A DNA stretch of 64,000 nt from Carpediemonas membranifera BICM (lineage: Eukaryota > Protista > Fornicata): the NCBI GenBank assembly GCA_019828565.1, contig JAHDYR010000005.1:905342-969341 (forward strand), written 5' to 3'. Of the stretch, positions 1-64,000 are shown piece after piece. Position 1 is the stretch's first letter. The number at the start of each line of letters is the position of its first letter. The position numbers were made by a program, and so were the translations under genes. Below the pieces are notes generated by a model, which ran no database searches, was not told where the DNA came from, and saw only the letters and a list, made by a program, of their open reading frames with translations.

Positions 1-265
1 TGTCCAGAACAACGATGGTGTTGGTCTCGAAGCGGACGTTGGTGGCTACGGAGAGGTAGCGGCCAGTGGGGGAGAAGGCGCTGATGGCAGCCGGGTGGAT
101 GGTGATGGGGATGCGCAGGCGGATTTGGCACTGCACGGTGTCCACGATGATGACCTCCTCCTTATCCATAACAGCGATGAAATCGTTGATGGGGGAAGGA
201 CGGATCTCTGGCTGGTTACTGGCGGTTTTGATGGTGAGGCGCAAGGTGCCGTTACCAAGCGCCAT
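1..265 (-). CDS. 5' part of a beta-propeller/WD40-like protein (runs off the window start)
   Basis: ATG at 265, frame open to base 1 (MALGNGTLRLTIK...AFSPTGRYLSVA...); FSPxGxYL is a propeller-blade motif; host-like GC3-rich codons. Confidence 0.5.
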   Translation of the reverse strand, partial: MALGNGTLRLTIKTASNQPEIRPSPINDFIAVMDKEEVIIVDTVQCQIRLRIPITIHPAAISAFSPTGRYLSVATNVRFETNTIVVLD

Positions 266-591
266 TTTGTCGCCGTTGTCAGTCTCCACATAGTCGTGGA
301 AGTGAACTACATTCTCGGCAACGGTGCAAAGACGCAGGATCGCGGACATCTGGTGCTTCTCACTCTCGAACAAAGTCGCCCTCGGGTCGTGAAGTTTAGT
401 GCCCCAAGCGTGGTAGGAACCCATTCATTCAGCGCCGCCCTACATACCTAGGCTTTGGTCGAGCCATGGTTCAGCAAAATTTTGCTGCAACATTTGGCGG
501 ATGTCTGGAATCACCAGGCAGGCCTCAGACAATTAATGCGGCTCCGGTGTGAAGCAAAGCGGTACAAAATGCAAACTTTACCGCGCATCCC

Positions 592-1725
592 TTAGCCAAG
601 GAACTCAGCGTCCATGGCCTCGAGCTCCTCGATCGTCAGCAGCCCGCGCCTCGACACGTACCCTCGCACGAGCGACCAGTCGCCGCTGATGGCGTAGAGG
701 GTGACGACCCGCCCCTTCTCCAGCTGGACGTCCTGGGTCGGCTTGTGCCACGGGAGCCCATACAGGAACTGCGTCTCGACGTCATGGCCGACCGCCCGCA
801 CGGTCGTCTCGATGAGCTCGGGCCAGCCAGTGGCGATGGCCAGGCCCTTCTCGCACACCACAGCGCACTCGAGGAAGGCCGCCTGCAGCTCCTCCTCGGT
901 GCCCCAGTGCTGGGCCGCGGCCGGGTCGCCGGCCTCGTAGGAGTACGCCTTGCCGCGGACCAGGCGGATCTCACCGCCCTCTTGGGCAATCGTCTGGGCG
1001 ATCTCGACAGTGTCCTTGAACTCAGCCTGGTGGGCGATGCGGATGCCGTGGGGCTTGGATGTGTCGAGACCCAGGGCGCGTAGGGCGTTGATGTAGCTGG
1101 CAACCGTCTGCTCGCGATACTGGCGCTGCTCGATGTCAACCTCAAGGCCTACGCCGAGCTCGTGGCAAAGCTTGGCGACGAGGTTGAGGTTGGACTCAAA
1201 GAGATCGGGACTGATCTCCATGCCGAGCTGGGACGGCTTGATCGAGATGCTGCCGACCACACCGGCTTTGGCCATCATCCGGGACAGTTTGATGTACTTG
1301 GCAGTGTCGGCAACGGCCTTGTCCTCCTCGCCGGCGCGGTAGTGCTCGCCGCCGATGTTGAGGAGCATGCGGTAGCCTTCCTTGTTGAGCGCCAGGCTGT
1401 TCTCGATGGTCTCCTCGAGTGTGAAGCCGACAGTGAGGGACTGCGTCTTGGCAATGGCCGCGGCCAGCGTCTCGGTCTCTGTCGCGCGGTGGTTGGCAAG
1501 GAAGGGGAAGCGGCGGTTCATGTAGTTGCAGGTCTCGGAGCCGAAGGGACGATCACAGAGGTCGTATTCGTTCAGGAGGCTGTAGAGCTTGGATGGGAGC
1601 TCAACCGAATAGAAGTGCTTTGTGTTGGAGAGAAGCGTGTCTCCAGAGAAGTCCCGGAGCGTGGGATAAAGGAGGACGACATAAAGGAAAATCACGGATA
1701 GGACGAAAGCGTGCCAAACTTTCAT
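592..1725 (-). CDS. Monofunctional proline dehydrogenase (prokaryote-type) with N-terminal hydrophobic segment
   Basis: Motifs SIKPSQLG, VDIE, IRLVRG, QFLYG, YVSRR; first ATG outside the adjacent insertion is at 1725 (MKVWHAFVLSVIFLYVVLLY). Confidence 0.8.
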   Translation of the reverse strand: MKVWHAFVLSVIFLYVVLLYPTLRDFSGDTLLSNTKHFYSVELPSKLYSLLNEYDLCDRPFGSETCNYMNRRFPFLANHRATETETLAAAIAKTQSLTVGFTLEETIENSLALNKEGYRMLLNIGGEHYRAGEEDKAVADTAKYIKLSRMMAKAGVVGSISIKPSQLGMEISPDLFESNLNLVAKLCHELGVGLEVDIEQRQYREQTVASYINALRALGLDTSKPHGIRIAHQAEFKDTVEIAQTIAQEGGEIRLVRGKAYSYEAGDPAAAQHWGTEEELQAAFLECAVVCEKGLAIATGWPELIETTVRAVGHDVETQFLYGLPWHKPTQDVQLEKGRVVTLYAISGDWSLVRGYVSRRGLLTIEELEAMDAEFLG

Positions 1726-1738
1726 GCGTCTGGCTGGT

Positions 1739-2452
1739 TGTGCCACGCAGGATAAGAATTGTTGAGTCCAAAACACAGTGATCCGAGCAGCATCAGGATC
1801 GCAGTGTGGTTCATCATACTCTATCAATCGTGCGCTGCATATCACGCGCGCTGCAGCGCGTGCTTGCTCAACTTAGCAAGTTAATGATAGTGGAAAGGAG
1901 ATTGTTGATCTCTATCTGATCTGAAGTTGCATCGAAGGTGCACCAAAGGATGTTCTCGCTGGCGCTCTTATCTCGGTGAGAGAGATTGAGAAGTATGTCT
2001 CTCTGCTCGGGATGCCGACGTCGCCGTTCAACGCGCCATGGAGCTCCCTCGCACGCGGGATTCCGGCAGAGCATGGTGCGGTGTGTGTGCATCACACGTC
2101 TGAAGTGTGCTTTGCAGTATGGGCACACGATGGAAGTGCGGAATTCGGAGACCATCGTGACAATCACGACGACGTTGTGCCGGAGCATGATGCCAGGAAG
2201 AGAGTAACAGACGAGCACAGACGCGAAAGAAGACAGCAGCGTTCGACACAGACGAACAGACGACGCATCTTTTCGTGCAGACCGACGACTGAAAGCACGA
2301 AAGCCAGCATTGATTCCAAGCACCACCGCCTCTCGGTGAACATAAAACATGTTTACTCCTCATCCTCGCTAACCTCTTCGACCTCCGCGTTGTCGCGCTT
2401 GCCCTCGAGCCCCTCGGCGTCCTCCTCGCTCTCGCTCGCGCTGTCCTCCGAC
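1739..2452 (-). mobile_element. Fanzor-fragment element copy A (SSRP1 3' fragment + truncated Fanzor-like ORF + structured 3' end)
   Basis: 1739-2451 is the reverse complement of 32091-32803 (713 bp, one mismatch seen); flanked by 7-bp duplication GGCTGGT at 1732-1738 and 2453-2459. Confidence 0.9.
1868..2350 (-). pseudogene. C-terminal fragment of a Fanzor/TnpB-like nuclease (RuvC-II, Zn finger, RuvC-III; RuvC-I missing)
   Basis: MVSEFRTSIVCPYC...CRNPAC...HRDKSASENIL; homologous to 54084-54926. Confidence 0.8.
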
Positions 2453-2709
2453 GGCTGGTGGTTTCATAGACTGCGAAATGCCAGGTGCCCTTGGCCACGA
2501 CACACCCACGGCATGGGGATGACGCCAAGCAGACCGGGCATGGACTAGTGAAGATTGGGGGTGGTGTCCAGAGGGGCCGCGGCAAACACACTCCATCAAC
2601 ATACTGGGAAGAACAGCACTCACGGAGTCTATTGTATGAATATTTATGTACGAATCCGATGAATTATGCGAGTGATACTGTATAGTACATGCAAGGAGCG
2701 AGAGGCAGG

Positions 2710-3348
2710 TTAAGCCTGCTCGCTCACGACCGTGCTCACGATCACGCCAACGATGAGACCAACGACGACGACGATAGCCCAGTAGACGATGCAGGGAATG
2801 AGCAGGATGACCGAGACGATGATGCCCCAGGCGAGCTGGACGGCAAGGTAGATCGTGCACGGGATGATGAAGCAAATGGGGATGAGGCAGATCGCGGCAA
2901 GAACGGAGGCGATGCCGAGAACGCCGAGGAAACCGACACCGAGGGCGGCGACGTTGAGATCGGTGAAGTAGACCGAGAACGACTCGGTGCAGGCCTCGGC
3001 AGAGAGCGAATCGGTGATGCAGAAGCGGAAGGGCTTCTCCATGATGGCCTCGGAGTAGTTTCCGAAGTCAACATCGCCGAGCTCGACGGTGGCGTTGTCG
3101 ATATTGCTTGTCGTCCAGTAGAGGACCTCCTCAGAAGCGGAAGAATCCATCATAGCCTTGAGGGTGATGTTGTACATGGGAGTCATGGACTCAGTGGTCC
3201 AATCAAGCTCGATAGTGGAAGTGGGAACAGTCAACTGGCGCACAGAGGCAAGAATGTTCTTACTTGTGGACTCCATCGTAACGGCGCTGAACACAGTGGA
3301 CACGAGGACCATAAAGATAAGAAGAGAGAAGGAAAGAGAGGCCCTCAT
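2710..3348 (-). CDS. Hypothetical membrane protein (signal peptide plus long hydrophobic C-terminus)
   Basis: 212-aa ATG ORF, hydrophobic N- and C-termini, host codon bias. Confidence 0.7.
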   Translation of the reverse strand: MRASLSFSLLIFMVLVSTVFSAVTMESTSKNILASVRQLTVPTSTIELDWTTESMTPMYNITLKAMMDSSASEEVLYWTTSNIDNATVELGDVDFGNYSEAIMEKPFRFCITDSLSAEACTESFSVYFTDLNVAALGVGFLGVLGIASVLAAICLIPICFIIPCTIYLAVQLAWGIIVSVILLIPCIVYWAIVVVVGLIVGVIVSTVVSEQA

Positions 3349-3759
3349 GGGTATGGAGAGAAATATATGCTGTTGAAGTGAAAGTGAGCCTTCCCAAAAC
3401 TGCGGCTGGAAAAAACGGAACTATTTTTGAGATTAACAGACCAGGTCCTTCTCGACGTGAAAAAAGAGAAATATGAAGTTAAGAGGAACAGAGCCATAGG
3501 CTGTGCTTTTTTCGAACTCGCTACAGGCTCCTATGAGCTGACGTCGCCCCATGCCCCTAGCATTCAGCTATATATAGTAAGAAACGAGAAACACAGCAGG
3601 TGAGCGAGGCATACCATTGTACCGCGTGGCCACGCGGCTAGCGCGACTGGGATGCATCCGGAGATCAATCAGATCCGAGATTTGATGAATTCCATCGATG
3701 CTATGACGCCACACTTCAGCAGAAACACCTTCACAGGTTAGCAAGCTACACAAGCAGCA

Positions 3760-4359
3760 ATGTTCAGCAGGTATGTTCCTGACAGCTTCAAACGCTCACA
3801 CAGATCCATGTTCAACGTTTTCGACTACTTCGCCCCCATGCCCCGCGTCTTCCTTGACGGCGGCTACTACGTCCGCATCCCACGCGAGTACGCAAAGCAG
3901 GAGCCCCGCGAGGAGCAGCCCGCTCCACAGACCGCGCCCTCTGTGCCGAAGCCGGAGGGCAAGCCGGAGGAGAAGGCCAAGACCAACCCCAAGCCGAGCC
4001 GGACCGAGCCGACGCCCGAGGAGCAGCGCGAGCCACCCGCCGCACCTGCCCGCGAGCCCGTGATCCGCTTCAGCTCGACCACGACCAGGACCGTCAACGG
4101 CGTGACCGAGACGACCCGCACCGTCCGCGGCGCCGACGGCAAGACGACGTCTGTCCACAGCCGCGCCATCGGCGACCGCGCTGTCGAGCTCATCCGGGAG
4201 GACGACGGCAAGGGCGGCCAGACCGAGACGCGCACGCTCATCGGCATGCACGACGACGACGCCGCCAAGTTCGACGACGACTGGGCTGCGGCGGCGCGCG
4301 GCCTCCCTGTCATCGGGCGCCACGGCTTCCGCCGCATGCTCGAGAACAGCAGGGCGTAG
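3760..4359 (+). CDS. Myeloid leukemia factor (MLF)-like protein; probable in-frame intron 3771-3803
   Basis: SSTTT...ETTRTVR...RAIGDRA...DDAAKFDDDW resembles the MLF core; GTATG...CTCACACAG matches the local intron consensus. Confidence 0.65.
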   Translation: MFSRYVPDSFKRSHRSMFNVFDYFAPMPRVFLDGGYYVRIPREYAKQEPREEQPAPQTAPSVPKPEGKPEEKAKTNPKPSRTEPTPEEQREPPAAPAREPVIRFSSTTTRTVNGVTETTRTVRGADGKTTSVHSRAIGDRAVELIREDDGKGGQTETRTLIGMHDDDAAKFDDDWAAAARGLPVIGRHGFRRMLENSRA

Positions 4360-4574
4360 AGTAAATGAGTAGTTCGTGTGTTGGTTGGGGGTTCGCAGGT
4401 CGCTGGTGCGGCGGTTGGACCTGGATACATTCACAACGGAATTTACGGACGCGGTTGAGCCCACGCCGCAGCATATTTCAGACAGTGGAACAGCCTTGGG
4501 TCGCCTCTGTGTCCCAGAATCCACGGGGTGGTCTTGGCACAGTCACGCGAAGTCGCGTCGAGCAGGAGCGAACG

Positions 4575-6281
4575 ATGTCTGAAGGGGAAGCGTGTACAGA
4601 AGTGTCCTCGACGGGGTATGAATCGCACGATTCGCCCTTGATTTCACCTCAGACCGCCTCAGTAACAGCTGTGAATTGTAGCGAGAAGAGCGATTCTTCT
4701 TCCAATTCGGCTTCCGAGACAGAGGAATGTGGCGATTCATGCAGTGAGAAGGAGCAGAAATCGGAATACCATGTGCTTCAAGTGTCCGACGATCTCCTTT
4801 GTCCAGACGAGGTTGAATCACAGAGCAGTGAATGCGACGAGGAGAACGCACCCGAGCCTGCTCTTCCACTGGACAGCGAGGCTGCCCCTAGCTACAGCAC
4901 AACCCAGCGCGTTGTCCTCCTGGCCCTCGCCCTGTTCAACGTCTTCCTGGCGGCCGGCTCCGTCCTTGGGTTCAGCTCGTTCTTAGTCATCGTAGAGCAG
5001 CGCACAGATGCATACGTCGACCGGTGTTCCAACGGCGAGACCTCGTGCGATGAGCGGTCCGCTTACCTGTCGAACATCATGAGCCTTGTGGTGTTTATGA
5101 ACTCAATGGTCACAGCCCTCGTCGGCCTCACAGCAGATCGACTAGGGACAAAGGTCATCGCATGTGCCTCCACCGCTGTCGTCATGCTGGGTGCCGTGCT
5201 GTTCGCGTGCATCCTGCCGCTGTGGGACGCCGTGCCTCTGGGCAAGGTACTCTTCATCCCAGCCGCACTGCTGGTCTTCGCAGCAGGGCCACCCGCACAG
5301 ATCGCACTCTTCTCCATCCAGAACCTGTTTCCCCGTCACCGTGTGGTTGTCTCGGGCTCCATCACCGTTGCCTTTGCCTGCGGACCCGTTACGTGGCTCG
5401 TGCTCGAGTATCTCACGAGGGACCTCCCCGTCTGGTTCGCTTTCGCATTCTACGCTGTCCTGAACGCCGGGCTAGTTCTGGCCGGGCTCTTCGTCTGGCC
5501 CTGGACCCGCTTCGTCACCCCAGCCGCCGAGGCCCACACTCCCGCCGAGCCCGACCAGTCAGATGACTCCACCGAGCCCCCGACCATGACCCGCCGCATG
5601 CTGAGGGTGCTGCTGGATATCCCAACGGTACCCCCAAACGAGCCGTTCCTCCACACACTGGTGCACCCGGCCTTCGTCATGCTCACCCTGCTCATGTGTG
5701 TTGTCGTGCCCGTCAACTCCTTCACCACCAGCATCATGTACTACCAGGTCAAGGCCACGGGGGCGTCCGACGCTGTGGCGGCCAACTACCAGACAATCAT
5801 GGGCATCCTCCAGCTCTTCGCGGTCCTTATCCTGCCTGTTCAGGCCATAGGCAACCGGTTGGGCCCGTCCGTGACACTACTCCTGTCCTTCGTCGCCCTA
5901 TCAGTGCCCATGCTCGGCCTCATGGTCCTCATCAGTCTCTTCCACGCCCTCCGGCCCCTGTTCTTCGTCGTCTTCATCCTCATGATGCTCTGGCGCGGCC
6001 TGACCTTCGCTAACGTCTGGGCGCTCCTGCCGTACTTCTTCGGGTTTGCGAACTTCGGCAAGACCATGGCATCGATGGTTTTCGTGTTCTCCATTGCGTC
6101 TCTGTCGACCTTCCTTCTCAACTACATCACATTCTCCCTGTTCGGTGGCAGCTTCCTTGCTGTGAATCTGATACAGTTCATCGCGCTTATCATTGCGACT
6201 TCCTGCCCCATCGGCGTCTTCATTCTCGACATGCGGCGTCGGGTTCGTCGTCAAGCCCGGAGGAAACTCACTATTGCTTGA
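4575..6281 (+). CDS. MFS transporter (SLC43/LAT3-Fmp42-like)
   Basis: About 12 hydrophobic helices, GLTADRLG MFS motif, Cys-containing first loop, FGFANFGK. Confidence 0.8.
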   Translation: MSEGEACTEVSSTGYESHDSPLISPQTASVTAVNCSEKSDSSSNSASETEECGDSCSEKEQKSEYHVLQVSDDLLCPDEVESQSSECDEENAPEPALPLDSEAAPSYSTTQRVVLLALALFNVFLAAGSVLGFSSFLVIVEQRTDAYVDRCSNGETSCDERSAYLSNIMSLVVFMNSMVTALVGLTADRLGTKVIACASTAVVMLGAVLFACILPLWDAVPLGKVLFIPAALLVFAAGPPAQIALFSIQNLFPRHRVVVSGSITVAFACGPVTWLVLEYLTRDLPVWFAFAFYAVLNAGLVLAGLFVWPWTRFVTPAAEAHTPAEPDQSDDSTEPPTMTRRMLRVLLDIPTVPPNEPFLHTLVHPAFVMLTLLMCVVVPVNSFTTSIMYYQVKATGASDAVAANYQTIMGILQLFAVLILPVQAIGNRLGPSVTLLLSFVALSVPMLGLMVLISLFHALRPLFFVVFILMMLWRGLTFANVWALLPYFFGFANFGKTMASMVFVFSIASLSTFLLNYITFSLFGGSFLAVNLIQFIALIIATSCPIGVFILDMRRRVRRQARRKLTIA

Positions 6282-6423
6282 TTCCTTTGTAAATATGCGG
6301 TTGACTGGCCATGTGACTCAATGTCGGGTGTGTGTACGGTGTGGCTGGCCAGAAGCAACTGGGATAGAGTCAAGATCTTGAAAAATCGTGTCGATCTTTT
6401 CAAATTCATTCGAAAACAACCAA

Positions 6424-9400
6424 ATGGCCTCGTTTGGCCGAAATAACATGGACGACGCCTTGAATGCGCTGGATCGCACTGGATATAGCCACTGGTCTAA
6501 CCATATGCTCCTTTCGGAGGGCACAACTGACAGCATCGGAGCACAACAGCTGTTCAAGATGTTAGTCGGCGGAACTGGCGGCCTTTTCCTCCCAATTCAT
6601 GGTGAATTCGATCGAGTCCGTCAGCTAAGTCGATCTCTGCTCGAGCTGCTCACTCCCGAGACCAGCAGTGAGCTATCGGCGACGATGGACCTCCTGACCG
6701 TGTTAAACACCACAGTCGTACGAGGCCCTGGCCCAGTGGTCCTCTATCCCATCCTCAACGTCACTATCGCGGAGGGGCATGCCCGTGTGGTCCCCATTCT
6801 CACTGTAGACCCGGTGGGATTCACGAAGGACGCCCAGGCCACCGTGCAGAGCGGAGCACTTGCTCTAGAGTCCGTCAGGACCATCGTTGGAGCAGCCCAG
6901 GGCGTTAGTGTGGGCAATCAGCTGCCCTCTTCGCTTCTCTCGAGCGCCGAACAGGGTCTGGCTTCGTTGGATGTCGCCGAGCTCGCCAAGACTGCCGCTG
7001 ATGATAACTTCTTCTACCTCGCCGCAGTGACCGATAGGATCAAGCTCATCAACAGCCAGATCAATGCGGCGCTCCCCCGCATCCCCTGCGCCTACAAGGG
7101 CACCCTCACCTTGGCCTTGTGGCCGACCACACCCGCAGCCAGGGACCGCCTCACGTTCACTCACTTCCTGCACTTGCTCAGGGACCGCGTGCTGATCGAA
7201 GCACACATCCCTTTCCGGCAGATGGTCGCCGATCGGGCGATGTTGACCACCGTTGACCTGAATCGGATTAAGGTGGAAGACCTCGCCCCGGCCGCCCAGA
7301 CGCTACTGAGGTCCGACACCGCGCTTCCAGACCTGTCCAAGTTCAATGCATTCACGGAGGCCCTCGGAAAGGCGTTCCGTCAGGCCGACCTACCCCAGCC
7401 CGTCATGTCGTGGGCCGGCTTCGTCCTGACCCGAACAGACGGCCGCCCCACCCTCACCGCCCACGGCGTCCCGGTCGACCTGCCAACTAACCCGGTGCCC
7501 GACCCCTTGGCGGACCTGGCGCGGGCCCTGGGGTGTGTGGACCCGTTTGCCATCACCACACCGCTCGTGCCGCCACTTTCGCCTGGCAGCAAGCATGTAG
7601 TAGAGCAAACCAGGGCCAGGAACACGGGGGAGCTGGCCAGGCCGTTGTTCGTGTGGCTGGGGGAATCTGTGCTGACCGGGGAGCTCAAGCCCGTCATCGA
7701 CGGCTGCGAGGGTCTTTACCCCGTCCGGAAACCACTCCGTGCCGTGCTCGACCTGACGATCTCCAAGGCGCAGCTCGTTGCCGTCGCCCACCTCTCGCCG
7801 AGGGTCAAGGCGCAGCAGCTCCTGCAGGCCCTCGGGCAGCGTGGAGCCCTCGTCGACCCGACCCACTGCATCCTGGTGCGGTGCCCGACCCCTACCCTCG
7901 CCATGGACGTCGCCGCGTTCGAGTCCATCAAGCAGACGAAGGACACCGTGCTCTCCACGGCCCGCAGCTTTAGCGAGCTCCCCTCCCCAGCCGAGCGGCA
8001 GCTGGACGAAACCGACGTCACAGCCATCCAGAACCACGTCGGCTGGGGGCAATGCCACCAGGTGTTGGGCGCGATGATGGGCATGGTGACGGCGATGCAG
8101 GCCCGCCTCGAGGCCTTTGAGGCGACGCAGCAGCTGATCGTGGACCGCCTGGCGACAGTGGAGCAGAAGCTGGACGCCGCCCTGCCCCGTGCCCCATCGC
8201 CCATTGAGTGGAAGCCGAAGCACCCCGACTCTAAGTTCAACGAGTACACATCAAATGATGAAACCTCGACGATGGCCGACGACGAGGACTACACCGACGA
8301 CGAGGTGCGCGACTACATGCACCAGAGGCCGCTCCCCCTGCCCGCCCTGCAGGATAGCCAGCTGTCTACGTCCGAGGTCCAGGACGACGACAACGAGGAG
8401 ACCCACCCCGTCGTCCAGCTCCACTGGGAGGTGTGCCGCAGGTCCGCCCGGGGCGCGTGGAGGGCGGCACTGTCCGTGGTGGAGCTCACGGCGTCCACGG
8501 CCGGCATGGCGGAGGCCGTCGATGTCATGCGCAGTCTCGAGATCGTGTCGGGCGAGGCTGAGACGGACGAGGCGATCCGCACGGAGATCCTGTGCCTCGT
8601 GGCCCGCGCGGTCGTCCTCTGCATCCGGACCCCGGCCCAGTCCCAGCACGTCTGCAAGATGATCGACGCGCTCAGCCACGTCATCCGCGCCCAGTCGTTC
8701 AGCCAGGCCTCCATCGACCGGGCCCTGCTGGATCCTGACACAATGGTCCTTGAGAACGTCATGGCCGTCGTCGACAAGGCCGTGATACCCGCGGCGAGGC
8801 TCATGTCCCATCCGATGGTCTTCGCCTGTGTCCACAGAATGGCCGCCGACCCCGAGGCCCTCTCCGTGCTCCAAAGCGCCGTATCCCGCATGCTGGCGGG
8901 CGGGCTGCTTCTGAAGACTCTACAGAGCCCCGCGAAGGGCCTGCCACTGCACCTCAACAACGTTGTCTCCTTCCTCTATCGAGCTGGGTTCAACAACTTC
9001 TGGGACCACGCGATGCTTTTCCAGACGACCAAGGACAAGGAGCAGGGCTTCATCGCCCAGGCCGTCATCAAGGGTATGGGCGCGTCGATCCTGCCCGGGC
9101 TTGCCCTCGTGCTCGACCGCGTGGTGACCCGTTTCCTGCAGTCGTGCTTCGACCCGGACCCGACCTGGTCGATCAACATGGCCACTACCATCCGTGTCCT
9201 CGTCGAGGCCGTGCACCTCGACCGGGTCTGCCCCGTCCCGGAGGAGATCATGCCGACGTTCCACGAGCACGCCCAGGTACTGACCCTCGCGGCGCTGGGG
9301 GCGTACACTCTGGCACTGTCCAAGAGAGAGGAGGCCGCGTCACTGCGGGACGCTCTGCGGGTGGCGTTCATGGCGTTGCCGCGGTTCGACCTCATCCGGA

Positions 9401-9750
9401 TGCACAACGCTTTCAGCGACGAGACCATTGCGGTGCTACGGACAGCGGCGCCCGAGTTGTCGGCGTTCAGCTGTGCCCTCAACAGTGTCGTCGGCGACGC
9501 ACACCGCGTCTATGCCGGGCTCGACACCATCATCACCATATCGGGCAGAGCCACGCCGGCCGTCCGCCCGACCGGGGAGACGCCGACCTTCTTTGACTAC
9601 CACTCCTTCTTCCAGGAGGCAGGGCCGACTAACGACGACGAGGCGCTGAGTCCCGCCGCGAGCATCGACCTGCGGCTGCTGAAGGCGGTGGGGACCGAGA
9701 TGCTGCGGGAGATCGAGGCGATCCGGACCCGCTACCACCAAGCTAAGTGA
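6424..9750 (+). CDS. Large hypothetical protein (central coiled coil/acidic patch, helical C-terminal half)
   Basis: About 1108-aa uninterrupted ORF with host codon bias; no family recognised. Confidence 0.75.
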   Translation: MASFGRNNMDDALNALDRTGYSHWSNHMLLSEGTTDSIGAQQLFKMLVGGTGGLFLPIHGEFDRVRQLSRSLLELLTPETSSELSATMDLLTVLNTTVVRGPGPVVLYPILNVTIAEGHARVVPILTVDPVGFTKDAQATVQSGALALESVRTIVGAAQGVSVGNQLPSSLLSSAEQGLASLDVAELAKTAADDNFFYLAAVTDRIKLINSQINAALPRIPCAYKGTLTLALWPTTPAARDRLTFTHFLHLLRDRVLIEAHIPFRQMVADRAMLTTVDLNRIKVEDLAPAAQTLLRSDTALPDLSKFNAFTEALGKAFRQADLPQPVMSWAGFVLTRTDGRPTLTAHGVPVDLPTNPVPDPLADLARALGCVDPFAITTPLVPPLSPGSKHVVEQTRARNTGELARPLFVWLGESVLTGELKPVIDGCEGLYPVRKPLRAVLDLTISKAQLVAVAHLSPRVKAQQLLQALGQRGALVDPTHCILVRCPTPTLAMDVAAFESIKQTKDTVLSTARSFSELPSPAERQLDETDVTAIQNHVGWGQCHQVLGAMMGMVTAMQARLEAFEATQQLIVDRLATVEQKLDAALPRAPSPIEWKPKHPDSKFNEYTSNDETSTMADDEDYTDDEVRDYMHQRPLPLPALQDSQLSTSEVQDDDNEETHPVVQLHWEVCRRSARGAWRAALSVVELTASTAGMAEAVDVMRSLEIVSGEAETDEAIRTEILCLVARAVVLCIRTPAQSQHVCKMIDALSHVIRAQSFSQASIDRALLDPDTMVLENVMAVVDKAVIPAARLMSHPMVFACVHRMAADPEALSVLQSAVSRMLAGGLLLKTLQSPAKGLPLHLNNVVSFLYRAGFNNFWDHAMLFQTTKDKEQGFIAQAVIKGMGASILPGLALVLDRVVTRFLQSCFDPDPTWSINMATTIRVLVEAVHLDRVCPVPEEIMPTFHEHAQVLTLAALGAYTLALSKREEAASLRDALRVAFMALPRFDLIRMHNAFSDETIAVLRTAAPELSAFSCALNSVVGDAHRVYAGLDTIITISGRATPAVRPTGETPTFFDYHSFFQEAGPTNDDEALSPAASIDLRLLKAVGTEMLREIEAIRTRYHQAK

Positions 9751-10179
9751 TTTGATACCGTTAAACTATTCTCTGCGCCTGCTGGTCTGGAGCAGGCGAG
9801 CTGATGGCACCGATCTGCCTTTCGTGTCGCATTCATAGCCTCACTTTTCCTTACGGTCTCGCCGGCAGCACTGTAGAGCATTCGCACCGGAGTTTACAGC
9901 GACGGGCATCAGATGGCCAGTAGAATACGATACGATGCTTCCATATTTAGATTCACGCAGATGTCGAAATGTGTTGCCTCGATCGTCCGGATGGACATGA
10001 CAGGGTCGGAGTCGGAGTCTCAGGGCGCCTCTGGGGACGTGAAATTTAGCCACGCCGCGAGAGGCCGTGAATGCTCATGTATTAGCATGCCTGCCTGTGA
10101 TATCGGCCATGCTCGCTTGAATCACTCAAAATTTCTCTGACAGTCATGACAACGAATGACATGCCCATAACTTGAGGAT

Positions 10180-11706
10180 ATGCTGCTCTGCTCCCTAACT
10201 GCAGTCAGCATTGCAGCGCTGCTAGGAGTGATGTTCTTCATGTATTTCGTGACGGATATCCCCTCCGGCTGCGGCCAGTACCTCCTTGATCGTGGACTTG
10301 ACGCCACTGCGTACGGCGTGCTGTCATCGATCTACGGATGGGTGAATAGCGTTCTTCCGCTATTCGCTGGCCTCATGTTGGATCACTTCGGCCGCTCTAA
10401 GTCGTACATCATCTTCACTGCTTGCATTGGGAGCGGCACACTGCTCTTCCTGCTCGGGACAGCGACCCTCGACGCGCCCTTCCACTTCTCTCCGATGGCG
10501 GCCTTCGTGGTCATGTCGGTGGGCAGGGTTCTTTTCTCCGTTGGGGGCGACTCCGCCGTCTGCGCCAATGATACGATGCTCACAGCGCTGCTGCCCCCTG
10601 CAGTTGTTGCCACGTCGATCACTGTCTCGATCCTCGTCGGCCGTGTTGGCTCTGTCGTCAGCATGAACGCGGTGCCGCTGCTGATCGACCAGGTCGGGCT
10701 GGGGCCGTCCATGTACGTCGTCATGACCCTGCTGCTGCCCTTCACAGTCGCAGTCGCCGCAGCCAGCATCCTTGGGTACGCGGCCACTAAGCGGCGCAAG
10801 GCCCACACCCGTGCCATGCTGATGGTCGTAGAGGAGGGTGGCTTCCTCGATGAAGACGTCTCGTCCATTGACGCCGCGGAATACTTTGACGCCGCAGACG
10901 TACCTGACATGCCAGAGCTGCCGGCACCCCCGAATTCGACCAAGCCAGTCCCGAAGCCCGTGGCCGGCGTGCCGGTTGAGTCCCTCGACGCCGGCCTCCT
11001 AAAGGCCAGGCAGACGCTGTTGCAGCGTGTCTGGGAAGCTGTGAACATCCCTATCGTCGGGGTGCTACTGGCAATCATGTGCATGCCCTCCATGGGCTTC
11101 ATCGCCTTCGGCTGGACATCCGTCGGCCAGGTCATTCTCGTCGCCAGGTCGGGCCTGGAGGCAGACGTCGCCGCCAGGTTGGTATCAGTCGCGAACTTGA
11201 TCTCGATGCTGTCGCCGCTCTGGGCATTTATCATCGACCGCTTCCGCAAGCAGCTGGTGCTCATGCTTCTCTCAGGCGTGCTGTCGCTCGCGGCGTTCAC
11301 CCTCCTCCTCATCCCAGGCAGCCCGCCGCTGCTCTCCATGGTCCTCCAGGGCATCGCCTTCTCCATCGCCTCGCCGTGCTGCTGGTCGTCTGTGCCTCTC
11401 TGCATCCGGGAGCAGAAGGTGGGCGTCGTCTTTGGGCTCCTCTCGTGCACCCTCAACCTGGGCCTTGGCCTCACCGCCCTCGTCGCCCCCGCGCTGATGA
11501 CGCTGAACTGGGTACTCTCGATCGCCTGGTTCATCGCCTGCTCGCTGTTCACACTCGTCGCCGTCGTGTTCTTCATCGTCTACGACTTCCGCTACAACCA
11601 CGGCCGGCTGTGGAGCACGAAGGCCGACCGCCCCAAGGCAACCCGACCCCCCACGCCGAGGGCCTACCCTGAAGTCACTGGGGGCGAACTAGAAGCCACT
11701 CTATGA
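10180..11706 (+). CDS. MFS transporter (MFSD1-like)
   Basis: 12 TM pattern, GLMLDHFG and IIDRFRK loops, GRVLFSVGGDS. Confidence 0.8.
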   Translation: MLLCSLTAVSIAALLGVMFFMYFVTDIPSGCGQYLLDRGLDATAYGVLSSIYGWVNSVLPLFAGLMLDHFGRSKSYIIFTACIGSGTLLFLLGTATLDAPFHFSPMAAFVVMSVGRVLFSVGGDSAVCANDTMLTALLPPAVVATSITVSILVGRVGSVVSMNAVPLLIDQVGLGPSMYVVMTLLLPFTVAVAAASILGYAATKRRKAHTRAMLMVVEEGGFLDEDVSSIDAAEYFDAADVPDMPELPAPPNSTKPVPKPVAGVPVESLDAGLLKARQTLLQRVWEAVNIPIVGVLLAIMCMPSMGFIAFGWTSVGQVILVARSGLEADVAARLVSVANLISMLSPLWAFIIDRFRKQLVLMLLSGVLSLAAFTLLLIPGSPPLLSMVLQGIAFSIASPCCWSSVPLCIREQKVGVVFGLLSCTLNLGLGLTALVAPALMTLNWVLSIAWFIACSLFTLVAVVFFIVYDFRYNHGRLWSTKADRPKATRPPTPRAYPEVTGGELEATL

Positions 11707-12198
11707 GCACTGTCACCGCTGTATCGTACATAAACGCTGCCTATGGCCGGCTGGGTGATGGGCAACGCCAGCGCTTCTTATTATGACGGGTGACCCAGGA
11801 GGGTGACCGTCTGGCTGCCCATCTTTCCGAAGAAGAAGTGCAACGCTGAGTCCTTGTGACGTCGCCGCTGTACCCAACTCGGCATAATGTAACAGTAACG
11901 AATCTGGCGGCTTGCTCGGCCGGGCTGAGGAGAGTGGAGGTGTGATTTGTGATGTACTTGGACGCAAATTTACGAATCCCCAAGAGATGGACACGCTGGA
12001 CAAGGGTCAAGGAAGATTATATAAGCTGAATGGACATAAAACACACACCGCTGTACGACAGCATCTTACGATTCGATCAAATCGGTAATCAAAATCAAGA
12101 CGGCTTGCCCTTGACATGTCAGCATGTCGTTGACTCTCCATGTCAAATTGTACCATCATCCAACCGCTTACAAGTAGGTGCACATAATAGCTTGTTCC

Positions 12199-13537
12199 AT
12201 GGAGAAATACTTCGAATCTGTTGCTGATAAGTGGACTACGATCGCGTATGAGGACAAAACAGACCCCAGCGTGTGGCCGAATTGCCAGAAGTTCCCACTG
12301 TACACCAACGTCTCCCGGGAAGACTGGGAGGATTGGCGGTGGCAGCTGAAGCACTCCCTTCACACCAAGGACGAGCTCGAGGCCCTTGGAGTGAACCTCG
12401 TGCCCGAAGAGCGCAAGGCTCTGGACAACATGGAAGGCCTCCTCAAGATGAGTATCACGCCCTACTGGGCCGTCCGCATGGACTTCAACGACCCGTCCGA
12501 CCCCCTCCGGATTCAGTCGATCCCCACCCCCGCCGAGATCGAGACCCACGCCGAGAACGAGGCTGACCCTCTTGGCGAGGACCACGACATGGCTGTGCCC
12601 GGCCTGGTGCACAGGTACCCCGACCGCGTGCTCTTCCTCTGCAGCACGGTCTGCTCGATGTACTGCCGGTTCTGCACCCGTAATCGTGTAGTCGCGAAGC
12701 CTGCGCCTTTCGCTGACGAGGAGAACTTCCAACAAGCCATCGACTACATCACTAACCACCCCGAGATCCGCGACGTCCTGATCTCCGGCGGTGACTCCCT
12801 CCTCCTTTCGGACCAGAGGATTGACCAGATCCTGACCGCCGTCAGGGCCATCCCCCACGTCGAGTTCGTCCGTATCGGGTCCCGCGTGCCGTCTGCCATG
12901 CCCTACAGGGTCACCCCCGGCCTCATCGCCGTGTTCAAGAAGCACTCGCCGGTGTGGCTCTCCGTCCACTTTGACCATATCAGAGAGATGTCCCCCCAGG
13001 CCCGCAAGGCACTCACTATGCTCGCAGACGCCGGCATCCCGCTCGGGAACCAGACGGTGCTCATGCGTCACATCAACGACAGTGTCGCGAAGATGAAGAC
13101 GCTCACCCACGAGCTGCTCAAGAACCGCGTACGCCCGTACTACATCGTACGCCCCGCTCCACCCCCTTCTTACCCAGTACCAGTGCGACCTCAGCGAGGG
13201 CATCTACCACTTCCGGACCCCGGTCGCCCGGGGAATCGAGATCATCGAGAACCTGCGTGGTTGGACCAGCGGCTACGCTGTCCCCAGATTCGTGGTCGAC
13301 GCGCCTGGTGGTGGCGGCAAAATTGTCCTCCAGCCCCAGATGCTGCTCGACTACAAGCCCGGCGAGGTTACCCTCCGTAACTTCGAGGGTATGATAACCA
13401 AGTATTACGAGCCGGCTGAGCTAGTGAGCAAGGAGGATGAGCATCGCATGAAGACAATCCTCGGGAAGCACCCCCCTCTCGACGACGAGCTGCTGGTCGA
13501 GCGCTGCGACGGGAAGGTCCACTCCGATCATGTGTAA
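12199..13537 (+). CDS. kamA: Lysine 2,3-aminomutase (radical SAM/PLP), two exons (intron 13147-13177)
   Basis: [31 protein letters not shown]|YQCDL restored by removing a 31-bp GT-AG intron, DAPGGGGK. Confidence 0.93.
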
Positions 13538-13907
13538 AGAGACATTGATGGACACAGTAGAAGGCTGGGCCAGTCCTATGGTTCAATTATTGCAGCTCAA
13601 TCGGTCATTTGATGGGATTATCAGTCCGTTGGTCTTTTCTGACAATACTGTCATAGAAACTGCGTATGAGGCAGAAAAGGCCGTTATCATACAGATGAAG
13701 CATATTTCATGAATAATCTTTAGTGAACGTTCATTGACGAGATTTTCCTACCTTTCCGGATCTGCGAATGCGACAAACCTACGAATTTGCTTGGAAAGAA
13801 GATATATGAGAGGAAAGCACCAAGCGCCGTACATATCGATACCATCTGCACACACTGACCTCTCTCCACTGTTCCTATCGAGCAGGAAGCACCAATCCCG
13901 CGTCCGC

Positions 13908-14523
13908 ATGCTTCGAAATGCGATCGGGTCCAGCGTCTTCGGCGTGTGCACGCTGGCCACCATTGGAGCGTGCATCCTAGCCCTCGCTGCTCTTGTAGCA
14001 ACCATTGCAGCCGTCGTTCTTGTCGTCTACACCTTTGCAAGCGACGCTGCTCATCCCAAGTACGCCATCACTTCATATCGGCTGGACCCCGCGTCTGTTA
14101 GAGTCAACTTCGAGCCGAGATTCGCGATCAAGTGTATCATATACGCTGAGCTCGAGACGGAGAGCGTTCTCCCGCTGTACCTCAAGAACATCGGCTACGA
14201 CGTCTATGTGCTGAACAAACAGGTCGGAGTGGCAGCAACGCAGGATGGCGTGCTCTACGAGATGATGCCCGGCCACCGAAACCAATCCGTCCCTGTGCAT
14301 GTCGACATTTTGCCGACCGAGCACAGTGCTCTGCTGTTGCTCCATTGGAAGTATGCTGCCCGACCCCCATTTACATAGGTTATACGGCCGACTGCAGATC
14401 AACCTGCTGAACGGCAGGACCCGGGTCGGTGTGAGGATCCCAGTCATCAAGCAGGAGTTCTGGCAGTCCCACGCCCTCGACAACGAGAGTTTCGTCGTGA
14501 CCAAGGATTTCCTGGATACATGA
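13908..14523 (+). CDS. Single-pass membrane protein, LEA_2-like; intron 14351-14378
   Basis: N-terminal TM plus beta-rich domain; 28-bp GTATG...TTACATAG intron joins ORFs 13734 and 14299. Confidence 0.6.
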
Positions 14524-14584
14524 GGCAATAATGTTGTGAATAAACAGTGCCGCCGCAGTTTTATGTCAGAGTTCAAGGTCGGCG

Positions 14585-15770
14585 TCAGCCAGGCCCAGTG
14601 GGGCCCTGCTCAGGAAACAGCCGATCCTGCAGCTTCTGCATCCTGGCGGCGTCCGCGTCGTCGCCCGTACACTTGAGATACTCGATCTGCTCTGACAGGG
14701 CTGCCATGATCTTCGAGTCCCTGGATGCCCCGATTTGCCGAGACACTACCTCATGCACGTCCAGCTCGATCGGCTTGCCCCGTATCTTCAGTGCCCCCAA
14801 GTTTCTCAGTAAGAAGCTGTCTGACAACGAAGCCCGCACCATGCCCGAGACGAGCGTGGAGGCGGCCGCGGTGTCCGGGTGCGACTCGATGCGGGAGCAC
14901 GTGTTCACGACGTCCCCGATGACGGTGAAGCAGTACCGCCCATTGCCGCCGTACGTCCCCTGCATGACGGTCCCCCTGTGTAGTGCGATGCGGCAGCGGA
15001 AGGAGGGCAGCTGGAACGTCTCACGCCACTCTGGGCACTCGCACAGCTGGCCGAGCATGTTATGGATGTCCAGCGCTGCCCCCACGGCCCTGTCGCAGCT
15101 GTCGACCTTGTCGCACGGCCACAGCACGAGGGTCGCCCCGCTCATGGTCTTGTCGATCGTCCCGCCGTAGTCATCGACCAGCTTGGCCACGATGCGGTAG
15201 TAGTTGTGGAGCAGGACGTGCTGCTCCCGCACGCTGAGAGAGACAAGGAGGTGCTCGAACTCGAGGATGTGACTGTGTGAGGTGGCGGCTGAGGACGTAC
15301 ATGTACATGATCACGAAGAACCCCGGAGTCGGGTGGAAGACATGCGTGTCCGGGGCCGACTGCAGCCGCTCGAGCAGGGCTGGGGGAAGGTAGCGAGCCA
15401 TGCGGCTGGCCATGGCAGCGTCGGCGTGGCATCGGGGACAGGAATCGATGACTGGACGGAGAAAGGGGTATGACCGCCAGAGCTGCACCGCGTGCGTCTT
15501 GAGATGCGGGCTGGGGGGCGCCAGGAGGTGGAAGCCGAGGGCCAATACGGTAAAGGAGACTGCGAAGAGCCTGTAGAGAATGGTGAGGAAGGAATTGCGG
15601 CAGAGAGGGGAGCATGACGCCGATGATTGCTGCAAGAGATCCTCAAAGGCCTTTGATCCGTCATCAAAGCTTGTCGCCCACAGAAAGAGGCACGAAAGGA
15701 GAAAGAGCACGTATGCTTCGCTGAGTAGAACAATCGAGCTGCTGAATGATCGCAAGGAGATGTCCACCAT
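14585..15770 (-). CDS. Membrane class III adenylate/guanylate cyclase-like protein; intron 15273-15300
   Basis: GGTIDK, RIALHRG, FTVIGDVVNTCSRIES, IRGK; 28-bp intron joins the TM exon to the cyclase exon; start uncertain. Confidence 0.8.
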
Positions 15771-15878
15771 CCATGAAGATCAAGCGCTCAACTGTTCATC
15801 TACAGTGTCGAACATAGCGATGAACCAATATTGGCCAGGCACGCCAGACTGCGGGTAGCCACCCCAACCTCGCTCATC

Positions 15879-15971
15879 GAAGCACCAGTCACGCGTCGGT
15901 GTGCTTCGAAATGTGATCGTCCAGCGTCTTCGGCGTGCACGCTGGCCATCATCGGAGCGTGCATCCAAGCC
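15879..15971 (+). repeat. Decayed duplicate of 13886-13982 (5' end of the LEA_2-like gene)
   Basis: GAAGCACCA...TGCTTCGAAATG...TCCAGCGTCTTCGGCGTG..CACGCTGGCCA..GGAGCGTGCATCC shared; small deletions and ATG>GTG. Confidence 0.85.
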
Positions 15972-16088
15972 GCGACGGCCTAAGCCCCCAATCACCTGCG
16001 CTCAGCGACTCCGGCCTCCTGCTAGTTTGACCTGTGCCTGCAGTGATGTTGACTTTGAGAGTGGCACAACACCTCCCGCTGACTCTGG

Positions 16089-18050
16089 ATGGGAGGATCA
16101 CGCATACACCGGAGAATACAGCATGTATTAGCGGTGCGTTACCGTTTCCTTCGTGTTTTTGCGTTGCTTTCTTCTTTTCTTATCATTACCGTGGCATCCT
16201 TCGTTCTCAGCTTGTATATCACACTAAGGAGCCCAGACAGGCTCTTCGCCAACAGCAAAGGGTCAAGTGACCCACTATTCCCGCCGTTCAACGACACAAC
16301 CATCCCCCCATTCTTCCGACGCCACCCCTACGACACGATGGCGACGTATGGCGAGGGCCTGACTGGAGCTCCCACACCAGACCAGAAGGGCGAGAAACTC
16401 ATCGCCTCTAGTGTCCGATGGCACCAGTATCCAACCAACACCTGCGCCAATCATCGGAGCAACCTCAGCAAGCGTGACGGGGTCCTCATCCGACCCACGC
16501 CCGGCCTCAGGAACTTCTATATCAGCCGCAGCGAGAACAACGTGACCCGCCCCGCCTTGACCAAGACATACGACCTCCCGATGTCGCCGTGTCCCGAGTA
16601 CGAGCGTGTGCAGCCCAACACACTCGTCACCCAGCTCACCCACAAGCCCCGCCTCAACTCATTCAGCTCGGTGCAGCTTTTGTACAGTATTCCGGATCTG
16701 TCAGGCATTGTTATGGCCAAGCAGCGGTCCGTGGAGACCGAGGGGGTGAAGCACGTCGCCATCCTCATGGTCGATGCCGTGTCACGGGCAAACTTCATGC
16801 GGCAGCTCCCCGGGGTCGCCCAGTACTTCAACCAGTCCCTAACAGACCCAGCCTCGCCCTTCGTGCCCTTCTTCTTCCCGTACGCCCACACCATGAACCT
16901 CAACTCCCGCCCAAACCAGTACGCCATGTTTACGGGCGCCACGTTCGAATGGAAGCGGCGGGAGATGATCTGGGAGACTGCGGGCAGAGAGGGGTGGGTG
17001 ACCGCGCTGTTTAGCCAGGACTGCGGCGACGACGTCCGCCGGCCATTCAAAGGGAACCTCGACGACTGGGACGTCGCCTTCGCCGGCTTCCTGTGCGATC
17101 GGGTGTACCAGTACAACATCCACGGCCCGGCCAACGGCAAGAGGTGCATGGGCGGCGAGGGGTCGTTCGAGCAGGTCTCCCGGCTCAATATGGAGTTCAT
17201 CGAGAAGATCGGGAACGGGGGCGGGAGCGCCTGGACGATGCTGTCGATCATGGAGGCCCACAACAGCAAGGGCCTCCACTTCATCGGAAACTTGCAGCCC
17301 GAGATCCTCGACTACGTCCGGAACGTCACAACAAGGGGCGACACAGCACTCGTCGTGGTGTCAGATCACGGCATGCACTACGGCCCGATCACCCTCAACG
17401 GCATGGGCCTGCGGGAGCTGAGGCAGCCTCTCCTAGCGTTCCTGATGCCGCGACGGTGGACGGAGACCCACGCCAACGAGACGGCCGCCCTGACTGCGAA
17501 CCAGGACACGTTTATTAGCCTCAAGGACCTGTACTCGACCCTGGCCGACCTCAGCGGGATAGCGGACTCGGCCCCTGAGTTCGACGCTTCGAGGTCGATG
17601 CTGAGGTTGATGAATTCAAGCAGGGGGTGTGCCGAGGGTGGGGTTAAGGACGCGTGGTGCTCACTGATCCCATATAAGACGACGCTACTGGCCCTTGACT
17701 CGGAGCTGGCCGTCAGCAGTCTGAAGGCAGCCACCGACCACATCAACAGCCTGACTGAGGAGCACAGGGATGCGTGCGACCTCCACCGGCCGGGCAAGTT
17801 TTATGAGGCGGCCACGTTCGTTCGGCCAGACGGCTTCAGGGAGGTCCGTCTCTCCTTCACGACCCGTCCCCTCCGCTTCTACTGGTTTGTAACAGTGGTG
17901 TACAATTCTGCGGGTGACCCGGTCGACTTTGACGTGTTCAGCATCATGAAGGACTCGACTACCGACTGCACACCCAAGGGGGTTGACACCAACCTGTGCA
18001 ACTGCTCCACACGCTGGGCACGGCTCACCGATTACATACGGCAGTATTAG
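16089..18050 (+). CDS. DUF229 / alkaline phosphatase-sulfatase superfamily type II membrane protein
   Basis: N-terminal TM, ILMVDAVSRANFMRQLP, NSRPN, VVSDHG, DLYSTL, C..GGV...WC. Confidence 0.85.
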   Translation: MGGSRIHRRIQHVLAVRYRFLRVFALLSSFLIITVASFVLSLYITLRSPDRLFANSKGSSDPLFPPFNDTTIPPFFRRHPYDTMATYGEGLTGAPTPDQKGEKLIASSVRWHQYPTNTCANHRSNLSKRDGVLIRPTPGLRNFYISRSENNVTRPALTKTYDLPMSPCPEYERVQPNTLVTQLTHKPRLNSFSSVQLLYSIPDLSGIVMAKQRSVETEGVKHVAILMVDAVSRANFMRQLPGVAQYFNQSLTDPASPFVPFFFPYAHTMNLNSRPNQYAMFTGATFEWKRREMIWETAGREGWVTALFSQDCGDDVRRPFKGNLDDWDVAFAGFLCDRVYQYNIHGPANGKRCMGGEGSFEQVSRLNMEFIEKIGNGGGSAWTMLSIMEAHNSKGLHFIGNLQPEILDYVRNVTTRGDTALVVVSDHGMHYGPITLNGMGLRELRQPLLAFLMPRRWTETHANETAALTANQDTFISLKDLYSTLADLSGIADSAPEFDASRSMLRLMNSSRGCAEGGVKDAWCSLIPYKTTLLALDSELAVSSLKAATDHINSLTEEHRDACDLHRPGKFYEAATFVRPDGFREVRLSFTTRPLRFYWFVTVVYNSAGDPVDFDVFSIMKDSTTDCTPKGVDTNLCNCSTRWARLTDYIRQY

Positions 18051-18070
18051 TACAAGCTTCTGATGGTTAG

Positions 18071-18132
18071 AATGACGCCACCGTCAATGACTCCGTGACT
18101 GGCGCTCCCCTGAGCCGTCGCCAGTCTGGCAC
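18071..18132 (+). repeat. Hairpin-containing direct repeat, left copy
   Basis: Shares CACCGTCAATGACTCCG...CTGGCGCTC...GTCGCC.GTCTGGCAC with 20768-20820; stem GACTGGCG/CGCCAGTC. Confidence 0.8.
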
Positions 18133-18608
18133 CAGCGCGGCCTGATTGCTGTGCATTTCGGCATTCTCGGACAACTGCCCTGCATTCTAATCCGAAAAGA
18201 AGGGCCCAGGCGGTGATGGTGGCGACTGTCTACTACAGGAAGGTCGTCTGAGTGGGGCAGGCGGTGACCATGGGGACCTTAGATGCGCGGCCGACCACAG
18301 TTCAGCACAGGCCCAGCGACCCATGGATCAACACAGACGAATCGACGTCATCAGGGGGATGGCTGTCGTTGACTCATTCTCCAACCCCTTCGATCTTCGT
18401 CTCGTTAAACAAAATCGCAGTTTTGGGCACATGATCGTGTCTCGCGTTTTTGCAACCACATTGCAAACGTTGTTGAATAGTCATATCAATGGGAGTTCCA
18501 GGACTTAAACACGAAATATCCTACAAGCTTCGGCTGAAGAGTAGTGAAAAAGGGAATAAGAGACAGAAATAAGCACTGAATAAGATAGAGGATGAATTAG
18601 AGCTTAAC

Positions 18609-20441
18609 ATGAATGTTGAGCTCTTCATTGATTGGCCTAATGCCAGTAACACTTTTCTTGATCTCGTTTCGTCTTGGACAAAGCGACAGGACCGCGAATC
18701 ACTCCCAACATTCACCATGGACGAGCTCACTGACGAGATCCGCGACATGCTGAGACAGCTGGCAAGGCTCCCAGTCGGGAAGGTCATCATCTTTGACGAT
18801 GGAAACGGCAAGCAGCTCAAGCCACATGCCCGTATGAAGAACATGAGACAGACATTCTCGGAATGCGGCCTGCTCGAGAGTGATGGGGTCACCCCCGTCC
18901 CGGGTGCGGGCAAGAATTCCTGTTTGCTCAGAAGCGACTTCTTCCCCGTTCGCCGGAACCTCATGGACCGGATCCCGGGTATCGTCGACGAGCTTGGCAA
19001 GGAGCTTGGCACAGATCGCCTCGAATATCGATGCGATATTCTCAACGAGGCTGACACGCTCATTTTTCGAGTGGTCGTCGACTCTGAGTCTGCGCCAGCC
19101 AGAGTCCCGGTCATCCTCAGCGACGACACAGACTTCCACCTGATGTCCGAGAAGGCCCACGTCGCCAAGTTCTCGGACCTGCTCGACTTGGTCAAAAAAA
19201 GGACACCGGGCAGCGTCGACTCAAGACGGTCACGTACATGCGGTACCTGGCCGTCATCGCCAGGCAGGACCGGAAGACCCCACCGAATTCCAATGCCCCC
19301 AAGCAGTTCGACCAGCCCCTTTTCACTCGAGCTGCTATTGCCGCTGTGATTGCGGGGAACGACCGCAGCGTGGAGGTCCGCGGGCATATGTTCAAGAGCA
19401 AGTACTTGTCCAAAATTGAGCAGCGCGAGATCAGGAACCCAGGCCACCTTAAGATACCCTACCAGAGGGGGATACGCCCCTCGAAAGGCCTTTTTTCTTC
19501 ATCTTCCTGCGCTTGAACGACCGTTGGATGGAGATCATCAAGGACGAGGGTGTCGAGCAGGCCCTGAGGGACACCCTCCTGCTCAGCTCCCGCCCCTGCC
19601 CCGACTCCCTTGGGGAGACGAGGACCCGAACCACTGGCAAGGATCTGGCAGAATATCTCGAGGCCACATTCCCCGATCTCTATGACAAGTTCAAGGATGA
19701 GCTTGAGGCCAGTCTCTCATATCGGGCGACCGCCCGCTTTGATCCGAACCTGTGCGCGTTGTGTGAGTTCTACCTCAACAAGAGGCGCCGCGATGGCTTG
19801 TTCAACGGTCCAATGCTGCTGTACCTGCCCTGTGGCGAAGACGAGAAACAGCCGCGGGACCTCGACCGCGGTGCGATCCGGAAGGACTTCGATCTCGCCG
19901 CCGAGAAGTTGCACGGCAGGGTGGCCGGGTTCGACGACTCAGCTCATGACCGGACCTGGCACTTCTCCGAGGACATGCCGTGGAAGGGCCCCTGCTCCAT
20001 CGCCCGGGACGTCATCCTCGGCCTCATCGTGACCAGCCACCTGACCGGCCACACCGAGGTGCTGGGCTGGATCTGGACGTCCTCGACTACGAGCTGCGAG
20101 ACACGGACGACCTGTTCGGGTGGGTCACGGCAGCGGCGTATGTAATGAGGCTTGCCGAGCCGTTAGAAGAGGATACCCGCAAGGTCGTTGCATCATTCCG
20201 CGACGCCCACGATGCGATGGTTGACGCCAGGGTCAACCCGACGCACGAGAACAAGCTGACCGCTGCCCTCATTGCTGTCCCGGCCGAGCTCAACGACCAG
20301 GTCCAGAGTGTCCTCGAGGCGCAGCAAGGTGCCATCCGGGCACTGACGTGGCGTGGTTATAAGGAGGCGATGCCGGAGTTCACCCAGATCGCGATACTGG
20401 TCGAGTCAGTGACTCGTATCTATTCCAAGGGGAGCGAGTGA
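18609..20441 (+). pseudogene. FEN1/XPG-like PIN-fold 5' nuclease gene split by three frameshifts (pseudogene or assembly errors)
   Basis: LFIDWPN, IIFDDG, EADT, ILSDDTDF in frame 1; AAVIAGND (H3TH-type) in the next frame; ORFs 18609, 19238, 19513 and 19980 chain by +1 base each. Confidence 0.65.
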
Positions 20442-20767
20442 GTAAAGATTTGAATGACTCCAATGGTGACTCGGAGTGTATCGAATGATGATCTTCGTGC
20501 CAGTCGGACAGGAATAAGTCTCTTTGCAGTCTTTGAGGCCTGGTCGACCATGACCAGTGAAGCCAAGCTGTCAACACCAAGGGAACGAGGAGACCATGTG
20601 TGCTCACGATGACACAATTAGCTTGAGTCAGCTCAACGCCACGAGCGATTTAGTTTCCCCGGTGGGCTTCGAGGTCATCAGCGGCAGAGAGATGCCGGCG
20701 AAAGGGGACCCCAACGCGACGGGAACAACCGCACGCCGAGGACATGAACACTAGCTCTGATAGTAAA

Positions 20768-20820
20768 AATGGCGGCACCGTCAATGACTCCGCGCTGGCG
20801 CTCGGTCGCCGGTCTGGCAC
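20768..20820 (+). repeat. Hairpin-containing direct repeat, right copy
   Basis: Diverged copy of 18071-18132 with shortened loop; stem GCTGGCG/CGCCGGT retained. Confidence 0.8.
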
Positions 20821-20993
20821 TATTCAGAGTCGGTCAAGGAGGGAACCTGTGCCGCGAACCCCTGTTAGACAGCATCAGCGGGGCCAGTAGACATCTCCGG
20901 GCCCGTGTCACCTCTCGTGTCACAGATTGCGGATTTAGTCATTTAGATTTGACCCGGATCTTTTGAATCGTGAGAAGAATCCACAAAGTACGA

Positions 20994-21869
20994 ATGCTGT
21001 ATCTGGCAACTGCGTTCGGCATCGCGTCCATTATTCTTTGGCTGGCAGCAAAAGCGCCACCGTTGCTACGAAAGATGGTGCTGCGTCGTAATGACGGATC
21101 TTTGTCACCAGCAACCGCCTTATCTGTCACATGGCTCGTTGCAGACGCTTCCAACATTGTTGGATGCGTCCTTACAGGGGCGCTCTGGACACAAATAGCG
21201 TTGCCTGCGCTCTTCCTCCTCCTGGACGGCATCGCTGTCTTCCAGCACGGCCTTTCCGACAAAAGACTCTGGCCCCTGGTCTGCCGCTACTGCTCAGTCC
21301 CCGCAACCACCGGCAAGGTCAAATACATGATGCCCATTGTCAACCGCGGCATCGGCTTCTCCCCCGAGGAGATGTGTGCCCTCGCCCCCATCCTCGTCGG
21401 CGTCCTCAGCCTCGCCGGCTCAAGCGGCGATAGAATTGCTGGGATAGCCTGCAGATGGGTCGGTGTAGGCTTTGGCTGGCTCAGTACCTTGGGCTACCTT
21501 GCGGCAAGGAGCACGACCGTGGGGAAGGCCCTACGCCGAGTCATTGGGCGTGGTGGAGCAATAACTCTCGCCCTGGGGATAGCTGCCAACGCGGCTTATG
21601 TTCTCTCTATTGCATCGGCCGTCCCTCACACAGGCTGGGGCGAGGCTCTGCCCGTCCTGGTCCGCCAGTCTCCTTGGGTTGTCGGGGCATGCGGGGCCGC
21701 CCTTTTGGACGCGACTGTGCTTGCAATGACCGATTATAAGACCGTTACGCATGCTGCTGGTGCCCCCCAAGACAGCCCAGCCCCGCCCACACCAGTGTCC
21801 GACCGCAGCTTCACTGTGGACAGGCTCTCGTCACAGAGCTCGGTAGGGAGCCTGACCGCTGGGGAGTAG
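20994..21869 (+). CDS. PQ-loop family membrane transporter (PQLC2/Ypq-like, divergent)
   Basis: SIILWLAAKAPP, WLVADASNIVGCVLT, GWLSTLGYLAAR, ANAAYVLSI, PWVVGACG..LD. Confidence 0.75.
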   Translation: MLYLATAFGIASIILWLAAKAPPLLRKMVLRRNDGSLSPATALSVTWLVADASNIVGCVLTGALWTQIALPALFLLLDGIAVFQHGLSDKRLWPLVCRYCSVPATTGKVKYMMPIVNRGIGFSPEEMCALAPILVGVLSLAGSSGDRIAGIACRWVGVGFGWLSTLGYLAARSTTVGKALRRVIGRGGAITLALGIAANAAYVLSIASAVPHTGWGEALPVLVRQSPWVVGACGAALLDATVLAMTDYKTVTHAAGAPQDSPAPPTPVSDRSFTVDRLSSQSSVGSLTAGE

Positions 21870-21966
21870 GGTGTACAACTGGGCAGCGTCTTGTAAACTA
21901 CTCTCTGCAAAGGCTGCCAGACACCGACGCTCAGTCGTTTACACATGCGGCACGGTGTATGCGGCA

Positions 21967-22596
21967 TCACCAGAGGTCCCTGATCAACACAGGGCTGCGG
22001 GGGCTGGCCCGTCGCATGGGGTACGGCACGGGCGGCGGCACGGGGGGCGGTACGGGCGTCACCTGGACGATCTCGGGCACGACCGCAGGTACGGCCGCAG
22101 GCACATCGCTCTCCGTTGGCTCGTCTGATATAACACCGCCAACTTTCTCAATGCCATCGGTGGAGTCCACAGCATCGGGTGCAGGGTAAGGCTGCTCAGG
22201 CAGGGCGATGCTCTCGTCAGCCAGATCGGTCCCGATATCTAGGGAAGGAGGGGCCACAGGGTCATCTTCGGGCTCCTCAGACACGGGTTCTACCTCTAGA
22301 ATGGCGTTGTCCGGCCCGATATCAGGGAGATCGTGGTGCTCCTCGGACAGGTCTGGCTCAACGGCGATCACACTGACGTCAAGCGGCAAGGAGGCTTCGA
22401 AAGACATGTCTAAGACGGGAATCGGTGTGGATATACGCTCTCCCTCCGCGGGGGAACGCCTTCTTAGCACAATGACGAGGACAACGGCCCCAATAGCGGC
22501 CGCAAGGAGAATTGCCAGAGCAATAGTAATAAGTAGTAGCAATGCGAGCACGATGACCACAGCTATACCGGCAATAATTGCATAGTTGGATGCCAT
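21967..22596 (-). CDS. Hypothetical protein with N-terminal TM and acidic/Pro-rich tail
   Basis: ATG 22596, long hydrophobic stretch followed by RRR. Confidence 0.6.
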   Translation of the reverse strand: MASNYAIIAGIAVVIVLALLLLITIALAILLAAAIGAVVLVIVLRRRSPAEGERISTPIPVLDMSFEASLPLDVSVIAVEPDLSEEHHDLPDIGPDNAILEVEPVSEEPEDDPVAPPSLDIGTDLADESIALPEQPYPAPDAVDSTDGIEKVGGVISDEPTESDVPAAVPAVVPEIVQVTPVPPPVPPPVPYPMRRASPRSPVLIRDLW

Positions 22597-22804
22597 GCAG
22601 GCTTCGAGCAAGTGGACCACAGTGCAGATTAAGAACGGAGTCAGTTGTGGTTGGGTGGTTGTGGGAGGGCTAGCTCTCACTGACACCGACTCTCACCTCC
22701 TATGTTTGCTAGGGCAGGGTTCAGCATCCATGGGTCTGGCTGTCCTTCCCTGCTACGAAGCGGCGCAGAAGCCGTATAGTTTAACATATTGTACAGTCGT
22801 CATG

Positions 22805-24352
22805 TCATTCCAATTGCACTGCCACCAGCTTCCTCGTGTGAATTACCATCGGTCGGGTCACCATCGGCTCGAGCACCACTGTCCTACCGTCCGCAGTCGC
22901 CGCCCCGAACCACCGGTCGGACCCATCCTGGAAGCTTAGCATGCTGGTCTTTGGGTCGATAGCAAAGGCAGCTGCCCTCATAGGGACCTGGAGCATGTCG
23001 AACGCCGTCGAGTCAGCCCCGGCGATGGTCCAGCAGACGTGCCGCTTTTCGACATAGAAAGAGTCAACGCCGCGTGGTAGGGTCACTGGAGTCGCAGAGT
23101 TGCACCTGTCGCCCTCATGCAGCCCGGGAAGGAGGCCGACCACCGTGGCCGTCACTTGGCCGGCAAAGAGGACTGATGTGTCAGTCAGAAAGACGTTGAA
23201 GCAGTCAGAGGCGAGAATGTGGCGAATGACAAAGGGGAGCTCGGCCAGCCCTGCCATCGGGTCGGAGTGGCCCAGCCCGAGCTGGCCAAACGCGTTGTCC
23301 CCAGAGATGAGCTGATGGTCGTCCGCCCCGACGACAACGGCGTCTCTGTTGGATATGATGTACTCTGGGGCAAAGCGGCGGGGCAGGGGCACGCGAGTGA
23401 ACAGTCCGGGGTCGGCGGGTCGACCCACAAACCACCCCAGCTGGCGGCCCTCGACGACCAGGCCGACTGGGGTGAGCATGAAGGTGAAGGGCGACTCATC
23501 GCTGATGTAGATCCATTTCACAAGCCTGTGCTTCTGCCAGGGAGGCAGGCTGGCCTCGTGCTGAGCAACCTGCGGGCAGGCCTTGAATGTGAGGCGGGTC
23601 GGGTCATTGATGCCCATCCTGCTCCACTTCTCGATCTCATAAACGCCGTGTGTCGTCACGGCCAGCTTCTTTGTCCGCTTCATGAAGATCGCCACGATCC
23701 GGGGGATGCGGACCATGAGATAACCGCCGATGAGCGCGTGGAACATGACCTTCGAGAACCGTCGCCCCGCATACCCGCGGTGGTAGAAGTAGCCGTGACT
23801 GGGAATGCTCGCCTCGCCGTCCTTCTCGGCAATCTGGTGGCAGAAGAAGGTCTTCTTGCACAGGAACCAGAGCGGCTTGGCTCGACGGGCACGCTCGGTC
23901 TTCAGCTCGGCGTCTGCGAAGTCCGGGTCGGCTCCGGCTTGCATCAGGCAGGCCCACACCGTGCCCTGGAGCAGGGTGTGCAGGGCGACCGGGAGCTCCT
24001 CACCTTCCGCGAGCTCGAGGTTCATGCTGAGCGTGGGGCCGATGGTGAGTATGGAGCGGGCGCGATTGAGCAGGCCCTGGGCGCTGGGGACGGAGAGCGG
24101 CGGGATCTTAGATATCGCCGAGAGCAGCTCGGCAAAAGCGGCGGCATCGTCGCGTGATTCGTTGTTCAAAGGTTTCCTAAGTGATATATCATACGATGGA
24201 AAGCTCTGCTTGAACGCCAAGGCAACGCAGCGGGGCACATCGCCTGGTAGCTCTCCCGTGCACCTTGCCGCCAGGGCATATGCCGACACAAGAGTATTTG
24301 CAGTACTATCTGCGGCTATGTCCACATTGCCGCTCTGCACCTCGTTCTCCAT
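22805..24352 (-). CDS. RCC1/BLIP-II-like repeat protein (lineage-expanded family)
   Basis: ISGDNAFGQLGLGH; paralogous to 45486-47177. Confidence 0.7.
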   Translation of the reverse strand: MENEVQSGNVDIAADSTANTLVSAYALAARCTGELPGDVPRCVALAFKQSFPSYDISLRKPLNNESRDDAAAFAELLSAISKIPPLSVPSAQGLLNRARSILTIGPTLSMNLELAEGEELPVALHTLLQGTVWACLMQAGADPDFADAELKTERARRAKPLWFLCKKTFFCHQIAEKDGEASIPSHGYFYHRGYAGRRFSKVMFHALIGGYLMVRIPRIVAIFMKRTKKLAVTTHGVYEIEKWSRMGINDPTRLTFKACPQVAQHEASLPPWQKHRLVKWIYISDESPFTFMLTPVGLVVEGRQLGWFVGRPADPGLFTRVPLPRRFAPEYIISNRDAVVVGADDHQLISGDNAFGQLGLGHSDPMAGLAELPFVIRHILASDCFNVFLTDTSVLFAGQVTATVVGLLPGLHEGDRCNSATPVTLPRGVDSFYVEKRHVCWTIAGADSTAFDMLQVPMRAAAFAIDPKTSMLSFQDGSDRWFGAATADGRTVVLEPMVTRPMVIHTRKLVAVQLE

Positions 24353-24509
24353 TGCTGCCGCACCATGTCAACCCCGGCGGAAGGATAATCCGTCGTCAAC
24401 GGTCCTGACATACTTACAGGACGACCGACGACCGCCAGCAGTGTCTGCCGCGTGTCCAACGGGTCGCAAACAGTGCCATTTACTCTTCTCTACGGTGGCT
24501 GTACACGCC

Positions 24510-26237
24510 TCAGTTCTTCACAGCGGGCTTCATCTCGGCCGACTCGAGAAAGTCAGCAATGTCTGCTTGCACGGCCACACACTTCTTTAGCATCCGCACG
24601 TAGACCATCGGATGGTGCTGGATGACGCACGACTTGTGGATTAGGATGCGGCTGAACTCCTCGTTGGGAACCTCACTCGCGAAGATCAGCTTCTTGTTGA
24701 GACCGCCGAGCCGTCTCATCAGATCGTTAAATGGATTGATCGAGCTCAGCGCCTTCCCCACTGGCGCCGTGGCGAGTGTACCAGTGTGGACCTTCGTGTC
24801 CTCTGTCACCACCGGAGCGGTCGACCCGGTCGCCTTACGCCATTCCTTGACGTCCGCCAGCAGGGCCTTGGTGTCCTCGTGGGTCAACCCGGCGAGTTGT
24901 ACGACCCTCCCAGCCGGCAGCAGGGGCAGAAGGAGGAGCTCGGTGTCGTCGGAGTCGGCATCGGCGTCGGGTTCGCCTGCGTCATCCGAGATGAGCTTTG
25001 TGACGGAGAATCCCTTGACGAAGCCCCTGAGCTTGGTGTAGATGGGGTTGCTCTTCCACGGAACCTTGTCGTCCTCGCTATCTGAGTCGTCGAGCAGGCC
25101 CTCGGCGTGCTCTTCGTCCATGCCCTCGTCAGACGCCGCCCGGTGTTGCTCGCGCCAGTACTCCTTCTTGCGGGCCATCATCTTCATGGCATGCTCGTCC
25201 TGCTTCTTCTGGTACTCCTTCTGCATATACTTGTGCATACGGCGTCTGATAAACCGGCTAGCCTGCGCGCTGTGACTCGAGGCGAGTGAAGGCGGCTCGA
25301 CTGTCTCGAGCACGTCTACGATCTCCTCGGCGAGTGTCTGGAAGGATTGGTACGACAGCCTCGGGACGATGTCGGTACTATTGGCGATCGACGTGACGTA
25401 CTGCTTGCTGGCGGTGATGTTGCCGACCGTGAACACACTGGGACAGGCGAAGGCGAAACAGCGCACGTTGAACTCGTCCTTCAGCATCATCGTCAGGATG
25501 GCTGCCACACTGGCCCCCAGCGAGTGCCCAGTGAACGTCACGCGGTACCCGGTCTCGCCGACGTACTCCTTGAGCTCGTCCCGGATCCGGTCGACCATGT
25601 TGACCGCCGTCCGGAGCATGCCCTTGTGACAATAGCCGTCTTGGAACGGTACGGCGCTGGCAACGAGGTCTGTCATGATGTCTTGGACCGACAGGGTGCC
25701 TCTGATGCAGACGATGACCTCGCTCTTGGGCTTGAAGTCGAGCATGTAATAGCAGCAGTGGAAGGCCTCCTGCTTATCAGGGTATGACATGAAGATGATG
25801 CCCTCAGGGTCACCGGCAGTGTGGCTCTCGATCACTGTCTTGACGCGGTCCGCAGTAGGCATCCGCATCCACTTGGTCAGCATCGCGGCGCTGTCGATGA
25901 TGCTGCCGTCTTCATTGAGCTTTTCAAGGTCCATAAAGAACTCTTCGGTGTAGCTGTAGTACGTGCCGCCGTATGAGGCCAGGCAGAAGGCCATGTACTC
26001 CGTCAGGTCGGCCAGCTCAGAGCTGCTGATGGTGTCGGATGGGTCGCGGCACTTGGGGCTCTTAAAGTACTCCGGTTTCAACTTCTGAAGCTCATATAGG
26101 GAGTAACCTACCGCTTGAAAGGGCAGGTTCATGCTGTCGAAGAGGAGAGAGAAGGTCTCGACGACCTCAGGGATCGCCGTGAAGCCGAAGCGGCTCCCAT
26201 GCTTCATAAGCGCTTTAAACGATGGTATTGATGGCAT
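24510..26237 (-). CDS. Lipase class 3 (DAG-lipase-like)
   Basis: IRGTLSVQDIMTD, HKGM, TGHSLGA, DIVPRLS. Confidence 0.9.
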   Translation of the reverse strand: MPSIPSFKALMKHGSRFGFTAIPEVVETFSLLFDSMNLPFQAVGYSLYELQKLKPEYFKSPKCRDPSDTISSSELADLTEYMAFCLASYGGTYYSYTEEFFMDLEKLNEDGSIIDSAAMLTKWMRMPTADRVKTVIESHTAGDPEGIIFMSYPDKQEAFHCCYYMLDFKPKSEVIVCIRGTLSVQDIMTDLVASAVPFQDGYCHKGMLRTAVNMVDRIRDELKEYVGETGYRVTFTGHSLGASVAAILTMMLKDEFNVRCFAFACPSVFTVGNITASKQYVTSIANSTDIVPRLSYQSFQTLAEEIVDVLETVEPPSLASSHSAQASRFIRRRMHKYMQKEYQKKQDEHAMKMMARKKEYWREQHRAASDEGMDEEHAEGLLDDSDSEDDKVPWKSNPIYTKLRGFVKGFSVTKLISDDAGEPDADADSDDTELLLLPLLPAGRVVQLAGLTHEDTKALLADVKEWRKATGSTAPVVTEDTKVHTGTLATAPVGKALSSINPFNDLMRRLGGLNKKLIFASEVPNEEFSRILIHKSCVIQHHPMVYVRMLKKCVAVQADIADFLESAEMKPAVKN

Positions 26238-26355
26238 TTCTAGTGTATATAAGTCTGTTGATGCCGCTTTGTGGCTGTGCTTTCGTGTCCTTTGAACGGT
26301 GTTCGCTCGTTGGCCGGTCGCCTTGCCCTGCGTCAAACTCAACCTGCCAAGCACT

Positions 26356-27732
26356 TTACTGCCCCCCTAGCTTTGCCCGCTGCTTCTGTTTGTCGAGCTG
26401 GGCCCTTGTAACAACCACTCCGTCCTTCGTCAGGACCTCCGCGTCGCGACGGGGGTCAAAGCGTGCGGCTTCCTGCGCCTGAAGTGACGCCCACAGCTTC
26501 TTCGCCGCCTCTATCGTTCGTACCCCGTCAAATGCTGGGCTGTATGCGATCCCGAGCTTTGCCAGCCCACTTGCGTGCCGCCGCTCAGGGAAATGCTGCT
26601 CGAACGCAGCGAGCCCCTGGAACACATGACCGCCGCAGATCTCGCACGGGAACTCCTCGTGCAGACCCTGTGCCTTCCAGATCCAGTAGGGCACCGGCTG
26701 GTTGTCCGGCCCCACCATGACCTGCTGGGTTTTGGAACCTTGACGAATCTTGCGGACGGTTGGCTTTTTCTCGGTCGGTTGGGCCTGCGCTGACTCGATC
26801 AGACTGTCCAGCTCGAGCTCTGCTGCGGAGAGGCCCTGACGCCGGTCTATGTCGGAAATGATTGCATCAAAAGACTCATTCAGATTTTTCCGGAGAGATC
26901 TGATTCCTGCAGTCAGACGGATGACATTACGGTCCTCCTCCGTCACAAGCTGCGGTATTTCACCCTGGGCGCGCTTCTTGTGTGCTTTCCCGGAATAGTG
27001 TGAGGCGGCCTGCGGGTGCGAGGCAAAGGTCTTGCGGCAGAAAGAGCAGAACAACGGCGGCTGGTCTCCGTCCTGGGTCATCGCCTCACGGTCTGCCTGA
27101 AGCTTCGCCATCTCCGCCGTCCCGTCGTCGACTTTCGTGGGCTCATTAAAGGGGCGTGCCACAAGGTCAAACTGGGTCAGCCGGGCCAGGAGGTCCTCGA
27201 GATAGTTCAGCATGGCCTGACTGACGGCTCCCACCGGCGGGACAAGCTCGTCCAGCCTCACCAGGTACTCCTTGTAGGTGACGGTGGCGTTTCCAGCACT
27301 CCCCCTTGCCAAACGGCCGCCGACCTGCGTGAACCTCTGGTGGAGGTCGTGAAGGTCAAGTACTGGCGCGTTATCATCCACTGGTGCTGGTTTCAGGGTC
27401 ATTGCTTCCAGGGCGGTGTCCGGGAAGGACGCGTCGATGACCTTGAGCCCGGCAGAATATGTGGCCCACTGCTGGTCAACAGAGCCGGATAGCTCAAGCT
27501 TCTTCGCAATTCTTTGTATTTCATCCGGACTATAGTCAGTTTCTAGGTCTTTCCTCTGCGATATGGCCTTGTCGCACAGAAGCGCGACGCGATGTTGCTG
27601 ATTAGCGATTTCTGCAGGCAACGACGGCTTTTCGGCAATCATTTCCGCAACAGCTACTTCTAAAAGGTCATATGCCTCACATGCGTTGCGTGCATCAAAG
27701 AGCTTGGCGATTTCCTGAGCTGAGATTGGCAT
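26356..27732 (-). CDS. SF3A3: Splicing factor 3A subunit 3 (Prp9/SF3a60)
   Basis: CSFCRKTF...HYSGKAH; PVPYWIWKAQGLHEEFPCEICGG...FEQHF.ERRH..GL..LGI. Confidence 0.92.
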   Translation of the reverse strand: MPISAQEIAKLFDARNACEAYDLLEVAVAEMIAEKPSLPAEIANQQHRVALLCDKAISQRKDLETDYSPDEIQRIAKKLELSGSVDQQWATYSAGLKVIDASFPDTALEAMTLKPAPVDDNAPVLDLHDLHQRFTQVGGRLARGSAGNATVTYKEYLVRLDELVPPVGAVSQAMLNYLEDLLARLTQFDLVARPFNEPTKVDDGTAEMAKLQADREAMTQDGDQPPLFCSFCRKTFASHPQAASHYSGKAHKKRAQGEIPQLVTEEDRNVIRLTAGIRSLRKNLNESFDAIISDIDRRQGLSAAELELDSLIESAQAQPTEKKPTVRKIRQGSKTQQVMVGPDNQPVPYWIWKAQGLHEEFPCEICGGHVFQGLAAFEQHFPERRHASGLAKLGIAYSPAFDGVRTIEAAKKLWASLQAQEAARFDPRRDAEVLTKDGVVVTRAQLDKQKQRAKLGGQ

Positions 27733-28063
27733 GCTGTGATTCTGATTTATCTTCATGTAAACAGCTGGCTCAGGCCGACAGCTCGACTGGGAGGAGCTCC
27801 AGTGGGCTGAACATTCCCAGCTTAACACTCCACTTGTCGTACACCAGAAGGGTAGCGGACATGAGGGCATCAGCCATGGTAAGGGCGATCTTGCGGGTAG
27901 AGATGCGGAATCTGGCTGCGGACGCGTTAAGGTAGGCCTCGACTTTCGTGGCGGACCGGAATGGCATGCTGTGCGCCGCGCAGGATTAGAATTGTTTAGT
28001 CTAAATCGGTGTATGACAGGTGGGCATGGGAACAACTACTTGGAATCTAGCAAGCACTTACGC

Positions 28064-29245
28064 TCACAAAGCATCAACCCGCTGGCTGAACCCCGCTGGG
28101 TCGGCCACGAACTGCTCGAACGCTGTCCCCAACTGGACATCGGGGGGCATCACCCGGCGACTCAGGGCAAGGTGCTTGCGGCGGCTGCTCCAGCGATCGA
28201 CCAGAGCATCGCCCGACTTACCCAGACGGTCGACCATAGCCTCGAGCTTGACAACGGAGTCCTTAAGCTGGCCGAGGGCCACGTTGGACGCCGTCTCGGA
28301 TGACACTTCAATCAAATCCCGGAAATGATGGGTTGAGTCGATCTGAGTCATGTGTTCCATCTCCGGCTGCCCATCGGTGTGAGCCAAGCGCTGCTGCTGT
28401 CCGGCTTGGGCCATCGCCCCTGCCCTGTACTGGGTCGAGTCGTGAAGATGGACCAGATCGAGCGACACGGCCCGCACCAGCCCACGGATAGCCTGCACCC
28501 GCTCATGCTCTGTCTCAATGACGCCGACCATGGCCTTTAGCCGGCCCTGCTGCCTGGAGAGGTGTCGTACTGCAGTGTCGGCAGTGTCGACCTGCGAGAG
28601 GAGTCTAGCCTCCGTTCGTACCATCGTATCCCGGTCCACGGGCTCGGCTGTGATGGTCCTGGCAAGGGCCCCGCACAACTGCCTGATGCGCCCCAACTTG
28701 GCGTCGAGCGTGGCGGGTGTGGCGTCGGGATGACACGACTGGCCCTCAGCCACGGCATTGCGGCCGAGAGCACTGACTGTGGCGGAGGCATGGCGCCACA
28801 ACTCGTGCTCCAGGGCCACGCATAGCCGGCGGGACTCGGCCTGCATCGAGGGTGAGGCGGACGTCGGCTGGTCGTGGGTTTCTGTGCCAGGAATAGCGTT
28901 ATCGAGTCGTGTCTGCGGGTTCTCTGGGTCCAGAGTGTTCTTGATTGTGGTGAAGAAGGCTTTCTCCGCGTCGTGGTATGAGGCCAGGGCTGGGTTCGTC
29001 ACTAGGAGGTTGGATTGTACATCCGGGTCCATAAGATAGTTTGTTCCATCCTTACAAGCGTCAACGCACCGGTCAAGTGACGCCTTCATTTCGATAATGG
29101 AAGATTTTGCCTGTGTGGTGAGTTCTACTACTTGCGAGGGCGGCGCGAGTGATTCGTCAATTGATCCAAGCTCAGATTTGATTATTTGCCGCTTCAGAGC
29201 CTCTAATCTGGCGATATCTGCCCGGAGCTCTGCCTCGTTCGCCAT
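28064..29245 (-). CDS. Hypothetical coiled-coil protein
   Basis: Long ORF; likely ATG at 29245 (MANEAEL), which avoids overlap with the divergent gene. Confidence 0.65.
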   Translation of the reverse strand: MANEAELRADIARLEALKRQIIKSELGSIDESLAPPSQVVELTTQAKSSIIEMKASLDRCVDACKDGTNYLMDPDVQSNLLVTNPALASYHDAEKAFFTTIKNTLDPENPQTRLDNAIPGTETHDQPTSASPSMQAESRRLCVALEHELWRHASATVSALGRNAVAEGQSCHPDATPATLDAKLGRIRQLCGALARTITAEPVDRDTMVRTEARLLSQVDTADTAVRHLSRQQGRLKAMVGVIETEHERVQAIRGLVRAVSLDLVHLHDSTQYRAGAMAQAGQQQRLAHTDGQPEMEHMTQIDSTHHFRDLIEVSSETASNVALGQLKDSVVKLEAMVDRLGKSGDALVDRWSSRRKHLALSRRVMPPDVQLGTAFEQFVADPAGFSQRVDAL

Positions 29246-29407
29246 TTGCGTGCTTTTGCCATAAACTGCACAATCGTATTTAGCGGTCATCCTGGCGGGT
29301 ACACCGTGTATACGTCTCACTGGGAAGCTGACCCCGTTCCTCCCTGCCTTTCTGTGTCGAGTCGAGCGCAGTTTTTGTTCAAGAACGAAGGCGGACATTT
29401 CAGTCAA

Positions 29408-30237
29408 ATGGTGAAGGTCTACAGAAAATGCCATCTTCTTACAACTGAAGATAACAAATGGAAGCGATATGATAGCGCGCCCCACTTCCTGGCGATTCAG
29501 AAGGAGGAGAATTCGTACATCCTCACCGGGCTCGGCTTCCCAGGTGCCGCACCAGATACAGAGGACATAGACCTTGATTCCCCGGATGTTGTTGTTTGTT
29601 CCACCTCACATCCGTCACATAGATTCACTTCACCCGTGTGTTGACCGAGAGCTCCAAGGTCAACTACAACTTCGACCGCCCCCCGAGCGTCACCATCACC
29701 ATCACTGCGCAGGGAGTGTTCGGCATACAGTATCGGTCTGCTGACGACTGCCAGGGGTTCAAGGAGGCAATTGATGCCACCATGGAGGCGATCGCCAACC
29801 CCCCGCCCGAGGATGAGGAGCCCGTGGAGGCCAGTCCTGTCCGTTCACCCAACCCCGAGCCGGAGCGGGCACTGCCTGCTGCCCCATCGACTGTGGCGTC
29901 ATCCGCGGTGCTCCCTCCCGCCCGGCCCGCGGTGGCGGCTCCTAAGAGCTCGCTGCTCACTAGCCACAAGCCCGAGTCAAGTGTAGTTCTGGCTGACACT
30001 CCTGCGGCCCAGCCGGTCGACCCTGACCAAGGCCCGCTGCCCGCCACCGTGACCCTCATCACTGGCAGGCAGATGACTCTGCAGCAGTCGGCCGTGCCAT
30101 CGTCGGTACTGGACGACATCCGGGAGGAGCTGACGGCCGTGCGGGAGGACGTCCGGCAACTTCGGACGGACGTCGAGCTCCGGCTTCAACAGATGGAGAA
30201 GACAATCGTGCAGGCCGTTGTTAACGCGCTCAAGTAG
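29408..30237 (+). CDS. EVH1/WH1-domain protein with Pro-rich middle and C-terminal coiled coil (Ena/VASP-like); intron 29594-29622
   Basis: NKWK, VFGIQYRSADDCQGFKEAI (EVH1 C-terminal helix); 29-bp intron joins ORFs 29246 and 29638. Confidence 0.65.
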
Positions 30238-30459
30238 GGTTATCACGCTGTACCAAGACTTTTCACTCTCTGCTCCGTAAATATCTGGCTGGAGTTGTTG
30301 ACAGACTGGTTGCCGGAATGGTTGGGCGGACCTCTACATGTGCTAAAACGTGGCTAAACAGTGGTTTACAGTCCATAATGGGTCCCGGACAAGCATTTGT
30401 CTGCCGATCGCCCACCGAGCCCCGACGCACTTTTGGCGCGCACCGTGGCTGAAGACGAT

Positions 30460-31869
30460 ATGCAAAACGCTGGAGTTAAGCGAGCACGCTTGGAAAACAC
30501 TGGCCAGGTATATGACGTCATTGATTTGACGTTTGAGCTCTCTAACGACGCATCGAAGGCTACAGTGACGATTACTACGCCCGAGGACCCAAAACTAGTG
30601 CTCATATGCGTTATAGAATCAGAAGATGTGGCGAAACAATACTTTTACGCCTTTAGAAACTCAATGCTCGACAGCAATGCGCTGCTCCGTTCTCTTTACG
30701 AATCGTTCACGAATTGCTTCCCCTCGACGCCCAACCGCAACAGGAAGTACGTACTAGACCTCACCAAGCTGCAGTTTGTGCGGCTCAACAACATTGGTGA
30801 GGACAGCGAGGTCTGGGCTGAGATTGTCAAGCTCGACTTGGCGTACGCGCCAGATCGAGTCGTCGTTGAGCACACCCTGGGTATCATCGAAGCGTTGCAC
30901 GGGGACATCGACGACGGGAGCAAGAGAGAGGCGGAGGCACAGGAGAAGATCCGCGGTCTGCAGGACGCACACCGTCGTCTGCAGGTCTCGCTCACGACGC
31001 TCGAGGACACCCTGGGCGCCACCAGAGAGAAGCTGGGCGCCACTGAGAGCAGTCTGGAGAAGCAGACTGCCAAGGTTGCCGCTCTGTCCGCTGAGAACGA
31101 CCGGCTGTCCGTGGAGCTCCAGACGAACGCCTCTGAGGCGAGGAGCGAGGTCGAGAGGGCCAGGGCGGAGCTCGAGCACGTCAACGAGGCCAAGAAGAAG
31201 CTTGAGCAGCAGTACGCGGCGCTGAAGACCAAGCACCACGGCCACACGGTCGAGACCACCGCGGAGCTGCAGTCCCTCAGAGAGGAGGTCAGCGCGCTGT
31301 CCCAGGAGCGGGCCGGGCTCCAGAACCAGCTAGCCGAGGCGCAGTACGCCAACTCCGAGCAGAGGCGACAGATGGACGCGCACGATAGGGCGACGCAGGA
31401 CCTCGAGGCCAGGGCGGCCGGGCTGCAGGATGAGGTTGACCGGCTCACGGGCGACGTCGCCCAGCTGACGTCCGAGCTCGAGGCAGCCCGGGCCGACCAC
31501 CAGACCGCCGACGCCACCCGGACGGAGCTGGAGGAGCGGGGTCGACAGCAAGAGGTGACCGTGGCGGACCTCGAGTCGCAGGTTATCAGCAAGTCGCACG
31601 AGCTGGAGGTGGTCCGGGCACAGTTGGACGGCAAGGATGGCGAGCTGGCGAGGATGGCCGAGTTCGTCAGGGAGACCATCGCTTCACTCCACGACGACGC
31701 CCAGGAGAGCCAGAGGTTTATCAAGGAGCTACAGGACCAGATCCGGCAGCAGGAGGCTACGATGCAGCGGCTGGAAGAGGACAACCGGCTGCTCAGAGAC
31801 CGGGCGGGAGGGTTTGCCAGCGCGAGGGTTCGCACGATGGCTCAGAAGATGACGCTAGACGACATATGA
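30460..31869 (+). CDS. SAS-6-like centriolar protein (head domain plus long coiled coil)
   Basis: ITTPEDPKLVL...ESED, LDLAYAPD..V head pattern followed by about 300 aa of heptads. Confidence 0.55.
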   Translation: MQNAGVKRARLENTGQVYDVIDLTFELSNDASKATVTITTPEDPKLVLICVIESEDVAKQYFYAFRNSMLDSNALLRSLYESFTNCFPSTPNRNRKYVLDLTKLQFVRLNNIGEDSEVWAEIVKLDLAYAPDRVVVEHTLGIIEALHGDIDDGSKREAEAQEKIRGLQDAHRRLQVSLTTLEDTLGATREKLGATESSLEKQTAKVAALSAENDRLSVELQTNASEARSEVERARAELEHVNEAKKKLEQQYAALKTKHHGHTVETTAELQSLREEVSALSQERAGLQNQLAEAQYANSEQRRQMDAHDRATQDLEARAAGLQDEVDRLTGDVAQLTSELEAARADHQTADATRTELEERGRQQEVTVADLESQVISKSHELEVVRAQLDGKDGELARMAEFVRETIASLHDDAQESQRFIKELQDQIRQQEATMQRLEEDNRLLRDRAGGFASARVRTMAQKMTLDDI

Positions 31870-32191
31870 GGCGCTGGGGGCTGCTATTTGTAAAGATTAC
31901 CGCTGGGAGGCTGCAGTATGAGGCGGGCGCTATGTGCAGGTTACGCTCTTGCAGCGACAGCTCGACTGGGACGGGGCCGACGTCGGCGGTGTTTACGAGT
32001 CCTCGGACGACGAGGGGTAAGGCCCGGATCGACCCGGACGGCGGAGCGGACAGCGACAGCGACGAGGACGGCGACTACAACTCGGCTGCTTCGGAGGACA
32101 GCGCGAGCGAGAGCGAGGAGGACGCCGAGGGGCTCGAGGGCAAGCGCGACAACGCGGAGGTCGAAGAGGTTAGCGAGGATGAGGAGTAAAC

Positions 32192-32674
32192 ATGTTTTAT
32201 GTTCACCGAGAGGCGGTGGTGCTTGGAATCAATGCTGGCTTTCGTGCTTTCAGTCGTCGGTCTGCACGAAAAGATGCGTCGTCTGTCCGTCTGTGTCGAA
32301 CGCTGCTGTCTTCTTTCGCGTCTGTGCTCGTCTGTTACTCTCTTCCTGGCATCATGCTCCGGCACAACGTCGTCGTGATTGTCACGATGGTCTCCGAATT
32401 CCGCACTTCCATCGTGTGCCCATACTGCAAAGCACACTTCAGACGTGTGATGCACACACACCGCACCATGCTCTGCCGGAATCCCGCGTGCGAGGGAGCT
32501 CCATGGCGCGTTGAACGGCGACGTCGGCATCCCGAGCAGAGAGACATACTTCTCAATCTCTCTCACCGAGATAAGAGCGCCAGCGAGAACATCCTTTGGT
32601 GCACCTTCGATGCAACTTCAGATCAGATAGAGATCAACAATCTCCTTTCCACTATCATTAACTTGCTAAGTTGA
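32192..32674 (+). pseudogene. C-terminal fragment of a Fanzor/TnpB-like nuclease
   Basis: Same 160-aa translation as 1868-2350; E, CxxC..CxxxxC and RD..A..NI motifs, no DPG. Confidence 0.8.
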
Positions 32675-32803
32675 GCAAGCACGCGCTGCAGCGCGCGTGA
32701 TATGCAGCGCACGATTGATAGAGTATGATGAACCACACTGCGATCCTGATGCTGCTCGGATCACTGTGTTTTGGACTCAACAATTCTTATCCTGCGTGGC
32801 ACA
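32660..32803 (+). ncRNA. Putative omega-RNA-like structured 3' module of copy B (mirrored in copy A at 1739-1882)
   Basis: Hairpin CTTGCT/AGCAAG, palindrome CGCGCTGCAGCGCG, long stem GTG-TATGCAG/CTGCGTG-CAC, ATTG/CAAT, GAGT/ACTC, GATCC/GGATC; position 3' of a Fanzor-like ORF. Confidence 0.5.
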
Positions 32804-32890
32804 GCAGCGAACGAAACAGACCGAGAAATGGACGGAATTGTGAGTTTTCCCGATTTTTATATGACATAGCCCCCGGAAGCAGCACAGAAG

Positions 32891-33320
32891 ATGGCCGAGA
32901 ACGCCGAGAAGCAAGCGTTTGTTCAATTCCGCCCTTTCGTTACCTAGCATGGAAGCAGAGCAGCGCCGCAGCATGCTTGCCGCGATTCTGACTCCCGAGG
33001 CTCGTAACCGCCTCGGCAACATCACCGCCGTGAACCCCGAGAAGGCTGAGAAGATCGAGAAGGTCCTCGTGCAGGCCGCACAGGCGGGGAAGATCAGGAA
33101 CCGCATTGACGAGGATCAACTCAAGTCTATGCTCAACGACCTTACCTCTGGCGATGGTGTGGCGACTAGCGAGGTCATTTTCCACCAGAAGACGAAGGCG
33201 GACATGATCTCGAGCAAGCAGGCCGAGAGCGACTCGGAGAGCGACACTGATTCGGACTCTGACTCCGACGACCCAGATTTCGGCACGCGGACGAAGATCA
33301 CCATCCGCATGGGCCACTAA
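32891..33320 (+). CDS. PDCD5: Programmed cell death protein 5 homolog; intron 32917-32947
   Basis: RRSMLAAILTPEARNRLGNI..VNPEKA..IE; 31-bp intron gives MAENAEKQA|MEAEQ. Confidence 0.9.
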
Positions 33321-33356
33321 ATCCATTTTCATCTTAATCTGCGGTGTTTATGCTGG

Positions 33357-33711
33357 TTAGTTCTCGGAAGCGTGGAAGCGCTCAAACTTGGTCATCATGA
33401 TGTCCCCAGCGAATGGCTTGTACACGATGATCTCGTGGGGCAAGGTGCCGTCCTCGGTTGCGAAGTGGGCGATAAGACGGAAGTTGATGCCGTTCACCAC
33501 CTGAGTGTATGCTGCGTGAGGGAGTGAGAGTGGACATACCTTCGATTAACCGGACGAACTGCTCGGGGCGGTTCTGCTCCTTGATCTGGTCGACGGCGAA
33601 GGAAAGAGCCTCCTGAACTTCGGGATCGCTCTGATCCGCACGGACGAAGCCGCCAGTGATCATTGCCGCTGCGAAGACAGCGAGTGCTAGAAGAATAAGT
33701 GCTTTGCGCAT
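33357..33711 (-). CDS. Secreted cystatin (cysteine protease inhibitor); intron 33512-33539
   Basis: Signal peptide, N-terminal GG, QVVNG motif restored by a 28-bp intron, VYKPF. Confidence 0.88.
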
Positions 33712-34020
33712 GATTAAGGATTTGTGGTTGTCAGAGTTTCAAAGCTGCGAATCAATGGGTTCGCAGGCGATGCATCTGCGAGAAACCAGGCCGCGTACAG
33801 CCCGGTCGTGCCTGCTGTAGTGACTCGTGTTACTGAGTGGTGTTGCCATCATGATGGCATGTGGTTGACGATCGGAAGGATGGCCGAATCAATGGGCGAG
33901 GCGGGGCTGGTAGCTAGTAGTTTTAGTCTGACCTATAAAATGGCGGCCATGTCCCATCATCCGCGCCAGCCACCATTCTTGTGGCAAGCCGCAGCTTATG
34001 CAAGTTGAACGCCGCTCGCA

Positions 34021-34410
34021 ATGCAATATCAGAATACGCAGCAACAGTATCAGATGCGTGGATACTCCCAGCAGTATATGAGCCAGCAATACGCCCATGG
34101 TCATTTGGAGCCCTTCCAGTACTTCAAGACTCAGGGACGCACCGATGATGAGAGACTCGACGACGACATCCTCCGTGAGCTTATGGTCGCTTGTGGAGAG
34201 GACTTACCACAAGATACGACGAAGCACGCTGTCGGTGTGGCGCTACACGACTTTGTGGTGGAGAAGACACGACAAGCTCAGGCTATGGCGACGCTGGCGG
34301 GCAACTCCACCATTTCCGCCGAGGACCTGTTCACCACTGTCGGGGACGAGCCCGTGTACGTCGAGCCCGCGCGGTTCATTCTGTCCTGCCGCACGAAGCA
34401 GGCCAGGTAG
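34021..34410 (+). CDS. TAF13: TFIID subunit TAF13/SPT3-type histone-fold protein
   Basis: LRELMVACGE...DFVVE...ISAEDLF. Confidence 0.65.
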   Translation: MQYQNTQQQYQMRGYSQQYMSQQYAHGHLEPFQYFKTQGRTDDERLDDDILRELMVACGEDLPQDTTKHAVGVALHDFVVEKTRQAQAMATLAGNSTISAEDLFTTVGDEPVYVEPARFILSCRTKQAR

Positions 34411-34685
34411 GTGGGGTGATACTGTCATACTGTGGGTGACTGGAAGTAGCGACGACCATGCTGGGATATGTACGTTGTGCACGAGTGTTTTGACAAGACT
34501 AAATTGCGTCTCTCTTCTTCTTCTTTGAACCGAGCCATCCAAGGCCAGACCGACCTTACCTTGCCGCTAAATCCTCCCTATACGGCTATGCTACTGTTTC
34601 GAGCCCTCGTCTGTCCTCTACCGCACCCTTACCCGCTGACCGCAGCTTAGCCAAGTAACTGTGCTTGCCTGTCGGGCACAACGAA

Positions 34686-37600
34686 ATGTTCACTCAGAGG
34701 CTCTCTAAGATCAATCTACTGTATGTGCAGATCAATATTAGCTGGTTTTCCCAATTTCTCAACACGCTGCTCTTCGTGGTGACTCTTTTCACCCTTGTCC
34801 CCTTTATCTCGACAACGACGAGGGAAATACCCCTTTTGAACATAGCAGGCAAATCTTCATTCTGCTTTACATATCCAGACATTGTATTACCCTGGTTTGG
34901 TCCTCCAATCATCCTGCTCGGCATCCTACTGTTCCTGCTGGCGATAGAAATCGTCACCACCACATTCACACACGCCCAGAAGATCTCCTCGCTCACAATA
35001 GCAGTGATGGCCGTGCTAGAGGCCTTCCTGATCTTCGGCCACGTCCACCTCCTTGCGGTTGTGCTCCCCTGGATCACCGTCACCTTCGACGACGGCCTGA
35101 GGCTCCTCGCCGACCCAGCCACCACCATCAGCGACACGCGTACCGTAGTGGCCGCGACATGCGCCCTGATCGTAGCCCTCGCTGTCCCCGTCGCCGCCGT
35201 GCTCGGGGCGGTGACCCAGACCCGCTGGCCCTTCGAGGCGGCCGCATGGGCGCAGTTCCCGGGTTCTGTCGCCATGCTCGTCCCCCTGGGCCTCATCCTC
35301 GTCCGCACCGTCCACTCGGTCTTCGGCTGGGCTCCCGTGGTGCACCACGCCGTGGGCGCCGTCGTGTTCCTGCTGCTCGGGTTCCTCATCGCTCAGAGAC
35401 AGCCGTTCTACAACGTCCGCTTCAACCACGGCATGGCGGGCGTCTTCATGGTTGCTGGGGCCTTCAGTGGCATCGCTTTGGTCCACGAGATCATGGTCTT
35501 CACGCCGCCCTTCGCTGCAGCTGTCTCCATGTACGTCCTAGTAGGCGCAGTGGCCGCTGTCACGGGCCATTCTATGTCATACTTAGCACACCGCCGGATT
35601 ATACTGCGGGCATACCGACTGATCGACCACAAACGCCGGGACCAGCCGTTCATCTTCCCCGTAGTCACTCGAGTCAGGATGGGTCGGGCAGTGACCGTGG
35701 ATGCCCTCGAGACGCTCCACCCCAGCCTGTTTACCCTGCCAGCCCCCGCGACGAGGCTCCTGCTCGCCCTGGAGGATGCTGCCCGGCGGCCCGCCCGATT
35801 TGTGTCCGTCCTTGCCGCCCGGCTGAAGGCGCCGCTGCAGACTGCCCCTCTGAACCTCCGAGTTACCTCCCGGTCCGAGCTGGACCAGAACGAGCTGATC
35901 ACGGCGGTCTGCTGGTTCATCCAACATGCCAACGTGCCCTCGTCGTTCCTTGTGCCGACGTCGGAGGCCGGCAGGAGGGCGGATAAGTGCATCCAGCAGA
36001 CGAAGGGCAGCGAGTACGACGTTGTATCGGAGCTGCTCAACATCTACACGGCGTACAGGCCGGGAGCGTACTTCCCGAGGCTGCTGACGCTAATCTGCGG
36101 GATCACTCTCAAATCCATGTGTATCACAGTATCAGATCTTAAGACACTGTTCCAGACAATAGATTCATCTAGATCGGTCATGGCCATGCCGTATCGCGTG
36201 CTCTATCTGACGCTCCAGGATATGATGAAGTCCGTATCCCGGGAATCTGAGGACGATGTGGGACCAAACGGGACCGAGCTTGTCACTTCCACCATCGAGG
36301 CGATTAAGGCCTTTGAAGAGGCCCGCACCGACGTGCTGGCCATGGCCGCCGTGTCATACGCACACCGGGACCACCACGAGCTCACATTTAGGAACATTGC
36401 GAACCGGGCGACGGCGTTAGGTCAGCTTTATAAGAGGGCAGAGAAGCTTTACAAGATCCTACAACCCACGCTGATCGACAATCAGACGCAGCTCGAGGAG
36501 TGCGCGCGGTTCATCCAGCAGCAGCAGATGGTGCGGCGGTCTCAGGTGGTGGCCGCGTGGAACACCATCTCGAGCCTGGTGTCCGTCTCGTCGGCCGGGA
36601 TCAAGCACCCGGGGCTGTCGGCCAGACTCGCCAGCCTTCGTAGGCGGGGGCAGCATCTCGCCGTGGGTGTCGGTACGGCCGTATGCTTCGCCCTCGTCGT
36701 CCTCGTCACTGCGATATGCATCAGGAGCATCCACGAGGTCACGGGCGCCGTCATTGAGGCGTGCGACATCGTCCAGCTGGCGACCGAGCTATCTGTCGGC
36801 TCCCAGAACTTCCTCCTGACCTCCCTGGGCCTCCTCCCCTCTACCTCGGCCACCGAACAGCAGGACTTCCTCGTACAGGGTGCTGCTGACCTCCTGGCCC
36901 TCTATGACTCACATGTCGGGTCAGTATTCTCGACGAACACGCTCTTCACGCACCTTAAGGCGTTCGAGTCGAGCTACAGCCCCTCGTCGGAGCGTACGTA
37001 CGCCAACGAGCTGTTTGCCCTAGTTACTGCCCTCGACGTTCAGCTTGACTACACCGACGAGAGCACGAACGCCGCGTACTACACCGCCGTCCTCGAGGGC
37101 ATCAGCCAGCAGCCGTCGCTTCCCGACAACGGCCTCCTCCGGGCGGCGTTCGACGACTTCAACAGCATGAAACGGGCGGTCGTCTACGTGTGCGCGGCGA
37201 CGGCGACGCTCATCTTCATGGGAGCGATCACGATCATCGTCCCCCTCCGCTCGCTCTACTTCATCGTCGACCGCCGCAACGTGCTGCTTTCATTCATCGC
37301 ATCGGTCCCTAAGAAGGCCTTCTTCCCCGAGTCACCCCACATGGGCCGCCAGATGTTTATCAGCCAGCAGAAGGTGGGGTCGGGGCTACCCGAGCCAGTC
37401 GGGGCCGCCCACCCTATTTTAGAGACGATAGAGCAGAAAATCAGGGGCATCAACAGCGCCCTGTTCCGCCTCATCTTCGGCGTGAACCGCTCTGTTGTCG
37501 TCCTGAGCATCCCGCTGGCCATCGCAGTGATCCCAACCGTCCTCCACTTCTATCAAATGATCACAGTGATCGATAACAACCACACTGTGACCATGGCCCA

Positions 37601-40187
37601 CAGCGTCGTCATGAACCTCCAAGCCCTTGCCGCGGACCATGTTTCGTCGATCGCACTGACGGCTCAGGCGATGGACGCCGATGACAACCTCGACCAGCTG
37701 TTCCTGAGGGCCGTGGTCGACGCCGTGACGCCCATACGGTCACTCAAGACGGGGGTCGGCGCGGACGCTCCTCAGCTGTCTGAGATCGTTGTGGGTCAGC
37801 GCCACCTCGCGCAGATCGCGGCCTGTCTGGGGTTGATGAACTACGACAACACGACGATCCCCGCGATATGCCCCGACTACCGCAGCTCGGATGACATGAT
37901 CGGAGACCACCCCGTGCTCGTCCGCTCTATCGGCTACTCCGACGTCGAGACGGACTTCGCCCTCACCAACGACGACAGGAAGCTTGTCATCCGCAGTATA
38001 CTGTTCAGAATGCTCGCGCGGGTCCGTGAGACCGGCTGGATCGAGATGATGCACTCTGCTTGGCAGGGCACGGTCGGGGCCGTCGCGGTCATCGAGTACC
38101 GGCCCGTCAGAGGAGTCAACATCGTTCTCGGAATCATCGCATCGGTGTCGGCCCTCGCCAGCTGGGTCTACCTCTTCGTGTACCGCCTGTACCGCAAACC
38201 TGTGTGGCTCACCGACCGCGTGGCGTACAACATCGTCGTCCTCCACTTCGCCCTAATCATTGCCATGGGGTCCCTCGTCGTCGGCTTCAGCGCTAAGGCC
38301 CCCAGCGCCGTGGAGTTCACGACGTACCTCGAGGCCACCCGCGGCCGATTCGACGTCGTCGCATCGCTCTGGGACGGGTTCTCCAGGTCGGACTTGTTCC
38401 TGCAGAAGGCCACCGTCAAGACGGCGTCGTCCTTGTCCGCTTGGCTCAGCGACATAGAGCCCGTCGAGCTATTCCAGGCGCCCCTCGTCGACGACTACTA
38501 CGCCGCCTGGATCCAGGGATACGCCACGACCGCCCAGTCTGACATGGCCACTGCCATCCTTGCTCTGGGCGATGACGCCGTGACTATGGCGGCCCTGGTG
38601 ATCGCCCACCACACAAGGGTCACGGCCGCTCTCACGGCGTCCATCGCTGGCGACGTCTGCGGCCACAGCACGTTCGCGGACCTGTGCGCGTACCCGTGGG
38701 ACGTCTCGGCCGAGGCGGGTATCACTGAGCAGAGCTACCTCCGCTGCGAGACCATGGAGTCCTGCCCCGAGACGATCATCAGCACCGCGGCCGAGGACAT
38801 GGCGCTGGACGAGGCGGGGAAGGTGGAGATCATCGCCATGATCACCCAGAGCTCCGTCGGTACGCTCCTCGACCTGATGCGCATGGGCGATGACCAGATG
38901 GACCCCCCGAACCTGCTGCAGACGTGGATGTTCGGCCTGAAGTTCCCCCACTCGGTCGTCGTATACGTGTCAGTCGTGCTGGCCATGCTGGTCTGCATCA
39001 GCTTCAGCCTGGTGCAAGCCAGCCACCATCTGTCGAAGATACACAACAGGGTGAAGGTACGATTCAACAGATACTGCACCGAGGTCAAGTCGACCGGGGT
39101 GCACCAGCCCGCGACACACGTGGGCAACCGCCCGCAGCGTCTGAGCCAATCGATCACCGTATCGCATGAGCAGCTCCCGCCCCTGGCCAATACCACTATC
39201 GTCGTCGTCCAAAAGGTCCGGACAGCGCTCATCGTGGGATTCATCGCCTCCGCCTTCCTGATGGCCACCCCCGTCGTCGCGGCGCTGCTGTACATGTTAC
39301 ACGCCTCGTTGTACCTCCACCACCGCATCCCGTTGGAGGCTGTGCTGTCCAACACCAACGCAGCGACCCTGTCGGCCCTGAAGCATCTGATGCTCACCCC
39401 GACGACTGTGAGCCACAGCGTGCAGGGCAAGCTACTGCTGTCGTCTGTGGAGGCCCTGCTGTTCTCGACCTACGTCAACAGCGACACGCCCTCCTACGCA
39501 GACCTGTACTCGGCCAACCTCTACCTGCTGACTGACTACGCGTCGGTGCTCCGGACGATGGAGCTGTGCGAGCCCCTGACACGTGTCATCAACCCGCCCG
39601 TGGCCAACACCGGGCTCTCGCTCATTGACACCGCACGCCAGGACATCGCGATGCTCGCAAAGAAGATCCTCGAACACGAAATGGTTGCCGAGCTCTTCGA
39701 GATCAGACGAACCCACACCATCCGAGACGACGTGCTCACCGCGTCCTTCCTCGACATCGAGCCCGGCGCGGTGGTCAGCGCAAGCTGGGTCTTCGGACAG
39801 TGGGCCTCCAGCTTGGACCACAGCCTGACCATCCCTGGGCCGCTGGCTGTGACTGAGATGCCAGAGACGAAGATCCTTGAGACAGTCGCCATGCTCAGCC
39901 AGATCCACAGCTACATCGACGGCCAACGCTCACTCATCTCCATCAGCATCATCCAAGACAACTACGGCAAAGTCTTTGTCGGCATCGTCGTCGTCGTCGG
40001 GGTGGCCCTCGTCGCCGTCATGGGCGGTCTGTTCGCGGCGATGCTGCTCGTAGAGGAGATCGACACCACATCGTACCTCCTCCTCGGCATCATGCCGCCC
40101 TCAGTGTTTGTAGCACTTTTAGACATCCGGGACTCATCGTCCGGCACAATCGTCGAGTCACCGACAGAGACGGCAACTGACTGGTAA
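34686..40187 (+). CDS. Very large multi-pass membrane protein (possibly TmcB-like); 5' exons uncertain
   Basis: 1830+ aa ORF; N-terminal TM bundle with QPFYNVRFN, then repeated TM-pair/extracellular units. Confidence 0.7.
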   Translation: MFTQRLSKINLLYVQINISWFSQFLNTLLFVVTLFTLVPFISTTTREIPLLNIAGKSSFCFTYPDIVLPWFGPPIILLGILLFLLAIEIVTTTFTHAQKISSLTIAVMAVLEAFLIFGHVHLLAVVLPWITVTFDDGLRLLADPATTISDTRTVVAATCALIVALAVPVAAVLGAVTQTRWPFEAAAWAQFPGSVAMLVPLGLILVRTVHSVFGWAPVVHHAVGAVVFLLLGFLIAQRQPFYNVRFNHGMAGVFMVAGAFSGIALVHEIMVFTPPFAAAVSMYVLVGAVAAVTGHSMSYLAHRRIILRAYRLIDHKRRDQPFIFPVVTRVRMGRAVTVDALETLHPSLFTLPAPATRLLLALEDAARRPARFVSVLAARLKAPLQTAPLNLRVTSRSELDQNELITAVCWFIQHANVPSSFLVPTSEAGRRADKCIQQTKGSEYDVVSELLNIYTAYRPGAYFPRLLTLICGITLKSMCITVSDLKTLFQTIDSSRSVMAMPYRVLYLTLQDMMKSVSRESEDDVGPNGTELVTSTIEAIKAFEEARTDVLAMAAVSYAHRDHHELTFRNIANRATALGQLYKRAEKLYKILQPTLIDNQTQLEECARFIQQQQMVRRSQVVAAWNTISSLVSVSSAGIKHPGLSARLASLRRRGQHLAVGVGTAVCFALVVLVTAICIRSIHEVTGAVIEACDIVQLATELSVGSQNFLLTSLGLLPSTSATEQQDFLVQGAADLLALYDSHVGSVFSTNTLFTHLKAFESSYSPSSERTYANELFALVTALDVQLDYTDESTNAAYYTAVLEGISQQPSLPDNGLLRAAFDDFNSMKRAVVYVCAATATLIFMGAITIIVPLRSLYFIVDRRNVLLSFIASVPKKAFFPESPHMGRQMFISQQKVGSGLPEPVGAAHPILETIEQKIRGINSALFRLIFGVNRSVVVLSIPLAIAVIPTVLHFYQMITVIDNNHTVTMAHSVVMNLQALAADHVSSIALTAQAMDADDNLDQLFLRAVVDAVTPIRSLKTGVGADAPQLSEIVVGQRHLAQIAACLGLMNYDNTTIPAICPDYRSSDDMIGDHPVLVRSIGYSDVETDFALTNDDRKLVIRSILFRMLARVRETGWIEMMHSAWQGTVGAVAVIEYRPVRGVNIVLGIIASVSALASWVYLFVYRLYRKPVWLTDRVAYNIVVLHFALIIAMGSLVVGFSAKAPSAVEFTTYLEATRGRFDVVASLWDGFSRSDLFLQKATVKTASSLSAWLSDIEPVELFQAPLVDDYYAAWIQGYATTAQSDMATAILALGDDAVTMAALVIAHHTRVTAALTASIAGDVCGHSTFADLCAYPWDVSAEAGITEQSYLRCETMESCPETIISTAAEDMALDEAGKVEIIAMITQSSVGTLLDLMRMGDDQMDPPNLLQTWMFGLKFPHSVVVYVSVVLAMLVCISFSLVQASHHLSKIHNRVKVRFNRYCTEVKSTGVHQPATHVGNRPQRLSQSITVSHEQLPPLANTTIVVVQKVRTALIVGFIASAFLMATPVVAALLYMLHASLYLHHRIPLEAVLSNTNAATLSALKHLMLTPTTVSHSVQGKLLLSSVEALLFSTYVNSDTPSYADLYSANLYLLTDYASVLRTMELCEPLTRVINPPVANTGLSLIDTARQDIAMLAKKILEHEMVAELFEIRRTHTIRDDVLTASFLDIEPGAVVSASWVFGQWASSLDHSLTIPGPLAVTEMPETKILETVAMLSQIHSYIDGQRSLISISIIQDNYGKVFVGIVVVVGVALVAVMGGLFAAMLLVEEIDTTSYLLLGIMPPSVFVALLDIRDSSSGTIVESPTETATDW

Positions 40188-40210
40188 AGACCGCTACTGC
40201 GGGTTTATTG

Positions 40211-41242
40211 TTACAGAAGAAGGTGTCTCAATTGGCGGACGCTGTCGCTCCCCAGCCGGGGCACGGCGCCCTGCATGAAGGCCACCCTCTTGGCTGCGGA
40301 CAGCAGGCGCCGTCCGACGGTCTCGGGCTGGCCCTCTGCCTGAGCCCTCAGCACGGCCTCTGCGGCACCCAGCGCCCGAGCCATCATGGCGACGTCGCTC
40401 ATCAGAAGCCTCGTCTCCGCGAGGACATCGAACTCGAGTGGAACCGCGTCCGCTGCCCATCTTTCGAGCACTGAACGCATTGTTTCGGGCGGCTGTGGGT
40501 CTGAGAGCGTCGTGGCGTGATTGCAGAGGAATGTGCCAGCCGTCCCGGTCTTGTCCGAGACCACTAGGCCGTTGAACGTCAATGCCGTCACAGCGTAGGC
40601 CCGGATCACGTCCACAGCCTGGAACACCACGCCGGGCTTGGCATGGACGGCAATGGTTGGGTCGACGACTGGTACGGCGGGCAGCGGGTCGGAGCCCTGG
40701 GTGTCCCCCATGTACTCGTCGACACTGCGCCACCACGGCACCCAGCGCGACACAGAGGCTGCGATGGGTGCGTCCGAGTCCTTCGTGTAGGCCTCCAGAA
40801 CGGCAGCGTCGACAGCTCTGCTGGGGATCACCTGCTCGGGCTCGGCCAGAGCCTCGAGGACGGATTCGGGGAGGAGAGGCGCCTTAGGTTGCCGCCAGTT
40901 GTCGCTGGCGGGTTGCTGTGAAGCAACCACCTCGTCAAGGCGTGTGGCCGCTGCCTCGGGGACCTGGCATACTCGTTTGTGGGAATGGTAGCACTTGAGA
41001 GAGCAGTACGAACTCCCACAGCGCGGGCAGCTGAAACGCGCGCCGGTATACTGGCATACAATACATTTTCTATCTATAACACTTGAAATACGCGATGAGG
41101 CCCCGGCTGTGTTGTAGAACGTGCGGCTAGCAGTGGCCACGGGCCGAGCCACAGTCCTGGGCTCATTTCTTGGTTCCGTCGTATTACTGGGCACATCGAT
41201 CGTCAATGAGCTCCTAGCAAGGGGCGAACTGAAGCCTGGCAT
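40211..41242 (-). CDS. Zinc finger HIT-domain protein (ZNHIT2-like)
   Basis: CIVC...FSCPRCGSSYCSLKCYHSH...C, WVPWW. Confidence 0.8.
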   Translation of the reverse strand: MPGFSSPLARSSLTIDVPSNTTEPRNEPRTVARPVATASRTFYNTAGASSRISSVIDRKCIVCQYTGARFSCPRCGSSYCSLKCYHSHKRVCQVPEAAATRLDEVVASQQPASDNWRQPKAPLLPESVLEALAEPEQVIPSRAVDAAVLEAYTKDSDAPIAASVSRWVPWWRSVDEYMGDTQGSDPLPAVPVVDPTIAVHAKPGVVFQAVDVIRAYAVTALTFNGLVVSDKTGTAGTFLCNHATTLSDPQPPETMRSVLERWAADAVPLEFDVLAETRLLMSDVAMMARALGAAEAVLRAQAEGQPETVGRRLLSAAKRVAFMQGAVPRLGSDSVRQLRHLLL

Positions 41243-41464
41243 GCTTCAATTTTTCCTGACATAAACTGCGGCTTCAGATCAGCGTGGACACAGCGCCTGG
41301 GGATGGCGGGCAGGGTGCAAGGGGGACGAGGGGTGCGTCGCAAGTTTTCATATCTGGTCGAAGACGGCTTTGATATCCCAACGTGTCAGCAGCAGAGAAA
41401 GGAGCAAACACAAATTTAGTGAGAAGAGTGAGGAGATATATACAGCTGCGACCCAGGCCGGGCA

Positions 41465-42574
41465 TCATTGTGGGCTGTCCGCGTGCCGAGGGAACTCCAC
41501 CAGCAGCCACCGCGGGGGGCTGAACCCGGGCATCGTGGGCGGCGGTGTCTGCACGCGGAGCTCCCCGAACTCCCTCGCACGGCCCCAGTCCTTGAGGTAG
41601 GCCAGGTCGCTGTCGTGCCCGAGGAACTGGACGCGGTCGCCCGCAGTCCGGATCTGTGTGTGGAGGGGAATGCCCAGCCGGGGCAGCGTCTCGAACCATG
41701 CGTCCGGGAGCTCGGCGACGGCCCTCCCGTGATACTGCAGCAGGTCAGTCTCTCGCAGCTGGATGTGCGAGAGGGCGGGGTAGGACTCGACCTCAGTCAG
41801 GAGGTGGGCCTGGGCCGTCGCGTGGGTGATCATGGAATCTGATACAAAGCGGCCCAGGAACAGAATCTGGGCCATTGGGGTCACAATGATCGATATGCGG
41901 TCGGAAAACAGATTCAGTGCTGATGATCTCGTTGACCGTCGACTGATCGACGGAACCCACACAGTGGGTGTGTAGGCTGACAGTGGTACTATGTGCCTGA
42001 TCATGGCGACCGGCAGAGGCTCCGCGATCCTCTGGGCCCAGGCGAGGGTCTGGGCGGTGAAGTTGGCGTTGGGCGATGCGGACTCCCGGGAACGGCGGAC
42101 GAAGGCGAGGGCGTCTGCGTAGGAGTAGTGGAAGCGCCATATGAGGTATGCACAGACGATTGTGGCGGACCGGGACACGCCTTTGACACAGTGCACGAGG
42201 ACGACCCCGCCGCCCCGGATCGCCTCCTCGATGAAGGAAATCGCCATAGGGAAGACAGATGAGATGCACTGGTGACTGTCATCGTTCAACGGGAGGTTGA
42301 GGGCCGCGAAGCCGGGAAGCGTGAAGCAATAGCTTGATGCACAGTTGAGGATATGCGTGCATCCGGCATCTAGAATCCTAGAAGCATCTTTTGCGACAAT
42401 TCCTGACGTGAGTAGCAGTTGTGGGATGATCATAGACAATTCTTTCTCGTGTTCTCGGGTTATTTCTTCTGCTGACTTTCTGAGAAGCATTCTGCTGTAG
42501 TCATCGCTTCTGGTGGCATTACAATGCTCTCGCACCTGGGACATATCTATGCTGATCCCAAACTGCTCCACCAT
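41465..42574 (-). CDS. Dual-specificity protein phosphatase
   Basis: THILNC, LNDD, VHCVKGVSRSATIVCAYL, SPNANF. Confidence 0.92.
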   Translation of the reverse strand: MVEQFGISIDMSQVREHCNATRSDDYSRMLLRKSAEEITREHEKELSMIIPQLLLTSGIVAKDASRILDAGCTHILNCASSYCFTLPGFAALNLPLNDDSHQCISSVFPMAISFIEEAIRGGGVVLVHCVKGVSRSATIVCAYLIWRFHYSYADALAFVRRSRESASPNANFTAQTLAWAQRIAEPLPVAMIRHIVPLSAYTPTVWVPSISRRSTRSSALNLFSDRISIIVTPMAQILFLGRFVSDSMITHATAQAHLLTEVESYPALSHIQLRETDLLQYHGRAVAELPDAWFETLPRLGIPLHTQIRTAGDRVQFLGHDSDLAYLKDWGRAREFGELRVQTPPPTMPGFSPPRWLLVEFPRHADSPQ

Positions 42575-42906
42575 GAGTCGCGGGCGGAGAATTTTGGTTT
42601 TGGTTGGTGCAGTTTAGGGATGGCCATCCGGGACGGTCGGCTTGCGCAAGATAAGTCATCCCGGTGATTATCTCGAATGCTGCCGAATGCAGGATGGACG
42701 GATTCGGACGTCTGCTCCAGTCAGAATGAGGCCGTGAACGGCAAGTGGGCCCGGGACCGCACGCTGGGAGACGTCGCGGCGTCTCTCATCCGGGACAACT
42801 ACACCATATTCAACGTCTACCGCTGCCATGTGGGGGCCGCTAACGCGGTTTTCTAATCCGATCTGTTCTGACGATAGGAGGTAATAACGCAGTTTTAATG
42901 ACTTGA

Positions 42907-43119
42907 TCAGGCCTTAGGGTTCTCCTTGGTGTTGGTCTCCTTCTTGAAGACCTTCTTCTTGCACTTAGGGGTCGTTGGCGTCGCTGCGATAACTGGAGTG
43001 TTGAGCTTACGCTCAGTAACATAATTGTAGGCCACGAGGCCGCCGAGAACGACTGACAACCCAATAAGGGTCTTCTTGTAGTGTCCAGCTTCCCTGAGCT
43101 TGTCGCTGATGGCGGGCAT
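42907..43119 (-). CDS. Small single-pass membrane protein with basic tail
   Basis: 70-aa ATG ORF with one TM segment and a Lys-rich C-terminus. Confidence 0.5.
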   Translation of the reverse strand: MPAISDKLREAGHYKKTLIGLSVVLGGLVAYNYVTERKLNTPVIAATPTTPKCKKKVFKKETNTKENPKA

Positions 43120-43353
43120 TAATAGAGACGTTCTGTGCAGAATAGGGCACTCCGTGGGCCCTCGGCCCCAGGACGATGGGAGACCGCCAACATCTGATCA
43201 CTGGCTGACAAACGACCCCGGACGACATCCTGGTACTTCCATTTGATGACACCATCCACACCTGTGGATACACAACACTGGCAAAAGATCGCAGGCATTT
43301 TATCCCCAATCATATCATAGCGTAGTATGCAGCGTAGTATACAGTAGTGCGGT

Positions 43354-44142
43354 CTATGTGTACATCGACACGCGCCCCGCGGCCTTCATGGCGAGGATAG
43401 CGTTGACCACCCGGAAGTACATCCCCAGGCCCTCCGCCACGCGGTCCAGACGGAGAGTGTGGTCGTCGTGGCCCGTAGTCTTGCTGACGTGCTTCAGTAC
43501 CCGGCCGCTCGGCTTGGCCTCTCCCAACGGCACAACGACCTCGGCCTCCTCCTCGACTTCCGGGGGCAAAAACACGAGCGGCTCGGGGTCCTTGATCCGT
43601 TGGTCCAGGTAGTGCTGCCGCTCCTCCCCGGGCCACCCCGTATTGTCGTCCGGGAAGAGCTCCTCGTATATGGCGAACCCGGATTGTGTGGGCGAGTGGG
43701 AGCGTTCGTGCGCCAGGTGCGTCAGCTTCTGGGTCAGGTCCTGTTGGAACTTGGTCATGAGTTCCCGGTGGATGTGCTTCTCGCGGCCAAGGTTGTAACT
43801 GTTGGCCTGGATAGCCTGAGCACGAGCCTCGCGTTTCCCTCGAAGTCTAGCTTCGCTCGGGTTGTAGAATAGCTCGGCAGGGAAGTTGATGTTCATTGCT
43901 ATGTTCCTTGCCTGTGCTTGCTTCGTCATTTGAAGCTTGTGCTGCCTTTTCTCATCACGAAGAAATGATTTCTCGATCTCGTAGGCATTCTCAGCCATTG
44001 CTGGGATGAGAGAGATATGCCGAGGTGTTATATCGCGCTCATCTGTTGGGAACACCTTGTGGAGAGTCACCTCCTCGAGCTTTTGCTTCCCCATCAGCCG
44101 CTCAACGTGCAGTTTTGCCAAAACGCGGGAGACACCTGACAA
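43354..44142 (-). CDS. Hypothetical protein (5' end uncertain)
   Basis: 262-codon ORF with host codon bias. Confidence 0.55.
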   Translation of the reverse strand: MSGVSRVLAKLHVERLMGKQKLEEVTLHKVFPTDERDITPRHISLIPAMAENAYEIEKSFLRDEKRQHKLQMTKQAQARNIAMNINFPAELFYNPSEARLRGKREARAQAIQANSYNLGREKHIHRELMTKFQQDLTQKLTHLAHERSHSPTQSGFAIYEELFPDDNTGWPGEERQHYLDQRIKDPEPLVFLPPEVEEEAEVVVPLGEAKPSGRVLKHVSKTTGHDDHTLRLDRVAEGLGMYFRVVNAILAMKAAGRVSMYT

Positions 44143-44233
44143 CCGTCACACAAGCATGTATGCACCACCGCAGCCACTCTATAGCCGTTAAACTGGCGAT
44201 GACTTGGTTGAGTCGAATCTTGAGCATAACACC

Positions 44234-45421
44234 ATGTCCGCGCCAGTGTCACCATGGGCGAAGAGCCAAGTAACGTGGGCATCAACTAAGCGTAAGAACA
44301 CTATACCAACAACGCCTGATCCTTTGGGAACGAAGCGAAAGGCTGAAGAAGAAAGGAAACGGCGCTTGGATATTGTAGACCTCAAAGAGGCTGAAAGAAC
44401 CCAGGACCTTCGTGATCGCAGACACGAGACACTTCGGAACCTTCGGCAGAAATCTGCAGCCCGTCGCCAGCTGGAAGAGCAGATCGGCACGCCCTATCGG
44501 ACCAACCAGATTGTGGACGGCCAACGAACCATGTTCTCGAAGGGAAGACGCCTCCAGCGACTCAGGACACCCCCACACAATGAATTCCCGTCGTTTGAGG
44601 TCCCTGCGACAGCGCCCCAGCTCCTCGCGGCAGGCCACACCGCACCCGGGGACGTGACGGCGGGGTCCTTCGCCAGCCAGGCCAGAACCATGCTGATGAC
44701 CAGCGGTGGTCTAGCCGGCCCGAGGCCCGGGAACACGACTCCGCCGCGCATGACGACGGCGCAGGTGGAGGTGAAGGACTGGCGCTACTACAGCGTCACG
44801 GGGGTCCCTGCGTGGGATCGGAAGGAGTACCTGCCCCGCATGACACGACGCATGCTCTCCCAGGCGGAGGGCAAGGGCGAGGCCTTCGCCCAGCGGGCCA
44901 TACGGACGGCTGACGCCGAGGCTGCGACCATCGCTGACGAACATCGGCGTTGGCAGCGGGACCGGCGCAACGACATCCGCGCCCACCTGGCGAGGCGTCG
45001 GCTTGACCGCATCGAGCTGGCAGCGACTGCGACCCAGCCCGTGAGCGGCCACGACCTCAAGGCGATCGAGAGCATCATAACATCGTTCAGCCCCGGGCAA
45101 GGCGAAGCCCCTCCCCCCGATGCGATGGCCGTGTCACTTCCCGCCATTCGGACGGGCCGCAAGCCTTGGGACAGCGGGGCCAGGACCGGCGGGTCTGCAC
45201 GGAAGGTGGTGGCCGCCCTCCACTCGGAGACGGGCAACAAGCTCAAGAAGGAGGACGAGTTCGCCACCCAGAACGCCTTCCTGACGACTACCATGCTCCC
45301 CCGCACGCCGGTATACCCGCCGTCCAGCATCACGACGACTGTCGATGCCATGAGCCTGGACGCGGGCGTCACGCTGGATGCTATCAGCAGGTTCGAGTGG
45401 GCCCTGGGCGGCAAGGGGTAG
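44234..45421 (+). CDS. Hypothetical basic, partly coiled-coil protein
   Basis: ATG 44234, about 395-aa ORF. Confidence 0.6.
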   Translation: MSAPVSPWAKSQVTWASTKRKNTIPTTPDPLGTKRKAEEERKRRLDIVDLKEAERTQDLRDRRHETLRNLRQKSAARRQLEEQIGTPYRTNQIVDGQRTMFSKGRRLQRLRTPPHNEFPSFEVPATAPQLLAAGHTAPGDVTAGSFASQARTMLMTSGGLAGPRPGNTTPPRMTTAQVEVKDWRYYSVTGVPAWDRKEYLPRMTRRMLSQAEGKGEAFAQRAIRTADAEAATIADEHRRWQRDRRNDIRAHLARRRLDRIELAATATQPVSGHDLKAIESIITSFSPGQGEAPPPDAMAVSLPAIRTGRKPWDSGARTGGSARKVVAALHSETGNKLKKEDEFATQNAFLTTTMLPRTPVYPPSSITTTVDAMSLDAGVTLDAISRFEWALGGKG

Positions 45422-45485
45422 TGGGCGAGTAGCTGCGTTTTATAAAGTTCTCTGACGCTGCGGTGTTTATGGCTGGGGCTAGCGG

Positions 45486-47177
45486 TCAGCCGCGGGGCAG
45501 TTCGGAGATCGCCGTCGACCTGCTTCGTCTGCTGCGGGCCTGCTCGGTGAGATTGTACGGTACGAGCAGGTGGGCGCTGTCCAGCAAGAACGTCCTGCGG
45601 ATGACGTGGGTCACGGATGTAACGAGCACCCTGCCGCTCTCGACCCCCAGGGCCCCGCGGACGTTGCCCCCGATGGCGAAGAGGCCGTACTCCGTCTCCA
45701 GCCATATGGAGTCCTCGTTAACCCGTACCGACGTCACTAGGTCCTCTGACGTCCACACATGCGGCTCCCGTGCCACAGCCATCCTGTCTTCGATCGTGTG
45801 GATTACCATCGCCCCGCCCTGGTCGGCCCGGTTGAACACGACGAGCTGGGGATGGACGAAGAGCTGGTCGGCTGCCCATGGCAGAGTCAGAGGGACCGGG
45901 TTGTGGTGCTCGGGGTCGGGGGCGGCAATTAGTCGGCGAAGCGTTGGGGCGAGGCCGGCGATGTAAATCTGTCCGTCGACGAAGAAGAGAGTGTAGTCTC
46001 CGCACGGCGCTAGGCCTTTCACCTCGAACGGGAAGGGTGTGAAGCGGTGGACGTCGCCTGTGCCACCGAGCCCAAGCTGGCCGTGGGGGTTACTACCGGC
46101 CACCAGCAACCGGCCGCGGCGTTGGACGAATGTCCTCTTGTTCTCATCAGTGGTAATCTTATCTGGGATGAAGCCCTTCGGCAGGTGTACACGGTGGAAC
46201 CATGGGACCGCCTCGAATACTCGGGCCTCACCCACCCCGAGAGAGCCACCGTAGCTCTCGCCAGCCGCTACAACGCCGGCCAAGGTCACAAAAAACAGCT
46301 GCGTTCCCTCGAAACAGAGCCTGAGGACCAGCTCATGCTTGTGGAACGCGGGGAGGGTCGCTTCGAACTCGGCGACTCCAGGCGCATGTGGGAAAGTGAT
46401 GCGGGTCGGGTCGACCTGCTCATGCGCCCCTATCCCTAGAGCAAAGCCCTCGTTCATGCCCCAGCCCCACAGACCCTGGCGAGTGATGGCCAGCACAGTG
46501 CGTCGGTTTGAATGAATGGCGACGATCGAGGGGATGGCGACCCGGGTGAACTTCGGTAGCTCGTTGGCCCGTGACAGCGTCCCCGTCTCCTGGTTCCAGT
46601 TGTCGCCGCGTGAGAAGAGCCTCCCTTCATACAACCAGTATGCAACGCCGTGATACTTACTGGTCGCGACCGTGCCCTCCTCAGCTGCTGTCCCGCAGCA
46701 CAGTAGTGTCCGCCGGCATACAAACCACGGTACTGCGCTCCTGCTCTGGAACTCTGTTTCAACGACAGGCGTGGCCTCGGCCTGCATGAATACAGCCCAG
46801 AGCAGCCCCGCGGGCAGTGTATAGAAGGTGCAGGCCCGGGTGCGGGCGGCCTTATCGTCGCTCTCGATATCCATGCTGAGCACAGCGCCCTCGGAGAGTA
46901 TGCGTTGGACCTTGCGGAGCACATCACGGGCTCGGCGGTCGGTCAGCGTGAGGAACTGGAGCGCCTTGGAGAGATCTTCGACGGTTTGGAGCTCCATTTC
47001 ATCCAATTCAGGCATGATTCGCTCAAGGGGAACCCTCGGCGGCGGGCAGTGCTTCTCCAACTCGAAAGCGAGGCGAAGAAGGGATGGAATGTCGCCAGGA
47101 ACCTCGTATGTTAGTATATCAGCGTATGTAATAAGGGAATTAAGGGATATTGACATCTGCGCAATGCCATCGGTCAT
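45486..47177 (-). CDS. RCC1/BLIP-II-like repeat protein (paralog of 22805-24352)
   Basis: LFSRGDN, LWGWGMN, VAGSNPHGQLGLG, AIGGNVRGALG; shared LWAVFMQA / WF.C..T / DPTR.TF blocks. Confidence 0.75.
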   Translation of the reverse strand: MTDGIAQMSISLNSLITYADILTYEVPGDIPSLLRLAFELEKHCPPPRVPLERIMPELDEMELQTVEDLSKALQFLTLTDRRARDVLRKVQRILSEGAVLSMDIESDDKAARTRACTFYTLPAGLLWAVFMQAEATPVVETEFQSRSAVPWFVCRRTLLCCGTAAEEGTVATSKYHGVAYWLYEGRLFSRGDNWNQETGTLSRANELPKFTRVAIPSIVAIHSNRRTVLAITRQGLWGWGMNEGFALGIGAHEQVDPTRITFPHAPGVAEFEATLPAFHKHELVLRLCFEGTQLFFVTLAGVVAAGESYGGSLGVGEARVFEAVPWFHRVHLPKGFIPDKITTDENKRTFVQRRGRLLVAGSNPHGQLGLGGTGDVHRFTPFPFEVKGLAPCGDYTLFFVDGQIYIAGLAPTLRRLIAAPDPEHHNPVPLTLPWAADQLFVHPQLVVFNRADQGGAMVIHTIEDRMAVAREPHVWTSEDLVTSVRVNEDSIWLETEYGLFAIGGNVRGALGVESGRVLVTSVTHVIRRTFLLDSAHLLVPYNLTEQARSRRSRSTAISELPRG

Positions 47178-47508
47178 TGCTCAGAAATTCTCGTCGTGCT
47201 GGAAGCATACATACCATCATGTACCAATGTATCGCCAAACACGCCTTCATGCAGGGCCAATATGAGCTTGCTAGTCCCACATCAGTGCAGCGTCCCCATG
47301 GTGAACTGTCGCCCATCGGCATGGTACGATCCTGCACCCTGACCTGGAGAAGGTTGGATCTGTCTGCCAATCGCAGCACAACGACGAGCATGGCTACCAC
47401 CGTGAGATCCAAAATAAACCCCGCAGTTTAGCCGTCAACATCGCATCCTCTGCGAATGACACTTGCGATGAGTGGCTTGTGCGCCCTGAACGAATACAAA
47501 CAACGCAA

Positions 47509-49143
47509 ATGTCATTTATACCATCCAAATTGACAGAGCGTCCTGAGATCATGAGCTTTAGGTACGTGTTCTCAACATACATCTCGTTTCTGATCTTTTT
47601 CTTCTTTGGGTACTATCAAAATACAGTCAGCATCATACATAAGGCCATAACCTCACGGAAACGACCGCCGATCGCGCCCATTACCAGCGGGTTTGAGCGC
47701 TTCTACCACGACCGCATATACGCAAGAGTGACGGATTGTTTCAACAATACCATCCGATCAGCTCCCAGTACGTGGATCAGAGTGGCACACAGGGTGAGCG
47801 ACCCTCTCAAGCAGCACTGGAGGGTGACCGAGGGCTCCACGGCGTGCCTCAACTTTGGGTCCTATAATTACTTGGGTTTCGCCGCAAAGGACACAAACGC
47901 GGCCAACGAGAGACGGGTGCTGGCGTCTATGAGTCAGCTAGGCATATCTATGGGCCAGCCTGTCCGCTCTTCGATGCACGACGACCTCGCCAAGGCCGTT
48001 GCGACATTCATGCGGAAGCCCGCGGCGATGGTGTGCGCTATGGGGTTCGCCACCAACAGCACGTCCATCCCCGCCCTCGTCGGGCCCGACGGCCTCATCA
48101 TCTCAGACTCTTTGAACCACGCCTCGATCGTCGTCGGCGGGCGGGCGTCGGTGGGACACAAGAAGGTCTTCAGACACGACGACATGGCGCACCTGGAGAA
48201 GACTGTGCGCAACGCCATCCTCAACGGCATGCCCCGCACCCACAACCACTGGAGCAAGATCGTCATCATCGTCGAGGGCATCTACTCGATGGAGGGCACC
48301 ATATGCAACCTCCCCGAGATCGTACGCATCGCGAAGCAGTACGGCTGCTACCTCTACGTCGACGAGGCTCATTCCATCGGTGCCCTCGGCCGTCACGGCG
48401 GCGGCGTCTGCGACTATTTCGACGACAAGGCCAGCCTGCTTCGCCATGCCCGCGCCCTGCTCGAGATCCACCCCGCCTACAAGGTATGGTCCGAGCCCGA
48501 GCTGTGGGCCGACTCGCTCTTCGACCCCGACTTCCACGACCTCGACATCCTCAAGGCCGACCACGAGCGGTACGGCATGACGCTCAAGACACTGGATGAG
48601 ACGATGGGCCCGTTTTCTTTCTTCAACGCGGTCGACATCCTCATGGGGACGTTCACTAAGTCGTTCTCGGCCGTCGGTGGGTATATCGCGGCTGACCACG
48701 CGACAATCGACTACCTTCACCGCAACTCCCACGGCGCCATGGCCAGCGAGCCTTTGTCGCCCGCCTGCATCCAACAGATCATGGGCGTCCTCACGTCCCT
48801 CCTGGAGCATGACGACATCGCCACACGCCAGATCCGGCAGCTCGCCAGGAACACGAGGTGGTTCCGGACGGAGCTTGTCTCGCGTGGCTTCCATATCATG
48901 GGGTCGGACGATTCGCCCGTCGTCCCTGTCCTGCTGTACCATCCCCAGAAGCTGCTCGCCTTCCACAGGCTCTGCTTCGAGGCGGGGATCGCGGTGGTTG
49001 TCGTTGCATACCCCGCATGTTCCCTCGTCGCCGGCCGTGTCCGATTCTGTCTGAGTGGCGGCCACACTGATGAGGACATGAGATGGGCCATGCGTCGTCT
49101 CGACGAGATCGGCGACATACTCAAGATGAAGTACGGAAAGTGA
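47509..49143 (+). CDS. LCB2: Serine palmitoyltransferase subunit 2
   Basis: LNFGSYNYLGF, MGFATN, SDSLNHASI, VEGIYSMEG, DEAHSIG, GTFTKSF. Confidence 0.93.
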   Translation: MSFIPSKLTERPEIMSFRYVFSTYISFLIFFFFGYYQNTVSIIHKAITSRKRPPIAPITSGFERFYHDRIYARVTDCFNNTIRSAPSTWIRVAHRVSDPLKQHWRVTEGSTACLNFGSYNYLGFAAKDTNAANERRVLASMSQLGISMGQPVRSSMHDDLAKAVATFMRKPAAMVCAMGFATNSTSIPALVGPDGLIISDSLNHASIVVGGRASVGHKKVFRHDDMAHLEKTVRNAILNGMPRTHNHWSKIVIIVEGIYSMEGTICNLPEIVRIAKQYGCYLYVDEAHSIGALGRHGGGVCDYFDDKASLLRHARALLEIHPAYKVWSEPELWADSLFDPDFHDLDILKADHERYGMTLKTLDETMGPFSFFNAVDILMGTFTKSFSAVGGYIAADHATIDYLHRNSHGAMASEPLSPACIQQIMGVLTSLLEHDDIATRQIRQLARNTRWFRTELVSRGFHIMGSDDSPVVPVLLYHPQKLLAFHRLCFEAGIAVVVVAYPACSLVAGRVRFCLSGGHTDEDMRWAMRRLDEIGDILKMKYGK

Positions 49144-49230
49144 GCCAGCCACGCAAGCACTTGTTAATGTGCAAGATAAACGGTTTAAATAACATCTAGG
49201 GTAGCGCGCTCTCTATCAACGTCGCCGCCT

Positions 49231-51396
49231 TCAGCGACCACGGCCCTTCAAGATCGACTCGGCCTTCTCGGCCAGTAACATCGCCTGCCCCAGCCCAGCC
49301 CGCACACTACCCTGGTCCGCCAGACCGGCCTCAAGCTCCCGCACTCGTCGCTCGGCCGCCTCCAGCAGGAAGTCAAGCAGGGCCACGGTGTCGCTCTCTC
49401 CGTCGACGAGGGCGTACTCAGCCTTGACGCTGGCGATCTCGTCATCGCGGGCTGCAAGCTTGGCCTCGAGGTCGTGGATGGTGGTGGCGGATATGACCAA
49501 GGCCTCCTCCTTCTCGACCAGCCTGTTATACAGCCCGACCGTTGTGTCAGAGCTCCTCTGGGCAATCGGGCCGGACGGACTCTCCACAGCCGACTCGGCC
49601 CGCTGCTCGGCATCCCGGAGCTTCTCCTGCAGCGCAGCAACCCGAGCCCTGAGCTGAGTGAGCTCTGTCTCCTGCTGCTGCATGCTGCTGATGAGGTTCC
49701 GCGCCTGCTGGACCTTGTCAGCCCCGCCCAGCGTCGCCGCCAACTGGGACCGGAGCTCGACGATGGTGCGGTCCTTGGCGAGTGTGGTGGAGCTGAACGC
49801 CGACCTCAGAGCATCGACCTCGTGCTGCAGCGTCGCGATCGTCGAGGAGAGGCGCCTGTTCTCCCCAACCTTCTCGAGGAGCTGGGCCTCGGCCTCGTCC
49901 GCGTGCTTGCATAGGGCGTCGCCCCGCCTCCGCTCCTCCATCAGCTTCTGTCCAATGGATGCCACAGCCTGCATGGCGTCCGCCCCGCTGTGCTGGGCCG
50001 TGACCTGCTTGACCGAGTCCCGTTCAGCCCTGAGAGTCGTCACCGTCTCCCGCAGCGCCTTGTTCGTGGACCGGAGTTCCATGATCGTCGTTCCGGCGTC
50101 TTTTCCAGCGAGCTCCTCAACCTGCCGCTGCAGCTTCTCCCTCGCGTTGGAATGGGCCGCGAGTTTGTCCCGCCACCGCATCGCCAGACACTGAACTGGG
50201 TCCGCCCCGCTGTACGCCGCATCGTTCCCCAGGCGTCGGCTGAGCACACCCCGCCTTGCCTTGAGGTTCGTGAGGGTCTGGTCGCGGACCTGGTCCTTGA
50301 CTTGGGCGATCTGGGCCGGGTACCCGTCCAGCATCGCCGCCAGCTGCTCCACCTGGGTCTGTCCCATCTCCACGTCGCACCGTATGGCTTCCAAAGCTGC
50401 GTACGGGTTGTCCATGTGGGAAGGGCGCGCATCGGCCTTCATTTGTTTGATCGTCTCCTCGAGCTTAAACGACGGCTTGTTATCGGGGAAACTAGTCTGG
50501 CCAAGCCGCTCATTGGCCGCCTCCCACGTCTTGGCAAGACTCCGCGCAAGGACATCGGCCAACCTGCCGACCTCCGCGGCGTGTTGGATCACGGGGCCCT
50601 CTACAGAGTCACCCTGCGTGCCAGACGTCACCATCGCGATCACAGGGGCGGTCTGGGTGTCGGCAGTGCACATATCCGGCTGGGGGACGAGTGCTCGGGG
50701 CTGGGGCGCCCCCTCCCTCTCGGCCGGCCTTTCCACTGGGCGGGGCTCGCGGGACTGCACTACGTCCGGCTCTGGCTCCATAGGGTATCCGCTGTCCACC
50801 TCATCTGGGATCTCCGGCCGTGTACCAAGTCCCTCCTCGGGCTCCTCGAGCTTCGCCCGCTTGGGTGAGTGCGGCTCATCAATGAGATGCTGGGGCTCCT
50901 CGGCCTGGGGCTTCTCTACCGGCATCTGCATGGGTTTGACGCCCTGGGTGACGAGCCTCTGCGTCGTGTGGGGCCTCGGGGGGGTCTGGGGGGCTGGCTT
51001 GTGTTCTGGCAACAACGTGCCCAAGTCCATGCCGAGAGGGTCCCGCTGATGTACCTTGTCCTCGACCTCGGGGTTCTGGAGCACGCTGATGTACTCAAAT
51101 CGGAAGGACGTGATGTTATAGCCAAAACGGAGGACATCGTGGTGTCGGAGATACTGAGCGCGACCAAGGATCCGCTCGTCGTTCACAAAGGAGCCGTTGG
51201 TGGTGTTCAAATCGATGAATAGCGCTGTGTCAGGTGCCTCAAAGATGATCTTGGCGTGTTTCTTGCTGATGGATCGGTTTTCAATGAATATGTCGCTCTC
51301 TGGATCACGCCCAATGACGATTTCAGGTGAGTCTATGCTATATATTACATCTGCGCCGCGTAACCGGCCTAGCGTTTCCCGATTGCCCTCGGGCAT
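49231..51396 (-). CDS. FHA-domain coiled-coil protein
   Basis: IGRD...ISKKHA...DLNTTNGSFVN...LRFG followed by long heptads. Confidence 0.88.
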   Translation of the reverse strand: MPEGNRETLGRLRGADVIYSIDSPEIVIGRDPESDIFIENRSISKKHAKIIFEAPDTALFIDLNTTNGSFVNDERILGRAQYLRHHDVLRFGYNITSFRFEYISVLQNPEVEDKVHQRDPLGMDLGTLLPEHKPAPQTPPRPHTTQRLVTQGVKPMQMPVEKPQAEEPQHLIDEPHSPKRAKLEEPEEGLGTRPEIPDEVDSGYPMEPEPDVVQSREPRPVERPAEREGAPQPRALVPQPDMCTADTQTAPVIAMVTSGTQGDSVEGPVIQHAAEVGRLADVLARSLAKTWEAANERLGQTSFPDNKPSFKLEETIKQMKADARPSHMDNPYAALEAIRCDVEMGQTQVEQLAAMLDGYPAQIAQVKDQVRDQTLTNLKARRGVLSRRLGNDAAYSGADPVQCLAMRWRDKLAAHSNAREKLQRQVEELAGKDAGTTIMELRSTNKALRETVTTLRAERDSVKQVTAQHSGADAMQAVASIGQKLMEERRRGDALCKHADEAEAQLLEKVGENRRLSSTIATLQHEVDALRSAFSSTTLAKDRTIVELRSQLAATLGGADKVQQARNLISSMQQQETELTQLRARVAALQEKLRDAEQRAESAVESPSGPIAQRSSDTTVGLYNRLVEKEEALVISATTIHDLEAKLAARDDEIASVKAEYALVDGESDTVALLDFLLEAAERRVRELEAGLADQGSVRAGLGQAMLLAEKAESILKGRGR

Positions 51397-51674
51397 TGCT
51401 AGCAAATTCTGTGCAAATCTGGCAATTCCGGACCGGCAGGCCTATGAGGGTGGACAGCGGGCCACATCGCGCTGTATGTACATGGGTTGTACCGAGAATT
51501 GGGCCGGGAATCTCTCGCAGTATAATGATCACTTCCCATGGTATCAAAGGCACTGATGTGTGGGAGCTGGGTCGAAGAAGGTCAGTGCGCTTAATCGTCG
51601 GCTGAGATTCTACTGGCGCATGTTGTGTCATTTATGTTGGGTACATGGTCATGTATGGCCAGACAGATTGAAGA

Positions 51675-51917
51675 ATGCAGCAAGACGAGGGCCGCTTGGA
51701 TCAATGGCTCCGGGAAAACGGTGCCAGTGAGCCTACATATAAGGGGAAGAGCATATACGAGCTTGATCTCGACAACGACCTCACAATGCAGCTGTGGCGC
51801 AACCCTGACGCCGATCTGAGCGATTACTTCAACTATGGCTTCAATGAGCAGTCATGGAAGCTTTATGCGGCACATATGGCCAGAATGCAGCGCGAGGCGG
51901 CCGAACAGGACCAATGA
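51675..51917 (+). CDS. FIP1: Minimal Fip1 polyadenylation factor
   Basis: WRNPDADLSDYFNYGFNEQSWKLY. Confidence 0.85.
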   Translation: MQQDEGRLDQWLRENGASEPTYKGKSIYELDLDNDLTMQLWRNPDADLSDYFNYGFNEQSWKLYAAHMARMQREAAEQDQ

Positions 51918-52169
51918 GAGCCTCTGGCAGCATCCCCTCATCGACCCAGCCCCAGCCGTCCCGCAACGACAGTAAACTCTGCTAGCTGTAGTGTCACGAT
52001 GCATTTGGTTGCTATGATTGATCTGGTCTGGTTGGGACAGCGCCGTTCAATCGTAGAAGCACGAGGGGGGTGTTTACGGGAGACTGCGACAAAGGCTGCC
52101 AACACTGTTGCATTGAACAACATAGGCGATCTATCCTTCCACTGCTGAGCAATTGCACCAGGATATCGG

Positions 52170-52490
52170 TCAGCGGGCGGCCTGCAGTGTCGGTTTCTGG
52201 AGGAGAGCATGTTGCTTCAACTCCTGGATCAGCAGGAACAGGTCTTTGCAGTTCTCCACAAACTGAGTGGCATGTGTTTCAAGGCCTAGGATCTCTGCGC
52301 TGTTCTCGGAAGGCTCGGAAACGCGAGAATTGGAGATCAACTCGTGTAAGTTCGTGTGAATGCCACCGATGCAGTTGTCGACGCGTGAGTGGTACTCATT
52401 GATCCACCTGTCAAACATGCCGATGATTTCATCCACTGACTTCACTCCAGGATCGTTCATCACACCCGTCGTCTTTCGCATAACCTGCAT
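52170..52490 (-). CDS. MED22: Mediator subunit 22 (Srb6/Surf5)-like
   Basis: RVDNCI...N.HELI...HATQFVENCKDLFLLIQELKQ. Confidence 0.7.
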   Translation of the reverse strand: MQVMRKTTGVMNDPGVKSVDEIIGMFDRWINEYHSRVDNCIGGIHTNLHELISNSRVSEPSENSAEILGLETHATQFVENCKDLFLLIQELKQHALLQKPTLQAAR

Positions 52491-52611
52491 CGCTGAAAAT
52501 TGGTTAGCGGGCCGACCCTGCACGCTCACCTCCACCCTCTCACGGTGCCCTGACTCTATGCTGTCTAAGTGCATTTTATGATGAGTAATTCGAGGACGAG
52601 GGCAAGCATCC

Positions 52612-52917
52612 ATGGCCGAAGAGGAGCAGCAACCACAAGGGCCTCAGAACAACCTTAGATCTGCAATTGCCGAGAAGCTAGAGAACTCCAACGAGAGGCA
52701 GGTCCTCCAGGATCTGCTGGACGCCCGTTTGACTGAATGCGGCTGGCGTGATGAGCTGAAGAAGCTTTGCGACAACTACATCACCGAAAGAGGCATTGAA
52801 AGCATCGCTCTGGAGGATATGGTGAACGACATCCTCCCCGTGGCAATTTCATCATTGCCCGACAGCGTCAAGGCCGAAGTTCTCCAGCGCCTGCGCTCCT
52901 TCGTCTCCTCGCAGTGA
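52612..52917 (+). CDS. ENY2: ENY2/Sus1 (SAGA/TREX-2)
   Basis: LLDARLTECGWRDELK...LPDSVKAEVLQRLRSF. Confidence 0.92.
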   Translation: MAEEEQQPQGPQNNLRSAIAEKLENSNERQVLQDLLDARLTECGWRDELKKLCDNYITERGIESIALEDMVNDILPVAISSLPDSVKAEVLQRLRSFVSSQ

Positions 52918-53143
52918 GCTGGGATGAAGTGTACAACAAGCTAAGCTAGTAAACTGCAAGCCGAGGGTGGAATGCGGGTCTGTGTCCCCTCTGGGTCCAT
53001 TGGCAGGGGGGGCAGTGCTCTCGGTACACTGCCAAACCAAGGGCTGCATAACATCAGCAGAGGCCTAAGGGACCAACGCACCGTCTGGAACGGCTAACCT
53101 GCGATCTGATTCGAAAATGAAGTGATCAGGCCGAGACTCACAC

Positions 53144-53875
53144 ATGTCAACAATCTTGCATACGCTTGCAGCTCCATTCCTAATTGACCGATATCACATA
53201 GTTATGCACGGTCCAGAAAGTTGTGGCAAGACTACGCTGCTCTACCGATTGAAAATGGGGAATGAATGCCAAATTACCGTCCCCACCATCAGCTTTAACC
53301 GAGAGAACGTCCACTTGGGCAAGCTGTGCATGCTTACCATGTGGGATATCGGGTGTACGCCAGCTATGCGCCAGCTTCTCCCGGAGTTCATCCTTCCGAC
53401 CCACGCCACGCCAGCTGATACCATCCAGCCCGCTGACGGCATTCTCGTCGTCGTTCCGCGGTGGTCTTCATCTGTAGATGCAGCCATCATCAGCGCGGAA
53501 CACACTCTGGCGGCGAACGGCGACCTTAAGGTGCCCATCCTCGTGCTGCTCTCGGAGTTCGACCAGGACCTTGCCCGACACACTGAAGAGATTGCTGAGG
53601 TCGACCCGCAGATCGTCACTGCCGAGCTGACCCCGGAGATGACTGCGGATCTCCTGGACCTGCACAAGCTGACGGTGCCGTGGGTCGTCAAGCCGGCGAA
53701 TATCTGGACGGGCAAGGGCATACCGGAGGCCTTGGGGTGGCTGACCAAGGCGTGTATCTCGAGGCGACATGGTCATGTTACTCGGACGATAGACCGGAAG
53801 TTGCAGCGTTTTGAGGACCTCGAGAAGATCGGGCTCGACTCTGAGTCTGAGTCGAGTAGCGACGACGAGCGGTGA
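53144..53875 (+). CDS. Divergent Arf-family small GTPase
   Basis: GPESCGKTTLLYRLK, TVPTISFN.E, WDIG, TGKGIPEALGWL. Confidence 0.85.
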   Translation: MSTILHTLAAPFLIDRYHIVMHGPESCGKTTLLYRLKMGNECQITVPTISFNRENVHLGKLCMLTMWDIGCTPAMRQLLPEFILPTHATPADTIQPADGILVVVPRWSSSVDAAIISAEHTLAANGDLKVPILVLLSEFDQDLARHTEEIAEVDPQIVTAELTPEMTADLLDLHKLTVPWVVKPANIWTGKGIPEALGWLTKACISRRHGHVTRTIDRKLQRFEDLEKIGLDSESESSSDDER

Positions 53876-53924
53876 AGCAGGGCTGAGTGTGGACCTGGCG
53901 CTGGGCTAGTTTAAACATTAGACC

Positions 53925-54000
53925 GGATGAGAGTTGGCAGGTTAAGGTAACGACGGCTGTGCGATTGAAGGGTCAAACAATGTGTTTATACTGCGCAACA
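53925..54000 (+). repeat. Upstream (solo) copy of the element 3' module
   Basis: GGATGA..GTTG start and 24/25 identical end; basal stem GTTG-GCAG/CTGC-G-CAAC. Confidence 0.7.
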
Positions 54001-54083
54001 CTGCCCTGTCTCCCTCCTACTCACGTCTTAACGTGATAACGTCTCATTGTCTTCTATTCCACATTAAATTCACTTCTACACAC

Positions 54084-54926
54084 ATGCATACATCTTCTGC
54101 CCACCTCATGGGGTTCGACCCGGGCGCGAGGTCCATCGGAGGGTATTACATCAGGCACCCCGATGGCACCACCAGCTCCGGCGTCCTTCCAAAGTGCGGA
54201 TACACTAAGACGCCAAGTTTCGGCTATGATATGACGGCCGCGTCGTTCAAGAGCACAAGACTAGTGAGTATCAACAACTCTATTAGGTTTGTGCTGGACA
54301 ACGCGAACGACATTTTCGAGGCTGGAATGCGTAAGTCTTTCCGCCGAGTGCGCTTTGCGAACCACATCCTTCGCCAGAAGCACTTCGCCCGCTGCGGCCA
54401 ACAGTTGGCTCGGGAGTTCGGTTGGCTTCGCCACCATCCCATCACCACCCCCATTCGCCTGAAAGTCTTCTACGGGAGCTCGGGATTCACCAAGCCTGCT
54501 GGTATGTTCATTCCTTGCGCGTCATATCGAAAGTTCGCGAGAGAGATAGTTCCCCTTCTCAAGGGGTATAACATTGTCGTCGATCTTAACATGGTTAACG
54601 AGGACCGCACCACCGTCGTCTGCCCTCACTGCCACGCCCCCTACAAGCGAGTTCGTCCGCGTGATGACCAGCACGTTCACCCACATCGTGTGATGCTCTG
54701 CGAAAATCCACAGTGCCGTGGTGCTCAGTGGCGCGCAACAGTTCCTGATGCTCTGAATGTTGATCGTCGGGACAAGAGTGCTGCAGAGAACATCCTGTGG
54801 CGTTCTCTTGCCACGGAAGATGAGCTCAGTGGCTCTCCGTTCAGTCGCACCTCGATCCCGCGCCTTCCAACATCATTCCAGCATCATCAATTGGCTAACC
54901 GCCAACATTCGTCTACGGACGGATGA
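54084..54926 (+). CDS. Fanzor/TnpB-like RuvC-Zn finger nuclease lacking N-terminal WED/REC
   Basis: GFDPG (RuvC-I), VFYG, VNEDRTTVVCPHC (relocated Glu), CENPQC, RRDKSAAENIL (RuvC-III). Confidence 0.85.
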   Translation: MHTSSAHLMGFDPGARSIGGYYIRHPDGTTSSGVLPKCGYTKTPSFGYDMTAASFKSTRLVSINNSIRFVLDNANDIFEAGMRKSFRRVRFANHILRQKHFARCGQQLAREFGWLRHHPITTPIRLKVFYGSSGFTKPAGMFIPCASYRKFAREIVPLLKGYNIVVDLNMVNEDRTTVVCPHCHAPYKRVRPRDDQHVHPHRVMLCENPQCRGAQWRATVPDALNVDRRDKSAAENILWRSLATEDELSGSPFSRTSIPRLPTSFQHHQLANRQHSSTDG

Positions 54927-55006
54927 TGTTGTACAATTTGGCACTTTGATCGTTCCTTTCAGGCCCTGTCTGGGAGGTTCGAACAATCTGTTTATACTGC
55001 GCAACA
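54927..55006 (+). ncRNA. Putative omega-RNA-like 80-nt stem-loop
   Basis: Begins right after the stop codon; TGTTGTACA/TGCGCAACA, GGCA/TGTT, TTG/CAA, TCG/CGA, CCTTTCAG/CTGGGAGG. Confidence 0.55.
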
Positions 55007-55031
55007 ACGGCAAGGTCTGCAAGTCGTCTAA

Positions 55032-55562
55032 ATGGACAAATTCAACCATGCAATCGTTCCCGGCGTGATTTTACTGTTACTTTTCCTTTTTAATGCCAAC
55101 ATCACGTGCACGGAGATCGTCCTTTTCTGCATCGTCTTCGGGAGCTGCATTGACCTGAACCAGAAGCTAGGCAAGCTCCTTGGGCATCCATCCCACCACC
55201 TTCGAACCTTTATCGAGGAGCCGTTCGGCCCTCTTCTTGTTGGCGTCCCCGTCGCCTTTGCTTTGTCCCGCCTGAACCCCCTCTACGCCCCCTGCGTCCT
55301 CATCCCCTACATCTGCCACATATGTTGTGACTACATAACCATCCACTCAGTCTGCCCACTAGCCCCGTTCTCCGGCCGCATCCGACGCGTGGGCTGGCTT
55401 GTGGCGGAGGACAAGGGGCCGTGGACGGCGCCCCTCAGCGAGCGGTGGGTCACACTGGCACTCGCCCCGCCGTTCGTCGCACTGGCTGTGTTGAAGGCGG
55501 TACAGACTGACGGCAACCTGTTCCACCGTGTCTTCGAGCTCTACTCGCAGGGGCCCGTGTAG
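55032..55562 (+). CDS. YdjM-like membrane metal-dependent hydrolase
   Basis: NH near the start, IDL, HHLRTF, YICHICCDYIT, PLAPFS. Confidence 0.7.
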   Translation: MDKFNHAIVPGVILLLLFLFNANITCTEIVLFCIVFGSCIDLNQKLGKLLGHPSHHLRTFIEEPFGPLLVGVPVAFALSRLNPLYAPCVLIPYICHICCDYITIHSVCPLAPFSGRIRRVGWLVAEDKGPWTAPLSERWVTLALAPPFVALAVLKAVQTDGNLFHRVFELYSQGPV

Positions 55563-55858
55563 GGCGGGTCGTGTTAAAAATAGGATTAGACTGTGGGCCG
55601 ATGAATGGTGGTGAGTGGACTATTGTCCGGCGGTGATGCTTCGAATTGATTTGCCAGAATAGACCAGATTCAGGGTTAGTAATACTGACCCTGCATGCGC
55701 GAAGTACTGTCATACATCGCAATATCGCCACATTGCAGTCGAGTGCGCAAACTCCCGTCCCCCCGATCGGCAGCCCCAGCCGACGGGAAGCAGCCCTTGG
55801 CCGGCCAAAAATTGAACGCTGCGTGGTTGTTCCCACTCCGCTCCGCTCTCAGCGTTGC

Positions 55859-56713
55859 ATGGCTGGCTGTCTTGATTGCACATGCAACTGCCGGGGGAGT
55901 CGGGCTGGTGGGCACAAGGAGAAAATGAATGATCATGGAACAAATCACGACAGCTACGGGACGGCAATTGGAGAGTACATTGTAAGCTATGGTGTCTCCG
56001 ATATCTCTGAACCAGAGCTCTACGGAGCGTCATCTGGCCCCGTACTATCGTCGCATTCCATCACGGCCAGCATGGACGGCGATCTGCCTCAATTAGAGCC
56101 GCATACGTCTCACCAGATGATGGAAGACTTAGTTCCGTCACCGAAACCAGTGGAAACTGTCGACAACACCTCTCAAACTTCATCCGATTGGGCCGCACCG
56201 CACGCCTACATGGCCCGCGCGATGAACCAGCCGCCCGCAGACTTCGATAGCTACGATCAGGAGCCGCTCGAGAAGCCCAGCCGTGGCACGAGTGTGGAAA
56301 GTGGGGGGCTGCCGTCGTCCAAGGAAGTCGTGTTCAGTCAGGACACAATCGACACCATCGGCGAGGAGCTTGCTGTGCGAGTCATCAACGTCGGGCAGCA
56401 GCGCGCGACTGAGCGCAACGCCTTCCTGCAGCTGCTCCCCGTGTTTCTCATCGGTTGCTTTATCACCGACCCGGTTTTCCTTGGGCTGTGGCTCATGCTT
56501 GACGCCGTCATCCCAATCCTTTTCCTCCCGTTTTTCGCGCTTTTTATCGCATCATCCCGTCTTTTCATCATCGATCTCATCCACTATCGCTCTGGCCGTG
56601 CGAAACGGGTCCGGCTGGTCCCTATCGGCGCACTGGCCATAAGCCTCATCGGATTGCCCGTGATCGGCGTACAGATCGGATATAACCTCATGTTCCGCCA
56701 CAGCTTCGTATGA
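55859..56713 (+). CDS. Hypothetical protein with C-terminal TM helices
   Basis: Cys-rich start MAGCLDCTCNC, disordered middle, hydrophobic C-terminus. Confidence 0.6.
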   Translation: MAGCLDCTCNCRGSRAGGHKEKMNDHGTNHDSYGTAIGEYIVSYGVSDISEPELYGASSGPVLSSHSITASMDGDLPQLEPHTSHQMMEDLVPSPKPVETVDNTSQTSSDWAAPHAYMARAMNQPPADFDSYDQEPLEKPSRGTSVESGGLPSSKEVVFSQDTIDTIGEELAVRVINVGQQRATERNAFLQLLPVFLIGCFITDPVFLGLWLMLDAVIPILFLPFFALFIASSRLFIIDLIHYRSGRAKRVRLVPIGALAISLIGLPVIGVQIGYNLMFRHSFV

Positions 56714-56775
56714 TGCCTCATTTATAAACCATATAGTCCTGAACCGCATTCTTTACGCCCTACTTTCATCAGACC

Positions 56776-58116
56776 CTACACCTCAGCATCCTTCTTAGTA
56801 AACGCCTCCCCGCACACGTCCGGCGCCGCGTTGGTCGCCCTGTACGCCATGTAGACGTAGCCGGGCATCACGTCCATGCTCATGGCGGGGTGGGTGCGGC
56901 CCGGCAACACCTGGTGCTCCGTCAGCCGGGTCTGGTGCACCTCACCGCCGATGATCCACTTCCCTGCGGTCAAGTAGTCTGCCGCGAGCTGCAGGGCCGC
57001 AAGGGATGTGTGGTAAATCACGACCGCCGCCCCGCTCGCGACATAGGGCAGGAGGAGCGTCGCCGTGGGAATGGGATCCGCGTTGCCCGCGATGATGAGG
57101 CAATCGTGCCTCGGCTGGAGCAGTCCGGCGATGTCGGGAGCCCCCTGCAGGCCGGCCTTGCACTCGACAATGGCCTGCAGCGTCACATCGTGCACGCCAT
57201 GGGTGAAGTCGACTGGGCCTCCATCAACGAACTCGCCCCGGATCCGCACGGGCTGACCGTTGTGGGTTCCGAACAGCGTCTCGTCCGAAAGGTTGAGTGC
57301 CTGGCGGAACTCGGACGTCTGCTTGCGACTCCCGACGTATACAGTCGTCAGGAGACCACCGCCGATCCCCTGCCCCGGCACGGCCATGCGGTACATGGCC
57401 GCCGACTGCACGAGGCCGAAGCACTGGTCACACACCATGACGCGGGCCCCGGGCCGGACGGACGCCATCTGGAGGATCTGGGACAGCGAGTCCGGCTGCA
57501 TGTAGCAGATCTTGTCGGCGCCCTTCTGGAACTCCCATGCGCAGAGGCTGTAGGGCGTGTGCTTCCGGAACACGAAGGTCTGCCGGTGCTTGGCGAGGGC
57601 CCGCCTCTCCCACTTGGCGCGGGCATACGTGCCCTTGGCCTCGAACGTGGAACTGTTCTTCTTGATCTCCTCAATGATCTCGGTGCCCTTCAAGCCGGTG
57701 CTCTGCATCGACTTAATGTCGCCCTCTGACAGCCGCTGAACCGCATCAGGAGCAGTCATATTAATGTCGCGGTTGTCGCCGATGTCTGCGTCGTCCGCAG
57801 CCTGCAGGTCCGCTTCGTGGTAGAGCTCCTCCTTGGAGAGTGGGATGATGCGGCTCCCGTCAATGTAGAAGCGGACGTTCACAGGAAGCCCGACGAGGTT
57901 CTTCAAGTCAACGGCCGCAGTACGAGACAGCCTGATCTTGCCCTTGTCCTTCACTTGAATGAGCTCGTCGTGGTCGTTTTGACGTTCCACGAAGATGAAG
58001 TCCTTCATCCGGATCACATCTGAAGCAGTGTGGTTAATAACAGCCTTCTTCTCTTCACACTCCTCCAGGGGCACATCAGCTCCTTCTACAGGGATCTCTG
58101 CGGCGTCGGCCATCAT
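56776..58116 (-). CDS. TRM6: tRNA m1A58 methyltransferase non-catalytic subunit
   Basis: DNRDI...QRLS..DI...G.EIIEEI.KNSSTFEAK, DSLSQIL.MASV, EHQVLPGRTHP.M. Confidence 0.92.
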   Translation of the reverse strand: MMADAAEIPVEGADVPLEECEEKKAVINHTASDVIRMKDFIFVERQNDHDELIQVKDKGKIRLSRTAAVDLKNLVGLPVNVRFYIDGSRIIPLSKEELYHEADLQAADDADIGDNRDINMTAPDAVQRLSEGDIKSMQSTGLKGTEIIEEIKKNSSTFEAKGTYARAKWERRALAKHRQTFVFRKHTPYSLCAWEFQKGADKICYMQPDSLSQILQMASVRPGARVMVCDQCFGLVQSAAMYRMAVPGQGIGGGLLTTVYVGSRKQTSEFRQALNLSDETLFGTHNGQPVRIRGEFVDGGPVDFTHGVHDVTLQAIVECKAGLQGAPDIAGLLQPRHDCLIIAGNADPIPTATLLLPYVASGAAVVIYHTSLAALQLAADYLTAGKWIIGGEVHQTRLTEHQVLPGRTHPAMSMDVMPGYVYMAYRATNAAPDVCGEAFTKKDAEV

Positions 58117-58433
58117 TGGTGCAGTTTAGCGCCGGGGTCGGTGGCTGCCGATAGGAACACCGGGGCCTGCAGCGGTGCGGAGGAGGACCTCAAACTCTGT
58201 CGTCGTTTCTCAGCATCTGATCTGCACCCGACCTGTCCAGTTCATGAGCAGATCATTGTAGTTCCCCTCGTCTCCTCTTGTTGCCTGCTTGTAGCGTCGG
58301 CCTCGCCCCGCAAGGCCAGACCTGTGACGGCCGCTGCATCTCTTTGATTTCATCATTTGACGGAAGAGATCGACCCACAAGTCCAACAAACCGACCATAA
58401 TGCGCCGTTTAATCTATACTGCCGAGCCCGCAT

Positions 58434-59759
58434 TCATACGCGCTCGTAGAACAGCACATACGGTCTGAACGACTCCAGCCTGTCCCCGACGTCCGTCTGC
58501 ACGCTCGAGTCGCTGTAGTTGTGCCACCCCCCGCCCTTGCCTTGCACCACGGCGGTGTAGTGGCCGCCGCCCATCGACCCGGAATGGATGATCGCGCCCC
58601 GAAGCTGGTAGGCCACATGTGCCCGCGCCCCCGGCTGGCAGTAAGCGGACAGGTCCAGTGTGGTCGGGAACTGCACGCTACGGTCGTTCTTCCGCAGCCG
58701 CCGGCCTTTGCTCATGAACCGGTTCAGCTGAAGCACCAGGACGGGCTTCATGGCCTCTGCTGTGAGTGCCGACGCCTTGACCACCGTCGGGGTATTTGGA
58801 AACCGCGTATTCTTGACCAGGCGACTGATCTCGGTCATCTCGTGCTCGGTGAACGCACGGTGGCCCTCAGAGGCGGCCCGAATCGTATCCATGGCGCGCT
58901 CGATGATCGGAACAAGCTGCGCGGCCTTCTCGGCCGGCATGTTGGCCTTCGCCCGGTCGAGCAGGTCGCTCAGCGTGCAGTAGTCGCACCGGTATCCCGT
59001 CCCTCTGAGCGTCTCGGGGTATGTGTACCGCGCCAGGCAGCCCTCCAGCGTGGCGAGGCGGTGCAGGCTCTCGTAATCCCGATGGACCCCGAGCTTGAGG
59101 CCTTGCACACAGTGCTGCGTCTGCTCGTCGTCAACCTGGTCTGAGTCGAGCTCGTCCGCCTCGTTGGGGATGGGTAGCTCCAGGGCAGTGAAGGTCGCGG
59201 TGTTGACGTACGCTGTGCCGCACTGCGTGCACAGCACAGTCGTCTGCATCGCCCCGCCGAACGTGTCGTCGATCACAGTGGTCTTGCGGGTCTTGCTGCT
59301 CTCTTCGTCGTTGCTCACAGTCTTGAGGTGCTTGCCGTGTTCCTCGCTGAGCGCGTCCAGCAACAACGTGAGGAACTCGTGCGCGTCCTGCTGCTTGAAA
59401 TTAGCGAAGGTGCGGTGCTTACGGATGAAGCTGCGTCGTAGATTGGCTGGGGATAGCACCCGCGGGCTCTGTGTAAAGGGGGCGGGGAGGATGAACGTAC
59501 AGGGCTCTGCATATGGATGAGGAGGTCCACAAAGGCGCGTGTGATCGGATAATCGGGGTTAACGCCACTATTCTGGCTTGATTCGATGAAGTCCGTGTGC
59601 TTGATGAGCTCGTTACGGAAAGTCGTCAGGCTAGTGTGAGAGAATGGGTGGTGGGACGAACCGAAGCAGGTTTTGAAGGGTGCTATTAAGGAAACATGTA
59701 TTGCCAAGATTCTGCAGACCCTTATCAATACAGCAGGTCCGTTCTATCTCCTCGGTCAT
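58434..59759 (-). CDS. Ubiquitin-specific protease (C19), three exons (introns 59631-59661, 59469-59500)
   Basis: GLQNLGNTCFLNS Cys box, QQDAHEF, HSGSMGGGHYTA His box, YVLFYER. Confidence 0.92.
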
Positions 59760-59841
59760 GCCAGGCAGGTGTTTGTTGGTTCATAATCTGCACCGGCATT
59801 GATTCCAAGCACCACCGCCTCTCGGTGAACATAAAACATGT

Positions 59842-61560
59842 TTACTCCTCATCCTCGCTAACCTCTTCGACCTCCGCGTTGTCGCGCTTGCCCTCGAGCC
59901 CCTCGGCGTCCTCCTCGCTCTCGCTCGCGCTGTCCGAAGCAGCCGAGTTGTAGTCGCCGTCCTCGTCGCTGTCGCTGTCCGCTCCGCCGTCCGGGTCGAT
60001 CCGGGCCTTACCCCTCCCCTCGTCGTCCGAGGACTCGTAAACACCGCCGACGTCGGCCCCGTCCCAGTCGACCTTGCTCTGCAGCAGCTTGTACATCCCC
60101 ACCAGCTGTCGGAAGCTGTCCATAGCCCCACTACGGGTCTCCTTGCGGCCCGAGTCTGTCTTGGCGAAGGGGCTGATGCCAGCCTTGGGGATGGCGCCCC
60201 ACTCGATGTCGGCCCCGGTCCGCATGTTGAGGACGACCTGGAAGGACTGGGTGACGCTGCGGTGGGACAGCTTGCTGACGTCACGATAGGGCACGTACGT
60301 CGGCATGCCCGTGTCCGGGATGAAGAAGAAGCACTGGGTCAGGGGGAAGAGCGTGCCCGCCTTAGACGCGTATGTAGCAGGGAACGACGCCTGGCCGATG
60401 AAGCCCTCGACGCCGGGCTCAGTGAGCGTGACGTTGGCCGCCTGGCCCTCGACGGCGTTTGCGAGGTGAAGCACGAGGCGGGTGAATGCAAGGTGGGCCG
60501 GTACGCCGCGGGCCATGTGCTCGGTGAACGACATGCGCTCTACGGTCTCCTCCTCGTCGGGCTGCATCTCCCTGTCGAGCTGACGGGCGATATCCTCGTT
60601 CCGCGTGTTGAACAGCTCAAGCTCCTCGGGCTCGCTGAACGCCAGGTCGACCGAGTCAAGCTGGGAGTCCTTGAACGCGATGACGAAGAACTGGTACTTC
60701 GAGATGGCCTGGCGGAGGGCGATGACGACCGAGACGTCGCCGTGGCCCCGGCCGGGCAGGCTGAAGACGTGCAGGATGTTGCCGTAGCGGATCTGGTACT
60801 TCTGAGTACCGTTGAACTCGATGGCGTCGTCCAGGAACTTGACGGTGGTGAACCGGCCGCGGGGGGACTTACCAGCAACGGACGCGAAGCTGGCAATAAC
60901 TGTGCGGACGACCTCGACGGTGAACTTGTCGAGCTCCTTCTTGACCTCAGCGGACTTGCGGTCGGCGGGCAGGTACACAGCCATCTTGTGGAGCCGGTGC
61001 GCCCTGCTCTCGCTGTGGTCCCGGAACTCGATGGTGATTTCCGAACCGGTGTTGCGGTTGTTGTCCTTCACGTCAGTGTGGTTGATGTCGCGCAGGGGAA
61101 TGGCGAAGATAGGCTTGCGGTCTTCGCCCACGAGGAAGGTCATCTCGTCGTTGGCGATGTCCATCTTGCCCCAGTTCCAGCCTGTGACTGAGCTACTGCC
61201 GCGCTTGATGGTGATCGGGTCGTCCTCGGTGGAGTTGTCGGTGACGAACTTCTCGATCTTCTCGAAGTCATTGGGCTGGAAGTTGACGAAGCGGTGGCGA
61301 TCACCGTTCGTCTTCGAGACAATGAGCATGCAGCACTCCGCCTTTGCGCGTCTCGTGCCAATGTTCAGGAATTCTAGAGATTCAATGTCAGCACGCTTGA
61401 TGAGAACCTTCTCCTCGCCGCTGTCAGAAACACGCTTAAAAATGATCCCACGACCGCTGAGATTGAACTCTCCATATGCGGCCTTGGCGTTCAATACTGT
61501 TTCAGGATTGCTGGCATTCTCAATCTGAGCCCTCTTAATGTATACTTCGATCTCGCTCAT
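59842..61560 (-). CDS. SSRP1: FACT subunit SSRP1/Pob3 (no HMG box)
   Basis: VTGWNWG, SPRGRF, GTLFPL..CFFF, acidic tail SDSDEDGDY. Confidence 0.9.
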   Translation of the reverse strand: MSEIEVYIKRAQIENASNPETVLNAKAAYGEFNLSGRGIIFKRVSDSGEEKVLIKRADIESLEFLNIGTRRAKAECCMLIVSKTNGDRHRFVNFQPNDFEKIEKFVTDNSTEDDPITIKRGSSSVTGWNWGKMDIANDEMTFLVGEDRKPIFAIPLRDINHTDVKDNNRNTGSEITIEFRDHSESRAHRLHKMAVYLPADRKSAEVKKELDKFTVEVVRTVIASFASVAGKSPRGRFTTVKFLDDAIEFNGTQKYQIRYGNILHVFSLPGRGHGDVSVVIALRQAISKYQFFVIAFKDSQLDSVDLAFSEPEELELFNTRNEDIARQLDREMQPDEEETVERMSFTEHMARGVPAHLAFTRLVLHLANAVEGQAANVTLTEPGVEGFIGQASFPATYASKAGTLFPLTQCFFFIPDTGMPTYVPYRDVSKLSHRSVTQSFQVVLNMRTGADIEWGAIPKAGISPFAKTDSGRKETRSGAMDSFRQLVGMYKLLQSKVDWDGADVGGVYESSDDEGRGKARIDPDGGADSDSDEDGDYNSAASDSASESEEDAEGLEGKRDNAEVEEVSEDEE

Positions 61561-61618
61561 CGCGCCAACCTACCAGATGACCTAAAACTGCACCGACTTT
61601 AAGCATAGAAGTACAGCT

Positions 61619-62252
61619 TTATCTCTTTGGGAAGTCCGGCTTCTCTGCCAGATACATGTGATATGCGCCACGGCCGTTTGCGAGGCTCTCCGGCTTGACC
61701 TCCGAGTGGCGGATGGTCCACTCCGGGCCCCTGAGGTCGTCGCCACGGGAATCACTGTGGGAGATGCAGCAGAAGGTGCCCGCAGGCTTCAGGACGCGGT
61801 GGATCTCGCGACAGGCCATCTCGAGCTTTCCGTCGGCCTGCTCGGCACATGCGATTCCGTCAAACGTTCCCTTGTCGACGACGACGTCAAAGGACTCGCT
61901 GTCCAGGTCAAGGAGGGTTACATCCATGGAAATGACTGTGTAAGTGCAGGATGGGAGCTCACGAACACTCGACGGTCGGGTCTGGGTTGTGTTCGTTCAT
62001 GAACGAGATGACGTTGTCCGCAATGTCGATTGCCACAATGCTGCCACGGAAGCCATCAGTGGCCATCTGATGCGCCATGCGGGAGTTTCCGACGCCGACG
62101 ATGAGGACCCTGGCAGTTTCAGGCGTCTTCACCAGGCTCTTGATGGTGGGAGCGACTGCGGAGTATTCACAGTACCAATCAAACGCGTGCTCAAGGTTCT
62201 CGTACCTCTGGGTCCAGTATTCCTTCTCAGAATAGTCCTTCTCTTCCGCCAT
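61619..62252 (-). CDS. EEF1AKMT4/METTL13-like SAM methyltransferase; intron 61936-61966
   Basis: YW..RY...FDWY, VLIVGVGNS, MDV, FDVVVDKGTFD, RVLKPAG. Confidence 0.88.
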
Positions 62253-62482
62253 GAACGATTGAGCGTTTTGTTGCAAGAAAAATGACGAGTTCAAGGACTC
62301 CAGCCCACGCTGCACCCTTAACGCGAGTCTGCACATAAATGAATCGCTCAATGGCTGCGCGTCGATCATTCGTGCTCAAGGTCGGCGGAGGAACAAGACG
62401 GCGACGCAAACACCAGGCCGACTGAAACAAGCGGATCCAGAGGTCGCTCAGCGTGCATTAATAATCAGCAATCCGTGTCTAT

Positions 62483-64000
62483 TTACTCCTTCTTCTCCTC
62501 CCCGCTGGCAGCAGAGGGCTTGTACCCACCGGACAGGCCACCGCGGCTGGGCGGCTTGTACATGCCGGCACCAGCAGAGCGGTCACCACCGTATGAGGGG
62601 CGGCCACCACCGAATGAGGGGCGGTCCACGGGGCGGCGGTCCCCGGCACCGAAGCTGGGTCTGTTGACGCCCCAGGCGGTCCCGGTGGCGGGGGCGACGG
62701 CGTGGTCGGGGCCGGCCGAGGGGCGGTATGCGTTGGCCATGCCGCCCGAGCTGTGGGGTTGATAGGACGAGGCGGGGGCGTCGGTGACGCCGTACTTCAT
62801 GCGGTCCTCGAGCGTGAGAACAGTCTTAAGGTCGTCGAGGCGCTGCTTGATGAACTGTTCGGGCAGCTCGCCGGCCTGGTACGTCTTTTTGAGCTTGTAC
62901 TTGGGCATCGTGCGGTAACTCTCGAGGCGCTTGAGCTCTTCCTTGCGGCGCTCCTCGTCGGCCTTCTTCTTGGCGGCCTCCTCCTCGATCAGGGCCTGCT
63001 CGGCGGCCTTGCGGTCCTCCTCCTCCTGGATAAGCTGCTGCTTGAGCTCCTCGCGACGCTTGTTACGCAGCTTCTCGATCTGGCGCTCAATCTCAGCGGG
63101 CTTGAGCTCTTCGAGGCGCTGGCGCTGCTCGTCGAGGGTGTCCTGGACGCGGCCCTTGCGGTCGGCCATGACCTTCGCGAAGAACTCGGCCGAGGGGGCG
63201 AGCAGGGGCCGGACGGCGTCCTTGCGCTGCAGACGGGCCTCCCATTTGGCCTTCTCCGCGGCGACGATCTCCTCGATGCGGGCGTCGTAGATGGACTTGC
63301 CCTCGGTCTGCTCCTTCTCGCGGATAGCGAGGCGGCGCTTGGTCTCGACGACCCGATCGGATCTGATCGTGTACCACAGCTTGCGGTGCTCGGTGACGTT
63401 CTTCTGCTTGAGCTTGAGGTTCTGCTTCTTCTGGTAAGCAAGGAACGCGGCCTCCAGGATGGGGATGACCTTCTCGGGGGCGCCCTCAGCATCCTTGGCC
63501 AGGTCCATCTTCAGCAGGTGGCGCTTAGCGGGCAGGTTGGTCCGGCCTATCTCCTCGAGCCTGATCTCAGCCTTGTTGAGCTCCATCTTGAGCCGCATCT
63601 CGCGCTCCTTCTCGGCCTCACGGCGGTCGCGCTCAGCCTGAAGGCGCTCCTTCTCGCGCTTCTCGGCCTCCTCGCGGCGCTTCTCCTCCTCCGCGATGAT
63701 GCGGTTCTCTTCCTCCTTCGCGAGGCGCTCTCTCTCCATCTTGGTTTCCTCAATAAGCTCGAGGCGGTGGATGTTGCGCTGGTTGGCGTCCTTCAGCTCA
63801 GCCAGGAGGCTAGCTGCGGGGCCGGGGGCCGTCAGGCGGTGGGCACGGTCGGCCGCGGCGACGACAGAGACGGGGGAGCGGGTGAAGACGACCCGCTCGG
63901 CGCGGTGGTCGATCTTGGCGGAGACGAGGCCCTCGGAGACGGCCTGCACGACCATACGCTCGGCCTCGATGTCGTTGGAAGCGCCAAGGCAAGCGGTGGC
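62483..64000 (-). CDS. EIF3A: Translation initiation factor 3 subunit A, 3' part
   Basis: End of PCI domain (AKIDHRAERVVF), long E/K/R helix, low-complexity GGR/YRP tail. Confidence 0.8.
   Translation of the reverse strand, partial: ATACLGASNDIEAERMVVQAVSEGLVSAKIDHRAERVVFTRSPVSVVAAADRAHRLTAPGPAASLLAELKDANQRNIHRLELIEETKMERERLAKEEENRIIAEEEKRREEAEKREKERLQAERDRREAEKEREMRLKMELNKAEIRLEEIGRTNLPAKRHLLKMDLAKDAEGAPEKVIPILEAAFLAYQKKQNLKLKQKNVTEHRKLWYTIRSDRVVETKRRLAIREKEQTEGKSIYDARIEEIVAAEKAKWEARLQRKDAVRPLLAPSAEFFAKVMADRKGRVQDTLDEQRQRLEELKPAEIERQIEKLRNKRREELKQQLIQEEEDRKAAEQALIEEEAAKKKADEERRKEELKRLESYRTMPKYKLKKTYQAGELPEQFIKQRLDDLKTVLTLEDRMKYGVTDAPASSYQPHSSGGMANAYRPSAGPDHAVAPATGTAWGVNRPSFGAGDRRPVDRPSFGGGRPSYGGDRSAGAGMYKPPSRGGLSGGYKPSAASGEEKKE

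Follow-up and report, generated by a model that had tools for sequence, protein, structure and literature searches.

Recent copies of a Fanzor-bearing element suggest spread of a nuclease gene through reverse transcription in Carpediemonas membranifera

How two nearly identical fragments of a Fanzor-like element, each fused to the end of a host gene and each flanked by its own short duplication, came to lie at two different promoters of one contig is the question raised by the window, the 64,000-nucleotide stretch of DNA analysed here.

Copies A and B

Copies A (1739-2451, minus strand) and B (31962-32803, plus strand) end at the identical base, both in ...CCTGCGTGGCACA, and share mutually reverse-complementary arms of 713 nt each (1739-2451 and 32091-32803) that differ only by a C/T mismatch at position 32288 of B. 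Their flanks are unrelated, their 5' ends differ, and each lies at a separate promoter between exact copies of its own 7-bp target-site duplication, with one and four filler bases, respectively, at the 5' junction (Table 1). The preliminary description had reported this arrangement, together with the lack of terminal inverted repeats and of poly(A) in A and B, and our analysis confirmed it on both counts. As judged by a single mismatch in 713 bases, A and B are recent, in agreement with the activity claimed for them. The calculated chance of an exact junction 7-mer with 0-5 filler bases was approximately 6 x 4^-7 = 4e-4 per copy and approximately 1e-7 for both. A and B alone would be thin evidence, but 30 further genomic copies ended at exactly the same base, and other 5'-truncated copies also carried duplications of their own. 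The 3' junction of A was found on a contig from two DNA-like public runs, and neither junction of B was covered by any of the public-run contigs listed.

Table 1 Features of copies A and B and of related sequences in the window
Feature	Position	Strand	Remarks
Target-site duplication of A, beside 3' end of element	1732..1738	.	GGCTGGT; host gene 592-1725(-) begins 6 nt beyond
A, Fanzor-element part	1739..2306	-	FZ reference 72-172 joined to 1949-2439; ends ...GGCACA
A, host SSRP1/Pob3 mRNA-derived part	2307..2451	-	coding-sequence end and ~46 nt of 3' UTR
Filler base, 5' junction of A	2452..2452	-
5' target-site duplication of A	2453..2459	.	GGCTGGT
Promoter-proximal motif TCGCAGTCTATG (minus strand)	2465..2476	-	5 nt ahead of A duplication
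Y', 5'-truncated, 3'-anchored fragment of related Ty3/gypsy pol 3' end	27735..27961	-	ends ...ATCACA; 8-bp duplication GCATGCCA at 27727-27734 and 27962-27969; directly follows FZ-type tail 27970-28005
Promoter-proximal motif GTGCAGGTTACG	31934..31945	+	5 nt ahead of B duplication
5' target-site duplication of B	31951..31957	.	GCAGCGA
Filler, 5' junction of B	31958..31961	+	CAGC
B, SSRP1/Pob3-derived part	31962..32235	+	sense; 5-nt deletion and 3-nt insertion relative to parent gene
B, Fanzor-element part	32236..32803	+	FZ 72-172 and 1949-2439
3' target-site duplication of B	32804..32810	.	GCAGCGA; ATG of PDCD5-like host gene ~17 nt beyond, ~32828
FZ2, second family	53958..55006	+	43/40-nt terminal direct repeats (TGTG...AACA); 5-bp duplication ACGGC
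Parental sequence, 3' end of single-copy SSRP1/Pob3 gene and 3' UTR	59793..60074	-	coding sequence 59842-61560

The FZ family and its target site

The Fanzor-derived parts of A and B belong to a non-autonomous element of 2.44 kb, FZ, in which a 642-codon Fanzor/TnpB-like ORF is flanked by two 34-nt direct repeats and followed, after the stop codon, by a 147-nt module. FZ lacks a reverse transcriptase and an integrase of its own, and its ORF is broken in most copies, at least one copy keeping all 642 codons with the D, E, D motifs. The Fanzor part of A comprises the 3' untranslated module and only the final ~110 codons of this ORF. The genome-wide search for the 3' tail suggested in the preliminary description returned approximately 197 occurrences of the 26-nt FZ tail, and the shared end base stood; the duplication length varied and was 5 bp in complete copies.

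The FZ ORF has a split RuvC domain with catalytic D, E and D and a CxxC...CxxC ribbon ahead of RuvC-III. A second family, FZ2, encodes a 280-aa RuvC-half Fanzor (ORF 54084-54926) sharing 50% identity with that of FZ, and DPGARS, VSEFRTS, CPYC...C..PAC and RDKSASEN, corresponding to the D, E, D motifs and the zinc ribbon, are kept between the two. In the ESM Atlas, the feature score was 0.98 and the structure search gave TM 0.59-0.64 to Cas12f1-like_TNB (PF07282)/DUF8286 clusters. The FZ ORF matched no Pfam family at E <= 0.1 among curated sequence models and no PDB sequence at E <= 10, and the 3' module matched no Rfam family at E <= 0.1; the motifs and the predicted structure thus make the FZ ORF a putative member of the Fanzor/TnpB group.

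All mapped insertions lie ~5 nt downstream of GTGCAGTTTATG, a promoter-proximal motif, and run in the same direction as the host gene; their orientation to this motif is constant across all ~20 insertions. In several genes of the window, the start codon follows the motif at a distance of 14-30 nt, and FZ2 is located 6 nt past the motif-like TGGCAGGTTAAG. Because copies are placed ~5 nt past a host promoter motif, each new copy is positioned for transcription. FZ-family insertions push promoters and start codons apart, and they have already given rise to fused gene models in the public annotation. Target-site duplications were present at all mapped copies, unlike at transposons of the IS200/605, IS607 and Helitron type, which make none.

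Measured from the first base of the motif, which is 12 nt long, the implied cuts fall at 17 and 22 nt. Cas12a cuts at 18/23, and the seed of TnpB is 12 nt long. The cut positions would fit an explanation in which the Fanzor nuclease, directed by an element-encoded guide RNA pairing with the promoter motif, makes a Cas12-like staggered break with a 5-nt overhang into which cDNA or DNA is joined, and the copy with an intact ORF could supply such a nuclease. However, FZ, X and FZ2 contain no match to the motif with fewer than three mismatches on either strand, the canonical guide position just past the 3' end differs at each copy, most ORFs are broken, and both the TG...CA ends and the Ty3-derived partner end described below are left unaccounted for. 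We therefore regard this explanation as highly improbable; no sign was found of cutting by the RuvC nuclease, and the preliminary proposal of a RuvC endonuclease was not supported. The Fanzor protein would instead be a passenger, A and B retaining just its final ~110 codons.

Origin from RNA and route of insertion

Apart from A and B, only the parent gene contains the Pob3-derived part. In both copies, the Pob3 part and the Fanzor ORF have the same sense, the final ~270 nt of the SSRP1/Pob3 mRNA having been used; the homology ends in the 3' UTR, 46 nt past the stop codon, and the junction with FZ in B shows 1-4 nt of microhomology. The sense 3' end of a single-copy host gene joined to the Fanzor-sense strand is a signature of template switching by a reverse transcriptase. 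Furthermore, FZ copies showed graded 5' truncations and internal deletions with a single fixed 3' end throughout, a trait of non-LTR retroposons. The preliminary description had taken these copies to be RNA-derived, and the 3' anchoring, 5' truncation, filler and sense host-mRNA chimera make it very probable that they are RNA-mediated. A purely DNA-level origin, in which FZ beside Pob3 was fused to it by a deletion and then spread by segmental duplication, gene conversion or assembly error, draws on the fact that the Pob3 homology ends ~2 nt short of the promoter motif of the neighbouring gene (59782-59793), which is an FZ target site. We consider it very unlikely, as no FZ is now present at the Pob3 locus; A and B sit at two other promoters, have unrelated flanking sequences, start at different 5' points and each carry a duplication of their own; and public-run contigs contain the 3' junction of A.

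Considering these results, we propose that A and B arose recently, as retro-copies, from a single chimeric cDNA made from RNA. Fanzor-sense FZ RNA would be reverse-transcribed from its 3' end, and at FZ position 72 the reverse transcriptase would jump to the Pob3 mRNA, at its 3' end, and stop at varied points; A could also derive from B as its source.

The insertions themselves fall into two kinds. In all 14 complete insertions, which start TGTGG, the termini are fixed as TGTG...CACA and the duplication measures exactly 5 bp, and a 5-bp duplication was also found at FZ2 and at a 43-nt solo unit. Insertions with one intact end (n=7) have duplications of 4, 6, 7, 7, 7, 8 and 8 bp, with filler also occurring, and such one-ended events make up approximately one-third of the classifiable insertions. 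Every usable end reads TGTG...CACA or ...AACA. At its left end, every complete insertion carries Y in reverse complement, Y being the 3'-terminal sequence of a likely Ty3/gypsy pol gene: the Y ORF comes after a chromodomain ORF, and its C-terminus aligns, modestly (pairwise E = 8e-5), with that of a Ty3/gypsy pol from C. membranifera, and also with ORFs of 1391-1505 aa. Ty3-derived Y fragments also have a fixed 3' end and variable 5' truncation, and at one locus (L061) the Y end lacks just the terminal TG and the duplication is 7 bp. FZ and Y tails are both of the form TCTAA(A)T...CACA. Resident Ty3/gypsy copies have open frames of up to 1442 codons and a mutual identity of 99.5-99.9%. Among the FZ tails listed, no pairs lay 5-7 kb apart on one strand.

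These complete insertions bear on two further claims of the preliminary description. It had regarded 3' anchoring, truncation, duplications and junction bases as hallmarks of target-primed reverse transcription (TPRT), a specificity that the fixed termini and exact 5-bp duplications do not support, and it had named other copies with a fixed 5' end as evidence against its reading; such copies exist, since full-length FZ has an invariant start base and complete insertions have fixed termini. Its view of the system as undescribed was not supported either, the partner end being the terminus of a likely Ty3/gypsy pol gene. As to reverse-transcriptase-encoding elements with this 3' end, the FZ tail lay beside no LINE copy at the 100 listed places (of 197).

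Terminal direct repeats, TG...CA ends and a duplication within 4-6 bp are all present in the FZ family. Most likely, though on roughly even odds, the insertions were made by an integrase of the Ty3 type, which would have acted on one end only in A and B and which the resident, very young Ty3/gypsy elements could provide. In a normal event, two CA-ended cDNA ends, one being the FZ tail and the other the 3' terminus of Ty3/gypsy pol RNA (Y), would be inserted jointly, giving a 5-bp duplication. In A and B, the FZ tail would be the only intact end, and the truncated end would be joined by host repair, giving a 7-bp duplication and filler. The integrase is favoured by the TG...CA-type ends, the exact 5 bp in the two-ended insertions and the Ty3-derived partner. 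Against it, synthesis of the FZ cDNA must begin at the extreme 3' end of its RNA template, as in TPRT; the fixed orientation fits an asymmetric nick more naturally than a symmetric integrase complex; no tRNA-type primer-binding site was found, including a TGG-type site after either FZ repeat; and the alignment of Y to pol is modest. One-ended events are ordinarily rare for retroviral integrases, and their share here is far above that.

The pair of 34-nt repeats within one FZ often consists of different variants, the combinations a/b, b/a, a/a and b/b all occurring and a/b being common to three loci, so that both repeats are not regenerated identical in each cycle as in LTR retrotransposons; since the combinations are inherited, FZ copying does not proceed via the normal strand transfers of LTR elements. 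A purine-rich tract borders the FZ repeat on the Fanzor-antisense strand only and is kept in FZ2.

Such unhomogenised repeats, a cDNA beginning at the final RNA base and the constant orientation to the motif are what TPRT would produce, as are the 3' anchoring, 5' truncation, filler, microhomology and mRNA chimera. Under TPRT, which we consider possible at less than even odds, the bottom strand is nicked by an endonuclease 5 nt past the motif, and reverse transcription of FZ RNA starts at its 3' end from the exposed 3'-OH; in most events a second nick 5 nt further on primes on Y RNA (twin priming with two RNAs), the cDNAs annealing via their 3' ends, and A and B are single-primed, 5'-truncated events. 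The outer ends of composite insertions are both 3' ends of sense RNAs, which is twin-priming geometry, and the enzyme may be a resident APE-type LINE or another, at least 100 APE-endonuclease matches having been found in ORFs of up to 1158 aa also with a reverse transcriptase domain. However, poly(A) or any other LINE-type tail is absent, and none of the 100 listed FZ-tail places (197 in total), compared by eye, lay 2-4 kb downstream of LINE endonuclease/reverse transcriptase matches. A free 5' end with variable duplication length holds for the seven one-ended copies only, and a second nick varying by 4-8 nt in these should vary in twin-primed events too, yet all 14 have 5 bp. In addition, all usable ends are of the integrase-type TG...CA, loss of TG at one end coincides with a 7-bp duplication, and the partner RNA is apparently derived from Ty3/gypsy and not from a LINE. 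A more specific version, somewhat less probable again, is promoter-specific two-primer TPRT, which would co-insert FZ and Ty3-derived Y RNA: a break staggered by 5 bp would offer two 3'-OH ends, each priming cDNA synthesis on an RNA that ends in CACA. If true, this mode of integration would be one not so far described in LINEs or in LTR elements, and it would have turned a TnpB-family nuclease gene into a retroelement.

Comparison with known systems

Fanzor/TnpB nucleases are regarded as aiding DNA transposons, and here a Fanzor gene is apparently copied via RNA. The results suggest that reverse transcription is the means by which this nuclease family, otherwise familiar from DNA transposons, spreads in C. 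membranifera. This raises the questions of what role an RNA-guided nuclease has in a retroelement, what enzyme is responsible for promoter recognition and how two different cDNA ends come to be joined.

The FZ family resembles TRIM/LARD elements mobilised in trans by Ty3/gypsy in its terminal direct repeats, TG...CA ends, 5-bp duplication, solo units and lack of its own reverse transcriptase and integrase, and it resembles Ty3 of yeast and Tf1 of fission yeast, which target promoters or transcription start sites, in having an insertion point that, relative to a promoter motif, is constant to within ~1 nt. Unlike TRIM/LARD elements, its repeats are just 34-43 nt long and are not regenerated each cycle, no tRNA primer-binding site was found, orientation is fixed, a Fanzor gene is the cargo, and one end of every complete insertion is taken inverted from another element. 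With retroposition by LINEs, as in SINEs, processed pseudogenes, L1 twin priming and the U6/L1 chimeras made by template switching, A and B share 3' anchoring, 5' truncation, variable duplications, filler and a cellular-RNA chimera, and head-to-head cDNA structures are a further point in common for the family. However, the FZ family has no poly(A) or LINE-derived tail, its norm is an exact 5-bp duplication with TG...CA ends, and, in contrast to L1 twin priming, two different RNAs would be needed in most events.

In Ty1-mediated pseudogenes of yeast and in Bs1 of maize, host mRNA is joined in sense to a retroelement via template switching. A and B contain the same kind of sense mRNA chimera, but they carry only one element end and twice occupy a specific promoter site. 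In aberrant one-ended retroviral integration, which is rare and is completed by end joining of the host, the CA end lies at a normal site and the other junction is irregular, with a duplication of non-canonical length and filler; A and B resemble such events, whereas about one-third of the classifiable insertions here are of this kind.

The described carriers of Fanzor1/TnpB are Mariner, Helitron, hAT, Sola, IS607 and other DNA transposons (Bao and Jurka 2013, PMC3627910; Saito et al., 10.1101/2023.06.13.544871), and in the preprint of Saito et al. (10.1101/2023.06.13.544871) Gypsy and ERV elements appear only as neighbours within 10 kb, not as vehicles. FZ is like these carriers in encoding a TnpB/Fanzor relative and in having many non-autonomous copies with only this ORF, but it differs in that its structure and the mRNA chimera indicate an RNA intermediate.

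Probable RNA origin of copies A and B

The window (C6:905342-969341) lies in an assembly of 24.2 Mb in 69 contigs and holds A and B, two near-identical copies of a Fanzor fragment (table), which the preliminary description had reported to share a terminal base and to lack terminal inverted repeats and poly(A). Both copies proved to be real and these features held: the reverse-complementary arms (1739-2451 and 32091-32803, 713 nt each) differ at a single position (C/T at B 32288), both copies finish in ...CCTGCGTGGCACA, and neither terminal inverted repeats nor poly(A) was present in them. Copy A is located between the promoter-proximal motif GTGCAGTTTATG and the ATG of a gene at 592-1725 on the minus strand, and copy B between the motif and the ATG, at about 32828, of a PDCD5-like gene. 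In the latter gene, at 32840-32870, a four-codon start appears to be followed by a 30-nt GTGAGT...TAG intron. In contigs assembled from public runs, the 3' junction of A was present for two DNA-like runs, and an empty site was not seen.

With their 3' half, A and B matched at least 40 other genomic places at about 90% identity, and all 30 copies examined ended at the same base, their flanks diverging after it. The 26-nt tail that forms this end of FZ, a non-autonomous element, occurred 197 times in the genome and 0 times in the reversed control. Full-length FZ comprises 2,439 bp, starting with the 34 nt TTTAGACTCAACAATTCTAATCCTGCGCGGCACA and ending with a near-copy of them. Its 642-codon ORF is intact in one copy (L035) and interrupted by frameshifts or stops in the other full-length copies examined (5/5). 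Pfam and PDB sequence searches with the ORF gave no match. In the ESM Atlas, the nearest clusters are those with PF07282 (Cas12f1-like_TNB) and DUF8286 (feature score 0.98; structural TM 0.59-0.64 over about 500 residues). Furthermore, the D, E and D motifs and the zinc ribbon are kept between FZ and FZ2, the second family (50% identity). The evidence is mixed, and the predicted FZ protein may be a TnpB/Fanzor relative. The public annotation of one FZ protein (P0002) as 'cytosine deaminase' looks misleading for a mobile-element protein. At E <= 1, Rfam revealed neither a self-cleaving 5' ribozyme nor any other known RNA in FZ, the only hit being a chance U7 match elsewhere in the locus. Downstream of its first repeat FZ2 has a pyrimidine-rich tract, CTGCCCTGTCTCCCTCCTACTCAC, and FZ shows such a tract as well.

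In A and B, the FZ portion consists of reference positions 72-172 joined to 1949-2439, and this internal deletion is also found in copy L003. At that locus (G000:C6:998346-1001928), two FZ tails lie about 640 nt apart, the matching 5-bp duplication (CGCCG) comes after the second of them, and the insertion thus includes an extra segment between the tails. The 5' part of A and B is the sense strand of an SSRP1/Pob3 gene, covering the last ~230 nt of coding sequence and 46 nt of 3' UTR. Genome-wide, this piece occurs in only three places, namely B, A and the parent gene, and in A it begins 129 nt further in than in B. Because A and B have the same 3-nt insertion relative to the parent gene, and the 5-nt deletion of B falls in the 5' stretch absent from A, the two copies go back to a single chimeric template, and A could have arisen from B. 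At the Pob3/FZ joint there are 1-4 nt of microhomology, and both parts are sense-oriented, the FZ strand being Fanzor-sense. Such a fusion is the product expected of a reverse transcriptase switching templates; it is our strongest evidence for an RNA intermediate and indicates that the copied RNA was Fanzor-sense. The RNA-mediated copying suggested in the preliminary description is thus borne out, chiefly by the sense fusion of FZ to the 3' end of a host mRNA. One contig, from a probable RNA run, reads across Pob3::FZ, but its distal part follows a different FZ copy, and it attests to no more than the occurrence of this junction in the run.

Complete and one-ended insertions at a promoter-proximal motif

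All mapped insertions lie downstream of GTGCAGTTTATG or a sequence that differs little from it; motif and target-site duplication are about 5 nt apart, and every element is oriented in the direction of the host gene. The window contains 17 occurrences of the motif, compared to 2.8 expected by chance, and in several genes, Pob3 included, the start codon comes 14-30 nt after it. Because of this position, and because stop codons have a different signal, we assign the motif to the core promoter or the 5' UTR; in C. membranifera it probably serves as a core-promoter or initiator element, and we found no description of it. A role as poly(A) signal was ruled out, since (A/T)GTAAA(C/T)-like words come after stop codons and the motif upstream of start codons. 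In the first 10-60 nt past many stop codons in the window, TGTAAAC, GTTAAAC, AGTAAAT and TATAAA-like words recur; they resemble the Giardia polyadenylation signal, AGTRAAY.

Features of the window and tabulated one-ended insertions
Feature	Window position	Strand	Duplication	Extra (filler) bases	Remarks
Copy A	1739-2451	minus	7 bp, GGCTGGT (1732-1738 and 2453-2459)	1 (2452)	one-ended
Copy B	31962-32803	plus	7 bp, GCAGCGA (31951-31957 and 32804-32810)	4 (CAGC, 31958-31961)	one-ended
L006			8 bp	4	one-ended
L019			6 bp		one-ended
L061			7 bp		one-ended; X without first TG only
Small copy in L018			4 bp		one-ended; microhomology equally possible
Y' fragment	27735-27961	minus	8 bp, GCATGCCA		one-ended
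FZ2	53958-55006		ACGGC		second Fanzor family; 280-aa ORF, RuvC half only; 43/40-nt terminal direct repeats
SSRP1/Pob3 parent gene	59842-61560	minus			Pfam SSrecog, POB3_N, Rttp106
GTGCAGTTTATG, examples	29260-29271, 41260-41271, 59782-59793, 61582-61593	minus

The first 34 nt of FZ are always preceded by a segment, X, whose start, TGTGGTATTTAGAGG, lies exactly 9-11 nt past the motif. X ranges from 17 to 460 nt in length and has a different inner end at nearly every locus, from which the fixed TTTAGACTC is reached either via a microhomology of 2-3 T or across a small number of filler bases; in L052 and L048, X and the 34 nt stand alone, without the remaining FZ. In 14 of 14 loci with both ends, an exact duplicate of the five bases that precede TGTGG follows ...GCACA. 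Duplications of 5 bp also flank FZ2 and a 43-nt solo unit of its family located just before an FZ copy in L010 (GTCAC). In L047, a 2,082-bp unit is present in three tandem copies of 99.9-100% identity (2340-8581; G000:C8:929339-935580). Each joins the 3' portion of a kinesin-like host gene, together with the promoter motif downstream of it, to 422 nt of X, and an FZ copy follows the last of them.

When reverse-complemented, X matches the 3' end of an ORF, Y, of which more than 100 genomic fragments were found, all anchored at the C-terminus and with graded 5' truncation points; only 44 nt separate the Y stop codon from the terminus ...ACCACA. In the longest copy, a chromodomain ORF precedes the Y ORF. 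The C-terminal domain of Y shares 30% identity (pairwise E = 8e-5) with the C-terminal part of a Ty3/gypsy polyprotein from C. membranifera, P0035, in a region after the integrase domain and a chromodomain-like stretch, and in the genome search Y also matched ORFs of 1391-1505 aa. The left end of complete insertions is likely the terminus of a Ty3 pol, inverted and varying in length. P0035 itself contains a Dam-like domain and is annotated 'DNA N-6-adenine-methyltransferase'. A reading of Y as an R2-like LINE restriction-like endonuclease, based on a CCHC and PD..D..K pattern, was dropped: PDB and Pfam gave no match, an exhaustive HMMER search returned only fragments from the organism itself plus two repetitive proteins that lack an RT domain, and the preceding chromodomain and the alignment to the Ty3/gypsy pol C-terminus also speak against it.

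Seven insertions with only one intact terminus were tabulated, all with duplications other than 5 bp. In the six of these located at a motif (6/7), an intact FZ tail is joined at motif + 5. At 27727-28024 on the minus strand, a short X-like remnant and a 36-nt FZ-type tail are followed directly by the 5'-truncated Y' in the same orientation; the ATG of the downstream host gene falls within the Y' duplication, and in the public annotation the upstream host gene and Y' are merged into one gene model, P0019.

Possible insertion mechanism

We infer, with a probability of roughly 0.5, that the inserting enzyme is a Ty3-type DDE integrase, acting in a one-ended manner for A and B. This reading is based on the rule of intact ends, on the termini (TG...CA) and the exactness of the 5 bp, and also on the promoter precision and the Ty3-derived partner end. 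Ty3/gypsy copies are abundant in the genome, with open frames of up to 1442 codons. Copies of one family at different loci (L037-L046) share 99.5-99.9% identity over 2.4-3.5 kb, and the genome search yielded 1519 RVT_1 candidates in 24 Mb, indicating very recent and heavy amplification. No Ty3 termini were found in the RT loci examined. At about 980-994 of L037, a further element end, ...GGAAACGCCACA, adjoins internal sequence of a Ty3 pol gene; this insertion is CACA-ended and lies away from any promoter motif.

Considering these results, we propose the following scenario. Minus-strand cDNAs would be made separately from FZ RNA and from Y RNA. The two cDNAs may then pair via their 3' ends (AAA to TTT), and each may be extended on its partner, giving a duplex with a CA end at either side that would be inserted in a single concerted step. 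For A and B, the cDNA would have had the FZ end alone, and host repair would account for the opposite side.

The 34-nt repeats within one FZ element are often different variants, and the combinations are inherited; FZ is thus copied end to end from the 3'-most RNA base and not by LTR-type strand transfers. This starting point, which is also what target-primed reverse transcription of FZ would give, an orientation relative to the motif that never varies, and at least 100 APE-endonuclease matches in ORFs also bearing an RT domain count against the proposed scenario and are consistent with target priming. However, poly(A) is absent, the duplication is 5 bp only with both ends intact and variable otherwise, and no RT element sharing the tail, which the preliminary description had suggested looking for, emerged, there being no LINE-adjacent copy among the 100 places listed of 197; we regard target priming as the less likely but still serious alternative. 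Nor were tail pairs at autonomous-element spacing found among these 100 places. The LINE-type endonuclease matches (at least 100, PF14529) include one at G000:C6:741163-743046; RVT_1 lies about 1.1 kb downstream, in ORFs of up to 1158 aa, and APE-type LINEs are thus present and possibly active, and could be an alternative source of the enzyme. That a RuvC nuclease cuts the target, as had also been envisaged, is unsupported: the elements contain no guide-like match to the motif such as a built-in Fanzor guide would provide, and cutting by the Fanzor nuclease appears highly improbable. The Ty3-kind integrase remains our preferred candidate.

Relation to known Fanzor carriers

The finding for A and B is real, and it is RNA-mediated. 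Published Fanzor carriers are DNA transposons (PMC3627910), and a preprint (10.1101/2023.06.13.544871) reports Gypsy/ERV elements within 10 kb of Fanzor genes, element-level evidence not being given there. The copies had been put forward as a candidate for an undescribed system; they are better regarded as a variant of non-autonomous retroelement behaviour than as something categorically new.
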